Virus record (IMG/VR): IMGVR_UViG_3300018018_000001
Location: 1-64,000 of that record
Origin: a virus
Length of the DNA: 64,000 bases
Direction: 5' to 3' (one strand)
The notes beneath the pieces are model-generated. The model saw only the letters and a list, made by a program, of their open reading frames with translations. It made no database searches and was not told the origin of the DNA. The position numbers and the translations under genes are program-made. Numbering within the stretch: the first letter of the stretch is position 1; each line of letters opens with the position of its first letter. Positions 1 to 64,000 of the stretch are shown in pieces.

Positions 1-437
1 AAAGGTTTCTGCGGTTACTGCATGAGACCTAATGCCCCTAATTTAAAGGATGTTCAGATTAGAAAATTCTTTGGGCATTGTCATTCTCATTTACGATGGT
101 ATTCTTCAATGCCTATGTGTTCTGAATGTAGAAAATATCTTTTTGGGATATGGAAATATTATCATGCTTAATTTATTGGAAAGATTTTGGGAAAAGATAG
201 TCAAATTTATTAAAGAGGCAGTGGAATACTTAGGACAAGATTTCACTGGATGGTGGGGAATGTAATGCCTCCTGAACCTGAGTATTTTAAATTCAAATCA
301 GACGAAGACATTAATAAAATGATTGAGGGCCTTAGTGTTTATCAAATGGGGATCTTTAATGTGGCTATGGAAACCTATAATGATAATCGCCATGCTCTTT
401 TTATTACCCGAAGTTTCCCCCCTGCAGAGAGAAAAGA

Positions 438-656
438 ATGATTCTTTTGGATAAAATAGGTCATCTTGTTAGTGATACCTCTCTGGAGGAACTTCATGAG
501 TTTGCCAAGAAGATGGGATTGCAAAAATTTTGGTTTCAAGAAGGTAAGGGTAAGCATCCTCATTATGATATATGGGGAACCATGCGTATGAAAGCCATTA
601 AGTTGGGAGCTACCTTAGTGAGTTCCAAGGATATAATCAAGAGAGGGATAAAGTGA
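438..656 (+). CDS. DUF4031-like small phage protein
   Basis: Motif LEELHEFAKKMGL..WFQ....HPHYDI is typical of the family as I recall it. Confidence 0.6.
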   Translation: MILLDKIGHLVSDTSLEELHEFAKKMGLQKFWFQEGKGKHPHYDIWGTMRMKAIKLGATLVSSKDIIKRGIK

Positions 657-853
657 ATAAATGCCCCGTAGCTGGTTATGATTGTCCTTATGCATTATCA
701 GATGAATCCCCGCTACCTTGTTTTGCTAATCCTGAACAGTGTAAGGCATGGAGAGATAAAATGGCAAGTAAAGAATTAGGGCTTAATTCTGAAGAGGGAA
801 AAGAGAAAATAACAAGAAAGGTAAGAATGGATTGATGACTGATTGGGATAAAT

Positions 854-1756
854 ATGCCATATAAGAATTTAGAGAAAAGAAAGTTATATCATAGGGATTA
901 TTATAGAGATTACATGAGTAATCAGGGAAGAATCTATCGTGAAAAATCAAATCAAAAAAGACAAGAGGAAATTGGGGGTTATAAAAAGGACCTTCTTTTA
1001 GAATATAAATTTAGAAGGATTCAAAAGAAATATGGAATAGAGGGATTAAAGGCATTTGAACGAGATATGTTTAGTTGTTCATTATGTGGAGAGTGGGATT
1101 TTAGAGTTTTGGAAATGCATGAATTGTGTAAACCATTTAATACTTCCTCAAATTTGAGAACACTTTGTTCTAACTGTCATGCAAGGGTTACATTTGATAA
1201 TGGAGAACAAAGAGATATGATTTTTCCTGTTGAATACTGGGACTCTCATTTTATGAGGGTGGCTGAATATTATGGACGAAATTCATCTTGTTTTAGTCAA
1301 AAGTATGGTGCTGTGATTGTTAATCGGGATGAGTTTAATGTCCCTTATATTGTGAGTATAGGAAGAAATGGACCTCCTATTGGATTTCCTCATTGCAATT
1401 TGAGAAATCCAAATCAGGAAGAAATATGTAGCCGAAGACTAATGGGTTACAAAAGTGGGGAAGGGCTAGAATTTTGCCCCGCTGCTCATGCTGAGTCTAA
1501 TGCTATTACTTTTGCTGCAAGAGAGGGTAGATGTACTGATCAGTCTACTTTGTATGGAAATTTTTGTATACCATGTAAAAATTGTTCCATTGATATTATT
1601 CAAGCTGGAATAAAAGAAATAGTTATAATTGAAGATCGAGAATACCAATCTATAGGAATTAAATCAAAAGATTTACTTGATGGGGTGGGGATTAAAATAA
1701 GAATTATAGATGAAGTTAAGATAAAAGAGAATGCATACAAGATAAATGGAGAATAA
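854..1756 (+). CDS. dCMP deaminase with N-terminal HNH-like extension
   Basis: C-terminal part has the deaminase Zn motifs AHAESNAI and PCKNC plus YGAVIV. N-terminal part has CSLC...LEMHE...NLRTLCSNCH (HNH-like). A possible internal start is ATG 1217. Confidence 0.85.
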   Translation: MPYKNLEKRKLYHRDYYRDYMSNQGRIYREKSNQKRQEEIGGYKKDLLLEYKFRRIQKKYGIEGLKAFERDMFSCSLCGEWDFRVLEMHELCKPFNTSSNLRTLCSNCHARVTFDNGEQRDMIFPVEYWDSHFMRVAEYYGRNSSCFSQKYGAVIVNRDEFNVPYIVSIGRNGPPIGFPHCNLRNPNQEEICSRRLMGYKSGEGLEFCPAAHAESNAITFAAREGRCTDQSTLYGNFCIPCKNCSIDIIQAGIKEIVIIEDREYQSIGIKSKDLLDGVGIKIRIIDEVKIKENAYKINGE

Positions 1757-3642
1757 AATGCCAATGACCGATGAAGAAATGAATGAGAAAATCAAGGCTT
1801 TGTCTGAAGTTTTACAGGCTGATGATGTTAGGCATTTGATTGTGGGAATTCATAGGGCAAATAAAATGATGTGTCTCAGGATGTTTGCCAATGATGCAGA
1901 GGTAGTCAATATGATTTTGACTATTCTCAATTACAATCAAAGAGCTTGGGATATGCTGTTTGAAAAAATGAGCCAGCTAGAGGCTATCAAAATGCATATG
2001 ATATCTAAGGAAGGAGGTAACACATGAAAGACGCTGACACTCTAATTGATTCCACTGAAGCTGAAATGATTCAGAAGCTAGTTGACATTGGTTGGAACAG
2101 AGAAGCTGCTGAAAAAGAAGTAAAGAAAAAATTGGTAAATGCCGAAGAGGAAGATAGGTATAAAGGTGATTAAATAACTGGAGGTAAATATGGATTTTGA
2201 CGAAGCAAGAAAGAAAGTAGAAGCTTTGGGTGTAGAAATTATGAGGGCGGGATTTGGCCACTTAATGATTTGTTCCAGCTTACATAATGATAAAGAGCCA
2301 CAAGATATGTCTGAAGAAGTAAAGATTGTAATGTTTGCTTATGGGAATTCCCAAGTAGTGGCCATGCTGATTAGTGAATTGTTTAGACAAAATCCAGACA
2401 TTTATAAACAAATTAAGATTGGAATTGCCGTGGAAAATCTTAATAAATGCATCGAAGAGGCTAACCAAGAGGAAGAGGCTGGAGAACAGATTGACTTGGG
2501 ATTCAATCCTGAGGAGGGTTCCTTTCCAGAAGGTGATAAGGGGGGTAACTGTTAGTGGATGATAATAGTTTTAAACTTTTGATGTTTTTACTCTATCCAT
2601 TATTTATTCTTGGAATGGTCTATTTCTTCTTGAGTCTTCTTTGTGTAATATTAAAGTCTCTTGCTTCTTCTATAAAGAATAAAGAGGTTGAGAAGAAATA
2701 TGAACCTTTTGAACCTAAGTGGAGGAATTAAATGTCTTGCGGAAAGATGTGTCATGATCCTGGATGCTATGATGACACAGAGCATTACTGTCATGATAAT
2801 GATTGCAATCCCGAAAGAAAGATTTTATGGAATATTAAGAATTTCTTTATAGACGTAGTAAGGGGGGAGAGGGGTCTTACCCATGAAGAATGTAAGGGTG
2901 TACTAACAGAAATAAGTAAATATGTCAAGGATTAAACATGATTTTGAATTTGAATAGAAGGCAAATCCGAAGACAGATCCAAGCCCTGAGTCTGGCAATT
3001 GACTACCAAGAAACCACTATTGATTCCTGGAGAAATGGACTTAGGATGTGGCATGGAAAGATAGAGAGTTGTTTTTCAAATGATCCAGAGGCCAGGAAGG
3101 ATATAGCCAAGTGGTGGTGTGATATTAAGGCTTTCAAGAGATTAAGGGAAACTCTTAAAGAAAAAATAATGAAAAAGGAGAAAACATGAATTGTCCAGGT
3201 TGCGGAAAGGAAGTCAAATATTCTCATTCATGGAAAACATTGGTGGGATATATTTCAGTAGAAGGGCATAACCATGATGATAATTGTCTGATAAGGGAAT
3301 ACTATTGTAAAGACTGCAGATTACTCTGGAATGAATCCTTACGTAGGAAATGTTCAGTTCCGGGTTGCAAGTGGGTGGGAAAAGAGGAATGCTTTTGTCA
3401 TAAAGGAAAGAAAGTAGATAGGTGGACTGATTAAAATGATTTACAAATGGCATGTCATTGACTTGGAAAAAGAAACATCTTTCATCATATCTACTGATGT
3501 ATTTGGTAGGATTTTAGGTAGTCCTGAGAAAAGTGTGCATGATGAGTTTATAAATTATCCTGATCGATATGAAGTAATGCTTCTAAAGAGAGGAGAGTTC
3601 AATGGCAAGAAGACCCAAGAAAGGAAGATTCATATAAGATAG
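1746..3642 (+). CDS. Block of about 9 small hypothetical accessory proteins (e.g. 1746-2027, 2190-2555, 2732-2935, 2938-3189, 3186-3434, 3436-3642)
   Basis: Tightly packed or overlapping + strand ORFs with AGGAGG-like RBS. Several are Cys-rich. No family recognised. Confidence 0.6.
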
Positions 3643-3643
3643 T

Positions 3644-4339
3644 ATGATTTGTAATTATGGTTGCGGAAAAGAAGCAGTATATCAATTTAAGAATGATAAA
3701 TGGTGTTGTTCTATAACTTATAAATCTTGTCCAGAAGTTAGAAAGAAAAATGGTTTTTCTCAGAAAGGTAAAAAGAAATTTAAAAAAATACCAAGATTAA
3801 AACCCAATTTTTGTGATTATGGTTGTAATCAAGAAGCGAAATTTAAACTTAAAAATAATAAGTGGTGCTGTAATAAAAATTGGGCATCTTGTCCTGAGAT
3901 TAGAAGAAAAAATAGTGAATCTAATAAAGGAAGAATAAGTCCAACTTTTGGTAAAAAGAATCCACCCCTCTCTGAAAGAAATATAAAAGGTAAGTGGAGT
4001 AAAGGAATACCTAAGTCAGAGGATTCAAAAAGAAAAAATAGTGAATCTCATAAAGGTGAAAAACACCCAAATTGGATAGATGGACGTAGTTATGAACATT
4101 ATCCTCCTGAATTTAATAATCAATTTAAGCTTCAAATTAGGGAAAGGGATCATTATACTTGTCAACTTTGTTTTAAATACGGTAATAATGTCCACCATAT
4201 AGATTATAAAAGAAAGCATTGTGTTTCTGATAATGCAATTACATTATGTAAAAGTCACAATTCTAAAGTGAATAAAAATAGAGAGTGGTGGGAAATTTAC
4301 TTCAAATTGTATCTTTTATTGAAAAATAAAGGAGATTAA
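3644..4339 (+). CDS. HNH homing endonuclease, paralog family A
   Basis: Two N-terminal YGCGxEAxYxxKNxKWCC modules and the C-terminal RERDHYTCQLC...VHHIDY...LCKSHNSKVNKNREWWE. Confidence 0.8.
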   Translation: MICNYGCGKEAVYQFKNDKWCCSITYKSCPEVRKKNGFSQKGKKKFKKIPRLKPNFCDYGCNQEAKFKLKNNKWCCNKNWASCPEIRRKNSESNKGRISPTFGKKNPPLSERNIKGKWSKGIPKSEDSKRKNSESHKGEKHPNWIDGRSYEHYPPEFNNQFKLQIRERDHYTCQLCFKYGNNVHHIDYKRKHCVSDNAITLCKSHNSKVNKNREWWEIYFKLYLLLKNKGD

Positions 4340-4340
4340 A

Positions 4341-4823
4341 ATGTCTAAAAAAGTTAAACAAAAAAGTTGGGTAGTTAAGATTAAACGTGTTGTTGAAGAG
4401 GAACTTATCTGTGAGCCTTGCACTGAGGAAGAAGCTGAGAATGAACCTCTAAAATTCGCCGTGGACAGGCGTGAATTAGAAACTACTGATTATTCAGTAT
4501 TGAAGGTGGAACCAAATGATTAGGGGGATATTATGTCAGAAGAAAGAATAGCTTGTAAATATTGCATTATGGATAAAGGATTAAAGGGAAGTGAATTAGA
4601 ATCTTTACCTCAAACTGATGAGGAATTTTCTAATCATATCGAAAAAGAACATCATATTCCTGTTAGAAGGGATAATGAAACAGATGAACAATGCTTAGAA
4701 AGATTTCAGAGAGAGAACCCTGAAGCTGGTGGACCAAACTGTAAGTGTCCAAATTGCTGTCATGAAAGAGATCGTAAATTGGTTGGTGATGCTTTAAAAA
4801 ATATTTTAATGAAAGGAATATAA
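4341..4823 (+). CDS. Two small hypothetical proteins (4341-4523, 4533-4823)
   Basis: ORF track. The second ORF has a CKYC...H...H zinc-finger-like pattern. Confidence 0.5.
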
Positions 4824-4840
4824 GAAGTTAAGGGAACCAA

Positions 4841-5176
4841 ATGATTGACATAATTTCATTACTGTTTTTGGTTTGGATTCATTTTATTTCTGACTTCATT
4901 CTGCAGAGTGATAAAGTGGCTAAGAAGAAGAGCAAGGAATTTAACTGGCTTGCTTATCACTCTTTTGTTTACGCATTACCTTTTTTGCTTGTGGGCCCCT
5001 CTTACTCTTTGATAAATGGACTTCTTCATTTTTTTGTGGATGGAGTCACTTCAAGAATAAATAGTGAACTCTACAGTAAGGGTAAGATCCATTGGTTCTT
5101 TGTGGGAATTGGATTCGATCAGGCGATACATATTACCATGCTTGTATTGACCTTCATTCTAATTTATGGGAAGTAA
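4841..5176 (+). CDS. DUF3307-like membrane protein
   Basis: HFISDFILQS, HSFVY, HFFVD and DQAIH motifs within hydrophobic segments. Confidence 0.75.
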   Translation: MIDIISLLFLVWIHFISDFILQSDKVAKKKSKEFNWLAYHSFVYALPFLLVGPSYSLINGLLHFFVDGVTSRINSELYSKGKIHWFFVGIGFDQAIHITMLVLTFILIYGK

Positions 5177-5178
5177 AT

Positions 5179-6413
5179 ATGAAAACTGAAAAGGAAATTA
5201 TGTGGCATTATGTTGAGAAAAAGGATTTGGGAAAGAGGAAGGCAAATACCGCTTGCGGGATCTCTATTTGGAGTTCTGGATTGTCAACCTGTAATCCCAA
5301 ATGGGTTGAGTGTAAGAATTGTTTGAGAGTTATTGAGGCAAAGAAAAAGAAAATAACCAGGAGATTGGCTAAAGTATCTAAATGGAAAGCTCTATTACCT
5401 GATGGTGGTTTTTCTAAAATATCTAAAGGGTTAGAAGATTTGGCCAAGAAAATTGATAAAGCGATAAATGGGAGGTGGTAATGAAAAGAGAAGATGGTGG
5501 TATGACGTTTTATCCAGGTGAGTCTCCCTGGATTGAGCCCCCTGCTGGTAAAGAGAAGAAGGGAATGAAAGAGAGATTGAGATTCAAAATTATTTCCAGA
5601 GGGGGAGAAATAGCTGCTTTTCTGAATCAGAGTGACAGGGATCTTTGTTTAGGTCATTTTCAGGAAGTATATGACGATTGCCAGTTTGAAGCCAAGGATG
5701 AAAAAAAATGAAAAAGGAATCCAATGGAATTAGCTTCTTAGCTAAAGTGATTATAGGGGCAGCGGCTATGTTCATTGTTGCCTATTTCTTGGCCATAGTC
5801 CTGTTTTCCATTGTGGTTGTGAGTAAGGCTAAGGACATAGACGAGCATGGGGGAGTAAAGGCCCTGATTGAGCGCATATGGGAAGGAAAGAAGGATGCCC
5901 AGACAGGTAAAGGCCCTGGAAACAAATAAGCCCTGGAAGCTTAAAATAGGCCGAAAGACATTTAATATAAGATTCCTTGGGGATATTTGTGTGGCTATCC
6001 ACTATCGGGATGAGATTTACAAGAAAAGACAGGAGAAAGAGAAAAAATAAATGAAAATCCTAAAACAATCTGAATTATTAAAGACCATAGCCGAAGATTA
6101 TAGAAAAGCATATTTCTATGATGGTAATTTTGAAAAGTGTTATTTTGGAAAGGCTGGGGACCATCAAATTCATTATAATCTCTTGTTAAATGCCAAGAGT
6201 ATCCAGGAAGTCAATGAAATTATTGGTAATGCTTCTTGGACTAATCTTATTTGTTCTGAGTGCGGGGTTGATTCCACTATCGTTTTGGCATTTGAAACTT
6301 CAGATTATGATGATTTATACTTATGCCCTTCATGCCTGGAGAAGGCAAATTTACTTTATTTAAGTTCTCTTTATCAGGATGAAGTATCTAGGGCAAAAGG
6401 AGAAAAAGTTTAG
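5179..6413 (+). CDS. Block of small hypothetical proteins (5179-5481, 5475-5711, 5708-5929 single TM, 6051-6413 Zn finger)
   Basis: ORF packing and RBS, a hydrophobic helix in 5708, CSECG...CPSC in 6051. Confidence 0.55.
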
Positions 6414-6641
6414 TCCTACTCCTATTTTGGTGCTACTTTTTAAACTTTCTCTTTTTCATATTCCTTAATAATATTCTATTCTTATATCACTTTCCCTACT
6501 GTTGCAAAAACGCTGCGGGTTGCTAACTTCCTTAATGATTCTATAAGCTTTCCAACGAAACAGCCTGGTCAATGATCGAAAAGGGTATTACTATATATGG
6601 ACGGTGAAAAATCATGAAAAAATAGATTAAGGAGGTTTAAT

Positions 6642-8246
6642 ATGAGTAAGGCTAAGAAATTAATCAATTTTGTGGAACAAGATAAAATTAAAGAGGCAGA
6701 GGAAAAAGTCATAGTTATGGTTAATGATAAGAGGGGTAATGAGATGAAGGCCGAAGTAGTTAATCCTCATGACCTATTTAATGATGATATGGGAGGAGAG
6801 CCCTTCTGGAAACATATCTACCTCCTTCAAATGCAAGGTGGTAATTTTGTAATTAATTCTGATAATTCCCAGGAAGCTATTGATGAGTTTATTGACTATT
6901 GTGAGGATAATGCTCCTGGACTTATTTTGTCTGATGAGGAAGAAGAGGAAGCCCAGGAGGATGGTAGCCTTGATGATTATGTCCAGGGCGGTAATTCTGG
7001 TAGATACTTGAATGAACCAATTATGAGGGAACAAATGAGAGAAATCAATTTTGGTGATATTAAGAGGGCATAAATGTCAATCTGTTGCAACGGAGGTATA
7101 GATGGATAAAGCAAATAAGCTTATAGAGGTAGTGGAAAAGTCAATGCCCGATCTTCCAGGTGGAGTAGAGGTAGATGAATACTTAGCAGATTTCCTATCA
7201 GAAGTTCTTGGTATTGATGTTGAAACTATTAAGAAGAGATTATCCAATGCGAATATTTATTCCCTGAAATCCTTTGTTGATGGGGTAAATGGAAAGAAGA
7301 GTTTATAATGGATAGAGCAGAAAAATTTATTAAGGCTATAGGAGAGGGTTCAAAGTTAATGGCCAAGTCAGGTCCCATTACAATTATTGGTGGTAGACCT
7401 GATACCCGTTTTGGTAAACCTCATGAATTGATTATTAAAAGTCTTCATGACGGAGAAGCTGAATGCTCCGCAGGGGATTGGTCTTATAGGTATACTGGAG
7501 AAGTAACCAAGGAAACAATTGAGGCAGAATTTCAAAAGCATTTAGGAAAACTAGGAGAGAGTATAGATAAGGCAAAGAAATTGTTACAGGAATTGGAACA
7601 GATGGATTTATATGAATCATTTTAATTAGGAGAAGCTGCTTAAGGCTGAAGGTTTGTTATAATGAAAGCTAAGGAATTAATTAAATTTTGTGAGGATGAG
7701 GTTATGACCCCGGCCACTATGGAACAGGCCAAGAAAAGATGGGGTTATACCAAATCCGTATTGGCCAATGATGCAAGAGCCTCCTTTAAGGCAGGGACTA
7801 ATTGGATGCTCATGGGTCAATATCCTACAGTGGTTAGTTCTGATAAGAAGTTTATCCTTTATTTTACTGATGATAAACATGGTCATATAGCTGGATTTCA
7901 GGGAATCCCTCCAGGGATTTCCAGGAAACAGGCTGATTGCATTCTCCAGGGTGGGGTGTGCGGAGAGGCTAAAGAGGAGGAGTTTTAAATGAATGCTAAA
8001 GATTTAATTGATTTATGTGAAAAATCTCAAAAGAAAGATGAGCAGAATATCCAATATTGCGGGAATGGTGTTTGTCCCTCTTGCAAGGGTAGAGGGCATA
8101 CAGGTTCAGGGCCTTGCTTGTTATGTAGAGGTTCTGGATTAGTCCAGAGTAAGAAACCTACACTGGTGAATCTTGGTTCCCAGGAAAGGCCGATAACCCC
8201 TTCTAAGGGTAAGAGTAACCTTACCAAAGACCCTTCATTCCTATAA
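6642..8246 (+). CDS. Cluster of five leader-bearing small proteins (6642-7073, 7102-7308, 7308-7625, 7662-7988, 7989-8246)
   Basis: N-termini are MSKAKKLINFVEQ, MDKANKLIEVVEK, MDRAEKFIKAIGE, MKAKELIKFCED and MNAKDLIDLCEK. The 7989 ORF has a DnaJ-like CxxCxGxG motif. Confidence 0.75.
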
Positions 8247-8255
8247 GAGGAAATT

Positions 8256-8915
8256 ATGAATCTTATAGGTAAAACTTTTAACTTTCTTACAGTAATTGGA
8301 AGAAGTGAAAGAAAATCTAGTAGAGATTCTTATTGGTTGTGTAAATGTGTTTGTGGTAAGGAAAAGGAAATTAAAGGTGGAGATTTAAGAAATGGTCATA
8401 GCAAAAGTTGTGGTTGTTATCAAAAAAGTAAAGCAAGTAAAAGAATGAGTAGTGTTAATAACCCAATGAAAAATCATGAAATTTCTATGAAGCAAGGACA
8501 TAATAAGGGAATAAAAACAAAACCACATAATCAAGAAACTATAGAAAGACATAGGCAAGCGTGTTTACGGAATTGGAAGAGTAATGAATATGTAAGGAAA
8601 CAAATGAAAGCTAAAGGAGTTAGTCCAAACAAAACTGAATTGAGATTTGAAAAATTACTTAATGATCTTTATCCTGGAGAATGGAAGTATGTAGGTGATG
8701 GTCAAGTTATTCTTGGGGGTAAATGTCCTGATTTCATTAATATAAATGGACAAAAGAAGATCATAGAGCTTTACGGGGATTATTGGCATAAAGGAGATAA
8801 TCCAGAAGATCGGGCTAAAGTATTTGAACCATTTGGCTATCAGACTTTAGTAGTTTGGGAAAAGGAATTGAGGGATATGAATAAGTTAAAAGAAACTATT
8901 ATGGAGTTTGCCTAA
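8256..8915 (+). CDS. Vsr/DUF559-like PD-(D/E)xK endonuclease with an N-terminal LIGKxFxxLTV..WLCKCxCG module (family B)
   Basis: PNKTELRFE...GKCPDF...IIELYGDYWH...LVVWEKEL. Confidence 0.75.
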   Translation: MNLIGKTFNFLTVIGRSERKSSRDSYWLCKCVCGKEKEIKGGDLRNGHSKSCGCYQKSKASKRMSSVNNPMKNHEISMKQGHNKGIKTKPHNQETIERHRQACLRNWKSNEYVRKQMKAKGVSPNKTELRFEKLLNDLYPGEWKYVGDGQVILGGKCPDFININGQKKIIELYGDYWHKGDNPEDRAKVFEPFGYQTLVVWEKELRDMNKLKETIMEFA

Positions 8916-9784
8916 TGGGAAAAAATAAAGTCAGTCCGGCTTATAAAGTAACACCCTATTTGGAAAAGCTAATGGAAAAAGAACCTTGTGTTGCAAGACA
9001 GTTTGTTCCCTCTCCTGAAGAACAAGAAGAATTGGTTGGTGACTCTCCTGACCCTTTGGGGGAAGATGATCATATTGTCTGTCCTAAATGTATTCATAAG
9101 TATAAAGATAGGGTTTTGATTATAACTTCCAACTTGTGCTTTAGTAATTGTAGATTTTGTACCCGCAGGAGGATGCTCAAGAAAAGAGAGTCCATCATTA
9201 CCGATGGAGAGGTGGATAAGATAGTAGATTATTTGAATGAACACAAAGAGGTAAGGGATGTAATCATATCAGGTGGAGATCCCCTGATATTACCAAATGG
9301 GGTTTTAAAAACTATATTATCCAAGATAAGGAGGGTAGAATCAGTTGAAATTATTCGAGTCGGAACCAGGGCTCCCATTGTGCAGCCTAAAAGAATTACA
9401 GTTAAGTTGGTCAATATTCTTAAGAGGTTTGCTCCACTGTATATTAACATTCATGTTAATCATCCTGCAGAGCTTACGCCCGAAGTCAAAAGGGCCACTG
9501 ATTTAATGGCAGACAATGGGCTCATATTGGGCTCACAGACTGTTTTGCTTAAAGGAGTGAACGATAATGAAGCGGTAATGCTTGAACTTGTGCAGAAATT
9601 ACTCAGGTTCAGGATTAAGCCCTATTACACATATCTTTGTGATCATGTTTTAGGTACTAGACATTTTTGGACTGATGGAGATAAAGCTATTGAAATGCTT
9701 AGAAATATTCAGAAAAGTACAAGTGGATTATGCCTTCCTCACTTCGTAAGGGATACCGAAGAAAGAAAGGTTCCTTTGGCATAA
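8915..9784 (+). CDS. kamA: KamA/EpmB-family radical SAM aminomutase (lysine 2,3-aminomutase-like)
   Basis: HKYKDRVL, CFSNCRFCTRRR (CxxxCxxC), SGGDPL, IRVGTR, HVNHPAE, QTVLLKGVND, PYY and a C-terminal KVP at the PLP-lysine position. Confidence 0.88.
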   Translation: MGKNKVSPAYKVTPYLEKLMEKEPCVARQFVPSPEEQEELVGDSPDPLGEDDHIVCPKCIHKYKDRVLIITSNLCFSNCRFCTRRRMLKKRESIITDGEVDKIVDYLNEHKEVRDVIISGGDPLILPNGVLKTILSKIRRVESVEIIRVGTRAPIVQPKRITVKLVNILKRFAPLYINIHVNHPAELTPEVKRATDLMADNGLILGSQTVLLKGVNDNEAVMLELVQKLLRFRIKPYYTYLCDHVLGTRHFWTDGDKAIEMLRNIQKSTSGLCLPHFVRDTEERKVPLA

Positions 9785-10032
9785 AAAGCGTACGGTTCTC
9801 TTTAAAAAATGTTGCAAAAATAACACATTGATAAACTTTGGGGGAAATATGAATGAAGAAAAGAAAGCTGTGATGCTTTACGATATTAAGTTGGAAGGTA
9901 CTCCGATAACGATTAATAATACGTTTCGGAATCAAAGACACCTGAATGCTGCTGAATCCATTATCAAGAAGATAGTGGGGCTCAAGAAAGAGTATGATGA
10001 CTTCATGAGGGGGTTGGAGAGGTAAGGGTAAG

Positions 10033-11451
10033 ATGAATAGAGCGAAAGAAATCATAGGATTTGTTGAGGAAGAGGAACTTAAGATTCATATCCTTTATCC
10101 CGATGACAGGATGGTTCCCGGGAGTCAGATAATGTCTTGGGCTGAGGATGCATTTGCCAATGGGGAAATAGACCATAAGCCTGAGGATTTGTTTGATGCC
10201 ATTGCCATGCTTAATGATGCTGGGATTATTACAACCACAGAAGGGAATAAATAATTATGAAAGCTATTGAATATATTATGGAACATGGTAAAGTGGCTGT
10301 AGAGGCAAAGCCAAGGTCAAGTATGTGGAATACAAAGACTTGGCATGTTAAAAACCTGGATGGTTCAATGTTTGATACAGTGGCTAAGACTGCTTACGGT
10401 GCTGTCAAGGCTTGGGCTGAGAAAAAGGGAATGACCTTTCCTGATTTTGAGAAAACCAAGTATCGTCAAGAAGGTGAAGATACTGTAATAATTGAGGGGT
10501 AATTATGCCATTACTTTTTATTCAAGGTGGACAAAGTGATCTTTATCGTAGGAAGAGTAGTTCAGTAACTTTAAGTGATGCTCTTTACTTGGCCAAATTA
10601 AACCATGAATATAAGAGAGCTTCAACCCCTGAAGAGAAGAGGGTTATAGCCGATAAAGCCATAAAGATAGCTAGGGAAAAGTATGGTGATGACCTGGAAG
10701 TGGTGGAGGGGAAAATGAATAGAGCAAAAGAATTGGTTAAATTTGTAGAACAAGAACCCGCACCACAACCTCCGCAACCGGCTGCCCAGAATTCTCCTGC
10801 CCCTCAAGCTTATGTTCCTAAGCAAGGGGATAAGGTTAAGTATAATGGCCCCGAAATTCCTGGATGGAAACCTGGATACACTGGAAAGGTAAAGCAAGTT
10901 TATAACGCCAGGACAGGAGGAACCCATGGAGGTAAGCAAGCTGGTGGGGGTGGGACAAAAGTTTCTCAAGCAGCAGTGATTATCATAGATCAAACCAAAC
11001 AAGAACTTACCGCTTGGGCTAAGGATTTACAGAAAGCATAAATGGAGAGTGTATGAAAGCCAAAGAATTAATTAAACTTGTAGAGGAAGATCCAGTATCA
11101 ACCCCTGATTTCAATCAAGCCTTGCATGATTTTATCTTTGATTGCCAAGGTAAGATTGATGCTTACTTTACCAAGAATTATGATCAATCCAATCCCTCCA
11201 GATTAGAGGTTCAAGAGGGGCCTAAGCGTGTCCACATCATTTCTACTGGCCAGGGAATAAAGGGTGATAATCCTACAAGAGATGGTCAAAGATCCTCTTG
11301 GGCCTTGGTAGATAAAGAGACTGGTGACGTATTCAAACCTGCAGGGTGGGGTGTCCCGGCCAAAGGTGCAAGGGCAAATATATTTAAGAAAGAAACATGG
11401 GCTAATGTAGGTCCTTATGGTCCTGCTTATGCTAAAAGGGGTAGGAGATAA
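10033..11451 (+). CDS. Leader-bearing small proteins (10033-10254; 10257-10502 weak leader; 10505/10715-11041; 11053-11451)
   Basis: MNRAKEIIGFVEE, internal MNRAKELVKFVEQ at 10715 with its own GGAGG RBS, MKAKELIKLVEE. The 11053 ORF carries the GDVFKPAGWGVPAKGARANI motif that I recall from phage proteins. Confidence 0.75.
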
Positions 11452-11470
11452 TGAGGGCATTAACGTAGCA

Positions 11471-12151
11471 ATGAAGGTATTAATAAGGGTAGCATTCTTA
11501 ATCATATTTCTCTTGCCAACAATCCTGTTGCCAACAAATCTGTTGTGCAACGATTCTGTTGTGCAACCATGGGTTGCACTGGACGTAGGGCATACTTATA
11601 AATATCCAGGGGCCATTAGTGCATCAGGTGTTGGGGAGATTTATTATAATGAAGAAGTGGCCCTTGGGGTTAGGAACCGGCTGGAGGATTCTGGAATTCC
11701 CTTGATAATGATTGAGGACCAGCAGTTACGTGACAGGCCGAAGATAGCGAATAGAGAAGCATTGTCTTTGGTATCCATTCATCATGACGGTGTTACTGGT
11801 AAGGTATTGAAACAAAGAGGATTCTCCATATTCATTTCAAAGATTAATCCAAAATGGAAGGATAGTCTGAGACTGGCCCAGTGTATTGGGTCAGAGTTGG
11901 TCAGAGCAGGATTTGATGCCGGACTATACTTCCATAATACCAAGAGTAGGCAACGCCAGTTAGTGGACAAGAAGGATGGGGTTTATAGGTGTGATAGGTT
12001 TGTAGTTCTGAAAGATTCCAAGATCCCGGCTGTCTTGATCGAATGCGGGGTAATATCAAACCCGGTTGAGGAAGAGAGATTGAATGAGAAACGTGCTGTG
12101 ATGTCTGCAGCAATTGCTTTAGGAATACAGAAATATTTAGGGAGAGGATAA
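11471..12151 (+). CDS. N-acetylmuramoyl-L-alanine amidase (Amidase_3) with N-terminal signal/TM segment
   Basis: Zn-ligand motifs VALDVGH, GEIYYN, LVSIHHD and PAVLIECGVISN. Hydrophobic N-terminus MKVLIRVAFLIIFLLPTILL. Confidence 0.88.
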   Translation: MKVLIRVAFLIIFLLPTILLPTNLLCNDSVVQPWVALDVGHTYKYPGAISASGVGEIYYNEEVALGVRNRLEDSGIPLIMIEDQQLRDRPKIANREALSLVSIHHDGVTGKVLKQRGFSIFISKINPKWKDSLRLAQCIGSELVRAGFDAGLYFHNTKSRQRQLVDKKDGVYRCDRFVVLKDSKIPAVLIECGVISNPVEEERLNEKRAVMSAAIALGIQKYLGRG

Positions 12152-12152
12152 T

Positions 12153-12422
12153 ATGGATAAAGCAAAAAGATTATTTGGATTGGCTACAATAGTGGAATCA
12201 GATGATATCAAACAGCAATTAAAAGATGCTGGGGTAGAGTTGGACAGTCATGAATCCGATCTTTACGCTTTGCTAACTCCTGAATCTGAAAAGATTATAG
12301 CGGGGTATGCCAATAAAGATAGTGTCAAAAAGTTTAAGAGTGAGAAGGATGGAAAAATGTGGTTTGATATTCCATTTGCTGATACTGATTATTGGGCTGA
12401 GAAACCAGGAATATCTAAATGA
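12153..12422 (+). CDS. Leader-bearing hypothetical protein
   Basis: MDKAKRLFGLATIVES N-terminus. Confidence 0.7.
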   Translation: MDKAKRLFGLATIVESDDIKQQLKDAGVELDSHESDLYALLTPESEKIIAGYANKDSVKKFKSEKDGKMWFDIPFADTDYWAEKPGISK

Positions 12423-12588
12423 ATCCAATCCAATCCAGATTTTATTCCATAATTCTGGGCCAGATATTGGTATCTATCCTCTTGGTTTCATTATGTTATA
12501 TAAACCTTGACGGGTTTATGACGGGTTTTCTAGGGGCTTATAAATCAGTTGGATTTTTGGATCAATATAATATTGGAAAAGAAATTCC

Positions 12589-13230
12589 ATGATTGAACTT
12601 TGTGGGTGTGGTAAATGTGGACTTCCTGTTAGAAAAGAATGTCATAAATTTATTCATGGCCATAGTGGGGTATTAAATAAAGGGAGAAGCCGACCTGATG
12701 TTATTGAATTAAATAAGAAAAGAATAGGTTGGAAACATACTGAAGATGAATTAAACAGACAAAGTGAGGCGCAAAGAGGTAAGAAAAATCCTGGTCAATC
12801 AGAAAGAATGAGACAGAAAATTGGCGAAAATCACCCAAAATTTGGAAAGAAAGATCCGGCTGCTTCTGAACGAATGAAAGCTAGAATTGGAGAAAAGAAT
12901 CCAATTTTTGGCAGAACTGGTGAAAATTCTCCAAATTGGCATGGTGGAATTTCTTCTTATCCATATGGTGTTGGTTTTAATAAAGAATTAAAAAATCATA
13001 TCAGAGAAAAATTTAATCATACTTGTATATTATGTAGTATAACTGAGGAAGAAGCTGGTAGAAAACATATCCCTCATCATATTGATTATGATAAGAAGAA
13101 TAATGAGGAAGAAAATTTTGTCCTACTTTGTATAGGTGACAATAGTAAAGTAAATGCTAATAGGGGATTTTGGGAAACCCAATTTAGAATATTAAATGGA
13201 GTATATGATCCTAAGTTTTTGGGATTGTAG
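12589..13230 (+). CDS. HNH homing endonuclease, family A, with NUMOD3-like repeats
   Basis: CGCGKCG N-terminus, GExHPxFGK repeats, KFNHTCILC...PHHIDYDKKNN...LLCIGDNSKVN. Confidence 0.8.
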   Translation: MIELCGCGKCGLPVRKECHKFIHGHSGVLNKGRSRPDVIELNKKRIGWKHTEDELNRQSEAQRGKKNPGQSERMRQKIGENHPKFGKKDPAASERMKARIGEKNPIFGRTGENSPNWHGGISSYPYGVGFNKELKNHIREKFNHTCILCSITEEEAGRKHIPHHIDYDKKNNEEENFVLLCIGDNSKVNANRGFWETQFRILNGVYDPKFLGL

Positions 13231-13239
13231 GAGAGTCAA

Positions 13240-13900
13240 ATGGCTAATGTAAAGAAATTGATTACCATGATTGAGCGGTTAGAAAAGGGATTTTCCATAG
13301 AGGAATTGGATATCAATGTTGACGATAAAGAGTTTACTTTTGTGGTTTCCTTTCCCAAACAAGGTGAATTGAATCCTCCCGGTGGCATGAATGTAATGGC
13401 GATTAAGGGCAAGGGGGATCTGGATGCTTATTATGAAAAACCCTACAAGTCATCTATGGAAGGTCCAGGTGGTGGTGGCTATGATATTGGTATAAACTAT
13501 GCCGCAGGGTTCCTATATGTAGATGAGGATGGTAAGGAAACAAGAGTAGATCCAGAAGCATCCAAAATAATAGAGGATATTATCAAGAAGAATTTTGAGG
13601 ATGAATTTCTTGAGAGAATTACTGATAAGTTTGAACAGGATAGAACTGAATATAGAGGAGATTAATATGAAAAAAGCCGAAGAGTTAGCTAAAATGCTTG
13701 AAGCAGATTTAGCACTTTATGACCATCCAGGGAATAAGGAAGCTGAAATGGAAATCCTTAATGCTTTAAAGAAATTGGCCCTGCAGACAGATGTCAAGAT
13801 AAATGCCATACTTAATCAACATAGAAAGCTTGGGGCTTCCGATACCCAGTCAAGAGAGGCAGCTTTTTCCTATTTCAGGGAACTTATAGGATATAGGTAA
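13240..13900 (+). CDS. Two leader-bearing hypothetical proteins (13240-13665, 13667-13900)
   Basis: MANVKKLITMIE and MKKAEELAKMLE. Confidence 0.7.
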
Positions 13901-13906
13901 GGGAGG

Positions 13907-14326
13907 ATGGTAAAGAATAAAGGAGCCACAAAGGGGCCAAAGAATGTAACAACTAAAGAGGATTTTGATTTTGCCTGTAAAGAGTTCATGAAATGGGTGG
14001 TAAGGTTTGGGTTAACGGATTGGGAAGTTCTTTTCTTACATAAACCAATTACTAGCGAAGCAAGGGTGGATTTATTCCAGGATGATAAAATAGCTCATTT
14101 TTATATATCTACTGATTGGGCTGATCATAAAGTAAATGAAGAATCCCTTATTGATGCAGCCAGGCATGAGGCTATTCATCTTGTTTTAGCTGTCTTGGAT
14201 CATTTATGCCGATACCGATATGTTACAGAGAAAGAATTAGACGTAGCGGTTGAGGATACAACCAGAAGGATTTGCAGAGGGATTGGTTCTATCATAGAGG
14301 AGATTAAGGATGACAAAAGCAAATAA
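13907..14326 (+). CDS. Putative HExxH metallopeptidase-like protein
   Basis: ARHEAIHLVL motif followed by a distal E. Confidence 0.5.
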   Translation: MVKNKGATKGPKNVTTKEDFDFACKEFMKWVVRFGLTDWEVLFLHKPITSEARVDLFQDDKIAHFYISTDWADHKVNEESLIDAARHEAIHLVLAVLDHLCRYRYVTEKELDVAVEDTTRRICRGIGSIIEEIKDDKSK

Positions 14327-14585
14327 AATTATAGGATTGATTAGGGAAACAGAGGATGGTTCCATATGTGTATTTGACTTTAATGGATATACTGCAGGAC
14401 CTGGACATTTCCCTGTGGCTATGTGGGCAGACTATTTCCCGAATGAGGGTGTAGTAAAATTTGGTGGCGATTGGGAGGACATTCCCGATTGGCATGTAAG
14501 TGAAGAGCCTACCGAAGAAGAGGTAGAGAAGAATGCTGAACTTAAACGCTTATTCATGAGCGGTGAAGATATTGTTTTAAATTAA
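14310..14585 (+). CDS. Leader-bearing hypothetical protein
   Basis: MTKANKIIGLIRE. Confidence 0.7.
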   Translation: MTKANKIIGLIRETEDGSICVFDFNGYTAGPGHFPVAMWADYFPNEGVVKFGGDWEDIPDWHVSEEPTEEEVEKNAELKRLFMSGEDIVLN

Positions 14586-14598
14586 TAGAAGGATTAAA

Positions 14599-15114
14599 AT
14601 GAGAGTAGAAAATATTTCACCCGATCAAATTAAAGTTGACAGATTTACGGTTGAGGGATTTTGCGCCATTGATGTCCCTGATGACCTTTATCTGCTTTTC
14701 CAATCGGAATTCCAAGCTTATGTGGATGTAGGGATTCTTGCTTTGCCTTTGAATAAACAAGTTAGTGGGCTTCAGAATGCTACAATTGAGGATTATGGTG
14801 AGATTGTCCAGGATCTTGGTCTTGTTACATTCCAAGCATTTCTTGATTTATCTAAAGGTAATGTTATTACCGCAGAGGTTTCTGGATCATTTATGTGGAA
14901 TTTGCCAACGGTTATTAATTCTGGGATATGTAAGTCCTTTACCCTTATTCTTAAGAATGGTGGTACAGGTGTCCAGACATTTAATCCTACTCCTAAATGG
15001 CCTGGAGGAACAGCCCCAACATTAACGGTTTCAGGGATAGATGTTCTTTGCTTTTTCTATGATCCGATTGCTGGAGTATGGCGTGGGGTTTTATCCCAGG
15101 CTGATAGTAAGTAA
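14599..15114 (+). CDS. Virion fibre/adhesin-associated protein
   Basis: C-terminal FTLILKNGGTG...PKWPGGTAPTLT..GIDVLCF module, common in phage fibre proteins. Confidence 0.6.
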   Translation: MRVENISPDQIKVDRFTVEGFCAIDVPDDLYLLFQSEFQAYVDVGILALPLNKQVSGLQNATIEDYGEIVQDLGLVTFQAFLDLSKGNVITAEVSGSFMWNLPTVINSGICKSFTLILKNGGTGVQTFNPTPKWPGGTAPTLTVSGIDVLCFFYDPIAGVWRGVLSQADSK

Positions 15115-15123
15115 AGGGTAAGA

Positions 15124-16122
15124 ATGTTAATAGATAAACTTAGATTTAATAACCCTGCTATTAGTCCATATTTTCCAGTGGATTCTGATTGTGTGTTGTA
15201 CAATGCTTATTGGGATGGTACAGCACTAGATCATTCTATTTATGGGAATAATGGGATTTTGGTTAATTCAGATCCACCTGTAGCTAGTTTTGGTGCTGAT
15301 GGTCTTGTTATATCAGGCTCTTCTCAAGGATCTTCACCTGCTGGTGTAACTATTCCTTATAGTTCCGGTAGTATTGGTGGAGGTATTAGATTTTTCACCG
15401 ATAATCTTGATGGTACTATGAGAGCTTGGCTTGATGCTCCTTGGTTTGATATTGCTCCTGGATTGGTCGTAACTATCAGTGGATCAACCCCCTATGATGG
15501 TACTTACATGATACAGGAACCATTGGGACCAGGTAGTTTTTCTTTTACTCACACTAATGATGGGCAGTCTACTACGGGGAGGTGGGTTTATAATATTTCT
15601 AGTCTGAATTTTACAGATAATTTCTCTGTTGAAGGATGGTTAAAAATTCCAGCAGACAATCCTACACCAATTTTTCCAGTTTTATGTAGTCAGGGAATTA
15701 ATGATGCTGGTCCTCCTGGGCTATTAAAATTTTGGGTAGGACGTATCCTTTTTGGAGGAGGTGGAAGTGCAAGATTAGTTAGTATTCATTACTATGATTT
15801 GGGTGGTTCCACATATTTTATTTCCTCTGTTTCTGTTCCACCTAATAATTTTTATCATATTGTATCAACTTATAGTTCTACTATGGGAGCAATTTATTTT
15901 TATGTAAATGGTATAAGAGTGGCAGGGGCTTTTCCAGTGGTTCCTATACATCCAGCAGCAAATAGCACTGGACCAATTGGGGTTGGATATATACAGTATC
16001 CAACAGAACCTATTTATCAGACAAGACCATGTACTATTGGAGAACTTAGAATTTGGAAGAAAATTCTTATTCAATCGGATGTGACAAGTATTTTTAATGC
16101 AACCAAAGCAAGGTATATTTAA
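15124..16122 (+). CDS. LamG/concanavalin-A-like lectin-fold virion protein
   Basis: DHSIYGNNG, FSVEGW, YHIVSTY...YVNG and IGELRIWKKIL; paralogous to 21074-21760. Confidence 0.75.
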   Translation: MLIDKLRFNNPAISPYFPVDSDCVLYNAYWDGTALDHSIYGNNGILVNSDPPVASFGADGLVISGSSQGSSPAGVTIPYSSGSIGGGIRFFTDNLDGTMRAWLDAPWFDIAPGLVVTISGSTPYDGTYMIQEPLGPGSFSFTHTNDGQSTTGRWVYNISSLNFTDNFSVEGWLKIPADNPTPIFPVLCSQGINDAGPPGLLKFWVGRILFGGGGSARLVSIHYYDLGGSTYFISSVSVPPNNFYHIVSTYSSTMGAIYFYVNGIRVAGAFPVVPIHPAANSTGPIGVGYIQYPTEPIYQTRPCTIGELRIWKKILIQSDVTSIFNATKARYI

Positions 16123-16132
16123 AGAGGTAAAT

Positions 16133-16724
16133 ATGAGTAGAGCAAGAGAGTTAATAAAGTTTATTGAATTAAGAGATCCTGCCATAGATGCCATTAAGGA
16201 TAGGAATATCAGGAATGAGGTTATAAGGAAGCAAGGTAGCCAATATTGTGTTAAGTCCAAAAAAGGAAAGAATATGGGCTGTTACCCAAGTAAGAAACAG
16301 GCCAACAAACGGTTAGGGCAGATACATTATTTCAAAGGAAAGTAGAAAACGTGAATAGATCACAAAGGGTTGCTAGTTTATTAGAGGAAAATGATAAGAA
16401 AACCAATTCTGACTTGACTTGCCCCCTTTGTGGTGAAACTGATTTTGACAAAGTTGTTTTAAAAATTCATATTATAAATGGGTGGTGTGATGAGTTTGAA
16501 AATACTAAAGTTCCAGAAAGGTATAAACAATGAATAAAGCAAAGAAAATGTTGAACTTGTTGGAGCAGGGAACCTATATTATTGATCCTAAAAATCTCAA
16601 AGATCCCGATCAGGAATTAGCTGATTGGATTGATGCAAGGTTAGCTAAGGCCCGACCTCAGGACCAAGATGTATATGATGAACTTGTGGCTTTGAGTAAA
16701 AAACTTAGGGCAAAGGGGAAGTAA
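16133..16724 (+). CDS. Three leader-bearing small proteins (16133-16345, 16351-16533, 16530-16724)
   Basis: MSRARELIKFIE, VNRSQRVASLLEE, MNKAKKMLNLLEQ. The 16133 ORF ends in the basic module GKNMGCYPSKKQANKRLGQIHYFK. Confidence 0.75.
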
Positions 16725-16899
16725 TATGAAAGCAAGAGATTTGATGGATTTTGTTGAGCAGGAAGATATCCATGAGGATGAAATGGATTATGGGCGATTA
16801 GCAGAGATGGTAGAAAACGTGAATAGATCACAAAGGGTTGCTAGTTTATTAGAGGAAAATGATAAGAAAACCAATTCTGACTTGACTTGCCCCCTTTGT
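16342..16899 (+). repeat. Identical 90-bp direct repeat (16342-16431 and 16810-16899)
   Basis: gtagaaaacgtgaatagatcacaaaggg...gacttgccccctttgt is present twice. Confidence 0.95.
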
Positions 16900-17050
16900 T
16901 GAACGAATGTCTTTAGATCATCTTTTGGCTATGATAGCCCATATCTGTAATGATAATGCAGAAGAGTATCAAGATACTAACCCTGATTTAGCTGATACCT
17001 GGAGGAAAGATGCCAAGACTGTAGAAAATGCATCTAAGAGTGTTGGATAG
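16726..17050 (+). pseudogene. Leader-bearing gene interrupted by an 88-nt duplicated insert
   Basis: MKARDLMDFVEQ... reads into the repeat and stops at 16902. Removing 16811-16898 restores a 78-aa ORF ending at TAG 17050. Confidence 0.65.
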
Positions 17051-17243
17051 TTACCGTACAGGAATAAATGGGTCATAAATGGCTCAAATGGTTAAAAATA
17101 TTATTATATAAGAATAAAATGGTAGGATAATTTATGAATAAGAAAGAAGCTATTCCGGCAACTATGGCAACATTGAAAGATCATCCTAAAAAAGAGCCAT
17201 TTAGAATACAATATAAACCAATTAAAAAAGAATGGAGGGCACT

Positions 17244-19263
17244 ATGAGTAAGGCAAAAGAAATAATTAAATTAATTAATGAACAAGAAGATTATATGTCC
17301 ATGGATAATCCAGGACCCGCAATCAAAAAGGAATATAATGTAGGTGAGGATGGAATTATTCATAATCCTGGAAAGTTTGAAGGGGAAATGTATTATGTTC
17401 CTTATTTCTATGATGTTGGCATGAATGGCTTTGCTGATGAGGATAATGGATCTGACTGGTTATTTGAACTTGGGGAAGAGGATTTCAAAAAGTTCCCTGA
17501 ATTGAAAGGCCATAAGAATATCATCATAACCTCAAGTGATCAGGGATTTATAGGTGCTAAGCTTGATGGTGAATTAGCTGAAGAGCCAGAAGGAGAGGAA
17601 TAAAATGAGCAAACCTATATAGATGACGATGTTAAACAAAGGGTTAAGGAATTGCTTGACCAATGGGAAAAAAGTAAACCTCCTTTGTCAGATCCTAAGA
17701 TTCAAGATTGGATTCATCAAGTAATGGGGTATTATAAGGGAATGTATAATCTTGGGGGAGAGTGGAAAACTTCCAATGATTTGTCTAGTAAACCTGATGC
17801 TGATGCTGTATTAAATCAGGATAAACATGCTGGTGTGATTACCATAAAAAAGTTCTATCCTGATTTTAAGCTTACTCAAGATCATGTAGCTAATGCATAT
17901 TGGGGTAGCAAGAAATGAATAAAGCCAAACAACTTATTGAATTAATTGATCCAGACATTAATGTGGATAGGTTTGGATCACGTGTTGATATAACAAGAGT
18001 GGAAACTTTTGTTCCCGCCGAAGCAGATGCTGTAATTCAAAAGCTTAAGGATGGAATTCAGGCCCCTCATAAGAATATCTACAAAAGCACTTTGGGTGGG
18101 ATAGAGCGTACTTCCATTATGATTACTTTGTCCCTGGACCCAAAGGAAGAGTGGAAAAATGGCATCCTGCAGAATTCCAGGTATTGCATGTTCCACTACA
18201 ATGTAGATGGTTCCTTGGAACAATTTTCCCGACAATACAACCTGCCTAAGTTCCGTAAAACAAGAGTCAAGAGTGTTGATGACGCTATTGCCAAAATAAA
18301 TGCTTATATAAATACCGTAGGAGGAAGCCATGAAAGCTAAGAAAGTATTGGATATTCTTAATGAAAATGCCCTTGATGGTATTAATGATGAAATAGGAAA
18401 GGTGTGGGTTGTTACTGCTCCTACTGAGGTATCCGAATTGGGGGATATTTTATTTGAAAGCAGAATTGGAGAAATGATGCTTCAAGCCCGTGGTGGCCTG
18501 GACCCAGATGATGTCCTTATGGTTACAAAGAATAAATCCAAGGCTAATGCTTATGCTCAAAAAGTGGTGGCAAATAGAGCCATTATTCCATCGAGACATA
18601 GGGGGAAATAACAATGGGAAAATCATTTACTGCAGACCAAATTAAGAAAAGAAATTCTATGATTAATAAGAAAAAGAAAGAGCATATCAAAATAGAAATG
18701 GAGGATTTTCATATGAGTAGAGCGAAAGAAATAATTGGTCTTGTGGAAGAAGAGGATGATTACCTGGATGACAAATTCTATTCCAAGGGAACTTATGTTT
18801 ATGTTAAGCCCACTGCCTCAGGTGTGAAAGATAGCTATCCCGCCGCTAACTGGATAAACAATGAAACAAAGGTAAAGCTATTGGATGACGCAGTACAGGG
18901 AACCCTGGATGTTTCCGATGTAGAACTTGAGGATGGAACTGAAGAGTCCATTTATGGGTTTAACATTGTTGGGGAAGCATGAGTAAATCCAATGATTTCA
19001 TTAAATTAATCGGGGAAAGCTATGCAGACATTGCGGGCATGTTCAAGAGTAACAAAAGCCCTGTAGAATTGGCCAGGGGATTATTCTGGAATCTTACCTC
19101 AGGTGGTGGTGCTGAGCAGTCCTATATTGATGACATTCTTACCCCTGGAAAACGGTTGGCAAGAAAGTATGGGATAAAGAATCTGAGACAAGCCTGGAAA
19201 GAGGTTGTTGATGACGGAGAGGTAAGAAAAGAGGGGGATAAATGGATTTGGGTTAACAAATAA
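17244..19263 (+). CDS. Cluster of leader-bearing proteins (17244-17603, 17915-18340, 18330-18611, 18614/18713-18982, 18979-19263) plus frameshifted 17605-17918
   Basis: MSKAKEIIKLINE, MNKAKQLIELID, MKAKKVLDILNE, MSRAKEIIGLVEE, MSKSNDFIKLIGE. Confidence 0.75.
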
Positions 19264-19269
19264 TATTCT

Positions 19270-19360
19270 GGAACTCGAAGGTTTAGCTTGGGAACCCCCG
19301 AACCCAAGCCAGGTTTAAACCTTCCCGAACCTGCTCCTTTTCCTTCGGGTTCCACCTTTT
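19270..19360 (+). promoter_or_regulatory. Structured intergenic RNA element / possible terminator with alternative pairings
   Basis: Inverted repeats 19270-81/19342-53, 19277-85/19316-24 and 19286-92/19303-09, followed by a short T run. Confidence 0.5.
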
Positions 19361-19479
19361 CTATTTAGGGGAGAATAGATGGAAATGAATTCCGTTTCCT
19401 TTGTTTTATCATTAATACCAGGAATATTCATTGTGTTAGGAATATATCTATTAATACATTTTTTGAATAGGAGATAAAT

Positions 19480-19890
19480 ATGGATGCTACATTACTTAGT
19501 CAATCAAGGCTTCAAAGCACTGAAAATATTAATATTCTAAGATATTCCATGCCCGCAGTTACAGCCAGTGGGGGAACTTCTGGAATCCTTAATGTCTATA
19601 TTCCTTCCAATTCAGGCAAACTTGTTGGTATGAGAATGTCATGTGGCTCTACCAAATTTGATGTAAGTCTGTTTGACAAGACAGGATTTATAGAAGCTTT
19701 AGTTGGAACACTGAATGAGTTTCTTAAATCCACTGATAATAATTTACAGTATGATGACCAAAGCATAGGTGCTTATTTCTCCAACATGGATTTACCAGCC
19801 ACAAATAAACTTTATATATATGTGACTAACAATGATGCAGTTTATTCTACAGGTCTCATACTATTTGAACTTGTAATTCAGTCTCTGTAA
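19480..19890 (+). CDS. Hypothetical beta-rich protein, probably structural
   Basis: ORF with RBS immediately upstream of fibre-like genes. Confidence 0.5.
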   Translation: MDATLLSQSRLQSTENINILRYSMPAVTASGGTSGILNVYIPSNSGKLVGMRMSCGSTKFDVSLFDKTGFIEALVGTLNEFLKSTDNNLQYDDQSIGAYFSNMDLPATNKLYIYVTNNDAVYSTGLILFELVIQSL

Positions 19891-19907
19891 AGAGTCTAGG
19901 AGGATAT

Positions 19908-21071
19908 ATGAGTAGAGTAATTCCTAAACCTACTGGGGGAGGAATCCCTGTCTCTGAAAAAGGTGCTCCAAATGGAGTAGCGGAATTAGATGGGACTGGT
20001 TTAGTTCCTGTTGAAGAACTTCCTCCAGTACATGCTTCATCCTTGGCCGGATTATCTGATGTTGATTTAACTAGTCCAGCTAATAATGATCTTCTTAGCT
20101 ATGATGATGTTGAACATAAGTGGATTAATGCTAATCCTCCAGTTGTTCCCGATTTTGCCACTAATGAGGAAACTGCTTCAGGAGCTAGTTTAGTTAAGAT
20201 TGTTAATCCTAATGACCTTAAGTACATGTTAGACAGGCTTCCTCCTGTTCCTGTTGTTCCTGATTTTGCTTCTAATGAGGAAACTGCTTCAGGAGCTAGT
20301 CTAACCAAGATTGTTAATCCCAGTGGTCTTAAATATACATTGGATTTACTCCCCCCTGTTCCCATTTTTGCTACTAATGATGAAACTTATTCAGGTGCAA
20401 GTTCAACTAAGATAGTCAATCCAAGTGGCCTTAAGTACACATTGGATTTACGTATTCCTGATTTTGCTTCTAATGAAGAGACTGCTTCGGGGGCAAGCTT
20501 AACCAAGATGGTTAATCCTAGTGGCCTCAAGTATGCTATGAGTCAACCTGTTTATGATATTGATTCTCTTCCTATAGGATGGGCGATTGATGGTTCTGTT
20601 GCACCTGGAGTAGTTACAGTATTAACTTCAACTAATAGTGTAAGATATCGTGACTTTTCTGGAGCAGCAAACAATGATGTATTTTTTGAGTGGGTAGTTC
20701 CTTATGACATTGATACTGATATAAAACCTAAATTCCAAGTTGAGGGTTGGATAACTAATGCTACCCCACCTGTTGCTGCTGGAATTATAGCTTTTTCCCT
20801 TGCTGGGGCTTCTTATGGGGATGGTGATTTACTTAGTGGGGCTCTTGGAACACCTGTTTTAATAACTAAAGTATTTAGTGGGACTCCTGCTCGATATGAC
20901 AGATTTGTAATTGATCTTTCTGAGGATCTTACAATAACTGATTTAGCTCCAGGAGAGCTTGTTATTTTTAGCTTAGTTAGGTTAATTAGGTATATAGTAG
21001 GTGAATATGCACAAGCAATAGGGGTTAGCTGGCTTAAGATAAAATATGCTAAAGTTCCGAAAGGGAGCTAA
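19908..21071 (+). CDS. Fibre/spike-like virion protein with internal repeats
   Basis: KGAPNGVAELDGTGLVP and LAGLSDVDLTSPANNDLLSYD motifs, plus four PDFAxNEETASGASxxKIVNPxGLKY repeats (about 20150-20540). Confidence 0.75.
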   Translation: MSRVIPKPTGGGIPVSEKGAPNGVAELDGTGLVPVEELPPVHASSLAGLSDVDLTSPANNDLLSYDDVEHKWINANPPVVPDFATNEETASGASLVKIVNPNDLKYMLDRLPPVPVVPDFASNEETASGASLTKIVNPSGLKYTLDLLPPVPIFATNDETYSGASSTKIVNPSGLKYTLDLRIPDFASNEETASGASLTKMVNPSGLKYAMSQPVYDIDSLPIGWAIDGSVAPGVVTVLTSTNSVRYRDFSGAANNDVFFEWVVPYDIDTDIKPKFQVEGWITNATPPVAAGIIAFSLAGASYGDGDLLSGALGTPVLITKVFSGTPARYDRFVIDLSEDLTITDLAPGELVIFSLVRLIRYIVGEYAQAIGVSWLKIKYAKVPKGS

Positions 21072-21073
21072 AA

Positions 21074-21760
21074 ATGAGATTCAATCCATATATATTAGGT
21101 AATCTTATTCCACCAAGTCCTTACTACCCTGTAGGTCCAGACTGCGTGCTGTACCACGCCTATTGGGATGGGACCGCCGTGGATCATTCCTTGGCAGGGA
21201 ACAATGGAACGAACAACGGAGGATCATTTGTAACCAACGGGATTACCTTAGACGGAACCGCCGATCAGACCGTTACCTTTACCAATGCTGCTGGTCAACT
21301 TGATCCAATTTCTGGATTTACATTCTTCATGTGGTTTAATCGAACCAGCACAGATAACCTAAGGGTTTTAATTCTTGATGATAACAGTAATGGTTTTGAA
21401 TTAAATGAATTAGAGGTTGCGCTACATACCTGGACTAGATACTATCCCTTTATGATATCTGGTACTTTAACCGAAGAGCATGACTCCTCTCTGGGTATGT
21501 GGCACGCAGTTGCTTTTGGGCTTGATGGTCTAACAGATCCTAACATGTATTCATCCATCAATGGAGTAAGTTGGGATCTGCGTGGAACTGGAAGCGGAAC
21601 TTTTTCCTTAGCCCATAATAGTAACCGCTACCATGTTGGGAATGTGTCTCCATACGGTTTCTCTGGAACGGTTGGAGAGCTTCTTATTTTTAATACATTC
21701 AAAGATTTGGCTTATATTGCCAATCTTTTCAACGCGACCAAGGGCCGATACGGATTATAG
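21074..21760 (+). CDS. LamG-like lectin-fold protein, paralog of 15124
   Basis: SPYYPVGPDCVLYHAYWDGTAVDHS...FNATKGRY matches both ends of 15124-16122. Confidence 0.75.
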   Translation: MRFNPYILGNLIPPSPYYPVGPDCVLYHAYWDGTAVDHSLAGNNGTNNGGSFVTNGITLDGTADQTVTFTNAAGQLDPISGFTFFMWFNRTSTDNLRVLILDDNSNGFELNELEVALHTWTRYYPFMISGTLTEEHDSSLGMWHAVAFGLDGLTDPNMYSSINGVSWDLRGTGSGTFSLAHNSNRYHVGNVSPYGFSGTVGELLIFNTFKDLAYIANLFNATKGRYGL

Positions 21761-21768
21761 GAGAAAAT

Positions 21769-21987
21769 ATGAAAGCTAAAAAAGTTTTGGGTTTGCTTGA
21801 GGATTATGGTAGTACAGAGGATTTAATCAAAAACTCTAAAAATCGGGATGAAGCTTCTACTTATTTTGTTGGGGCTATTGATGCATTAGTGAATCATGTA
21901 GCAGCATCAGCAAGCTATACTCCTGATATAATTGTAAAACGAATACAGGAAATTATGAAAGTTTTTAAAGAAAAATATCCATTTTAG
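21769..21987 (+). CDS. Leader-bearing hypothetical protein
   Basis: MKAKKVLGLLED. Confidence 0.7.
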   Translation: MKAKKVLGLLEDYGSTEDLIKNSKNRDEASTYFVGAIDALVNHVAASASYTPDIIVKRIQEIMKVFKEKYPF

Positions 21988-22171
21988 TAAAAAGGGTGTA
22001 ATAGTAAAGCCACTTTGGTGTTATTATATGATAAGGAAAAGAATTGAATTTTAAAGTAGGAATTAACAAAGTCTACTTCCCTAAAGAAATTTGGCCTACT
22101 GGTCCTGTGGTAACGCATCAGTATGTTGTCATGATAAAATCTGATAACAGGACGAATGCAGCACATAAGGC

Positions 22172-22837
22172 TTGGTAATATTTATGATTTTTTGTTATTA
22201 CGGTTGTGGACAAAACGCTTTATACCAATTTAAAAATAGTAAGTGGTGTTGTAGTAAAAATGTTCAATCTTGCCCAGAAATGAAAAGAAAAAATGAAAAA
22301 TCCCATACTGGTGAAAATAATCCTAATTTTGGAAAAACTTATGAAGAAATCTATGGATTAGAAAAAGGAAAAAAACAAAGAGAAATAAGAAGTAATGCAC
22401 ATTTAGGTAAGAAAAGTCCTAATCTAAATAATTACTACTCTAAGGATATATTGAAGAAATTAAGTGAATCTCATAGAGGGAAAAAGAATCCTATTCGTTC
22501 TGAAATGAATAAATTACAAATAGGTAATAAAAATCCAATGTTTGGTAGAAGAGGTGAGCTTAGTCCTGTTTGGAAAGGTGGTATTTCTTTTGAACCATAT
22601 GATTTCAAATTTAATAAAGAACTAAAAAATCATATAAGAAAAAAGTTCAATCATACTTGTCAATTATGTAAAAAATGGGCTAATATTCCCCATCATATAG
22701 ACTACAATAAAAAGAATAATCAAGAAGATAATTTTGTTCTACTTTGTAGATCATGTAATACTAAAGTCAATAAAAATAGAGTTCAATGGGAAATCTATTT
22801 CCGATTATATCTTATATTTTATAATATTGGAGGATAA
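22172..22837 (+). CDS. HNH homing endonuclease, family A
   Basis: YYGCG..KWCC module and KFNHTCQLC...PHHIDYNKKNN...LCRSCNTKVNKNRVQWE. Confidence 0.8.
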   Translation: MVIFMIFCYYGCGQNALYQFKNSKWCCSKNVQSCPEMKRKNEKSHTGENNPNFGKTYEEIYGLEKGKKQREIRSNAHLGKKSPNLNNYYSKDILKKLSESHRGKKNPIRSEMNKLQIGNKNPMFGRRGELSPVWKGGISFEPYDFKFNKELKNHIRKKFNHTCQLCKKWANIPHHIDYNKKNNQEDNFVLLCRSCNTKVNKNRVQWEIYFRLYLIFYNIGG

Positions 22838-22838
22838 A

Positions 22839-23081
22839 ATGAGTAAGGCTAAGAAATTAATGGAAAAGTTTGATGAGCAGCATCGGGGTGACGAATCCAA
22901 TAACTGTCAGTTTTTTACCGAAACAGGAGAATGTTCAACTGGCTGTAAGAATATCCAGGTTCTTCCAGGGCATCCTTGCCCATTTTATAATCCTGCCCTT
23001 GGTGGGGCAAATGCCAAGATGTGGGAATGTCCATGTTTTGTCCCCTTAGGTGGGCAACCCGATAGGAGATTTCACGTTTAG
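22839..23081 (+). CDS. Leader-bearing Cys-rich small protein
   Basis: GGAGG RBS and ATG at 22839, MSKAKKLMEKFDE. Confidence 0.7.
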   Translation: MSKAKKLMEKFDEQHRGDESNNCQFFTETGECSTGCKNIQVLPGHPCPFYNPALGGANAKMWECPCFVPLGGQPDRRFHV

Positions 23082-23121
23082 TTTAAAAATATCAGAAAAA
23101 GGATAGGGGGGGTAATGAAAT

Positions 23122-23604
23122 TTGAAGTTAATTGAACTGACCAATGGAATGTTCACTAAAGTAAGTGACTGCGATTATGACTACCTTAATAAATTCCGTT
23201 GGGGTTACATGAAGGTTAGGAATAAAGGCTACTATGCTAGAAAAGTAACAAGAGATGGAAACGGTGATCAACTCTTTATGCATAAGATAGTAGCCAAACT
23301 TATGGGGATACAGTCTCCTCAAGTAGATCATTGGAATGAGGATAAACTGGATAATCAACGTGAAAATATTAGAGAAGCGACTAATGCGAAAAATAAAGCC
23401 AATGAGTCTAAAAGGATAAATAATACTTCAGGTTTTAAAGGAGTATGCTGGGCAAAATGGGCTAATAAATGGGTTTCATATATCAAGGTAAATTATAAGA
23501 GAATTCATCTTGGATATTATGAAAATAAGATTGATGCTGCAAGAGCTTATAATAAAGCTGCTATAGTATATTTTGGGGAATATGCTAATCTAAATAAGGT
23601 ATAA
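23122..23604 (+). CDS. HNH-AP2 endonuclease
   Basis: MHKIV..VDHWNEDKLDNQRENIREAT..N, then NTSGFKGV...HLGYY...AARAYNKAA..FGEYA (AP2). Confidence 0.9.
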   Translation: MKLIELTNGMFTKVSDCDYDYLNKFRWGYMKVRNKGYYARKVTRDGNGDQLFMHKIVAKLMGIQSPQVDHWNEDKLDNQRENIREATNAKNKANESKRINNTSGFKGVCWAKWANKWVSYIKVNYKRIHLGYYENKIDAARAYNKAAIVYFGEYANLNKV

Positions 23605-23615
23605 AAGGGAGGAAT

Positions 23616-24317
23616 ATGCTTGAAAATCCAAAATTAAAGGGTAGTGGAATATTTGACTGTAAACCACAAAAAGGCCCTTGTCCAATGGGGTGTGCAGAAT
23701 GTTTCTATAATAGAAAAGATGCATTTTATTTCCCGATAGAGGAAGACCAATTTCCAGACTTTTTTGAGATAGGGGATAAGGGTATAGTGAGGGTTAACAG
23801 TGGCCATGATTCAAACCTTAATCGGGAATACGTTATTGAATCTACTAAGAAATACCCCAGAAAGTTCTATAACACTTCCATTCCCAGGTTTGACTTTCCT
23901 GATCCTGTAGTTTTTACAGCTAATCGGTATGAGGAAGATCCTTCATATTCTCCCAAAGAATTAGATTGGGATTCCTTACAAAACATAATGGCAATTAGAT
24001 TGCGGGTATCTTCTACAAATCTTGATTTAATTGATTCCACTGTTAAAGAATGGACATCTTTTAAAATCCCAGTAATTCTTACCTTTATGAGTTATTATAC
24101 TCATTGTCCTGATGAAACTCTCTATGAGTGGAAGGTTAGGCATATAAATTCCTATTGGTGTCCTAAGAAAAGTTTTATGGTAGAAGTGCTAAAAAGGGAA
24201 AAAGAGATAGGTGGGGATTTTGTTTATGCTTGCGGTATAGAGACAGGATACTGTAAAGATTGCCATAATTGTAGTAATTTATATTTCAGGAAAATGAGAA
24301 GTAGACAGGCAAGATAA
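23616..24317 (+). CDS. Radical SAM-like protein of unknown function
   Basis: N-terminal CPMGCAECFY (CxxxCxxC) and a C-terminal Cys cluster CKDCHNC. Confidence 0.6.
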   Translation: MLENPKLKGSGIFDCKPQKGPCPMGCAECFYNRKDAFYFPIEEDQFPDFFEIGDKGIVRVNSGHDSNLNREYVIESTKKYPRKFYNTSIPRFDFPDPVVFTANRYEEDPSYSPKELDWDSLQNIMAIRLRVSSTNLDLIDSTVKEWTSFKIPVILTFMSYYTHCPDETLYEWKVRHINSYWCPKKSFMVEVLKREKEIGGDFVYACGIETGYCKDCHNCSNLYFRKMRSRQAR

Positions 24318-24522
24318 TGAATGTCTATATCTGTGTAAAATGCCATGAAGAAGTAGAAGAACAAGGTTTAGAGAAACATAGCTGCTCTGGATTTTTGCAC
24401 TATAATACAAGGCTTTCATTTGGTATGTCTAGGGATGAAATTCTTAAGACTTTTCACTTTGTTAAAAAGGGAGAGAAACTAAAGAATGTATATTCAGTGA
24501 CATATTTCTAATAGGAGGTTTC

Positions 24523-24789
24523 ATGAGCAAATCAAGTAAATTTTTGGAAGCTGTGAAAGAATATGGGGATGCTGGAAGAGTTAGGGATTTAGAGAGGAAA
24601 TTGAATATTCCTCCTGCCGTGTTGATTGGTAACCCAGAAATCCCGGATCTATATGATTATTTGGATAAACTAATTCAAATGGCCAAGGATAAAGGTATTT
24701 CTTACAAGGTTGGGGCTAAAGAGGATTTATGGCCAGCTTCCCAGCCTGGTCCAGGAGATACGGCCAAGACCCAGTTAACTCCTCAATGA
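24523..24789 (+). CDS. Leader-bearing hypothetical protein
   Basis: MSKSSKFLEAVKE. Confidence 0.7.
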   Translation: MSKSSKFLEAVKEYGDAGRVRDLERKLNIPPAVLIGNPEIPDLYDYLDKLIQMAKDKGISYKVGAKEDLWPASQPGPGDTAKTQLTPQ

Positions 24790-24817
24790 ATAGGAGATGC
24801 ATTTTACCCTAAAAGTG

Positions 24818-24826
24818 TGGTATAAT
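24818..24826 (+). promoter_or_regulatory. Extended -10 promoter candidate (TGgTATAAT)
   Basis: gtgTGGTATAATtaa lies about 20 nt upstream of the RBS/ATG of 24848; there is no good -35. Confidence 0.5.
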
Positions 24827-24847
24827 TAAAATCAAAGGGAGATAGTT

Positions 24848-25345
24848 ATGTTTAAAAGAATTTCAATACTATTGGTTTTATTGTTAGCTCTTGTTGGGCT
24901 AATAGGTTGTGCAACAACTCCCAAGATGGTTATGGAAGAATTTAGAATTATCTCAATTCCTGAGATTGGTATTAGGATTTCTCTTCCTGAAAGTGCTCCT
25001 GATTTCCATAAATTCTCTTCCCATACTCTTGGGTCTAAAATGTATCCGAATGGTAATGGGATGTTATTTTTGGAATCTCTAAATAAAGAACTGACAGTTG
25101 ATGCTGTTATGGTTGTTGTAAAGAAAGGTTCTAAGATATCTATTGTAGCACTTCAAGTTACTTATTGTCCTGCGGGGTTTGATCATATTGATTTAAATAA
25201 ACCTTTAGAAAATCAATTTAAGACTGATAATTATGAGGATGTAAGTTTTACTAATAATGGTGCTATCAGTGGCATATTAATTAGAGTGAATAAAATGACT
25301 GATTCTAATAAGTATTCTAAATTTCTTTTAGGGAATGAATTCTAA
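24848..25345 (+). CDS. Lipoprotein
   Basis: MFKR, then a hydrophobic stretch, then the lipobox LIG-C. Confidence 0.75.
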   Translation: MFKRISILLVLLLALVGLIGCATTPKMVMEEFRIISIPEIGIRISLPESAPDFHKFSSHTLGSKMYPNGNGMLFLESLNKELTVDAVMVVVKKGSKISIVALQVTYCPAGFDHIDLNKPLENQFKTDNYEDVSFTNNGAISGILIRVNKMTDSNKYSKFLLGNEF

Positions 25346-25368
25346 ATAAAGAATAAGAGGGGGAAGGT

Positions 25369-26225
25369 ATGGAAGTAAAGCAAGGGTATGAGTGTTTATC
25401 TGATGCTTTGATAGAGGCTCTTGAACGTGCTCAGACAAGTAAGGGGAAAGACCGTCATGCACCTTCAGGGGAAATATTTAAGGATCAGATTATCTTTTGG
25501 ATTGAAAGATTAAAGCTTGGTTTCCAGAGAGGGCAAGCGGTAAAGAAATTGGTTGAATCTGTTGTTCTGGAATCCAGGGGGGATAAGGAAGGGGCCTTGG
25601 CCGAATGTCTTGATGCTGTGGTTTATATTTGTGCTCATGCCATTGTGCTCAAAGAAGAGATGGAAAGGGATGCTAAAAAATCAATATGTGACTTTCCTGA
25701 GATTATGGATTTAAGGAGTTTAGTAAAAGATGAAAAAAATGCCTGAGATAGTATTTTGTAATAACTGTCCTTTTTTTACCAAAATTCCGGTAGAAAATAT
25801 GGGTGGTAGTACAGGTGTGACCATGTATGTCACATTTAGGTTTATCTGTAGATTAGCAGAAAATCACGGCAGGTATGATGTGTTCCCAATGGAGTATGCC
25901 CTGCCTCAAAATTGTCCCTTACCTGATTAAGAAGAAAGGTGAGACTAGATTGAAGAATCCTTTTTGGCTTAATCATCAAACATGTGGATATGTTTTCCTA
26001 TTTGAAAATCATAAGGATTTTGAGTTAATAGCTGTAGCTCCTGAACTTCCTCCGGTTGATTTAAAGGAATCGGCCAAGATCCTGTTGGATTCCCTGGAGG
26101 GTAATGAATGTACCCTTTTTCTGGAATCTCTTAGAGATGAATGTATTAATAGATTAATGACTAATAAGATGTGGGTAAGAGATGCCCTTAAAGAATTAAA
26201 TAAAGGCAATCAATGGAAAGAGTAG
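25369..26225 (+). CDS. Hypothetical proteins (25369-25746 all-alpha with KGKDRHA motif; 25730-25930; about 25950-26225)
   Basis: ORF track and RBS; no leaders. Confidence 0.5.
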
Positions 26226-26785
26226 AACATTACTTTGATCCCATTACTGGAAAGCCTATGATGAGGGCTAGGAAATTTGATCTTTGCCCTGTGTGCCGTG
26301 GATGGATAAATACCAATGATTGTGAAGCATGTGGTGGCAACGGGGTTATAGAGAGACACATGGGGTTTGTACCTTCAAAGATTCCTATTAGTGATTTAGT
26401 GTTACATCATAAATATTATGATGGTACAAGTATAGATCATTCTAGTAAGGAGAAAAAGGAAATGAGTCTTAGCAGATTAGGGAATCTTGCTCCTTTTGAT
26501 ATGGTGGATAATCCTTCTAATCCTAATGCTACACCTGGAGAATTTAATAAAATATCAGGTGAAATGTGGCAGGGAATTATGCCTCATCATTCTGGATATC
26601 CAGTATCCAGGGATTGGGAACAAATAGATTGTAAAGCGGATTGTCAATGGAGTGTTGGGGGTAAATGTTATGTTCCAAGTTTGGCTAAGCTTGGGGAAGA
26701 TGGAAGATGCCAAGGATTTCAACCCAAGGATGCCCCTGCAGTTAAACCAGAAGAAAAGATTTCAAGAAAAATAAGATTGGATTAA
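26213..26785 (+). CDS. Mosaic Cys-rich hypothetical protein
   Basis: CPVC...CEACGG, then a LamG-N-terminus-like fragment, then a second Cys-rich domain. Confidence 0.55.
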   Translation: MERVEHYFDPITGKPMMRARKFDLCPVCRGWINTNDCEACGGNGVIERHMGFVPSKIPISDLVLHHKYYDGTSIDHSSKEKKEMSLSRLGNLAPFDMVDNPSNPNATPGEFNKISGEMWQGIMPHHSGYPVSRDWEQIDCKADCQWSVGGKCYVPSLAKLGEDGRCQGFQPKDAPAVKPEEKISRKIRLD

Positions 26786-26795
26786 AGAGAGATAA

Positions 26796-27479
26796 ATGCC
26801 AAAAGGAATATATGTAAGGACAGAGGATCATGGAAGGAATATAAGTAAAGCAAAGAAAGGAAAACCTAATTCTGAAGAGCAGAATAATAGAATTAGTAAG
26901 TCCTTAGAAGGGAAACCTAAATCAGATGATCATAAAAAAAGTTTGAGTGAGGCAAAGATAGGGATAAAATTAGGTCCAATGTCTGAAGATCATAAAAATA
27001 GTATAAGTGAGTCATTAATGGGTCATTTGGTTACTAAAGAAACAAGTGAAAAAATAAGTGAGGCAAAAATAGGGAAATACTGTGGAGAAAATAGTTATAA
27101 TTGGGGAATGCATCATTCCAAAGAAACTATTAAATTATTGAGTGAATCTAAAATGGGTAATAGGAATCCCATGTTTGGTAGAGTAGGTGAATTAAATCCA
27201 GCTTGGAGTGGTGGAAATTCTTTCTTGCCTTATTCTCCCGAATTTAATGATAAGCTTAAAAACAAAATTAGAGAAAAATTTAATCATACTTGTGTTCTTT
27301 GTGAAGAGTGGGCTAATATTCCTCATCATATTGATTATGATAAAACAAATAATGTTGAAGAAAATTTTGTTTTATTATGCAAAAGTGATAATTCTAGGGT
27401 GAATGCTAATAGAGGATTTTGGGAGACTCAATTCAAAATACTTAATGGTATATATGATTCTAAATTTCTAGGTGTATAA
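26796..27479 (+). CDS. HNH homing endonuclease, family A, with NUMOD3 repeats
   Basis: SEEHxxxISxA repeats, KFNHTCVLC...PHHIDYDKTNN, and a C-terminus nearly identical to that of 12589. Confidence 0.8.
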   Translation: MPKGIYVRTEDHGRNISKAKKGKPNSEEQNNRISKSLEGKPKSDDHKKSLSEAKIGIKLGPMSEDHKNSISESLMGHLVTKETSEKISEAKIGKYCGENSYNWGMHHSKETIKLLSESKMGNRNPMFGRVGELNPAWSGGNSFLPYSPEFNDKLKNKIREKFNHTCVLCEEWANIPHHIDYDKTNNVEENFVLLCKSDNSRVNANRGFWETQFKILNGIYDSKFLGV

Positions 27480-27489
27480 GGAGGTTATA

Positions 27490-27873
27490 ATGAATCAGTC
27501 ACATAAAATTATGAAACTTTTTGAACAAAAAAAGGAAAATGAGTTTAGAAAAGGTGACGAAGTTAAAATAAATATGAGTGCATTAAAAAATCTTCCAGAG
27601 CCACAATTAAATTTAATTAAGCAGATTCTAAAAAAATCTGACAATAAACCTGTAGTGGTTAGAGTGGCCGATGATTCTATTGATGTGGCCGAATCCCCCA
27701 TGGCCGGGATAACAATTGGGACTGTCCAGGTGCCCAAATCTGCGGTAAGCAAAGTGGGTGGACAGAAAGAGCATGACGATGAGAGAATGGATGTAGATGC
27801 TAAAGATCAACTTAAGCCTGTGGATAAGAAGGAAAGTTTATCCAAGAAATTAAATAGCTTGTTTGGGGGGTAA
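27490..27873 (+). CDS. Leader-bearing protein with SH3/KOW-like core
   Basis: MNQSHKIMKLFEQ; FRKGDEVKI motif. Confidence 0.65.
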   Translation: MNQSHKIMKLFEQKKENEFRKGDEVKINMSALKNLPEPQLNLIKQILKKSDNKPVVVRVADDSIDVAESPMAGITIGTVQVPKSAVSKVGGQKEHDDERMDVDAKDQLKPVDKKESLSKKLNSLFGG

Positions 27874-28162
27874 CATGTTTTTATTTATTTCTGGGTTGTG
27901 CATTGGTTTTATCTGTGGTTACATAGTTTACAGGAATGAAAATAAGAATCTTAGATTTTCTGAGGGTTCTGCTAAGGCTAGGTTAGCCAAATCTGAATGG
28001 GAATTAAATTGTTTGAGGGGTGTCCAGGCAAGTCCATTTAAGTGACTGTCCAATATGTGTAAGTAACTTCGGGGTCTCGAAGTACGGTTTCTCTTGGGAA
28101 GGGGAATTCCGGGTTTTAATTGTCTCATAGCTTATATCTAAATTCAGTAATGATTTTAATCA

Positions 28163-28200
28163 GATAGGGATCTGGCTTGCCAGATCCCTATCTTAATTTT
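28163..28200 (+). terminator. Rho-independent terminator
   Basis: Perfect inverted repeat gatagggatctggc / gccagatccctatc followed by ttaatttt. Confidence 0.75.
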
Positions 28201-28217
28201 AAGAGAGGATAATTAAA

Positions 28218-28529
28218 ATGACTAAATCAAAAGAATTAATGGAACTAATGAAAAGAGTAGGTGAGTTTATGGGTGGAAATGATCTGGATGAAGTATTTGA
28301 GAAATTAGAATTTAAGGAAGAAAAGGGAGTAATTAGTGTAAAGCTGTCTGAAGACAAATGGTCAAATTTACCCAAAGGATGGACGAAGGATTCTCTGAAA
28401 TCTTTTTGGGGTTCTCTGACAGGGGATCATAAGCATAAAGTTTCAGCCTGTATTGCTAAGATGAAGGGCAAGATGGATGACCCCGGGGCTTTCTGTGGTG
28501 GCCTGGCTTCAAAATTAGGAAAGAGATAA
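28218..28529 (+). CDS. Leader-bearing protein with DDPGAFC module
   Basis: MTKSKELMELMKRVGE; C-terminal ACIAKMKGKMDDPGAFCGGL. Confidence 0.7.
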   Translation: MTKSKELMELMKRVGEFMGGNDLDEVFEKLEFKEEKGVISVKLSEDKWSNLPKGWTKDSLKSFWGSLTGDHKHKVSACIAKMKGKMDDPGAFCGGLASKLGKR

Positions 28530-28569
28530 CCTGTCTTAATTTAAGTTATTAAATCATGGGGAGAATTTT

Positions 28570-29313
28570 ATGGATAAGTCTCAGAATATTTTGAAATTAT
28601 TGGAAGAGATTTTGACTTTGGATCAACAGAATGATTTGATTAATAGTCATATAAATATGGTAAAGACTATTGCCAATTCTATGGCCCAATCTCTGCCAAG
28701 TAACGTAGATAGGAATGATCTCTATTCTGCAGGGAGAGAGGGATTAGTCCAGGCAGCCAGAAAATTTGATCCTAGTAGAGGGGTACTATTTAAGACTTAT
28801 GCTGAAAGAAGAATTAGAGGGGCCATAGGGGATGAGCTTAGGGCTGAAGATCCAGCGTCTAGGGATATGAGAGATAAGATTAAAGAATATGAAAGAACAA
28901 TTCAGAGACTTAGCCATGAGCTTGGCCGAAAGCCCGATGACGAAGAAGTAGCCAAGGCTATGGGTATGGATATAGATGCTTACTATGATTTTATTGATAA
29001 GAATGTTGCTTCCTACCCTGATACAGATCGGGAACCAGAATTTGATGTTTTTGATCTTCTTAATACTGGGGTTTCCAAAGATGCTCTGCAGAAAGCGGTT
29101 AATGAATTGCCTGAGGATGAAAAGAAGGTTATTTCCCTGCTATTACAAGATTGGGATGCTACTGAAATAGCGGCTGAGATGAATAAGTCAGAAGGTAGAA
29201 TATCTCAGATTCGAGATTCTGCCATGGTCAAGTTGAGAAAGAAATTAGGGGCTAAGAGTAAGGAGAAGGGTCTTTCACCCGCTGGAAAAATTATGGCTTT
29301 AGATGCAGAATAA
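28570..29313 (+). CDS. RNA polymerase sigma factor, FliA/WhiG (sigma-28) type, with N-terminal leader
   Basis: Region 2 DLYSAGREGLVQAARKFDPSRGVLFKTYAERRIRGAIGDELR, region 3 ELGRKPDDEEVAKAMG, region 4 LPEDEKKVI...EIAAEMNKSEGRISQIRDSAMVKLR. Confidence 0.92.
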   Translation: MDKSQNILKLLEEILTLDQQNDLINSHINMVKTIANSMAQSLPSNVDRNDLYSAGREGLVQAARKFDPSRGVLFKTYAERRIRGAIGDELRAEDPASRDMRDKIKEYERTIQRLSHELGRKPDDEEVAKAMGMDIDAYYDFIDKNVASYPDTDREPEFDVFDLLNTGVSKDALQKAVNELPEDEKKVISLLLQDWDATEIAAEMNKSEGRISQIRDSAMVKLRKKLGAKSKEKGLSPAGKIMALDAE

Positions 29314-29575
29314 CTGGAGGTTGTAATGGTTTACACAGAGGAAGCAATTGGAAAGATTTTTTTAAAACTTAAAGAAGATAAATCTCTTAAGAAGAAAAGT
29401 AATCCTGATCCCTATTTGGCTTTTTCTTCTATCACTTTTTTTGTAATAATTATGGGTATTTATGAATGGTTTAGAGGCCGGTAGGAGGGTGCCTGATTGT
29501 CCACCAGAATGGGTAAGTTCACTAAATACTGAACGGGTGAACAGTTCTATTTTATAATTTTGAGAGGAGAACTTT

Positions 29576-29973
29576 ATGAACAAATCTAAACAAGTTATGA
29601 GTCTGTTTGAGAAAGAGCCAGAGGGTAATCCGAAGGGGGGGTATAGTGTACCTTCTCCAGGTATTGAAAAGTACCCTGAACTTGATGCTATTGCTGATAA
29701 ACTAGCATATGATACTGCTATGAAGATTAACAAAGCGGTTGAGAATGTCAAATCTAAGATGCCTTACAAAAGTCAATACGTTTTGGAAGAATTGATTAAA
29801 ATGCTACAGGCAAAAGTGTAATTATGTCAAAATCTAAGGATTTCCTAAGATTGGTTGAACAGGGATTTCCTGGATATGATCTTGGTCCTTCATATCCTGT
29901 TAAGATTGCTGATAATAAATGTAAGGGATTAAAGAGTAAGAAACCTAAAAAAGTCTCATCCAAAAAAATCTAA
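29576..29973 (+). CDS. Two leader-bearing small proteins (29576-29821; 29824-29973, 49 aa, not in the ORF track)
   Basis: MNKSKQVMSLFEK and MSKSKDFLRLVEQ. Confidence 0.7.
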
Positions 29974-29989
29974 ATATTCAGGAGGAATC

Positions 29990-30550
29990 TTGTCTAAGAA
30001 GGCTTGTAAGACTTGCCATAGTCTGTTTAATCCTATACGTAATCAAAAAAATTGCCTATCTTGTATAGAAAGAAAAGAAACTCTTACACTTCAGGAAAGG
30101 ATGTTGAGGGAAATAAAAGGGTATTCCTGTATCAATATCTGTGAGGATTGTGGTAATCCATTTGGGGCTGGTAGTGGCCATGCGAAATGGTGCTCATCTT
30201 GTAGTAATAAAATAAGATTGTTAGAGATGGAAAATAAGAAAAGTCTACCATTAAGGAAAGTTCTTTGTAAATGTGGTAAAGTCTTTGAAACAGGGTCTCT
30301 TTCCCGTACACGGTGTGTTAAGTGTATAATTCCTAAAAAGGAACTTCAAGTTAGTGCAGAAAATGCAATAACTGTAAAAGTTGTTAAAGATATAAATATT
30401 TCTATGGATTTTAATGAAGAAAATAAGCTTCAAGAGTATATTGACAAACAAAACAGGATAGCGGATAAATGGAATAGGAAATATCGAAGATTCAAGAGGC
30501 TTGGGATAAATCCACCCCCTAACCTGTTTGATTTCATATATAGTCAATAA
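29990..30550 (+). CDS. Multi-zinc-finger protein
   Basis: Several CxxC pairs (CKTC, CLSC, CEDC, CSSC, CKC, CVKC). Confidence 0.55.
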   Translation: MSKKACKTCHSLFNPIRNQKNCLSCIERKETLTLQERMLREIKGYSCINICEDCGNPFGAGSGHAKWCSSCSNKIRLLEMENKKSLPLRKVLCKCGKVFETGSLSRTRCVKCIIPKKELQVSAENAITVKVVKDINISMDFNEENKLQEYIDKQNRIADKWNRKYRRFKRLGINPPPNLFDFIYSQ

Positions 30551-31085
30551 AATGATAGTTTATAAGATAACAAATAAAATTAATGGGAAATGTTATATTG
30601 GAATGACTACAAATTCCTTAGAAAAAAGGATTACTGAGCACTTATCCAGTTCTAAAGGAGGGTCTAACTTTTTACTTCATTGTGCTATTAGAAAATATGG
30701 TTTTCAGTCATTTGAATTTTCTATTATTGATACTTCTGAAACAAAAGAAATATTGATTGAAAAAGAAATTTATTGGATAAAGACTTTGAATACTAAATCT
30801 CCTAACGGATATAACTTGACTGATGGTGGAGAGGGGGCTATAAATCCTTCTATAGAAACTAGAATGAAACATAGTAAATGGCATAAAGGAAAAAAAGATT
30901 CAGAAGAAACAAGAAATAGAAAAATTGAATCAGCCAAGAAAGCGAAAAATATTTATAGGTTTAAAAAGGGGGGAGTACCATGGAATAAAGGTCTTAAAGG
31001 AAAAACAGCCCCAACTAAAAATAGAAAAAGAATTATTGATAAATTAGGAAAGATTCATTATATAAAGGTAGATAAAATAGAATGA
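30528..31085 (+). CDS. GIY-YIG homing endonuclease (Seg-like) with NUMOD3
   Basis: IVYKITNKINGKCYIGMT...R...H, EIYWI, NGYN, SEETR. Confidence 0.9.
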   Translation: MISYIVNKMIVYKITNKINGKCYIGMTTNSLEKRITEHLSSSKGGSNFLLHCAIRKYGFQSFEFSIIDTSETKEILIEKEIYWIKTLNTKSPNGYNLTDGGEGAINPSIETRMKHSKWHKGKKDSEETRNRKIESAKKAKNIYRFKKGGVPWNKGLKGKTAPTKNRKRIIDKLGKIHYIKVDKIE

Positions 31086-33841
31086 TAACTACTTTCTTAC
31101 TTAATCAAAATTTTTCATTTTCTACTCTATTTAGTGGGGTAGCTTCTGGTGCTACTCTATTGACAGTTGCTTCAGGACAGGGATCTAGATTTCCTGCTAC
31201 TGGTAATTTTATGTGTGTATTATGGAATCAATCTCTGAGTACACCCAGTCAGGATTCTTCTAGGGAAATTATAGAAGTAACTTCCAGATCTGTGGATACT
31301 TTTACTATTGTTAGAGCACAAGAAAGCACTATAGACAAAGCTTGGAATTCTGGTGACAATATAGCTTTGGTTCTGACGGCGGGTAAAGTAACTGAGTTAG
31401 AAACGGCAATCAATCTTAGGTATGGGTCTGGGGATTCTCCTTCTTTTGCAGCTATAACCGTTTCTACCTTAACTGCCTCTGTCCCTGTTGTTTCCGATGG
31501 ATCAAAAAATTTAGTTTCTGTTACTTATGCTACTTTCAAATCTAATCTATCCCTTTCCAAAGCAGATATTTCTGGTTTGGGAACAGGTGATTCTCCTACC
31601 TTTACTGGCCTGAATCTTTCCGGTTTGACCGCTTCAAAAGTGGTGGTAACTGATGGTTCTAAGAACCTTGCTTCTGGAACCAATACAGATGCCCAAATTT
31701 CTGCTGCGGTAACTGCCTCTCATGCTGCTGTTACTTTAACTACAGATTTGAGCACTAACCTTTTGTCATTATTAACGCAGCAATTAGATATTAATCATCA
31801 AGTACCAAATGTTATATTTTCTGGACCTACAACATTGGTAGATTATGTTCCTCATAATATGACTACCAATGATCTTCCAGTTCCCTATGCGGCAAGTGGA
31901 TCAACCAAATATAATTCGGGAACAGACTATTACATGGCTTTTGATGGTGTAACGGGAACAACCAATTATTGGTTGGCAAATGCTGCTACTGGATATGTTA
32001 ATATTGATATGGGTCTAGGAAATTTATATGTTATTACTAGTTATGCAGTACAGATAAATAGTATTGACTCAACAACACGTGCTCCTAAAGATTGGCAGTT
32101 ACGGGGAAAGGTTAATGTTGGTGATTCTTGGACCACTTTTGACTCGCAAACAGGTATAACGGCTTGGTCTGCTGGGCAGAAGAAAACTTATAGTTGTCCT
32201 TCTAATGTAACAGCATATAGATATTTCCAATTTAATATTACATTAAATAATGGGGATGCAGGTTATACTGGAATAAGTGAGTTATATCTTTATACAGGAG
32301 CAGTCGCTCCAACATTTCGTTCATTAGTAAATGCAGATTTTCCTGCTACTCTTTCACTTTCTATAGCAGGATTAAATCTATCAGGTCTTACAGCTTCTGA
32401 GCCAGTAGTAACTGATGCATCTAAGAATTTAGCAAGTGTTTCTTATGCCACATTCAAGTCAAGTTTGTCTCTTGCTCAAGCTGATATATCAGGATTGACA
32501 ACAGGTTCAAGTCCAGCCTTTTTAGGACTGACAATTGATACCAATACCCTTTATGTGGACTCTACTCATCATAGGGTAGGAATATTGACTACTTCTCCTA
32601 CTTGTGATATAAGTTTAGGTAATGGTGCTGCAAGGGAAATTTGGATAGAAAATACTGCTACTGATGTGGTAGGTAGGAATTTAATCATTGCTGCTGGTGG
32701 CACTGTTGCAGGGACCTCTGTTAATAACGTAGTAGGGGGTAATTTAACTCTCCAGGCTGGATTAGGAACTGGATCAGCAGTAGAGTATATTTATTTCCAA
32801 ATAGGAACTACTCTTGGGAGTGGAAAAACTTTACAGACAATGACTACCCAGATGTCAATATCTGGTAGTGGTCTTGTTAACATTCCTGGATTAACTGCCT
32901 CTCTTCCTGTTGTTACTGATGGATCACAAAATCTTGTCAGTGTATCCTATGCTACTTTTAAATCCAGTTTGGCTATAGCCCAGGCTGATGTAACTGGATT
33001 GCATACAGCAGATAGTCCAACTTTTGTTGGAGAAACTCTTTCTGGACTTACTGGTACAGGGATACGATATGTTACGACAAGTGCAACAGGGGTTCTTGGA
33101 GTAAGTGGGGGGATTCCATACTATCTTTCCTCTTTCACTAATGCAAATTTGACAGCAGGGATATTGACAGTTACACATAATCTTGGTGTTCAATATGGTT
33201 CTGTTACTATTGTTGATAATACTGGTAAAGAAATTTTACCTGATGATGTTACTTTTACATCAACAACCGCCTTGGCAGTGGATTTGACTTCATATGGAAC
33301 ATTAACTGGAACATGGCAAGTTAGTTTCCTCTCTGCTGGTGGGACAATTCAAACATTACCACAAGCATTGGGAGTGGGTGATAGTCCAACATTTAATCAT
33401 CCAATTCTTACTGATCTTACTATTGGTTCCCTGGGTGGCTTTCTTTTTGGAACGGCTGGAGTAGTATCGGCTCTAACCGTTGCTCAGAGAATGGCAATCG
33501 GCCAAATCACTAAAGATATGAGTTCAGCAGGCACTTCAGTAGTTTCCGGATTGTCTTTTTCTCCTTCAATGGTAATCTTTGTGGCCTCTGGTTCTGATCC
33601 AGATGAATTTTCTGTTGGCTTTGATGATGGAACAACTCACGTTGTTATTGAAGCCCTTGGAACTTTTATAGCAGATAGTTTTGATTCTGCAAGTTCATTT
33701 TCAATTTATTTGCTGAAAGCGGCAGAAACCACATATCAAGGTCTCATTAGCTCATTAACGGCAGACGGATTCGTAATAACGTGGACCAGAACAGGGACCC
33801 CTACCGGAAGTACCAAAATAAATTATCTGGCGTTTAGATAA
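31082..33841 (+). CDS. Tail fibre protein (919 aa) with a discoidin/F5-8-like domain
   Basis: N-terminal anchor EIIEVTSRSVDTFTIVRAQE, three LTASxPVVTDxSKNLxSVxYATFKS repeats, central AFDG...APKDWQLRG...YRYFQFNIT discoidin motif. Confidence 0.82.
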   Translation: MITTFLLNQNFSFSTLFSGVASGATLLTVASGQGSRFPATGNFMCVLWNQSLSTPSQDSSREIIEVTSRSVDTFTIVRAQESTIDKAWNSGDNIALVLTAGKVTELETAINLRYGSGDSPSFAAITVSTLTASVPVVSDGSKNLVSVTYATFKSNLSLSKADISGLGTGDSPTFTGLNLSGLTASKVVVTDGSKNLASGTNTDAQISAAVTASHAAVTLTTDLSTNLLSLLTQQLDINHQVPNVIFSGPTTLVDYVPHNMTTNDLPVPYAASGSTKYNSGTDYYMAFDGVTGTTNYWLANAATGYVNIDMGLGNLYVITSYAVQINSIDSTTRAPKDWQLRGKVNVGDSWTTFDSQTGITAWSAGQKKTYSCPSNVTAYRYFQFNITLNNGDAGYTGISELYLYTGAVAPTFRSLVNADFPATLSLSIAGLNLSGLTASEPVVTDASKNLASVSYATFKSSLSLAQADISGLTTGSSPAFLGLTIDTNTLYVDSTHHRVGILTTSPTCDISLGNGAAREIWIENTATDVVGRNLIIAAGGTVAGTSVNNVVGGNLTLQAGLGTGSAVEYIYFQIGTTLGSGKTLQTMTTQMSISGSGLVNIPGLTASLPVVTDGSQNLVSVSYATFKSSLAIAQADVTGLHTADSPTFVGETLSGLTGTGIRYVTTSATGVLGVSGGIPYYLSSFTNANLTAGILTVTHNLGVQYGSVTIVDNTGKEILPDDVTFTSTTALAVDLTSYGTLTGTWQVSFLSAGGTIQTLPQALGVGDSPTFNHPILTDLTIGSLGGFLFGTAGVVSALTVAQRMAIGQITKDMSSAGTSVVSGLSFSPSMVIFVASGSDPDEFSVGFDDGTTHVVIEALGTFIADSFDSASSFSIYLLKAAETTYQGLISSLTADGFVITWTRTGTPTGSTKINYLAFR

Positions 33842-33859
33842 AACGGATTGGAGAAACTT

Positions 33860-34281
33860 ATGAGAACAGGAGAATTAAGTTCACAAGGTCCATTTAGACA
33901 CACAAATGCCATTATAAATGGAGCCTTAGATATTTGGCAAAGAGGAACTTCGTTTGCGGCTATTGCTACTGATATAAATGGAGCCTTAGATATTTGGCAA
34001 AGAGGAACTTCGTTTGCGGATATCGCTACTGATATATATTCTGCTTGGATGCGGGAGGACGCACTGTTACCATTTATGGTGCCAATCTTGGTGTGACGAT
34101 TTATGGAGGCATAGGATTCATGACATACAATGATACTGGCACTTCTGTATGGTGTATTGTAACTCCTGTAAATCCCAATATACAGGCTGTTTTTTATGTG
34201 GTTGGTGGAAATTATACAGACATAACCGCACTCATTACCACAGGACATGAAATAGTTTTAATACTATTTTATGAAACATAA
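33860..34281 (+). pseudogene. Degenerate tail-fibre/CBM-like gene in two frames (33860-34096 and 34045-34281)
   Basis: NAIINGALDIWQRGTSF is duplicated in tandem, then the reading switches frame to a fibre-tip-like C-terminal segment. Confidence 0.55.
33914..34033 (+). repeat. 60-bp tandem duplication, 58/60 identical
   Basis: ataaatggagccttagatatttggcaaagaggaacttcgtttgcgg(c/a)tat(t/c)gctactgat twice. Confidence 0.95.
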
Positions 34282-34379
34282 TAACAAACCGGTGAACATC
34301 CGGAAGGATTTATCAAGGAGTAAAAGATGCAATATAAAACAGGCTCAGTAAAAGAAACAATAATGGACCTTCGAAACTT

Positions 34380-34967
34380 ATGAAAACAGGCACACTTCTT
34401 CCACAAAATTTGACGGCTTCGCAGGCAATCTTAACGAATGCCAGTAAACAAGAGATATCTGCTGATTATTTAGATCAGGCAGTAAAGCAAGCCTCTTCTC
34501 CGACGTATGCTGGCCTCACACTAACAGGATTTTCTGGAATTATACTTGCTTCTGCCGGTGTTCTATCTACCATTGCTTACACAGACTGGACAACTCCATC
34601 ATACAATGCAGCAAACTTTACTGGCAATGGTTCTATGACCTGGGGGGTTGACTCTGGTGATGTGGAGACATATTCGTATTGTATTATTGGCAAGACAATG
34701 CAAGTTAGATTTTTTTTAAACACCACTACTGTAGGAGGAAGTCTGAACACAGCGTTACAAATTGCTATTCCAGCATCAAAAACGTGTTCAGGAGATGCAC
34801 CCTTTATGTATGGAAAGTATCAAGGAACTTGGAGTATGGCGTGCGGTTTGGTGACCAACGGCGCAACGGTCATATCCTTATTCACAGATTTGACACAAAG
34901 CGGAAATTGGTCGGCAAGTACAAATACAACATATGTAAAGGGGCAGGTTTTTTTCCCAATAAGTTAA
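34380..34967 (+). CDS. Short tail-fibre tip-like protein
   Basis: LTASQAILTNASK and SSPTYAGLTLTG motifs are shared with the 31082 repeats; C-terminal YCIIGKTMQVRF...IAIP beta domain. Confidence 0.65.
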   Translation: MKTGTLLPQNLTASQAILTNASKQEISADYLDQAVKQASSPTYAGLTLTGFSGIILASAGVLSTIAYTDWTTPSYNAANFTGNGSMTWGVDSGDVETYSYCIIGKTMQVRFFLNTTTVGGSLNTALQIAIPASKTCSGDAPFMYGKYQGTWSMACGLVTNGATVISLFTDLTQSGNWSASTNTTYVKGQVFFPIS

Positions 34968-35052
34968 AACGAACTGGCGAAACTTCGAATTAAATAAAAG
35001 GAGATTTTAAAATATAAATTGGCTTAGGCCAAAATAAAAAGGAGGGTGTAAT

Positions 35053-35529
35053 ATGAGTAAAACTACGTTAACAGCGGGAGAAGTGGAGCAGGTAGGTATT
35101 GCCTTAGGTGGTATTATGGGCAAGGATCTTCCCTTTAAGATTTCCTATGCCTTAGCCAAGTTGACTAAGGAAATAGAAAGGGAATTGAAAATCTTGACTG
35201 AAATTCGGCAGAAACTGGTTAAGACCCATGCTCTTCATAATGATGGTAAGGAACCTATTGTTGTTGAAGATCCTGTTACCAAAGTAAAAAATACCATTAT
35301 GCCTGGACAACCCATTACAGCTATTGACCATTTAACCAAACAGCAAATCTATACTTACAAAGATGAGGGAACCAAATCCTCTTACCTGAAAGAATTGGGT
35401 GAGTTGCTTAAGATGAATGTGGAAATTGAACACTTGACTATTGCTCAGGACTTGCTGGAAAGGGTTAGTTTTACTCCAATGCAACTCAAGACTCTGCTCT
35501 TTATGGTTGACCTTGAGGATAAAAAATGA
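35053..35529 (+). CDS. DUF1617-like protein (fibre-associated)
   Basis: LPFKISYALAKLTKEIERELK motif, recalled from fibre-adjacent phage proteins. Confidence 0.45.
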   Translation: MSKTTLTAGEVEQVGIALGGIMGKDLPFKISYALAKLTKEIERELKILTEIRQKLVKTHALHNDGKEPIVVEDPVTKVKNTIMPGQPITAIDHLTKQQIYTYKDEGTKSSYLKELGELLKMNVEIEHLTIAQDLLERVSFTPMQLKTLLFMVDLEDKK

Positions 35530-36032
35530 AGGAATGTTCAAAATGTAAAAAAGAAAAAGATTTAACAGAGTTTTACAAAGATAAAAGAAGTAAAGATGGC
35601 TGCAGATCTTGGTGTAAAATCTGTGAAAAGAAAGGAACTAAGAAGTGGATTGAACAAAATCCAGAAAAGCATAAAAAATCTGCTAGTAAAAGTAATAAGA
35701 AACATTATCAAAATAATAAAGATAAGTTTAAGGAATACAATAAAAAATATTATCAAGAGAATCCAGAAATTTATAGAAATATAAATTTTAAGTTACGTTA
35801 TGGAATTACTCTTGACGATTATAATAAAATTCTTGAAAAGCAACATGGTGTCTGTATTATCTGTGGTAATGCTCCTGATAATGATAAATTTTTAAGTATA
35901 GATCATGATCATGTTACAGGAAAAATTCGTGGTTTACTTTGTGATAGGCACAATAAGATGTTAGGATTTGCTCAAGATAATATAGAAATATTACAAAGAG
36001 CAATTGATTATTTAAGGATAAAAGGAGGATAA
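35526..36032 (+). CDS. Endonuclease VII-like homing endonuclease
   Basis: RYGITLDDY...CIICG...IDHDHVTGKIRGLLCDRHNKMLG; N-terminal CSKCKxEKDLTEFYK. Confidence 0.88.
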   Translation: MKECSKCKKEKDLTEFYKDKRSKDGCRSWCKICEKKGTKKWIEQNPEKHKKSASKSNKKHYQNNKDKFKEYNKKYYQENPEIYRNINFKLRYGITLDDYNKILEKQHGVCIICGNAPDNDKFLSIDHDHVTGKIRGLLCDRHNKMLGFAQDNIEILQRAIDYLRIKGG

Positions 36033-36033
36033 A

Positions 36034-37332
36034 ATTTATTCTTCAATCTACGCAGATCAAATTGAAGGAAATTTTCAAGGTCAAGTCCAGGTAATTGAGG
36101 ATATAACTACTCCCTTTGATTTTAGAGTGTCCATTATGGATGATCGGCAAATTCCTGTTGAGTTTGAGAAGGCTATTTTACAGAATAAAATTATCCCTAT
36201 CGAATTTGAAAAAGGAGTGGCAGAGGATGTTTCCATTCCTGTTGAATTTGAGAAAGGAATCACAGAAAGTAGATCTATTCCGGTGGAATTTGGTTTACTC
36301 CTGAATCAATCTGTACCTATTCCTATAGAGTTTGGGTTATTTATTTTCCAGGATGCTAGTATCCCTATTGAATTTGAGAAGGGGATAGCAGAAGACATAT
36401 CTATTCCTTTTGACTTCGGGAAAAGGTTATTTCAGGATCTTATTTTTCCAATTGAAATTAGTAAGGGAATAGCAGAGGATAAAAGTATTCCTCTTGACTA
36501 TGTTATTTCTATTGCTGAGGATAGAGCTATTCCTTTTGACTTTGGGAAAGATCTGTTTCAGGATATCTCTATTCCCTTTGAGTTTGGAGTGAATATTCAG
36601 GAAGGATTAATTATTCCTTTTGATTTTGGTAAGTCTCTATCTCAAAATATTGATATACCTGTAGAGTGGAAGATAGGAATTCAACAAGTATTACAAGACT
36701 TTATTATTCCACTTGATTTTATAATTCCTATTCTTAAAGACATAATTATTCCAATAGATTTCAGTATTTATGTTAAAGAAGATATAATTATTCCAATAGA
36801 TTTCAGTATTTATGTTAAAGAAGATATAATTATTCCTATTGATTTTAGTGTAACAGTTAGAAAAGATAGGTCTATTCCAGTAGAATATTTATTGGGATTA
36901 AATCAGAATTATTCTATAACCTTAGAATTTTTAAAGGGAATTAGGAAAGATCAAGTAATTGGTATTGAGTATTTAAAAGGAATATTTAAGGACATAATTA
37001 TTCCTGTTTCATGGTCACTTTCTACTGTTTCTGAATTGTTTTTAGCTCCTGTAGATATATTAAAATCTGTTAATTTTTCTGCCTATTTACCTATTGACTT
37101 TGAACAGAAAATACGGTATGATTACAATATACCAATAGAGTTACCTGGAAAGAGTCCCACTAGCCTTGAGATTGTTTTTGGGGCTTTGTCTTTCCCAACA
37201 TTTATTTTTTCAGAAAAAGTACCTGTTGTTGATTTTTCTACTAAATCTTCACAGATTGTTTTCAGGGAAGGGGAAATTCCAAATATTGAATTTCATACAA
37301 TAAAAATTCCTAAAGAAGATTTTGAAAGTTAA
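36034..37332 (+). CDS. 14-residue repeat protein, probably a beta-structured virion fibre; possible ATT start at 36034
   Basis: About 20 repeats of D-x-x-I-P-(I/F/V)-(E/D)-F at a 14-aa period. The repeat register continues upstream of GTG 36127. A near-exact 42-bp DNA tandem repeat lies at 36742-36836. Confidence 0.7.
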   Translation: MYSSIYADQIEGNFQGQVQVIEDITTPFDFRVSIMDDRQIPVEFEKAILQNKIIPIEFEKGVAEDVSIPVEFEKGITESRSIPVEFGLLLNQSVPIPIEFGLFIFQDASIPIEFEKGIAEDISIPFDFGKRLFQDLIFPIEISKGIAEDKSIPLDYVISIAEDRAIPFDFGKDLFQDISIPFEFGVNIQEGLIIPFDFGKSLSQNIDIPVEWKIGIQQVLQDFIIPLDFIIPILKDIIIPIDFSIYVKEDIIIPIDFSIYVKEDIIIPIDFSVTVRKDRSIPVEYLLGLNQNYSITLEFLKGIRKDQVIGIEYLKGIFKDIIIPVSWSLSTVSELFLAPVDILKSVNFSAYLPIDFEQKIRYDYNIPIELPGKSPTSLEIVFGALSFPTFIFSEKVPVVDFSTKSSQIVFREGEIPNIEFHTIKIPKEDFES

Positions 37333-37346
37333 TTAGGAGGATTAAA

Positions 37347-38099
37347 ATGTCAGTTGCACCTACAGACCTTAAAGATTATGGTTCTGCAAATATGCAGGAA
37401 ACTGATTCTGGATCTCCCCAAGGTGGGGCTATTGATCTGACAACTAAGATTGATTTTACTGATATCTCTGCTCCTGATGGTATTACAGTAGTTTCATCTG
37501 ATCCTGGAGATACAATGGGTTTCTATTACTGGGGAAGAGATGTATCGGGTGTCATAATTACTGGTAGTACAACTTTAATGGGTATTACTCCAATACCTTT
37601 AATTGTTACACTTGAGCGGATATTGAAGGTACAACTTCTTTCACCTGCAGCAGGAACAATTACAATCACGAAAACTACAGGAGGGGCAATCCTTATAACT
37701 ATGGAGCCAGGAATCATTACAGTTAGGAGACCTTTCTACAATGCCGCAGCCCCTTCTGTAGGAAGCAAGACTTATTATGAAAAATTCTTTATCAAGAATA
37801 CTCATGGGAGTTTGGCTTTAACTTTGGCTACGGTTGCTCAATTAACTAACCGAATTGGAGTAGATCCTAATGGTAGAATAGCTTTTGGATTAGAAAGTTC
37901 CCTAGATGGTAGTGATTCTGTAACTAATAGATTGACCGCTCCTTCTGAGACTATTAATGTTACCACTAAAAATGTGGCTAACTCCCAAAATCTTAGTCCT
38001 GGGGCTGCTCAGGGAATATGGATGTCTCTTGCATTATCCTCTGCTGATGTGGCTACAAAAACAAGCGTGACCTTCGAATTAGCCGGTCAGAGCACATAA
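37347..38099 (+). CDS. Putative virion structural protein
   Basis: Thr/Ser/Gly-rich and beta-rich; MSVAPTDLKDYGS..GGAID N-terminus; structural gene context. Confidence 0.55.
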   Translation: MSVAPTDLKDYGSANMQETDSGSPQGGAIDLTTKIDFTDISAPDGITVVSSDPGDTMGFYYWGRDVSGVIITGSTTLMGITPIPLIVTLERILKVQLLSPAAGTITITKTTGGAILITMEPGIITVRRPFYNAAAPSVGSKTYYEKFFIKNTHGSLALTLATVAQLTNRIGVDPNGRIAFGLESSLDGSDSVTNRLTAPSETINVTTKNVANSQNLSPGAAQGIWMSLALSSADVATKTSVTFELAGQST

Positions 38100-38122
38100 A
38101 CTATTTATATTAAAGGAGAAAT

Positions 38123-38905
38123 ATGGGTAAATCAATTATTGATTTAATGGGGAAGAGATTTGGATATTTAACAGTAATTAAAAGAGTTGGAACTAAATTT
38201 GGTTATGCATTATGGCTATGTAAATGTGATTGTGGTAATGAAAAAGAAATTAGTGGGAATAATTTAAGAAAAGGAAATACCAAAAGCTGTGGATGCTATC
38301 GTAAGGAAACAGTGGCTATAAGAAGTAAAGGCAAATCTCCTAAAAATATTAAAGATTTAACTGGAAAAAGATTTGGGAGATTAGTAGTTATTGAGAGAAA
38401 AGGAAGTAATAAAAATAGTCATTCATTATGGCTTTGTAAGTGTGATTGTGGAAAAGAAGTTATAATTATTGGAATTTGTTTAACTTCTGAAAATACAAAG
38501 AGTTGTGGTTGCTTCAATCATGATAATCATACTCTTCCTTTTGGGGAAGCCGCTAAAAGGACTATTTATAGATCCTATATAAAACATGCAGAAGAAAGAA
38601 ATCTTTCATTTGAATTATCTTTTGAACAATTTTTAGAATTATCTCAAAAGAATTGTTATTATTGTGGATTAGAGCCATCTAATATAAATAAGTCTAATTT
38701 TAATAATGGAGATTTTATTTATAATGGAATTGACAGAGTAGATAATACTAAAGGATATACTATAGAAAATTGTGTTTCTTCTTGTAGACCCTGCAATATA
38801 GCTAAAGCTGATATGGCCCATGATGAATTTTTATCTTTAGCTGAGAGAATTCATCAAAATCATTTTGAGGAATCCATATCGGTAAATTCTTTTGATTATT
38901 ACTAG
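38123..38905 (+). CDS. HNH homing endonuclease, family C
   Basis: Two DLxGKRFGxLxV..WLCKCDCG modules and CYYCG...NGIDRVDNTKGYTIENCVSSCRPCN. Confidence 0.85.
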   Translation: MGKSIIDLMGKRFGYLTVIKRVGTKFGYALWLCKCDCGNEKEISGNNLRKGNTKSCGCYRKETVAIRSKGKSPKNIKDLTGKRFGRLVVIERKGSNKNSHSLWLCKCDCGKEVIIIGICLTSENTKSCGCFNHDNHTLPFGEAAKRTIYRSYIKHAEERNLSFELSFEQFLELSQKNCYYCGLEPSNINKSNFNNGDFIYNGIDRVDNTKGYTIENCVSSCRPCNIAKADMAHDEFLSLAERIHQNHFEESISVNSFDYY

Positions 38906-38914
38906 GAGATTAAA

Positions 38915-39241
38915 TTGGAAGTAAATGAAAAGACATTCTGTTATATTCCTATCACATTTTTGGATGAAAATAAGAGTCCAGTTACCCCAACAAATGTAAC
39001 TACTCGTATTGATGATGTAGCTTCAGGAACAAATATACGTCCTGTAACTTCCTTAGTGGTTACTTCTCCTAATGTTAGTGTTTTGGTAACGTCAAATGAA
39101 AATAGGATAGTCAATGATACTGATGAGGATCAGGTTGGGGAAATTCATTTATTGACTATTGAATGCGATATTCCTCATGGTCATGTAACTGGACAGCATG
39201 AAATTTATGTAAAAAATCTTCCTAAAGTTACTTCTCCATAA
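38915..39241 (+). CDS. Hypothetical structural protein
   Basis: Beta-rich 108 aa in the structural cluster. Confidence 0.45.
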   Translation: MEVNEKTFCYIPITFLDENKSPVTPTNVTTRIDDVASGTNIRPVTSLVVTSPNVSVLVTSNENRIVNDTDEDQVGEIHLLTIECDIPHGHVTGQHEIYVKNLPKVTSP

Positions 39242-39251
39242 GGAGGATGAT

Positions 39252-39605
39252 ATGTTTAAGTTTGAAAATTTAGCTCAAAAGCTTGCAGTTATTGGGGGAA
39301 TTATAGCTCTACTGACTTCTATTAGCGGGATTCTACTTTGGGTGGATCACCGTTATACTCTTGTCAAAGACCATAATGCTTTGGCAGGGGAGGTTTCAGA
39401 AGTTAAGAAAACTCAGCAATATATGGGATTTTCTTTTCAACAAAGATCGGTTGAGGATAGGATGAATAAATTAGAAGATCGCTATGAGGGAAAACAAATG
39501 CCTAAATCAGTTAAGGAAGAACATAGTAATCTTACCAAACAAAATGATGAATTGAAATCAATTCTCAATGATCTTAACAAGAAAAGTATTGAATCAGTGA
39601 GATAA
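39252..39605 (+). CDS. Single-TM plus coiled-coil protein (possible holin/lysis accessory)
   Basis: TM LAVIGGIIALLTSISGILLWV followed by DHRY and a coiled coil. Confidence 0.45.
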   Translation: MFKFENLAQKLAVIGGIIALLTSISGILLWVDHRYTLVKDHNALAGEVSEVKKTQQYMGFSFQQRSVEDRMNKLEDRYEGKQMPKSVKEEHSNLTKQNDELKSILNDLNKKSIESVR

Positions 39606-40300
39606 TGAATAAAGCCGATTTGTTGAAACATACTTTGGAGGAACTTGCCAAAACCCTTGGAGAATCCACTGGGAAGATGAATGATCTTGTGCGTGAAAAG
39701 ATGGGTGAAGAGTTACCCCATAGAAGCAAGATGGAACAGATTAAGATTAAGAATAAACTTAATCTGATTGAACAGAAAAGGAATGAATCCATGTTTGCTT
39801 TTGTTGGGGCTTCTACTAGAGCAAAAGAGATAATTAAATTCTTGAGTGAAGAAGATAATAAAAAGAAAGAGCAGTGGAGTTCTATTTCGGTGATGGGTGG
39901 AAATACAGAGGATAAACCCATGGAGCCATTAAAAGTAGAGCAGGATAAAGCTGTATCTGGTAAACCACGGGATGGGAAAGAATTAGATTCCTGGATCAAG
40001 CAAGGAAAGGCCCCAAATGATACAGGACCAGTTTACTCACAAAAGAGTTTTGAAGATGAGAAAATAACCAAGGATGGTAATTTAATCCATATAGATACTG
40101 ATAAGCCTGTACCCCAGCTTTACGTGGGCTCTGTTCAACACTTAAATGGAGCCCCTGATGAGTGGATAGGTAAGCCAATAAAGTTCCTTGGAAGGCGAAT
40201 TTGGGCCTTTGCCGGCCGTGGATATGGCCATGAGGTAGAAGTTGGGGGGGAATATGGTATCCTTAGCCTAAATGGGGTGACAGACAAGCCTACTAAATAA
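39605..40300 (+). CDS. Leader-bearing protein with a second internal leader
   Basis: MNKADLLKHTLEE and internal STRAKEIIKFLSEE. Confidence 0.7.
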   Translation: MNKADLLKHTLEELAKTLGESTGKMNDLVREKMGEELPHRSKMEQIKIKNKLNLIEQKRNESMFAFVGASTRAKEIIKFLSEEDNKKKEQWSSISVMGGNTEDKPMEPLKVEQDKAVSGKPRDGKELDSWIKQGKAPNDTGPVYSQKSFEDEKITKDGNLIHIDTDKPVPQLYVGSVQHLNGAPDEWIGKPIKFLGRRIWAFAGRGYGHEVEVGGEYGILSLNGVTDKPTK

Positions 40301-40309
40301 AGGGGAGTA

Positions 40310-40906
40310 ATGGGGAATAAAAGACCAGATGTTGCTGAACGAAATAAATTAAAAAGAAAATTAAAACCGGAACCTAAGTTATGCGAATGTAATTGTGGCC
40401 AGTATTCTAAACCAGGAAATAGATTTATACATAGTCATCATATGAGAGGAAGAAAAAGACTTGATACTGTTGAAAGAAATAGAAAAAATTCAGGAGAAAA
40501 GTCTTCTTGGTTTGGTACAAAAGGTCCAATGTTTGGTAGAACGGGTGAGAAAAGTCCTAATTTTGGTAGAAAAAGACTTGATCTTGCTGAAAGAAATAAA
40601 CAGAATTCAGGGGAGAAATCTCCTAATTGGAAAGGTGGAATTTCCACATATCCTTATGGACCTGGATTTAATGATGAGTTAAAAAAACATATTAGAGAAA
40701 AATTTAATCATACTTGCGTTCTTTGTAAAAAACAAGCTAATATTCCTCATCATATAGACTATGATAAAAACAATAATCAAGAAGATAATTTTGCTCTTTT
40801 GTGTGTATCATGTAATTTTAAAGTAAATAAAAATAGAGTTCAATGGGAAATTTATTTTAGAATGTATTTAATGTTAATGAAATTGGAGGAAAATAATCAT
40901 GGCTAA
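40310..40906 (+). CDS. HNH homing endonuclease, family A
   Basis: CECNCG, GEKSPNFG repeats, KFNHTCVLC...PHHIDYDKNNN...CNFKVNKNRVQWE. Confidence 0.8.
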   Translation: MGNKRPDVAERNKLKRKLKPEPKLCECNCGQYSKPGNRFIHSHHMRGRKRLDTVERNRKNSGEKSSWFGTKGPMFGRTGEKSPNFGRKRLDLAERNKQNSGEKSPNWKGGISTYPYGPGFNDELKKHIREKFNHTCVLCKKQANIPHHIDYDKNNNQEDNFALLCVSCNFKVNKNRVQWEIYFRMYLMLMKLEENNHG

Positions 40907-41276
40907 AGCTAAGGAAGTGTTGAATATTCTTGAACAAGAGGCCCCTGCGGGTCCAGGTGCTGTGGCTGGTGGACAGATTGATGGTCCAAAACCTGCTGGA
41001 TTTACTTCTCAGACCATTACCCAAATACAGGAAATTCTTAGTAAATTCGGAGTTAAGAGTACCCGATCATTCACAGGTTGGCAGTTGGATGGTGGCCTTG
41101 CCGATGCTTCCAGGGGTTTTGTTTCCTTGGGTGTACGTGAGGATGGTTTCTGCGTGATTGCCAAGTCAGGAAAATTCACAAGCCAGGAAGCTGAAGAGAA
41201 TGCCAAGAAATTAGGTGACATAATTACCTGTTTAGGGGAGCTATCTTCTGTTCATGCTTCAGTAGTGGCCAAGTAA
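40899..41276 (+). CDS. Leader-bearing hypothetical protein
   Basis: MAKAKEVLNILEQ. Confidence 0.72.
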   Translation: MAKAKEVLNILEQEAPAGPGAVAGGQIDGPKPAGFTSQTITQIQEILSKFGVKSTRSFTGWQLDGGLADASRGFVSLGVREDGFCVIAKSGKFTSQEAEENAKKLGDIITCLGELSSVHASVVAK

Positions 41277-41381
41277 TAAAAGGAGGTAGAGGGACAAACC
41301 CTCCATTTAAAGGGGCTTGGCTGTTAGATCCCAGAATACGTGGGCGGTAAGACCAATGACCCCGGTTGCAAAGGATAAAAA

Positions 41382-42023
41382 ATGATTGGCAATGAAATTA
41401 TATCCCCTCCCCCCCAGCCTGAGAGATGGGATCAAATAGAGCTTGGGGTTAAATATACATCCAAACCCTCTCCTGAGCCTACAGGTTTGGTCTTATTTGA
41501 TGGAACACATATTGATCAGCCTATGGGGATAGATTCTGGAAAATCTGGTGATGATAGTGGTATTTTAGACGTAGATACTATTCCAGGATATGAAGTTACT
41601 ATGGAGAATTATCCAGAGAAGATGCCTGTGGGTGTTTTCAAGATGGAAGCTGGATTAATGTCTCAAGCTGGATATATCTATGAGCAAATGCAAAAAACCA
41701 GAAAGACTTCATCCAAATTAGATGAATATCTTTTGGATAATACCAAGATTGGGGATCTTACTTCATTAGAGCGGATAGAGCTTTATAAAACAGTTACGAA
41801 AAATTTGGAAATAGGATCAAATTATCTTTTAGAATTGCATAATACTCTGCAGAAAACCCATGATAACCTGAACTCTGTAGAGAAAATGAAATCTTATACT
41901 CTTAAGGAACCAACGTCATTTGAGGATAAAGCGGCTAAGCGTGATATTGAGGCTGCTATTCTGGAAGAAATAAAATGGGTTGTTAAGGAAAAACAAAAAC
42001 AAATAGTAAATAATAGGAGGTAG
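41382..42023 (+). CDS. Hypothetical protein (small-terminase candidate by position only)
   Basis: Helical C-terminal half; lies about 1.3 kb upstream of terL; no motif recognised. Confidence 0.35.
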   Translation: MIGNEIISPPPQPERWDQIELGVKYTSKPSPEPTGLVLFDGTHIDQPMGIDSGKSGDDSGILDVDTIPGYEVTMENYPEKMPVGVFKMEAGLMSQAGYIYEQMQKTRKTSSKLDEYLLDNTKIGDLTSLERIELYKTVTKNLEIGSNYLLELHNTLQKTHDNLNSVEKMKSYTLKEPTSFEDKAAKRDIEAAILEEIKWVVKEKQKQIVNNRR

Positions 42024-42027
42024 TAAA

Positions 42028-42747
42028 ATGAAGCAAGTTACCAAGTTGATGGAAATTCTGAACAAGATTAAAGAGCAGGATGACGCAGTAGGGGCTTTAG
42101 GATCTGAGCCTACTATTACAGATACCCCTCCACCTCCCCCTGATGGTGGTATGGAACTTCCTGCCGCAGATCCTAATGTCCTTAATTACGATAATGAATT
42201 CTTTTCTCAGTTAAAGACTGGGGATATTTTCAATGATAAGGACATTCCTGAAATTACTTACAAGGTTACGGGTGATCCAGTGATTGATCCCGAAACTCAG
42301 GCTGTTACCGCTCTTCCTTGTGAAGTAGAGGAAGCCCCTGAAGGAAACGAAAAGAACGTATCCAAGGGGGATCAATTTGATGCCATTACCGCCATGCCCA
42401 AGCTTCCTGAACCTCCTCCTGAGGATGGTGCTGCTGGAGATTTGGAAACCCCTCCGATTGATGGTGGGGATATGTCTCATGAAAATCCTTCAATGGAAAC
42501 TCCTCTTCCTGGTGGAGAATCCTTTAGCCGTGGCCAGAGGCTTTTAAAGAGATTCGGCAAATTGGCCGAAGCTGAGATTTCCAGGGGTATTGTTCAGGAA
42601 ATTAGGGCTGATGGTATGGTGGCTGTTCGTCAGGGTCATGGTGCCCTTCTTGTCCTTCCAATGGCTGCTGGAGTCAAGGCTGGTGATGAGGTAGAGGTTG
42701 AAGACAAAAAGAAAATCATTGGTAAGGTAGCTTCTAAAAAGCAATAA
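42028..42747 (+). CDS. Leader-bearing acidic, Pro-rich protein
   Basis: MKQVTKLMEILNKIKE; internal SRGQRLLKRFGKLAE. Confidence 0.65.
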   Translation: MKQVTKLMEILNKIKEQDDAVGALGSEPTITDTPPPPPDGGMELPAADPNVLNYDNEFFSQLKTGDIFNDKDIPEITYKVTGDPVIDPETQAVTALPCEVEEAPEGNEKNVSKGDQFDAITAMPKLPEPPPEDGAAGDLETPPIDGGDMSHENPSMETPLPGGESFSRGQRLLKRFGKLAEAEISRGIVQEIRADGMVAVRQGHGALLVLPMAAGVKAGDEVEVEDKKKIIGKVASKKQ

Positions 42748-42895
42748 TTGTGAAGTAAATGTCGGCAGATCGAGCTAACTGCCAACATTTATTAAGACTC
42801 ATGTACCAAGAGTATAAAGAGATCGGGGTCCCTCTTAGGAGGGACGTTGCATTTGTTAATATTTGCCGGTATTTTGTCTCAAACAGGGGAGGTTT

Positions 42896-43366
42896 ATGAA
42901 GAAGGTATGCTCAAGGTGTAAACAAGAAAAGGATTTGACAGAATTTTATAAAAGTAAAAAAGGAAAATATGGCTATTATTCCTATTGTAAATTGTGTGAG
43001 AGGAAAAGAAGAAGAAGTGAAGAAAGAACAGAAGAATATTATGAATATCATAGAAGTCATAGTGAAAAATATCGTTTAAAACATTCAAAAGAAGCTGTTG
43101 AAAGGACAAAATTATATCAAAAGAAATGTTTCCAACAATGGATGAATCTAATTATAATTCCACAAGGTTTGAATAAATGTTCAAAATGTGGTTATGATAA
43201 ATGTTTTCATGCCATTGATTTTCACCATAGAGATCCGAAAGAAAAGAAATTTAATATAGGTAGCATGTTAAGAACAAAAATTACCCCGGAAAATCTTGAA
43301 GAATTAGCTAAATGTGATCCTCTTTGTGCAAATTGCCATAGAGAAAAGGAAGCAGGTCTTTGGTAG
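42896..43366 (+). CDS. HNH-like endonuclease
   Basis: CSRCKQEKDLTEFYK N-terminus; CSKCG...DFHHRDP...CDPLCANCHR. Confidence 0.8.
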   Translation: MKKVCSRCKQEKDLTEFYKSKKGKYGYYSYCKLCERKRRRSEERTEEYYEYHRSHSEKYRLKHSKEAVERTKLYQKKCFQQWMNLIIIPQGLNKCSKCGYDKCFHAIDFHHRDPKEKKFNIGSMLRTKITPENLEELAKCDPLCANCHREKEAGLW

Positions 43367-45259
43367 ATGAATCCGATATTGCAGGATTATAAAGATTCCC
43401 TGGCTGAAGCCAGAAAATCAATCATTAATTCTACGCCAGAGAATTATGCCGCAAATTTGGAAGAGTATTCTGCTAAGCTTAATGATTGGTATAGCTCTGT
43501 AGTAAAATTTGATCCTCTTCCAGTGGATATTGAATCTTTCTTAGATGAACGATCATATTTGGGTAAATACTTTGGTGGGGAACTTTTATCAGATGAAAAA
43601 AACTATTGGAGACTTGCCTTAAAAGACATTTTTCCTTCTATTAATTATAGCCCTTATTGGCTTGTATGCCTCAAAGGGGCTATTGGGGTAGGAAAAACCA
43701 CTACTGCTTCTGTCGGTGCTCTCTATGACCTCCAATGGCTTTTATGTAATCCTGATCCTCAAGGGTTTCTTGGTAGCTTGCCCGCTGCCCGTATCGAATT
43801 TGCCATATTCAATATCACCCTATCCGCTACAGACGTTATTTGGGATAAGATTGCATCCATGATGGCTGAATCTGATTATTTTACAGGATTAATGGGTAAG
43901 GCCAAAAAGAGATTCAAGACTGACACCCTATTTCCTAAGCGAATTGACTTCTTCTCAGGTTCCCGAATTGGACACTCACTTGGTAGAGATGTTTATGAGG
44001 TTATCATTGATGAAGCCAATTTTGAGGTTATAACTGGACAAGTCAGGAAAACCTTCTATTCTCTATTCCGCAGAATGGAAACCCGGTTCATGAGAAAAGA
44101 GGGTGGTTTTCCAGGACGAATTTGGATTATTTCTTCTGAGACTGATAAATCCTCTGTGCTCAATAGCCTAATTGAAGAGTATAGGGGCCAAGAAGGTGTG
44201 TTTATTAGGCAACCGGCTGTTTGGGATGTTAAACCCGAAAAATATGCAGGAGATAAGCGATTCAAAGTTTTTACGGGATCTATTTTAAAACCCAATCCTG
44301 TCATTGTTGATCAAACCAATGAATCTCTTTTTAAGGAAGAGCAAGAATTAATAATTGAGGTTCCAGAAAAACACAAGCATGATTTTGAAACAGATGTCAA
44401 TGGTGCTTTAAGAGATTTAGCCGGGGTTTCTACATTCTCCCGTTATAAACTCTTTAAGCAGCGGGATAAACTTGATAATGCACTGTGTATGGAACTACTC
44501 TTTCCTGATAATTTTGAGCTTGATTTCAATGATGACAATGACCAAATCATGAATAAAACATTGATCCCTGACTACTTTGAAAAAGTTTATCTCCCTTCAT
44601 TTCCAAGATACTTGCATATTGACATTGGGTTGACTGGGGATAGGTTGGGTTTCGGATGTACTTATATCTCTCAGTATAAGGAGATTAGAACCCGAAATAT
44701 CCTAACATTTGATGAAGTTACTGTTAATATTCCCGAAATAGTTGCTGAGTTTGCTTTTGCAATTCAGTCCAAAACAGGGCAGCAGATTCCTTTATTTAAG
44801 GTTAGGGCTTTCATTCTTTGGTTGGCCAAACGTGGTTATTCTTTCGGTTGCATTACAGCGGATGGGTATGAATCTGCCGACTGCCTTCAGATGCTTAAAC
44901 GGGTAGGATTTAACACAGAGGAAATTTCTGTGGATAAAACTTCCGCCCCTTATTTGAAATTGAGAGCGCAAGTTTCTGAGGAACATATCTTTATGCCAGA
45001 TAGTAAGTTACTCAGAGCAGAATTGGAAGACCTGGAGGTTTCTCCAGATGGTAAAAAAGTAGACCATCCAGAAGGTAAAAGACCTGATGGTTCCCCTTAT
45101 TCCAAAGATATGGCCGATGGAATTTGTGGAAGTGTTTTCAATCTTTTCAAAAATAGTGACAAAAATAGAATGGCTTATTTTAACCCCTCTACTACCCCTT
45201 CTGAAATTTCAAAAATAATGGAAACATTTTGGCCAGGTGAGAAGGGTATTAATGTCTAA
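43367..45259 (+). CDS. terL: Terminase large subunit
   Basis: Walker A GAIGVGKTT, Walker B VIIDEA, coupling motif ISSE, nuclease HIDIG...D and KDMADG. Confidence 0.92.
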   Translation: MNPILQDYKDSLAEARKSIINSTPENYAANLEEYSAKLNDWYSSVVKFDPLPVDIESFLDERSYLGKYFGGELLSDEKNYWRLALKDIFPSINYSPYWLVCLKGAIGVGKTTTASVGALYDLQWLLCNPDPQGFLGSLPAARIEFAIFNITLSATDVIWDKIASMMAESDYFTGLMGKAKKRFKTDTLFPKRIDFFSGSRIGHSLGRDVYEVIIDEANFEVITGQVRKTFYSLFRRMETRFMRKEGGFPGRIWIISSETDKSSVLNSLIEEYRGQEGVFIRQPAVWDVKPEKYAGDKRFKVFTGSILKPNPVIVDQTNESLFKEEQELIIEVPEKHKHDFETDVNGALRDLAGVSTFSRYKLFKQRDKLDNALCMELLFPDNFELDFNDDNDQIMNKTLIPDYFEKVYLPSFPRYLHIDIGLTGDRLGFGCTYISQYKEIRTRNILTFDEVTVNIPEIVAEFAFAIQSKTGQQIPLFKVRAFILWLAKRGYSFGCITADGYESADCLQMLKRVGFNTEEISVDKTSAPYLKLRAQVSEEHIFMPDSKLLRAELEDLEVSPDGKKVDHPEGKRPDGSPYSKDMADGICGSVFNLFKNSDKNRMAYFNPSTTPSEISKIMETFWPGEKGINV

Positions 45260-45270
45260 GGAGATTTGAA

Positions 45271-45726
45271 ATGAAAGCTAAAGAATTTTTAAGCTTGAAT
45301 GAGGAAATAGAAAATAAAGTAAACCTTTGGGAATGGGTTTGTCCTAAGTGTGGAAAAAAGGATTTACCTAATGAAAGTAGGGAGTGTGAGTGCGGATATA
45401 AAATGCCCGAAGAGCTTAATGACAAGATAAGAAAAACTTGGGAAAATGTTTATGACAAGATTTTTTCTAAAATAAAAGGCAAACTAATGGAAGGAGATCT
45501 TCAAGGAACCAATACTCTTTATTTTACTAATAAACTTAGGGAATTGGGGATTATTAATCGTCTTAATTCAGGGAGGTTTGTGGAAGTCCTAAAAATACCT
45601 AAGGAGTTTATTATTTCCGCCTTTATGGAAGGAAAAGAAGGCATGAAACGTCTTAGAAAGATGGCTTGGAGAAGAAAGCATAAGGGAGAGATGATGAGTA
45701 CAATAAGGCCGTATCAAAAATTTTAA
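45271..45726 (+). CDS. Leader-bearing Zn-ribbon protein
   Basis: MKAKEFLSLNEE; WVCPKCG...CECG. Confidence 0.7.
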   Translation: MKAKEFLSLNEEIENKVNLWEWVCPKCGKKDLPNESRECECGYKMPEELNDKIRKTWENVYDKIFSKIKGKLMEGDLQGTNTLYFTNKLRELGIINRLNSGRFVEVLKIPKEFIISAFMEGKEGMKRLRKMAWRRKHKGEMMSTIRPYQKF

Positions 45727-45742
45727 ATAAAAGAGAGAAAAT

Positions 45743-46399
45743 ATGTTTTGTGAATATAAATGCGGGCAGGAAGCAAAGTATCAGTTAAAAAATAAAAAGT
45801 GGTGTTGTTCTAAATCCCATGTCTCTTGTCCTGAAATTAGGGGGAAAATTAGTAAATCTATGGAGGGTGAAAATGGTCCTTGGTTTGGTAAGAAAAGAAT
45901 TGATCATTCTGTTAGAATGACAGGAAAAAATAATCCAATGTTTGAAGTAAAAAGACCTGATTTTTCAGCTTATATGAAAGGTAGAATAGGTGATAAGCAT
46001 CCTATGTCTGGAAGAAAAAATCCTAATGTTTCAGAGGCAAATAGAAAAAGAAAAGGTGAAAAACATCCTTATACTTCTGAAATGAATAAACAAAGAACTG
46101 GTGAAAAACATCCTAACTGGAATGGAGGTTCCTCTTTTGAGCCATATAGTTTAGAATGGACCAATGAATTAAAAAATAAAATTAGAGAAAGAGATGATTA
46201 CACTTGTCAACTATGTAAAGAATATGGAAATACTGTTCACCATATTGATTATAATAAAAAACATTGTGATTTTAGTAATTTAATTAATTTATGTAGAAGT
46301 TGCAATGTTAAAGTAAATAAGAATAGAGAATTATGGGAACCAGCATTCCAATTTTATATGACAAAATTATTTGGGCAAGAAATTAATCCTTGTATATAA
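45743..46399 (+). CDS. HNH homing endonuclease, family A
   Basis: CEYKCG..KWCC module; RERDDYTCQLC...VHHIDYNKK...LCRSCNVKVN. Confidence 0.82.
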   Translation: MFCEYKCGQEAKYQLKNKKWCCSKSHVSCPEIRGKISKSMEGENGPWFGKKRIDHSVRMTGKNNPMFEVKRPDFSAYMKGRIGDKHPMSGRKNPNVSEANRKRKGEKHPYTSEMNKQRTGEKHPNWNGGSSFEPYSLEWTNELKNKIRERDDYTCQLCKEYGNTVHHIDYNKKHCDFSNLINLCRSCNVKVNKNRELWEPAFQFYMTKLFGQEINPCI

Positions 46400-46427
46400 A
46401 AATTAAAGGATTTAGGGGGGGAATATA

Positions 46428-48161
46428 ATGGCTAAAAAGCAAAGTTCACAAGTTTTAGTACCTAAAGAGGAATTAAATAATCTTATAGAGAAAGCCCAAA
46501 TTTTGGAGAATTTGGGAGATATTAATGAAATGACTAACAAAGTGCGAATTGTTGATGATCTAATGGCCGAAAAGATTGTTGAAGCCGATAAGTGGAAACA
46601 AAGGTTAGCCGAAATTAAGAGTACCATGCCAGGTACAGATTACATGGTAACTGCTGCTCTATCAGCTATTTATACTAGAGTTACCATGCTTCGTAAGGAG
46701 ATAATCCAGCAAATTGATAGGATTAGAAGTTTTTATATTACGGATGTTTTGTTAACCCAATTTGCTGATGACGCTCTTACCCCTGATGTAGCTACAGGGG
46801 ATGTTATTGACGTTCATTCTGAAAATGAAGCTCTTGATTGGGAACTAACCGCTTTGGATGAAAGAATCAAGTTTGATTCATTGGTCAATGACATTATTGA
46901 GGATCTTTTGGGCTATGGAGAATATACTCTTAAGACCGAATTAGCGGAAGAAGGCCATGGATTGAAAGCTTTGGTTGACGATGTGGACCAAACTTCGGTT
47001 ATCGCCATTACTGAGATGGGAGAAATTTCCAATTACTTGGTTATGGATGAAAAAGGAACCAAAGCCGAAATAGTAGAACCTCATGAATATGTAAAATTCA
47101 TGTTAGGGAATAGGAGACTTAGAATTGACCTAAAAAATGAAATGGCAATGGTCAGGGATAAGAAACTTCTCAAGGATATTCCCCGTTATGTCAGAATAGG
47201 GAAGTCTATGCTATTTCCTATCATTTCCAAGATTAAAGAACTAGAGTTACTTGAGCAATTAGTACCCGCTTCCAAGTTAGCCCAATTGACTGCTAATACT
47301 TTATTGGGGATTCAAGTTCCTGCAGGAATGGTATTAGAAGAAGCTTTCCAAGCTGCCCGAAATGTTGAGAATCAGGTTAACAGAAAGGTGGGAATTGATT
47401 TTGGAAATAAAGAATTGACTATCCAGCATATCATGACTATAGCTGGTAGAATCAAGTGTATCCCCGTATTTGGAGAAGGCAAAGGGGATCTCAAAAGAAT
47501 AGACTATCGGGCTGATGAGCCTAAAGAACTAAGTGAAACTGCTGAGGATGCCCGGAAGGTTATTTGCTCTTCTGTGGGTATTCCTTATGAGTTGATATTT
47601 GGGGAAATAGGCCAAGGAAAGAAAGTGGATTTGCTCAAGCGGTTTGCCCGATATCTCCGAAGATTAAAGATGATTCAAAAAGCTGTGGTTATGGGTATTC
47701 TGCAGATTTGTAATATTCATTTAGTCAATAAGAAAATATCCTACCGTCCTGAGGATATTAAAGTTGACTTCCTGAATACCATGATCAATATTGATGAGTT
47801 GGATAAACTGGAATTTATTGATGCCACTGTGGGCATGTTAAAGAATATTGATGAATTCATGAGGGGTCTTACAGATGATATTAGTAGTAAACACGTTATA
47901 GAAAAGAAATATTTCGAGTTTCTAGGAGATCAATTAAATATTGCCGGAATGGGGGAGGTTATTACTGATGAGATAGAAGAGAGAGAACCAGGAAAAGATA
48001 TTTCTACAGAAGAAGTTCCTGTTGGCAATGCCGAACCTTTTGAACCCACTTTTACTCCACCAGCGGGGGCAACACCTGGAGGGCCTAGTATACCAACTGT
48101 TCCTGAAACTCCTTCTACTGAAACTCCACCTCCAGAAGGAGAACCAACACCAGCAGCTTAA
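46428..48161 (+). CDS. Portal protein (T4 gp20-like)
   Basis: 577 aa, located between terL and the protease/MCP genes; FADDALTPD motif; helical body; Pro/Glu-rich tail. Confidence 0.75.
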   Translation: MAKKQSSQVLVPKEELNNLIEKAQILENLGDINEMTNKVRIVDDLMAEKIVEADKWKQRLAEIKSTMPGTDYMVTAALSAIYTRVTMLRKEIIQQIDRIRSFYITDVLLTQFADDALTPDVATGDVIDVHSENEALDWELTALDERIKFDSLVNDIIEDLLGYGEYTLKTELAEEGHGLKALVDDVDQTSVIAITEMGEISNYLVMDEKGTKAEIVEPHEYVKFMLGNRRLRIDLKNEMAMVRDKKLLKDIPRYVRIGKSMLFPIISKIKELELLEQLVPASKLAQLTANTLLGIQVPAGMVLEEAFQAARNVENQVNRKVGIDFGNKELTIQHIMTIAGRIKCIPVFGEGKGDLKRIDYRADEPKELSETAEDARKVICSSVGIPYELIFGEIGQGKKVDLLKRFARYLRRLKMIQKAVVMGILQICNIHLVNKKISYRPEDIKVDFLNTMINIDELDKLEFIDATVGMLKNIDEFMRGLTDDISSKHVIEKKYFEFLGDQLNIAGMGEVITDEIEEREPGKDISTEEVPVGNAEPFEPTFTPPAGATPGGPSIPTVPETPSTETPPPEGEPTPAA

Positions 48162-48994
48162 TGAAGAAAGGGATAAAAATGGGGAGAAGACTAATTGATT
48201 TAACTGGAGAAAGATTTGGTAAATGGGTTGTACTTAAAAAATCTTTAAATAAAGGAACTGTTCCTTTTTGGTTATGTAAGTGCGATTGTGGAAATGAAGT
48301 AGAAGTTAGAGGTCAAAGTTTAAGGAATGGGAAAAGTAAACAATGTAAGCACTGTATTAATATAAAGGATTTGACTGGAGAAAGATTTGGCAAGTTAACA
48401 GTTATTTGTAAAGGTAGTAAGAAATTTAAAAATCAAGGTATTTATTGGTTGTGTAAGTGTGATTGTGGTATTGAAAAAGAAATTAGGGGTAGTAGTTTAA
48501 TTAGGGGGGATTACAAAAGTTGTGGTTGTTATAATATAGAAAGTAGAGCAGAAAGAAATAAAATAGAATATGGTCTTGCATCTAAAAGAAAAGTTTATAG
48601 ATCCTATAAACATGAAGCAGAAGAAAGAGGATTACTATTTGAATTATCTTTTAGTCAATTTATTGATTTAACCAGTAAAAATTGCCATTATTGTAACTCA
48701 GAACCCTCTAATAAATGTTCCCAGGATGGCAACAATGGTGATTTTATCTATAATGGTATTGATAGAAAAGATAATACAAAAGGATATACTATTGAAAATT
48801 GTGTGTCTTGTTGTAAAATATGTAATAGAGCAAAAGCTGATATGACTTATGAAGATTTTATTAAATGGATTAATAAAGTTTATAACAATATAAGAGATAA
48901 GGAGTCAACAAATGAAAGCAACAGAATTTCTTCACGAACAAGAGGATGTACTTCAGACTATGGCTTCCGAACCGATTCCACTGGAAACTGCTAA
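48161..48994 (+). CDS. HNH homing endonuclease, family C
   Basis: Two DLTGERFG..WLCKCDCG modules; NGIDRKDNTKGYTIENCVSCCKICN; paralog of 38123. Confidence 0.85.
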   Translation: MKKGIKMGRRLIDLTGERFGKWVVLKKSLNKGTVPFWLCKCDCGNEVEVRGQSLRNGKSKQCKHCINIKDLTGERFGKLTVICKGSKKFKNQGIYWLCKCDCGIEKEIRGSSLIRGDYKSCGCYNIESRAERNKIEYGLASKRKVYRSYKHEAEERGLLFELSFSQFIDLTSKNCHYCNSEPSNKCSQDGNNGDFIYNGIDRKDNTKGYTIENCVSCCKICNRAKADMTYEDFIKWINKVYNNIRDKESTNESNRISSRTRGCTSDYGFRTDSTGNC

Positions 48995-50357
48995 AAGTGA
49001 GTTTGAAAAAAAAGTAGCAGAATTTGAATATTCAGGAATTTCTGTTAATGATGTAAAGATAGGTTCAGAGGGCACCACTTTAACTTTACAACAAGGCAAT
49101 ATAACTTCAATGATTACCTTTGTATGGGGTGCTGAAGAAGATATTGGTCCTTTTGTTACTATTAAACCACAACAGGGTGAGGCTGTTAATCTTGATTTGA
49201 CTCCTCTTTCTCCACCTGTGGTAGATACAAAAGGAACAGGAAGACAAATTGATGTAAGTAATCTTAGTTGGCTTAATAAAGAAGCATTTGCAGGAATTAT
49301 ATCAGCGGCAGGTATGAAAGAAACTCCACCAGAACAAGAACCTGAGACCCAACCCGGGGAAGGCTCTGGTGCTCCTCAGCAGCAAGCTCAATCCCCTGCG
49401 GTTGAATTGGATGCTAAGACTGTTCCTGCTCCTAAGCCCCAAGGCCAGCCTGGTGAGGCCCTTATTGAAAGGGCAATAGCTTTGGGGTTGATGCCCAAAT
49501 CCGTATCTTCTGATTGGTTAAAAGAGGAAGATTCTTATACTGTAACCGTGCAAAAGGGAAAAGACAGTTTTAACTTGGTTGTAGGTGGGACTTCTCCTGA
49601 AGATGCCAAGAAGAAAGCTAAGGAACTGACTAAGGCTGATAAGGTTATGAATGTCAGTAAACAAGCTAAGAAGGAAATGGAATCTGTTGACCAAAAGGTT
49701 GATACCCAGATGAAATGTAAGACTTGTGGCTATATTGGTGCTGAGCCAAGTTTTCATAGGGATGAAATTAAGGGTTATGAGTACACTTGCCCCAAATGTG
49801 ATAGTCATGACGTTATGGATGCTCCTTCAGAGGTTAATCATAGCCGAATGAGAGTCAAACCTTCGGGTGTGGAAGAACATTGTGACACTAAACAGGAATG
49901 TGCAGATTGTGGCTATATAGGAAGTGAGTGTGAATTTGCACAAGGAACTATTCTTGGAGAACCTTCTGAAGAGCCCGAATGTCCTAAATGTGGTAGTTCA
50001 AATATTGAAGATATACAGGAGGAGAGTATGGAAAACAAGAATATCAGCCTTTTCAGATTTATTATCAGGGAAGGCAAGAGAATCAAGATTCCCCTTGGAG
50101 AGGCCAAGAAAAAGGGTAAAGAGCCCAATAAGGTGGTTACACAAAAACCCCTTACTTTCAAATGGGATAAGAAAGTGAAAGAAGGCATGGGTGAGGGAGA
50201 ATTTTCCAAGAAATTCTTTATCACAATGGCCAATGCCATAAAGAGATTCCCTGAGCAGATTTCCAAGGAACAACTTATCAGCACTATGATTATGGTTTTC
50301 CAACAGGAGAATCCACGTTTTGATGCTGATAGGTTTAGAGCCTTTATCGAAAAGTAA
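48912..50357 (+). CDS. Leader-bearing multidomain protein with two Zn ribbons
   Basis: MKATEFLHEQE; CKTCG..CPKCDS and CADCG..CPKCGS; C-terminal ENPRFDADRF. Confidence 0.7.
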   Translation: MKATEFLHEQEDVLQTMASEPIPLETAKSEFEKKVAEFEYSGISVNDVKIGSEGTTLTLQQGNITSMITFVWGAEEDIGPFVTIKPQQGEAVNLDLTPLSPPVVDTKGTGRQIDVSNLSWLNKEAFAGIISAAGMKETPPEQEPETQPGEGSGAPQQQAQSPAVELDAKTVPAPKPQGQPGEALIERAIALGLMPKSVSSDWLKEEDSYTVTVQKGKDSFNLVVGGTSPEDAKKKAKELTKADKVMNVSKQAKKEMESVDQKVDTQMKCKTCGYIGAEPSFHRDEIKGYEYTCPKCDSHDVMDAPSEVNHSRMRVKPSGVEEHCDTKQECADCGYIGSECEFAQGTILGEPSEEPECPKCGSSNIEDIQEESMENKNISLFRFIIREGKRIKIPLGEAKKKGKEPNKVVTQKPLTFKWDKKVKEGMGEGEFSKKFFITMANAIKRFPEQISKEQLISTMIMVFQQENPRFDADRFRAFIEK

Positions 50358-50445
50358 ACAATGGTGGGGTAGCTAAATTCTACATATTGTCTTTGCTGTA
50401 GCCACCCCTACAGCCTAGCTACTCCTCCTGATTTTTGGGGGAAAA

Positions 50446-51201
50446 ATGAAATTTTCTAGCAAATTAGACTTAGAATTATTTCTGACAGAGATTGATAGGC
50501 TTGATCTTCTTGGGGAGGTAGATGAAAGCTTTGTCCCTACTCCTGAAATGGAAGAGTCTTTTATTAAGCGCAGGAAACCTCTTTCTGGTGCTTTAAAAGA
50601 TTTCCGAAAGTCCCAGGATACTAAGGGAGAGTGGAGGACAAGTAGACATGGAATTATGAGAGGAATAAATAAATTCCATAAATCCACTGAAGGAAAAAGA
50701 TTCCATCGAAACTTGGGTAGATTCCTTTCTTCTCGATATTTTCATCCCAGGATTAAAGGTCTTGTAAAAGATGACCAGGAGGATAGTAGCAAATCCGCAA
50801 GGGCAGAGGAAAGTTTGAGTAAATTTGATTTAGCTGAAGCTTTGAAGGCCATAACCAGTATTAGGACTCACTGTTTTATTGAATTGGAATATTTCCATCC
50901 ATTACAGGAAGAATTAGATTATGAAGATTTCCTGGAAGAGATTCTCCCTGAGTTAATATCTATTGAGAAAAAGCTTTGGGCGAATGAAAAGCTTAATGGC
51001 TATGACTTAAAGATTTTGCTCCAGTTGGTGGACAAGAAAGAATTGGCAAATGCTATAGCCGGTGATACAGGGTTGGAATCTAAGCGGATAGAAGAAGCTT
51101 GGAATGAGTTTGAAAAGAAAGCCGAAATTGATGAGAACGTCATTAATTTCATTGGGGAGAAATTCTGTGAAAAAGCTACGCAAAAGGTAGGCAAAAGGTA
51201 G
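50446..51201 (+). CDS. Hypothetical head-associated protein (possible prohead core component)
   Basis: Basic helix RKSQ..K..WR..IMRGINKFHKS and location in the head module; family not recognised with certainty. Confidence 0.4.
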   Translation: MKFSSKLDLELFLTEIDRLDLLGEVDESFVPTPEMEESFIKRRKPLSGALKDFRKSQDTKGEWRTSRHGIMRGINKFHKSTEGKRFHRNLGRFLSSRYFHPRIKGLVKDDQEDSSKSARAEESLSKFDLAEALKAITSIRTHCFIELEYFHPLQEELDYEDFLEEILPELISIEKKLWANEKLNGYDLKILLQLVDKKELANAIAGDTGLESKRIEEAWNEFEKKAEIDENVINFIGEKFCEKATQKVGKR

Positions 51202-51203
51202 GC

Positions 51204-51494
51204 ATGAATAAAGCGCAAAAAATTCTTAAAGAATTTGCAGAAAGTCCCTTTCACGCTAACGTGGGGGAGGATGATTTTGTAAAGGAACTTATTAGAACAT
51301 CATTGGCTTCAGAGCTTGATGCTATTTCTCTTTATGAACAAGTATTAGCCCAAACTGACAATGAAGAAATGATAAAAGTTTTTGAACATGTTTTAAGTGA
51401 AGAAAAAGATCACTTAGAATTGTTTAATAGTTTACTCAAAAAATTTGACAAAGAACAAGCGAATAAAGAAGGTTACTCAGTGGAGGAAACATGA
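51204..51494 (+). CDS. Short ferritin-like (two-helix, EncFtn/rubrerythrin-type) protein with leader
   Basis: Di-iron ligands ELDAISLYE...EEKDH; N-terminus MNKAQKILKEFAE. Confidence 0.78.
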   Translation: MNKAQKILKEFAESPFHANVGEDDFVKELIRTSLASELDAISLYEQVLAQTDNEEMIKVFEHVLSEEKDHLELFNSLLKKFDKEQANKEGYSVEET

Positions 51495-52130
51495 AAAGCA
51501 AAGCATTTAAAGTATTGGAATCCCTTATTCTTACCGAAGGAAAAGATTATCTCTATCTCATAGATCTTGATGAGCGGGGATCTTTCAGAGCACATGTTGA
51601 GGATGCCAAAACAGGAAAAGTAGTCTTTCAGTTTTCTAATGAGGAAGAAGAAGAGGTTTTGGATGATGAAGGTGAACCCACTGGTGAGGTTCATACCTTT
51701 GATGGAGAAATAAGCATGGTTCGAGATGGATATATGAAACATGGTGAGGATATAGTGGGTCTGGAAGAATATCTAATTGACATGAAAATCATACCCGCAG
51801 GATCTCATCTTAAGAAGGGGAATTAATATGAAAAACAAAGCGCAAGTAGTTTTGGATAGTCTCAAAGAGGCTGAAGGTGATTTTACTCCCCAGGAAAAGG
51901 AGCTTATAAATACTGGGTATATTCATATAAGAGATAGTCATATGTTTGGTGATGCTCCTCTTTTTAAGAAAGGAAATGATTACAAATTTGTTTATCAAGG
52001 AAAAGTAATGACCCCTCAAGAAATATATGATGATCTTGTCCAAAATTGGGACCCGCAATCAGAGGAAGAAGTTAGTTGGAAAATGGATAGTATGAAGGGC
52101 TATTTCAAAGCTTTTGGGATAAAGGATTAA
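51491..52130 (+). CDS. Two leader-bearing acidic proteins (51491-51826, 51828-52130)
   Basis: MKSKAFKVLESLILTE and MKNKAQVVLDSLKE. Confidence 0.7.
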
Positions 52131-52150
52131 AATTAATAAAAGGGGAAGGT

Positions 52151-52681
52151 ATGAAGGTATGCTCAAAGTGTAAGATTCCTAAGAATGAATTAGAGTTTCC
52201 TAAAAGAAAAAAAGAAAAAGATGGTTATAATCCTTGGTGTAAATTATGTATTAATAAATACAATAAAGGATTATATTTGAAGAACGGAAGAAAAAATAGG
52301 ATTTGTAACCCAGAAAGAAATAGAGAATCTAAACTGAAATGGAAGACTAATAATCCCGAAAAAGTTATTGAAATAAGAAGAAGGGATTACAAAAATTGTC
52401 ATAATAAATGTCTTGATTATTATGGTCATAAATGTGCTCTTTGCCCTCAAATAGAAAATTTAGTTATTGATCATATTGGTGGATATGATGGTAAAAGTCC
52501 AAGAGGTGGGATCTCTCTTTGGAGATGGTTGATTAAAAGTAATTTTCCACCAGGATTCAGAGTTCTTTGTATGAGATGTAATACTATTGATGGGGCTCTT
52601 AGATCTCATCCTCTTTTAAATTTGAGAGGAATTGATGATTTATTAAATATTTTAAAAAATACGCCTTATATTAAGGCATAG
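52151..52681 (+). CDS. HNH-like endonuclease
   Basis: CSKCK..EF N-terminus; YYGHKCALC...LVIDHIGG...RVLCMRCN. Confidence 0.75.
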   Translation: MKVCSKCKIPKNELEFPKRKKEKDGYNPWCKLCINKYNKGLYLKNGRKNRICNPERNRESKLKWKTNNPEKVIEIRRRDYKNCHNKCLDYYGHKCALCPQIENLVIDHIGGYDGKSPRGGISLWRWLIKSNFPPGFRVLCMRCNTIDGALRSHPLLNLRGIDDLLNILKNTPYIKA

Positions 52682-52976
52682 AAGGAGGTGTATCATGACG
52701 CTATAAGACTTAAGTTTAAATGTCTTTGGTAGGTGATACAGAATGGACCCAAAACTTCTCAAACTTCCTAAGCAGAACAGGAAGAAAGCAGGTGGAGGAT
52801 CTCAAAAAGATCGGCAAATGATGGCTCATAGAGCCAAGCATTCCCGATATCTTAGAGAGGGGCGATTAGAGAAAAACAAAGCCCGAAGAGCTTTAACCCA
52901 AAAACATAGAGAAGCTAAACAAGCTTTAAAGAAAACTCACAGAGCCAATACTGCAGTGGCGCAGTGAGGTGGGGAT

Positions 52977-53018
52977 GGGGGAAACCTCAAAAACCCCTTG
53001 AGGTATTCCCCCTTTATT
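52977..53018 (+). terminator. Probable rho-independent terminator
   Basis: gggggaaacctcaa / ttgaggtattccccc stem, then tttatt. Confidence 0.55.
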
Positions 53019-53794
53019 AAATGGAGGTTTTATGCCAGCACAAATTCAACCCAGCAGTTGGCTTAAGAATTATAGTTGGAAAATGTCTAAGGATTCTTCC
53101 ATTGGAAATGGTGTGGTATATACTAACTCACAAAAGCCTGGACATGAAATTGTTCTTTTTGACGATGGGAGAATAGAACATCGTTTGCATGGTCAAAAGA
53201 TTGCTGCAGTTGACTCTAAGAATGTAGCAGCATATATGTCTAAAATCCATAGATATTAAAAGGGAGGGTTATATGGATATTGATAATTTTATTGAAAAAG
53301 TTGGGGATTTTTTATCTGCTGAAAATGAAGAACAAGTGAAAAGAATTGAAGAATGTGATGTTTCTAAATTTAAGGTAGCGATAAGAAAACTAAATATTGA
53401 TTTAAGTAGTAATAAGGAGGAAATAGATTGAAAGTAGAGCAACAAGTCTCTTTTTTCGTCCGTAGAGATGTTTTAGAGAAATACATAGCAGAAAATAAGG
53501 AATGTACTCTTTTTAACTTCTCTGGGTTGTTTGGTACTAATGGGGAAATGATTTTAACAATTACCCCTGTTCGTGAACATTCACTATTGGGCCAAGGAAG
53601 AGCCACCATATTTGGGGAGCAAACAAGAGGTATTGCATAATGATAAAACCTGAATACCGATGTCAAAAATGTCATTGGTATTTTAAGAGGGATAAGCCAG
53701 GACCAACCCAATGCCCCAAATGTGGATATAACTATGTTGATTGGCTTAATCATGAGAAAGTTATAAAGTCATTAGGTGATTATGGGAGAGCATA

Positions 53795-54352
53795 ATGAAT
53801 AAAGCAAGAAAGTTGCTAAGTTTTTTAATTGAAGCTTCTGGTGATACTCAAGGAGATATTCAAGGAGATAATGTAGTCCCTCCTGCTGAAGATATTGCCG
53901 ATCAGTTGTTAACCAATTTAAGTAAAGATTTAAAAGTTACAAAGGGTGAGGTTGAACCTGTTCCTGATGAATTTACTGCTAAATTTATAGCAGTAGATGA
54001 GGATGAGGTTGAAGATAAAACTGATTTGGACTTTACCGATGGTGGGAATCATAGTGCTTATCCTGATTTTGTTCCTAAGGGTGATTACTGGTTTTCCAAG
54101 AATAAATCGGAAGAAGGTAAAGTAGGAATTTGTTGCCATGAATTTGTTGAGGATATGGTCCTTAAACATATTACTGGTCTTGGAAATTATGACTTTGTTC
54201 ATACGGCTGTAGCAGATCCAGTAGAGGCTATTGTTCGATGGATTTATAGAAAAGTCAATCCAGGGAAAGAAGAGGCATTAAAAAAGGCTTCTCCTCAAGT
54301 GGAAAAGTGGGTAGAGTTTTGGTCAAATCTTAATGAGCAATATGAGGATTAA
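53795..54352 (+). CDS. Leader-bearing acidic protein
   Basis: MNKARKLLSFLIE; GGNHSAYPDFVP...CHEFVE...H motif (possible metal site). Confidence 0.7.
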   Translation: MNKARKLLSFLIEASGDTQGDIQGDNVVPPAEDIADQLLTNLSKDLKVTKGEVEPVPDEFTAKFIAVDEDEVEDKTDLDFTDGGNHSAYPDFVPKGDYWFSKNKSEEGKVGICCHEFVEDMVLKHITGLGNYDFVHTAVADPVEAIVRWIYRKVNPGKEEALKKASPQVEKWVEFWSNLNEQYED

Positions 54353-54354
54353 TA

Positions 54355-54957
54355 GTGAAAATAGATTTATGCTATTATGGGTGTGGACAAAAAGCAATGT
54401 ATGAACTAAAGAACGGCAGAGGGTGCTGTTCTAGTAGTCAAAATTCTTGCCCAGAGATTAAAAGAAAAAATAAAGGAAATAGAGAATCCAAAAAGGGCAA
54501 CAAAAATCCCATGTTTAGAAAAAAGCATACCACAAGTTCATTACAAGAAATGAGTAAGTCCCATAAAGGAAAGAAAAAACCTTGGGTTACTGAAAGAAAT
54601 AAGAAATTAATAAATAATAAAAATCCTATGTTTGGAAAGAAAAGACTTGATGTTATTGAAAGAAACAAAAAATCAATAGGTGATAAAAGTTATAATTGGC
54701 ATGGTGGATCTTCTTTTGAACCTTATTCTCCTGAATTTAATAACAAGTTGAAGGAACAAATAAGGAATAAATTTGATCATACTTGTGTCCTTTGCGGTGA
54801 GTATGCAAAAGTACCTCATCATATAGATTATAACAAAAAAAATAACAGAGAGGATAATTTTGTTCTTTTATGTAAAAGTGATAACTCTAAAGTGAATAAG
54901 AATAGAGTTCAATGGGAAATCTATTTTAGACTATTCCTTATGATGTGGGGAAAATAA
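54355..54957 (+). CDS. HNH homing endonuclease, family A
   Basis: YYGCG..GCC module; KFDHTCVLC...PHHIDYNKKNN...KVNKNRVQWE. Confidence 0.8.
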   Translation: MKIDLCYYGCGQKAMYELKNGRGCCSSSQNSCPEIKRKNKGNRESKKGNKNPMFRKKHTTSSLQEMSKSHKGKKKPWVTERNKKLINNKNPMFGKKRLDVIERNKKSIGDKSYNWHGGSSFEPYSPEFNNKLKEQIRNKFDHTCVLCGEYAKVPHHIDYNKKNNREDNFVLLCKSDNSKVNKNRVQWEIYFRLFLMMWGK

Positions 54958-55173
54958 TTTGACTAAAAAACCCAATAATGGAGAATTAGTTCCCTATATT
55001 CTTGATGCCATAGAAAAGGGGATAGATGTTTCAACAAGAAATAAAGCTATTAAATATCTTAGCAGTTTTATTGACACTGAAACTGATCCTGGTGCAATAA
55101 CTTCCCTTGAGTTTTTAGTAAAATATCTTGATACCAAAGCTTATGCCGAATTATATGCTTATGTAGGGACTTT

Positions 55174-55719
55174 ATGAAATTTAAAGAGGATGACAACCGG
55201 CTGAATCAAACCACCTATGAACCTCATAAGCTGAATATTTCTGTTGGAAGATTCCCAGGTGGGCATGATGAAAGACCACAAAATGACCTTGGGACTTCCC
55301 CAAAAAAGAGAGTGCAAGACATAAATAATAAAGCGGCTTACCAAATGACTAAGGATGAATATGTAAAGAAAGAAATGTCTTATAAAAGAAAACATGGTAT
55401 TGTGGGGTCTGGTAGATTTGGTGGGGCTCAAGGGCTTAAAGCGGAAGCAGAAAAAATGCATAAAATTATGGTTAAGGATGCACTCAGTAAAGACAAGACT
55501 GTTCCTCCTGAGGTTTTAGCCGATTATCCGGATCTTACAATGAAGAAAGAAACTCTTGGAACCCCTGTAGGTGGGTATGGGCATCCGATTACTGCTTTTA
55601 CTGGAATCCATGGTTATCAACCTAAGCCTTATGACCAATTTGGAATAAAGGGAAGAAAGAGAGATAAGAAGTCTAAAGCTAAAAAAGCCTTAGAACTTCT
55701 CTTTGCTGCTGAGGTATAA
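55174..55719 (+). CDS. Hypothetical protein with VPPEVLADYPDL module
   Basis: HKIMVKDAL..KTVPPEVLADYPDL, a motif I recall from phage polyvalent proteins; C-terminal leader-like helix. Confidence 0.55.
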   Translation: MKFKEDDNRLNQTTYEPHKLNISVGRFPGGHDERPQNDLGTSPKKRVQDINNKAAYQMTKDEYVKKEMSYKRKHGIVGSGRFGGAQGLKAEAEKMHKIMVKDALSKDKTVPPEVLADYPDLTMKKETLGTPVGGYGHPITAFTGIHGYQPKPYDQFGIKGRKRDKKSKAKKALELLFAAEV

Positions 55720-57006
55720 ATGCCCAAAGTAAACTATCTGCTTAATGAAATAAAGTCTATTAACGAAATTGGTGCTCAGAAATTTCTAATCCTGGATGGT
55801 GGGGAACAGGTTAATATTGCTGAAAGACTGGGCAGGGATGCTGAAGTCTTTTATTTTGTTCCTTGGTATGATTCTGATCCCAAAGTAGATAGGCCATATG
55901 TAGGTCTCAATCTAAAAGGGGTAACCGTAGTTTATGACTATTGGAACCATCTAAAAGAGGCAGACAGGATATTCTTTCCAGATTGCTATTATGAGGATTT
56001 AGCGGAAAATATTTCTGAACAAGGGTATATTGTTATTGGACCAAGAAAAGCAGCAGTTCTGGAATATGATAAAGAGATAATGAGAAAAGAGTGTATGAGG
56101 GTTGGACTTAAAATGGCTGAGGCCGAAAAGATAAAAGGGCTAAAACATTTAATCAGGGTATTAGATGGAAAAGAGGGTACAATAGTAAAACCAAAGATAT
56201 TTAGGGGGGAAAGTGAGACTTGGGAATACAAGTCAAAACTTAGTGGACAAGCTAAATTTGATGGTATATCCTTAAGTCTTGGCCCATTTGCCGAAAGCTT
56301 TGAGTGGTTTGTTGAAAAGCCTGTTAAGGGCCTGGAAATGGGAGTAGATGGGATAACTATAGACGGAGAGTTAATATACCCTATGATTTGGGGTTGCACT
56401 AGCGGGTATATGTTTTTGGGTAGAATTGATAATCCTGACAAAGTTCCTGAGCCATTTAAATCTACTAATTCAAAACTATCCAAGTTGTTTGAAGAGTATA
56501 AAGTAAAAAGTTTTTTTGGGACAGAAGAAATTATTCATGAGGATAAAAAAGGTTCTACTTTTATAGATTTAGCTATGCGCCTTTCTAATTCTCATATTAG
56601 TGGAATATTTACAGAATTAATTAAGAATTTTCCTGATTTTCTATTCAGTATGGGAAGTGATAAAATTATTATTCCAGATGTAGAGGCTACTCATGTAGGA
56701 TCAGCAGTTTTAGTATTATCTAAAGAAGCTGAAGAATGGGTGACTATTAAATCTCCAAAGGAAATGACTAATTTGAAACTAGAGTATATGTCTAAGAATC
56801 AGGAAGGAGATTACATTATAGCCCCAAGAAAACAAGTAACTTGTGGGGCTCTTGTTGCATTAGGTAAATCATGGGATGAAGTAATCTCTAAACTTCAAGA
56901 GGATTTTAAAAAAATAGAAGCTAGTATTGGATTAGATCCTATACCAGGTGTTAGCGAATATGAAGAAATGATAGAAAAGGTAAATTCTTTCGGGTTGGAG
57001 TTTTAG
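55720..57006 (+). CDS. ATP-grasp enzyme (PurD/GARS-like fold)
   Basis: AVLEYDK..MR, IVKPK.FRG, FVEKPVKGLEMGVD, FFGTEEII..FIDLAMRL. Confidence 0.65.
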   Translation: MPKVNYLLNEIKSINEIGAQKFLILDGGEQVNIAERLGRDAEVFYFVPWYDSDPKVDRPYVGLNLKGVTVVYDYWNHLKEADRIFFPDCYYEDLAENISEQGYIVIGPRKAAVLEYDKEIMRKECMRVGLKMAEAEKIKGLKHLIRVLDGKEGTIVKPKIFRGESETWEYKSKLSGQAKFDGISLSLGPFAESFEWFVEKPVKGLEMGVDGITIDGELIYPMIWGCTSGYMFLGRIDNPDKVPEPFKSTNSKLSKLFEEYKVKSFFGTEEIIHEDKKGSTFIDLAMRLSNSHISGIFTELIKNFPDFLFSMGSDKIIIPDVEATHVGSAVLVLSKEAEEWVTIKSPKEMTNLKLEYMSKNQEGDYIIAPRKQVTCGALVALGKSWDEVISKLQEDFKKIEASIGLDPIPGVSEYEEMIEKVNSFGLEF

Positions 57007-57630
57007 GTGGATAATCGAAGAAAACCTAAAACAAAAGAGTGGAAAGAGCAAGTTAGTTTAAAGCTTAAAGGTATAAAAAAGCCGTGGTTAAGTGAGAAAT
57101 TTAAATTAAATAATCCAATGAATAATCTTGAAAGTAGAGAAAAAGTTAATCAATCTAAGGTGGGTAAAAAGAGATATCCATTCTCTGATAAATGGAAAAT
57201 GAATATGAGTAAAAGTAGAAAAGGAAAACCTAAAACAGAGCAACATAAAGAAAATATAAGTAATTCTATGCTAAAATCAGATATTGTTAAGAAAAATTGT
57301 TTACGTGCGCAAAGTTTTATTAAATCCCCCTCTAAACCTCAGATTAAACTATTCAACATGATTAAAAAGGAATTTAATTCTGCTGAACTTAATTTTCCTC
57401 TGATTCTTGATAATGGTAAAGGGTACTCTCTTGATGTAGTAATTCCAGAATATAAAATAGCTATTGAATATGATGGATTTTATTGGCATAAAGATAGGGA
57501 TAAGGACTTGAAAAGACAAAGAGAATGTGAAGATTATGGATTCAAATTTATTAGGTATCAAGATAACGTTCCTTCTGAAGAAAAGTTAATGGATGATATA
57601 AATAGAATATTTTGCAAATTTTTCTCATAA
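57007..57630 (+). CDS. DUF559/Vsr-like endonuclease with NUMOD3
   Basis: SKPQIKLF...YSLDVVIPEYKIAIEYDGFYWH...RQ. Confidence 0.8.
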   Translation: MDNRRKPKTKEWKEQVSLKLKGIKKPWLSEKFKLNNPMNNLESREKVNQSKVGKKRYPFSDKWKMNMSKSRKGKPKTEQHKENISNSMLKSDIVKKNCLRAQSFIKSPSKPQIKLFNMIKKEFNSAELNFPLILDNGKGYSLDVVIPEYKIAIEYDGFYWHKDRDKDLKRQRECEDYGFKFIRYQDNVPSEEKLMDDINRIFCKFFS

Positions 57631-57740
57631 AAACACTCTTCTACATATCTTATCGGCAGATTTAGTAAAAAAGTTTAGTTTATTTTAACAATAAAATCAA
57701 TGAGTTCAAAAAATTTCAATTTTTTCATCCAATTTTCCTA

Positions 57741-57769
57741 TTGATTTTTAACAATATTCATTATATAAT
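57741..57769 (+). promoter_or_regulatory. Sigma70-like promoter TTGATT-N17-TATAAT
   Basis: ttgatt at 57741, a 17-nt spacer and tataat at 57764, 48 nt upstream of the protease ATG, in an AT-rich intergenic region. Confidence 0.65.
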
Positions 57770-57816
57770 CAGGTATAAGTGAAGAATATGAAAGAATATG
57801 GTGGTGGAGGCTATTA

Positions 57817-59403
57817 ATGGCAAAAATCGGATTTGATATTTTAACTCTTCAGCCTGTTCAATTTGCGATTGAAGAGTCAGACACTACTATTGATGGAAAA
57901 AATGTCTTAGGAAAACTAAAAGGAACTTTCTTTGTTCCTAATGGCATTTCCCGAAATAAGAGATTCTATGGGTCAGACGTTTGGGAAACTCAACTTAAGA
58001 ATGAGGATGTTCTGACAAGACTAAAAGATAAGAGAATGTTTGGGACTATTGGCCACAATATCAAAGTCAATGATGAGTCTTTGGCCGAAGGTAAACTTTC
58101 TCACATTACCACGGCTTTGTCAATGAATGGCAGTGAGGGTGTTGGTGAGGCCCTTATACTTAACACCGAAGCAGGACGCAATTTGAACACCGTCTTAAGG
58201 GCGGGAAGCAAATTATATGTATCCTCAAGAGCCAATGGAGATTACAAAGGCACTTCCCACGGTGTTCCAAGTGTAGACCCAGAAACTTTTAAGCTTGAAG
58301 GATTTGATTTTGTTATGGAGCCAGGTTTCCTACAAGCTAATCCAGCATTAGTTGAATCTCTTCATATCAAACCTGAAGAGGTTAAGAAATTAGCTGAGGA
58401 TCTTAATGAAACTGTCGATGTTAACTCCCCTGAGGGTGTAATAATAAATGTTGCCCCAGGTGGGATTGTAAATATTGATAGTGGCAAAACAAAAAATTTA
58501 GATGTAAAGACCCCTAAGGATATTAAAATTGAAGAAAGGAACCAGGAGGAAATTATTATGGAGAAAGAACTTGTAGAAAAACTCATGACAGAGAAAGCAG
58601 AGCTTTCTAACACCTTGACTGAAGCTTTGAAAAGCCTAGAGTCTATCAAGGCCGAAAAGGTGGTTTTGGCTTCTGAAGTTAAAACAATTAGTGAAAAACT
58701 GGAAAAGGCCGAAAAGGAAATCAAGGATAAAGGACCTATCCTGGAGACCTATGAAAAATTGGGATCTCCTGCCGATGTGGAAAAGGCTCTGGATCTGGCT
58801 GAAAAAGTGATCTGGAAGTATAAAGAGTCTGGTTCCCCAGATGAAGTCCGTACTGCTCTTGAGAAAGCTTTTACTGAACTTCAGTCTTACAAGCAGATGG
58901 GTACGGTGACTGAGATTGATGAGGCTTTCAATAAGGCTGAATCCTTGATTAAAAAGTATCGTGAGTTAGGAACTCTAGCCGAATTGACTGAAGCCCTTGA
59001 TACCGCCACCACAATTTTCACGAAATTCCAGGAACTGGGATCTCCTGCTGAAATCTCCTTGGCCCTTGACAAGGCTGCAAAGTTAGCTGAAGGGATCAAA
59101 GATGATAGGTTTGGTAAGAGAGTGGAAAAACTGGCTGGTGAATTAGGTGTTCCTGTTGAGGCTATTCGAGAAGTGGCCAAAAAGATGAATGATGGTGAAG
59201 TCCGTAAATTTGTCAAGGCCCTTTCCGAAAGCAATAATCTCAAAGTTAAGTATTTGGCCAAGCCTAAGCCCGGTGCTCTACCTAAGACCAAAGAAGATCT
59301 TAAGAATAAGCCAAGTATTTTCCAGAAATCACGGGGTGAAGCTTTAATGGAGAGTGTTACCCATAACCAGGCAAGGCTTTTCCCGAATAAAGATAAGAAG
59401 TAG
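57817..59403 (+). CDS. Prohead protease (T4 gp21-like) fused to a scaffold domain
   Basis: SRNKRFY, GTIGH, SHITT, GEALILNTEAG, VSSRANG and DFVMEPG match gp21 motifs; about 300-aa helical C-terminus with five 23-aa repeats. Confidence 0.88.
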   Translation: MAKIGFDILTLQPVQFAIEESDTTIDGKNVLGKLKGTFFVPNGISRNKRFYGSDVWETQLKNEDVLTRLKDKRMFGTIGHNIKVNDESLAEGKLSHITTALSMNGSEGVGEALILNTEAGRNLNTVLRAGSKLYVSSRANGDYKGTSHGVPSVDPETFKLEGFDFVMEPGFLQANPALVESLHIKPEEVKKLAEDLNETVDVNSPEGVIINVAPGGIVNIDSGKTKNLDVKTPKDIKIEERNQEEIIMEKELVEKLMTEKAELSNTLTEALKSLESIKAEKVVLASEVKTISEKLEKAEKEIKDKGPILETYEKLGSPADVEKALDLAEKVIWKYKESGSPDEVRTALEKAFTELQSYKQMGTVTEIDEAFNKAESLIKKYRELGTLAELTEALDTATTIFTKFQELGSPAEISLALDKAAKLAEGIKDDRFGKRVEKLAGELGVPVEAIREVAKKMNDGEVRKFVKALSESNNLKVKYLAKPKPGALPKTKEDLKNKPSIFQKSRGEALMESVTHNQARLFPNKDKK

Positions 59404-59536
59404 TTTTGATCTGCTGAATTAATTTCCTCACTTAGGGTGAGGACTAAGAGATGTCAAAGTAAGATTTTCTGCACTTCAGACTGTCAAGCTAAGGCTCTCT
59501 TGAATAACACCCTTACGTAAGGGTGAATCCAAGACG

Positions 59537-61072
59537 ATGGAGGAGTGTATGAGAAGTAATGTATCTAAAGGTAAAGAAGAGCTTGACGAGCGGTTGCAGT
59601 TAATGGACCACAAAATCAAAGCTGATGCTGAGGCCCTATATGAAAAGTATAGAGAGCAGATGGATCTATTGGATCAGTCTCTTCTGTCCAAAGCTAAGGG
59701 TGGATTAGAGCCCTATGATGTTTACGCTTTGGGAAAGCAGCTTGAATCCTTTGATTCCTATTTGGTCTTATGCGAAGAAGATGGGAACCTTGGCCAGTTA
59801 GGCAAAATCCCCCAGATTGCCTATGATGTTATCACCGTGGCTTATGGAACTTCTATTATCCCCTTTGTGGCTTCTGTTCAGCCAATTGAAGAGGAAAGTG
59901 GACACGTTTACTTTAAGCAGGTGAAACCCGCTCCGTTTACGGATGAGACTTTCAAAGGTGGTTACGATCAGTCTACAGTGTTCATTGATCCCCGTACCGG
60001 CGTTGTAACCCCACGTGCCTATGCCGCTAACACGGTTACTGAGGTTGATACCCTAGTTTCAAGTGGGGGAACTGCCAAGTATTATGCAACCCTAAGACAG
60101 TACCCGGTTCGTCCGTCTACTGTTACCGTGACATTGGCCACCAATGCTGGCGTATATGGCAATGACTTTAACGGATTCGTTCCTACCACTGGTAAAGGTG
60201 TTATCCTTGGTGCTGGCGTGTCTGGCTCCGTGTCTTATGGTGGACCCGCTACCGCTGGCCGTGTGGATCTGATTTTTGCCTCTGATCCTGGTGCCGTTAA
60301 TATCGTTGTTAGCTATCAGGTTAACTATGAGCAGGCTGATGATCTGCCCCGGATTACCACTTACTTCGACAGCACTGATATCTTTGCTCAGGTGTATGCC
60401 CTTAAAGGCACCATCGGGATGTTACAGTCCTATGGTATGAGAAAGAGATTCGGGCTGGTTGCCGAAGATGAGTTGGCTAAAGACTTAGTGGCCGAAATCA
60501 ACGCCGAAATCGGTGGAGACCTGATTACCCTGATGTATGCTGCGGCCCTTGGAACCGTTACGTGGTTTAAAACCCCACCTTCTAATGTTTCTTACTATGA
60601 GCACGTTCAAACCCTGAAGTATGCCATTGCAGATACTGAAGCCAATATGATTGGACATAGCCAGAGAGGCACGATCACTACGATCATTGCCGGTCGAAAC
60701 CTCTGCGCCATTCTGTCTACTCTACCTGGATTCAATAAACTCACCGATGGTAACACCTTAGGTGCTCACGTGTTTGGAACTCTGGATGGTGTCATGATTG
60801 TTAGAGTGAATGAACAGGCTATCCTGGATACCAACAAGGCTATTTGTATTTGGAAGGGAACTTCTCCGTTTGAAGCCCCATCCGTTTACAGTCCGTTTAT
60901 GCCTTTGGTGGTTACCTCTACTCTGCCAGCCGGGAAAAATCCGATTGGTCAGCAGAGAGCCGCTGCAGTTTGGAGCGGAGTGAAAATCCTGGTTCAACAG
61001 TTCATCACCCTCTTGGTCATGGACATTGGGGCGAATACCGCTCCTAACGGATTCGATGTTATCGTTCCGTAA
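59537..61072 (+). CDS. Major capsid protein (T4 gp23-like; probable start ATG 59549)
   Basis: VQPIEEESGHVYF, YALKGT...AEDELAKDLVAEINAEI and VYSPFMPL correspond to gp23 motifs; follows the protease/scaffold gene. Confidence 0.9.
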   Translation: MEECMRSNVSKGKEELDERLQLMDHKIKADAEALYEKYREQMDLLDQSLLSKAKGGLEPYDVYALGKQLESFDSYLVLCEEDGNLGQLGKIPQIAYDVITVAYGTSIIPFVASVQPIEEESGHVYFKQVKPAPFTDETFKGGYDQSTVFIDPRTGVVTPRAYAANTVTEVDTLVSSGGTAKYYATLRQYPVRPSTVTVTLATNAGVYGNDFNGFVPTTGKGVILGAGVSGSVSYGGPATAGRVDLIFASDPGAVNIVVSYQVNYEQADDLPRITTYFDSTDIFAQVYALKGTIGMLQSYGMRKRFGLVAEDELAKDLVAEINAEIGGDLITLMYAAALGTVTWFKTPPSNVSYYEHVQTLKYAIADTEANMIGHSQRGTITTIIAGRNLCAILSTLPGFNKLTDGNTLGAHVFGTLDGVMIVRVNEQAILDTNKAICIWKGTSPFEAPSVYSPFMPLVVTSTLPAGKNPIGQQRAAAVWSGVKILVQQFITLLVMDIGANTAPNGFDVIVP

Positions 61073-61097
61073 CCTGTCGCCCAGGTAAACACATATC

Positions 61098-61143
61098 CCG
61101 GGAAGTGGTTTTATTTTTCCACCACTTCCCGGCTTTTTCTTTT
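61098..61143 (+). terminator. Rho-independent terminator after the MCP gene
   Basis: 12-bp stem ccgggaagtggt / accacttcccgg plus ctttttcttt. Confidence 0.85.
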
Positions 61144-61170
61144 CATTTGTGGTGGAAGGAGGGGAGACAG

Positions 61171-61509
61171 GTGGAAGAGGGACTAAGATTAGATAACCTT
61201 ACAAGAATTCCTTTAGCAGTAACCTCACATTACCAAATCCCCGCCGCTGGAAGTCTAATATTGAGACAATCAGAATATTTAGCCATTACGGATGAGATAG
61301 TCAAACTGGCCGATTTTGGAAAGTTAAGTTATGTCTTTATTCCGATTGAACGGAAAGTCATGCCTCAGAAAGCGGCTATGAGACCAGAGGTATTAAAAAG
61401 TAAACCTTCTACAGAAATTCCTATTCCAACTGCTACTCCAATTTTGCCTGTAGAAAGTCATCCTGCATCCCCTTTGATTAAGAGGAAGAGGAAAGTTAAT
61501 GCTTCTTAA
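61171..61509 (+). CDS. Hypothetical protein (possible head decoration/completion)
   Basis: GGAGG RBS before GTG 61171; directly downstream of the MCP gene. Confidence 0.45.
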   Translation: MEEGLRLDNLTRIPLAVTSHYQIPAAGSLILRQSEYLAITDEIVKLADFGKLSYVFIPIERKVMPQKAAMRPEVLKSKPSTEIPIPTATPILPVESHPASPLIKRKRKVNAS

Positions 61510-62173
61510 GGAAATATTTCTTAAAGTTTTAGTAGAATCAGGACAATTTCTTTTTGGTGTCGAAAAAATTGAAATGAAGGCAGATCCTTTTCTACTTCTG
61601 GTTAAGGATAGCCTTTCCACATATGATGATTTTGAACCTAAGGATAACAGATTCAACATTACTGTTTCCAACACTTCATATACTTTTAATGAATCAGTTC
61701 CGGGAAACTATTGGGAAGTTCCCAAATTTATCATTGAAATAATTCCTTTGGTAATTAGTGGACTTCCTTGGTATTTCCAAAACTGGATGACATGGCAGGG
61801 TAAAGGTTTTGGGGATGAATTCAATCCTCTTTCTTCTATTTGGAAGTATAAACGTCCCATCCTGTATACTGAATATTCAGGCCAGTTTACTGTTTGGGCT
61901 GCTTATAACAGGGCTGTAATGTCAGTTCCAGATCCCGATGTTGCTCATGCCACTACTTGGGATTTTCCTGATATTACCAATCATGATAATCGCTTTTTCA
62001 AGCATCTTACAGGTAAGTTTATGCAAGCTCTTGGGTTAGAAAGAGATGCTTTTACTCTTACTGAAATGCCTCTTAGGACCAATGCTGATAAATTAATATC
62101 CAAAGGTGAGGCAATGGAAGAAGATGCCCTTAAGAAAATGCAAGCCCAGAAATGGTATTTGGCGCAAGGCTAA
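61499..62173 (+). CDS. Neck/head-tail adaptor protein (gp13-like)
   Basis: Position after the MCP gene and the C-terminal GKFMQALG..R..FTLTEMP...A.KLISKG pattern. Confidence 0.55.
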   Translation: MLLKEIFLKVLVESGQFLFGVEKIEMKADPFLLLVKDSLSTYDDFEPKDNRFNITVSNTSYTFNESVPGNYWEVPKFIIEIIPLVISGLPWYFQNWMTWQGKGFGDEFNPLSSIWKYKRPILYTEYSGQFTVWAAYNRAVMSVPDPDVAHATTWDFPDITNHDNRFFKHLTGKFMQALGLERDAFTLTEMPLRTNADKLISKGEAMEEDALKKMQAQKWYLAQG

Positions 62174-62886
62174 TAGAGGAGATAGTGGGATTTATTGATT
62201 TAACAAAAAAAAGATTTGGAAAATTGGTTGTAATTGCTAGATCAAAATATAGGTCTACACATTGGTTATGTAAATGTGATTGTGGTATAGAAAAGGAAAT
62301 TGATGGTGGTAGTTTAAGAAGAGGACAAAGTAAAAGTTGTAGATGTTCAATAACAGAGAATTTAACTGGGAAGAGATTTGATAAATGGCTTGTTATTAGT
62401 AAAAGTAATAAAAGAGTTTCCGATAGGTCTGTTTATTGGCTATGTAGATGTATTTGTGGAAAAGAAAGAGAAGTTAATAGTAATAGTTTAAGGAGTGGCC
62501 GGAGTAAAAGTTGTGGTTGTTCCCAGAAAATAGCTTCTTTAAAACGCTGGAAAGATTCAAAATTTATTTCTAATCAAATGAAAGCTAGAGGATGTAAACC
62601 AAATAAGACTGAATTAAAGTTTGAGCAATTCCTTAATAGTCTTTATCCAGGTGAATGGAAATATGTAGGGGATGGACAGTTAATCATAAATGGTAGGTGT
62701 CCTGATTTTGTTAATGTGAACGGGAAAAAACAGATTATAGAACTTTATGGTGATTACTGGCATAGAGGCCAACTTCCTGAAGATCGGGCTAAAATATTTG
62801 AGCCTTTTGGTTATCAAACTTTAGTAATTTGGGAAAAAGAACTTAAAAATATGGATAAAGTAGAAGAAAAAATTCTAAATTTTTAA
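62152..62886 (+). CDS. Vsr-like endonuclease, family B
   Basis: Two WLCKCDCG modules and PNKTELKFE...RCPDF...IELYGDYWH; paralog of 8256. Confidence 0.8.
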   Translation: MVFGARLIEEIVGFIDLTKKRFGKLVVIARSKYRSTHWLCKCDCGIEKEIDGGSLRRGQSKSCRCSITENLTGKRFDKWLVISKSNKRVSDRSVYWLCRCICGKEREVNSNSLRSGRSKSCGCSQKIASLKRWKDSKFISNQMKARGCKPNKTELKFEQFLNSLYPGEWKYVGDGQLIINGRCPDFVNVNGKKQIIELYGDYWHRGQLPEDRAKIFEPFGYQTLVIWEKELKNMDKVEEKILNF

Positions 62887-62896
62887 GGAAGAGTTA

Positions 62897-63223
62897 ATGA
62901 ATAAATCCCAAGAAATTATTAAACTAATGGAAGAAGGTAATATTAAAACTTTTATAATGGTCATAGATGCCAAAGATCATGATGATGCTATTCTCAAAAT
63001 TCTTAAGAATGTGGACTCAATAGAAGGTGCAGATATTCTGGCTAAGAAGCATGACTACTTAGCATTTACAGATTTTCATAAAAGACCTGTTGCCGAATTG
63101 TTAGATGTAGTCAAATTGCTCTTGGAGAAAGATCCAAGATTCAAAAATGAAAAGGATTCCCCCGTAGGCATGTTTAAAGTTGAACCTAATAAGTTTATAG
63201 TATTTGGACGGGGTGAAGAATAA
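62897..63223 (+). CDS. Leader-bearing hypothetical protein
   Basis: MNKSQEIIKLMEE. Confidence 0.72.
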   Translation: MNKSQEIIKLMEEGNIKTFIMVIDAKDHDDAILKILKNVDSIEGADILAKKHDYLAFTDFHKRPVAELLDVVKLLLEKDPRFKNEKDSPVGMFKVEPNKFIVFGRGEE

Positions 63224-63224
63224 G

Positions 63225-64000
63225 GTGAAGAATGCTATTAATTTAATTGGTAAAAAATTCGGAAGATGGACTGTTATTTCCCGTGTTGAAAATAAAAATA
63301 ATAAACCATGTTGGTTATGTAGATGTGATTGTGGAAAAGAGAAGAAAGTTAAAGGAATTGTTTTAAAAAAGGGGGAAAGTAAAAGTTGCGGGTGTCTCCA
63401 AATAAGAATAAAAAATTTAATTGGTAAAAGGTTTGGAAGATGGATTGTTGTTGGTAGTAGTAGTAAAAGAGACTCTTGTAGGGATGCTTATTGGTTATGT
63501 AAATGTATTTGTGGTAAAGAAAAAGAAATTAGTGGGCGTAGTTTAAAAAAAGGAAATAGTAAAGGTTGCCATAGTTGTAAACAAATAGAGGAATGGAAAA
63601 ATCCAGGATATAGAGAAAAACATGAAAAAATGATGCTACAAAAATGGCAAAATACAGAGTATATTGAGAAACAAATAAAGTCTAGGGAAATTAAACCTAA
63701 TAAATTAGAACTGAAATTTGAACAATTCCTTAATAATCTCTATCCAGGGGAGTGGAAGTATGTAGGAAACTTTGAGTTTTGGTTGGGTGGTAAGAATCCT
63801 GATTTCATGAATGTTAATGGAAATAAACAACTTATTGAACTTTATGGTGACTATTGGCATAAAGGGGAAAATCCTCAGGAGAGAATAGATCATTTTAAGA
63901 AATACGGATTTGATACTTTAGTAATTTGGGAAAAAGAATTAAAAGATATGAATAAAGTAGAAGAAAAAATAATTGATTTTTCGGGGAGGAATAAGTATGC
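63225..64000 (+). CDS. Vsr-like endonuclease, family B (open to the window end; missed by the ORF track)
   Basis: GTG at 63225; I translated NLIGKKFGRWTV..WLCRCDCG twice, then KPNKLELKFE...KNPDF...IELYGDYWH, with no stop before 64000. Confidence 0.8.
   Translation, partial: MKNAINLIGKKFGRWTVISRVENKNNKPCWLCRCDCGKEKKVKGIVLKKGESKSCGCLQIRIKNLIGKRFGRWIVVGSSSKRDSCRDAYWLCKCICGKEKEISGRSLKKGNSKGCHSCKQIEEWKNPGYREKHEKMMLQKWQNTEYIEKQIKSREIKPNKLELKFEQFLNNLYPGEWKYVGNFEFWLGGKNPDFMNVNGNKQLIELYGDYWHKGENPQERIDHFKKYGFDTLVIWEKELKDMNKVEEKIIDFSGRNKY

What the first reader, a model, noticed from the sequence alone, without database searches (positions are those of the whole stretch)
6642..63223. About 39 unrelated proteins share one N-terminal leader: candidate capsid-targeting / protease-cleaved cargo-loading system
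Seen: ORFs starting at 6642, 7102, 7308, 7662, 7989, 10033, 10715, 11053, 12153, 13240, 13667, 14310, 16133, 16351, 16530, 16726, 17244, 17915, 18330, 18713, 18979, 21769, 22839, 24523, 27490, 28218, 28570, 29576, 29824, 39605, 40899, 42028, 45271, 48912, 51204, 51491, 51828, 53795 and 62897 begin with M-x-(K/R)-(A/S)-(K/R/Q/N)-x-(L/I/F/V)-(L/I/M)-x-x-(hydrophobic)-x-E, an amphipathic helix usually ending in Glu. Everything after it is unrelated. Codons vary between copies, so the constraint looks like it acts on the protein. Known: T4 internal proteins carry a roughly 10-aa N-terminal capsid-targeting sequence (MKTYQEFIAE type) that the gp21 protease removes by cutting after Glu, and this genome encodes a gp21-like protease. 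Inference: this is an analogous but different signal that packs a very large, modular set of proteins into the head for ejection into the host. The MCP has a matching candidate site (LCEE|DG).
Basis: partly seen in the sequence, partly recalled or inferred. Interest (0 to 1): 0.92.

Follow-up and report, generated by a model that had tools for sequence, protein, structure and literature searches.

The report
Shared head-loading tag on phage proteins
About 35 to 39 otherwise unrelated small proteins of this uncultured 182-kb T4-like phage start with the same 12-residue helix, which ends in the cutting motif of the phage's own head protease; it is most likely a "load into the capsid, then trim" tag like phage T4's but on about ten times as many proteins, and this is untested.

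Summary
A position matrix of the leader (M-x-K-A-K-x-L-I-x-[LF]-[VLI]-E-[EQ]) gives 34 hits of 16 bits or more in the 181,621-bp genome, against 0.1 in codon shuffles. Of these, 32 sit directly at a start codon, and all lie on the + strand between 6.6 and 63 kb. In leave-one-out scoring, 33 of the 39 listed ORFs beat every other gene's N-terminus. The parts after the leader are mutually unrelated, and synonymous codons follow genome usage, so selection acts on the peptide.

The capsid-targeting reading is the best one but remains indirect. The genome encodes a T4 gp21-type (S77) protease fused to a helical-repeat scaffold. The leader ends in hydrophobic-x-Glu(-Glu), as do the conserved major capsid protein propeptide boundary (LCEE-DGN) and the protease N-terminus (AIEE-S). 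Leader genes occur only in the structural arm. In relatives, including a complete 96-kb phage, they cluster around the portal, protease and capsid genes. A conserved head-module family (187 representatives) keeps the tag.

Tagged proteins include the genome's only sigma factor and an encapsulated-ferritin-like protein. Earlier notes of this scan describe similar tags in other uncultured phages; I did not check those notes. I class this as a new variant of a known kind; packaging and cleavage are not shown.

The parts
6642..7073 (+). leader-bearing ORF, 143 aa (MSKAKKLINFVEQ)
   Evidence: leave-one-out 24.2 bits
7102..7308 (+). leader-bearing ORF, 68 aa
   Evidence: 14.5 bits
7308..7625 (+). 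leader-bearing ORF, 105 aa; also a second, internal leader-like stretch at 7569
   Evidence: 12.6 bits
7662..7988 (+). leader-bearing ORF, 108 aa (short form MKAKELIKFCED)
   Evidence: 22.3 bits
7989..8246 (+). leader-bearing ORF, 85 aa, Cys-rich zinc-finger-like cargo
   Evidence: 15.8 bits
10033..10254 (+). leader-bearing ORF, 73 aa
   Evidence: 22.7 bits
10715..11041 (+). leader-bearing ORF, 108 aa (start inside longer frame 10505-11041)
   Evidence: 21.5 bits
11053..11451 (+). leader-bearing ORF, 132 aa (best match, MKAKELIKLVEED)
   Evidence: 27.0 bits
12153..12422 (+). weak or offset leader ORF, 89 aa
   Evidence: -1.5 bits in fixed register
13240..13665 (+). weak leader ORF, 141 aa
   Evidence: 6.5 bits
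13667..13900 (+). leader-bearing ORF, 77 aa
   Evidence: 11.1 bits
14310..14585 (+). leader-bearing ORF, 91 aa
   Evidence: 14.5 bits
16133..16345 (+). leader-bearing ORF, 70 aa
   Evidence: 18.5 bits
16351..16533 (+). leader-bearing ORF, 60 aa (GTG start); its first 27 codons are duplicated at 16810-16899
   Evidence: (13.7 bits)
16530..16724 (+). leader-bearing ORF, 64 aa
   Evidence: 18.0 bits
16726..16902 (+). leader-bearing ORF, 58 aa, ending in the duplicated copy of the 16351 leader
   Evidence: (20.7 bits)
17244..17603 (+). leader-bearing ORF, 119 aa
   Evidence: 22.1 bits
17915..18340 (+). leader-bearing ORF, 141 aa (Asp instead of Glu at the end)
   Evidence: (13.0 bits)
18330..18611 (+). 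leader-bearing ORF, 93 aa
   Evidence: 16.7 bits
18713..18982 (+). leader-bearing ORF, 89 aa
   Evidence: 23.5 bits
18979..19263 (+). leader-bearing ORF, 94 aa
   Evidence: 15.4 bits
21769..21987 (+). leader-bearing ORF, 72 aa
   Evidence: 20.7 bits
22839..23081 (+). leader-bearing ORF, 80 aa
   Evidence: 14.8 bits
24523..24789 (+). leader-bearing ORF, 88 aa
   Evidence: 8.8 bits
27490..27873 (+). leader-bearing ORF, 127 aa
   Evidence: 13.5 bits
28218..28529 (+). leader-bearing ORF, 103 aa; the cargo has orthologues with the leader (L029) and fused without it (L007)
   Evidence: 15.0 bits
28570..29313 (+). leader-bearing sigma-28-like sigma factor, 247 aa; the only sigma-70-family gene in the genome
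   Evidence: Pfam Sigma70 r2/r3/r4; leave-one-out 16.1 bits
29576..29821 (+). leader-bearing ORF, 81 aa
   Evidence: 16.6 bits
29824..29973 (+). leader-bearing ORF, 49 aa
   Evidence: 16.9 bits
39605..40300 (+). ORF of 231 aa with a weak N-terminal leader and a strong internal copy (RAKEIIKFLSEE, from 39818)
   Evidence: (21.0 bits, internal)
40899..41276 (+). leader-bearing ORF, 125 aa
   Evidence: 19.9 bits
42028..42747 (+). weak leader ORF, 239 aa
   Evidence: 6.1 bits
45271..45726 (+). leader-bearing ORF, 151 aa, zinc-ribbon cargo
   Evidence: 18.9 bits
48912..50357 (+). leader-bearing 481-aa head-module protein; its N-domain belongs to a conserved family whose members nearly all start with a leader of this type
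51204..51494 (+). leader-bearing EncFtn-like / rubrerythrin-like protein, 96 aa
   Evidence: Pfam EncFtn-like 1.1e-6 and Rubrerythrin 1.7e-6 hit one of the 39 tagged proteins (which does not say which); assigned to this ORF from the sequence and an earlier scan note; (12.4 bits)
51491..51826 (+). offset or weak leader ORF, 111 aa
   Evidence: 2.5 bits in fixed register
51828..52130 (+). offset or weak leader ORF, 100 aa
   Evidence: -8.0 bits in fixed register
53795..54352 (+). leader-bearing ORF, 185 aa, in the head module
   Evidence: 14.5 bits
62897..63223 (+). leader-bearing ORF, 108 aa, downstream of the capsid gene
   Evidence: 21.2 bits
57817..59403 (+). prohead protease (S77, T4 gp21 type) fused to a helical-repeat scaffold, 528 aa; the presumed enzyme that removes the leader. 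Its conserved N-terminal motif is FAIEE-S
   Evidence: Pfam Peptidase_S77 3e-8; phrog_207 3.8e-24; PDB 5jbl (T4 gp21) 5.3e-5 and helical-repeat proteins
59549..61072 (+). major capsid protein, gp23 family (PF07068 precomputed on its homologues)
59768..59785 (+). conserved L-C-E-E-D-G motif at the predicted propeptide/mature boundary of the capsid protein

Best explanation
The 12-13-residue N-terminal amphipathic helix (M-x-K/R-A/S-K-x-L/I-I/L-x-L/F-V/L/I-E-E/Q) is a capsid-targeting tag of the T4 type.

Proposed mechanism (inferred): tagged proteins are made together with the head proteins. The hydrophobic face of the helix (positions 4, 7, 8, 10, 11) docks them onto the assembling prohead core, most likely the helical-repeat scaffold that is fused to the protease. 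The shell closes around them. The S77 (gp21-type) protease then cuts after the terminal Glu and frees the cargo inside the head, from where it can leave with the DNA at infection.

Shown here: the tag exists, it is under protein-level selection, and it is strictly N-terminal. It ends in the same hydrophobic-x-Glu(-Glu) motif as the capsid propeptide boundary and the protease N-terminus. It is confined to the structural arm, and it is conserved across a large uncultured clade in head-module genes.

Not shown: docking, packaging, cleavage and ejection.
For: 1. Enrichment and position. 34 hits of 16 bits or more against 0.1 expected; 32 of 34 at start codons; all between 6.6 and 63 kb on the + strand. 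Leave-one-out scoring supports 33 to 37 of the 39.

2. Protein-level constraint on mutually unrelated cargo.

3. Protease. An S77 domain is fused to a scaffold directly upstream of the capsid gene. H80, S136 and D164 are invariant in 26 homologues.

4. Cleavage motif. 33 of 39 leaders have Glu in columns 11-13 after hydrophobic residues. The capsid protein has a conserved hydrophobic-C-E-E-D-G-N motif in 24 homologues. The protease N-terminus has a conserved hydrophobic-x-E-E. T4 gp21 cuts after Glu in short motifs such as ITE and LTE, and T4 capsid-targeting sequences are 10-20 residues long (PMC5694885).

5. Genome context. Tagged genes sit among tail-fibre, virion-protein, endolysin, terminase and head genes. 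None lies in the 93-181 kb arm, which holds DNA polymerase A, ribonucleotide reductase and all the sigma-28 promoters.

6. Relatives. Tags at ORF starts occur in many viral contigs whose capsid protein is 40-57% identical. In the complete 95.7-kb relative G001 and in the 100-kb G002, the tagged genes cluster between terminase and neck genes.

7. Orthologues keep the tag at 25-36% cargo identity. In a head-module family with 187 representatives, the leader columns are as conserved as core positions. The tag stays N-terminal even where the domain is moved to the C-terminus of 550-600-aa proteins.

8. Nearest cultured family. In Rhizobium phage RHph_TM30, four small structural-arm proteins start MS[KR][AS]xx[LI][LI]. 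One of them matches phrog_3503, 'head scaffolding protein' (3.4e-12), and its depositors annotated it 'prohead core protein'.

9. Precedent. T-even internal proteins are a diverse set that share only the capsid-targeting sequence (PMC3012670).
Against: - No direct evidence of packaging or cleavage exists. No cultured close relative carries the conserved family.
- The number of tagged proteins (35 to 39, about 4,700 residues in all) is roughly ten times that of T4.
- Many cargo parts are strongly acidic, with net charge down to -21, whereas T4's DNA-embedded internal proteins contact DNA through lysines (PMC3012670).
- The consensus is not recognisably homologous to T4's MKTYQEFIAE.
- Two leader-like stretches are internal (39818, 7569).
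- A sigma factor is an unusual virion cargo.
- The promoters, and therefore the timing, of the tagged genes could not be established.
Confidence: 0.55

Rival explanations
1. The helix is a docking tag for a hub other than the capsid interior. Candidates are an assembly chaperone, the portal or neck, host RNA polymerase, or another phage protein. It gathers many accessory proteins at one site without packaging them.
For: - The tag is an amphipathic, coiled-coil-like helix followed by an acidic or Pro/Gly-rich linker. That is what a generic docking peptide looks like.
- Acidic cargo and a sigma factor fit cytoplasmic action better than life inside packed DNA.
Against: - It does not explain why the tag ends in the protease motif shared with the capsid propeptide and the protease N-terminus.
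- It does not explain why tagged genes cluster around the portal, protease and capsid genes in relatives.
- No candidate hub gene was identified.
Confidence: 0.17
2. The leader is a shared N-terminal degradation or processing signal. Either it is a degron for a host AAA+ protease such as ClpXP, or it is a pro-peptide removed by the phage protease in the cytoplasm. In both cases it gives the tagged proteins a common lifetime or a common activation time.
For: - Position at the N-terminus is strictly required.
- The start (polar, basic, Ala, basic, hydrophobic) loosely resembles N-terminal ClpX recognition motifs such as that of lambda O. This resemblance is from my own knowledge and was not tested.
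- The leader ends in a protease-type motif.
Against: - Confinement to the structural arm and the head module is not predicted by this idea.
- A degron on 35 or more late accessory proteins has no evident purpose.
- The tag co-varies by phage lineage (MSKA..., MKTKAQEML..., MRLVD...). This argues for a phage-encoded partner rather than a conserved host partner.
Confidence: 0.08
3. The leader is the recognition sequence for the radical-SAM enzyme encoded at 8915-9784 inside the tagged-gene cluster. This would work as in RiPP-like systems, where one maturase serves many precursors.
For: - A radical-SAM protein (PF04055, 7.1e-14) lies among the tagged genes.
Against: - No homologue of this enzyme was found in five relatives' records. 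One of them is the complete 95.7-kb phage G001, which still has about ten tagged genes.
- No SPASM domain was detected.
- The leader has no Cys, Ser or Thr pattern typical of such substrates.
Confidence: 0.04
4. The conservation acts on the nucleic acid. It could be a translation-initiation enhancer or repressor-binding site spanning the first codons, or a recombination cassette that shuffles gene 5' ends.
For: - There is a mild A-rich codon bias in codons 2-3.
- A perfect 90-nt duplication that includes one leader shows recombination in the cluster.
Against: - Synonymous codons otherwise follow genome usage, and Leu is spelled TTA, TTG or CTT.
- Substitutions are conservative at the amino-acid level.
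- The 20 nt upstream share only a ribosome-binding site.
- The peptide is kept in relatives with different DNA.
Confidence: 0.03

Closest known systems
Capsid targeting sequence (CTS) of phage T4 internal proteins IPI, IPII, IPIII and Alt, removed by the gp21 prohead protease
   Same: - A short N-terminal peptide directly after Met.
- It is shared by otherwise unrelated proteins.
- It ends in hydrophobic-x-Glu.
- The genome has an S77 gp21-type protease and a gp23-type capsid protein.
- Tagged genes are a variable, fast-evolving accessory set (PMC3012670, PMC5694885).
   Different: - The consensus differs (M-x-K-A-K-x-L-I-x-L-V-E-E against MKTYQEFIAE) and is 2-3 residues longer.
- There are about 35-39 tagged genes instead of about 4.
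- The protease is fused to the scaffold.
- Cargo is often acidic and includes a sigma factor and a ferritin-like protein.
- Packaging is untested.
Long N-terminal propeptides of ejection and inner-body proteins in phiKZ-like giant phages (SPN3US gp245 / phiKZ gp175 protease, cleavage after Glu)
   Same: Many head-internal proteins are processed after Glu by a gp21-related protease, and the propeptides are thought to target proteins to the prohead (PMC5694885, PMC10052503).
   Different: Those propeptides are 79-127 residues long and are mostly not shared between proteins. Here one 12-residue tag is reused on dozens of proteins.
Encapsulin cargo-loading peptides (for example on encapsulated ferritins)
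   Same: A short peptide addresses diverse cargo to the inside of an HK97-fold shell. One tagged protein here is EncFtn-like.
   Different: Encapsulin peptides bind the shell protein itself, are usually C-terminal and are not cleaved (my own knowledge). This tag is N-terminal and carries a protease motif. Membership was not tested.
Phage P1 Dar anti-restriction proteins packaged into the head (CTS discussed in PMC9024508)
   Same: Accessory proteins are loaded into the head and injected, with head-protease processing.
   Different: That system has a few proteins, no common short tag shared by dozens, and an unrelated phage lineage. This comparison rests partly on my own knowledge.

Membership tests
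T4-type capsid targeting sequence (CTS) | Peptide lies at the extreme N-terminus, directly after the initiator Met | tested here: met
   32 of 34 strong matrix hits lie 1-2 codons after a start codon. The tag stays N-terminal in domain-shuffled family members.
T4-type capsid targeting sequence (CTS) | Short, 10-20 residues | tested here: met
   Conserved columns span residues 1-13. The T4 range is from PMC5694885.
T4-type capsid targeting sequence (CTS) | Shared by proteins that are otherwise unrelated | tested here: met
   No BLASTP similarity among the cargo parts. Pfam and PHROG hits are all to different families.
T4-type capsid targeting sequence (CTS) | Ends in the prohead-protease cleavage motif (hydrophobic-x-Glu) | tested here: met
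   33 of 39 have Glu in columns 11-13, preceded by L/F and V/L/I/C. The same motif is found at the capsid propeptide boundary and the protease N-terminus. This is sequence-level evidence only.
T4-type capsid targeting sequence (CTS) | Genome encodes a gp21-type (S77) prohead protease | tested here: met
   PF03420 3e-8, phrog_207 3.8e-24, PDB 5jbl 5.3e-5.
T4-type capsid targeting sequence (CTS) | Sequence similarity to the T4 CTS (MKTYQEFIAE) | tested here: not met
   The consensus is visibly different. The two share only M-K, an amphipathic pattern and a terminal Glu, judged by eye; no alignment statistic was computed. It is therefore an analogue or distant variant, not a sequence-family member.
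T4-type capsid targeting sequence (CTS) | Tagged proteins are physically incorporated into proheads and the tag is removed there | not testable with these tools
   This needs virion mass spectrometry or fusion-protein packaging. No cultured close relative exists.
RiPP-like leader recognised by a radical-SAM maturase | Obligate co-occurrence of the tagged genes with the maturase gene | tested here: not met
   The radical-SAM gene at 8915 has no homologue in five relatives' records, including a complete genome that carries tags.
Encapsulin cargo-loading peptide | Uncleaved peptide that binds the inner face of the shell protein, typically at the C-terminus of the cargo | not tested
   Only the N-terminal position and the protease motif were seen, and both differ from the usual encapsulin case. 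No binding test with the capsid protein was run.

The most novel reading that the evidence does not exclude
The phage loads its single sigma-28-type sigma factor (28570-29313, leader-tagged, encoded in the structural arm) into the capsid, together with dozens of other tagged accessory proteins. It injects them with the DNA. The incoming sigma factor then immediately redirects host RNA polymerase to the sigma-28-type promoters, about 25 by a loose pattern scan (12 by the strict pattern), nearly all of which lie in the replication and accessory arm. If so, the injected proteome of a whole uncultured phage clade could be read from sequence by its tag.
Probability: 0.22. Interest if true: 0.85.

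Novelty: new variant of a known kind. Interest (0 to 1): 0.66.

Why it matters
If the tag is a head-loading signal, this clade shows that T4's principle of a diverse cargo sharing only a short address can grow to about a fifth of the genes in a 57-kb stretch.

It would also make injected proteins, which are likely counter-defence and takeover factors, predictable from sequence in uncultured phages.

It would point to a virion-delivered sigma factor and to a ferritin-like cargo that parallels the encapsulins.

A short, portable and self-removing packaging tag with many natural variants would also be useful for loading foreign proteins into phage capsids, as has been done with the T4 CTS (PMC3012670).

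Tried and rejected
- **Co-folding.** I co-folded the protease-scaffold (alignment A3) with the leader alignment A4. The result was no verdict (score 0.00), so it is not used either way.
- Sample origin and RNA evidence were therefore not obtained.
- **Capsid protein search in viral contigs.** A single-protein search found nothing. An alignment was needed.
- **Word-based search.** A search with residues 1-200 of the 48912 protein against shorter proteins found nothing. The profile search did find relatives.
- **Fold search.** The modelled 48912 N-domain (pLDDT 84) gave no match with E of 0.001 or better in the PDB. The best was a weak Csm1-like hit at E 0.05. Its fold remains unassigned.
- **Promoters.** TATAAATA is not positioned before genes. 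Sigma-28 promoters are absent from the tagged arm. An ATTATATA-type motif precedes the 6642 and 17244 clusters and also the protease-scaffold gene, but it is too common for statistics. Timing remains open.
- **Possible link to head scaffolding.** The basic C-terminal tail of the 48912 family looked by eye like Rhizobium phage 'prohead core protein' EVB93_332 (phrog_3503). The family instead matches phrog_1053, of unknown function, so I claim no link.
- **Earlier findings.** A look-up by sequence gave nothing.

Full report
**What the window is.** The window is the first 64 kb of a complete virus genome of 181,621 bp with direct terminal repeats. Its GC content is about 36% and nearly all genes are on the + strand.

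The left arm, about 0-92 kb, is structural.
- Tail-fibre and virion proteins lie at 15124, 19908 and 31082, and an endolysin at 11417.
- A weak large-terminase match lies at 43367.
- An S77 prohead protease fused to a scaffold lies at 57817-59403.
- A gp23-family major capsid protein lies at 59549-61072.
- The tail sheath lies at 68481.

The right arm, about 93-181 kb, holds ribonucleotide reductase, an AAA ATPase, DNA polymerase A and a CCA-adding/poly(A) polymerase-type nucleotidyltransferase. All strong sigma-28-type promoters also lie in this arm, apart from one strict-pattern match on the minus strand at 57677 that is not placed before a gene.

The nearest cultured phages are Rhizobium phages of the family Kleczkowskaviridae, at only 44% capsid-protein identity. 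Hundreds of closer capsid proteins exist in metagenomes.

**Checking the observation.** All 39 coordinates are start codons followed by the described peptide.

I built an 11-column matrix from the K/R-A/S anchor to the Glu-Glu/Gln end and scanned all six frames of the whole genome.
- It gives 34 hits of 16 bits or more, against a mean of 0.1 in codon shuffles.
- It gives 43 hits of 12 bits or more, against 1.6 in shuffles.
- 32 of the 34 strong hits lie directly at a start codon.
- All 34 are on the + strand between 6 and 64 kb.

In leave-one-out scoring, 33 members exceed 8.5 bits. The best of the 286 other gene N-termini scores 8.1; that gene, at 65897, has an orthologue with a clear leader, so it is probably a 40th member. 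Six listed members are weak or offset by one residue: 51828, 12153, 51491, 39605, 42028 and 13240.

Without the first 14 residues the proteins show no similarity to each other. Pfam and PHROGs place only a few of them, each in a different family:
- sigma-70 regions 2-4, assigned to the 28570 ORF from its sequence;
- EncFtn-like/rubrerythrin, assigned to the 51204 ORF from its sequence and an earlier scan note;
- DUF7717.

**The constraint acts on the peptide.** At the conserved columns the synonymous codons follow genome-wide usage, with only a mild A-rich bias in codons 2-3. Leu appears as TTA, TTG and CTT. Replacements are conservative. The 20 nt upstream share nothing but a ribosome-binding site.

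**Anatomy of the tag.** The hydrophobic residues fall at positions 4, 7, 8, 10 and 11 of the long form. That gives one face of a helix with coiled-coil-like spacing. An AlphaFold model of the 48912 N-domain, built on 77 homologues (pLDDT 84), shows residues 3-17 as a helix separated by a loop from the globular domain.

33 of 39 leaders have Glu in columns 11-13, preceded by L/F and V/L/I/C. The following 15 residues are enriched in acidic residues and in Pro/Gly, which looks like a linker.

**Link to the head protease.** The 57817 product has an N-terminal S77 domain that matches the solved T4 gp21 structure 5jbl. His80, Ser136 and Asp164 are invariant in 26 homologues. That these three are the catalytic triad is my inference from memory of T4 gp21.

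The C-terminal 300 residues are helical repeats of an LGSP-E-type unit.

In an alignment of 24 capsid proteins, an approximately 77-residue N-terminal segment ends at a conserved hydrophobic-C-E-E-D-G-N motif. In this phage it reads YLVLCEEDGNL, at 59759-59791. The protease itself begins with a conserved hydrophobic-x-E-E motif, here FAIEE-S.

These motifs match the leader ends (LVEE, FVEQ, FCED, LCEK). They also match the published rule that T4-type proteases cut after Glu in short motifs such as ITE and LTE (PMC5694885).

**Comparative evidence.** 34 viral contigs encode capsid proteins 31-57% identical to this one. Many of them carry the tag at ORF starts, in lineage-specific variants:
- MSKAQELI… and MNRAQEVIKMCEQ (L007, L008);
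- MKTKAQEMLDFLNE together with MSKA-EILEKI-E (L027);
- M-KA-QII-L-NE (L030);
- MRLVD–K-LLE-L in more distant relatives (L013, L016).

I read two relatives whole. In both, the tagged genes concentrate between the terminase and neck genes, with only a few elsewhere.
- G001 is complete, at 95.7 kb.
- G002 is held as 100 kb and is estimated 89% complete.

Only three of the 41 tagged proteins of this genome (the 39 listed plus 65897 and 78432) have orthologues in these loci, which shows how fast the cargo set turns over. Those orthologues keep the tag at 25-36% cargo identity. In one case the same cargo domain is fused behind a different N-terminus that lacks the tag.

The N-domain of the 48912 protein defines a head-module family with 187 representatives at E of 0.001 or better. 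Most members begin with M-S-[KR]-A-x-[EK]-[LIV]-L-E-x-[LIF]-[ESD]. The leader columns carry 2.0-2.3 bits, as much as many core positions of the domain. The tag stays at the N-terminus even in 550-600-residue proteins where the domain sits at the C-terminus.

No cultured phage has this family.

In the cultured Rhizobium phage RHph_TM30, four small structural-arm proteins start MS[KR][AS]xx[LI][LI]. One of them matches phrog_3503, 'head scaffolding protein', and was annotated 'prohead core protein' by its depositors.

**Interpretation.** The best-supported reading is a T4-type 'load, then trim' capsid-targeting tag, at about 0.55. T4's internal proteins are likewise a diverse set that share only the CTS (PMC3012670).

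One copy each of all 39 proteins amounts to about 4,700 residues. T4 packs about 1,000 internal-protein molecules (PMC3012670, PMC5694885), so capacity is not a barrier. This last step is an inference.

The main weaknesses are these:
- There is no direct evidence of packaging or cleavage.
- Many cargo parts are acidic.
- Timing of expression is unknown.

**Rivals.**
- *A docking tag for another hub.* This cannot be excluded, but it does not explain the shared protease motif or the head-module clustering.
- *A degron or cytoplasmic pro-peptide.* This is possible but not suggested by the gene context.
- *A radical-SAM recognition leader.* An earlier scan note prompted this idea, and a radical-SAM gene lies at 8915. 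It is weakened because five relatives' records, one of them a complete tagged genome, lack that enzyme.
- *A nucleotide-level signal.* This is contradicted.

**Notable cargo.** The genome's only sigma-70-family gene is tagged and lies in the structural arm. The sigma-28-type promoters placed before genes all lie in the other arm. A virion-delivered sigma factor would fit this layout, but that is speculation.

The tagged EncFtn-like protein parallels encapsulin cargo.

**Novelty.** This is a new variant of a known kind. Earlier notes of this scan describe comparable tags in other uncultured phages. I did not test those notes. Searches of the paper library found no published description of this expanded tag system.

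Noticed in passing
window 16342-16431 and 16810-16899: A perfect 90-nt direct repeat, 468 nt apart. It duplicates the ribosome-binding site, leader and first 27 codons of gene 16351 onto the end of gene 16726. It is either a recent partial duplication in the tagged-gene cluster or an assembly artefact.
   Followed up: partly
window 28570-29313: The only sigma-70-family gene of the complete genome. It is sigma-28-like, carries the leader and lies in the structural arm, while nearly all sigma-28-type promoters lie at 96-181 kb.
   Followed up: partly
window 51204-51494: A 96-aa EncFtn-like / rubrerythrin-like protein with the N-terminal leader and no obvious C-terminal encapsulin targeting peptide.
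   Followed up: partly
window 8915-9784: A radical-SAM protein (PF04055, 7.1e-14; no SPASM domain seen) embedded among the tagged genes. It is absent from five relatives' records.
   Followed up: yes
window 39818 (inside ORF 39605-40300) and 7569 (inside ORF 7308-7625); genome 78444: Strong leader-like stretches that are not at a start codon (RAKEIIKFLSEE; KAKKLLQELEQ; KSKKLIKLMKNEQ after MEES). They may be second docking or cleavage sites, or relics of gene fusion.
   Followed up: no
window 57817-59403: The protease is fused to a scaffold built of about five LGSP-E-type helical repeats. A profile of it matches designed helical-repeat proteins in the PDB. The same architecture occurs in Rhizobium phage RHph_TM30 (34% identity).
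   Followed up: partly
window 8256, 26796 (PHROG-supported); 12589, 22172, 30528, 38123, 45743, 54355, 57007, 62185, 63213 (by eye): An unusually dense scatter of homing-endonuclease-like genes (HNH and GIY-YIG types) between structural and tagged genes. Only 8256 and 26796 were confirmed by PHROGs; the others were judged from their N-terminal motifs.
   Followed up: partly
genome 87105, 129383, 133880 (+); reverse complement at window 22028 and genome 116529: A repeated motif, CTTTGGTGTTATTATATAG, in intergenic DNA. A shorter ATTATATA core also precedes the tagged-gene clusters at 6642 and 17244 and the protease-scaffold gene at 57817. It is a possible promoter class, but no statistics support this.
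   Followed up: partly
window 50446-51201 and homologues (L001 6277, L007 4154, L027 6473, L035 4705): A conserved head-module protein of about 240 aa, lying between the portal and protease genes, with a conserved N-terminus MKF–D—LFL-E–R-DLL. It is present even in the cultured Rhizobium phages. Its function is unknown; it may be a prohead core component.
   Followed up: no
L047 29611-30660 (-) and L035 9317-9634 (Rhizobium phage RHph_TM30): Four small proteins of a cultured Kleczkowskaviridae phage start MS[KR][AS]xx[LI][LI]. One matches phrog_3503, 'head scaffolding protein'. This makes the phage a possible experimental entry point for testing the tag.
   Followed up: partly
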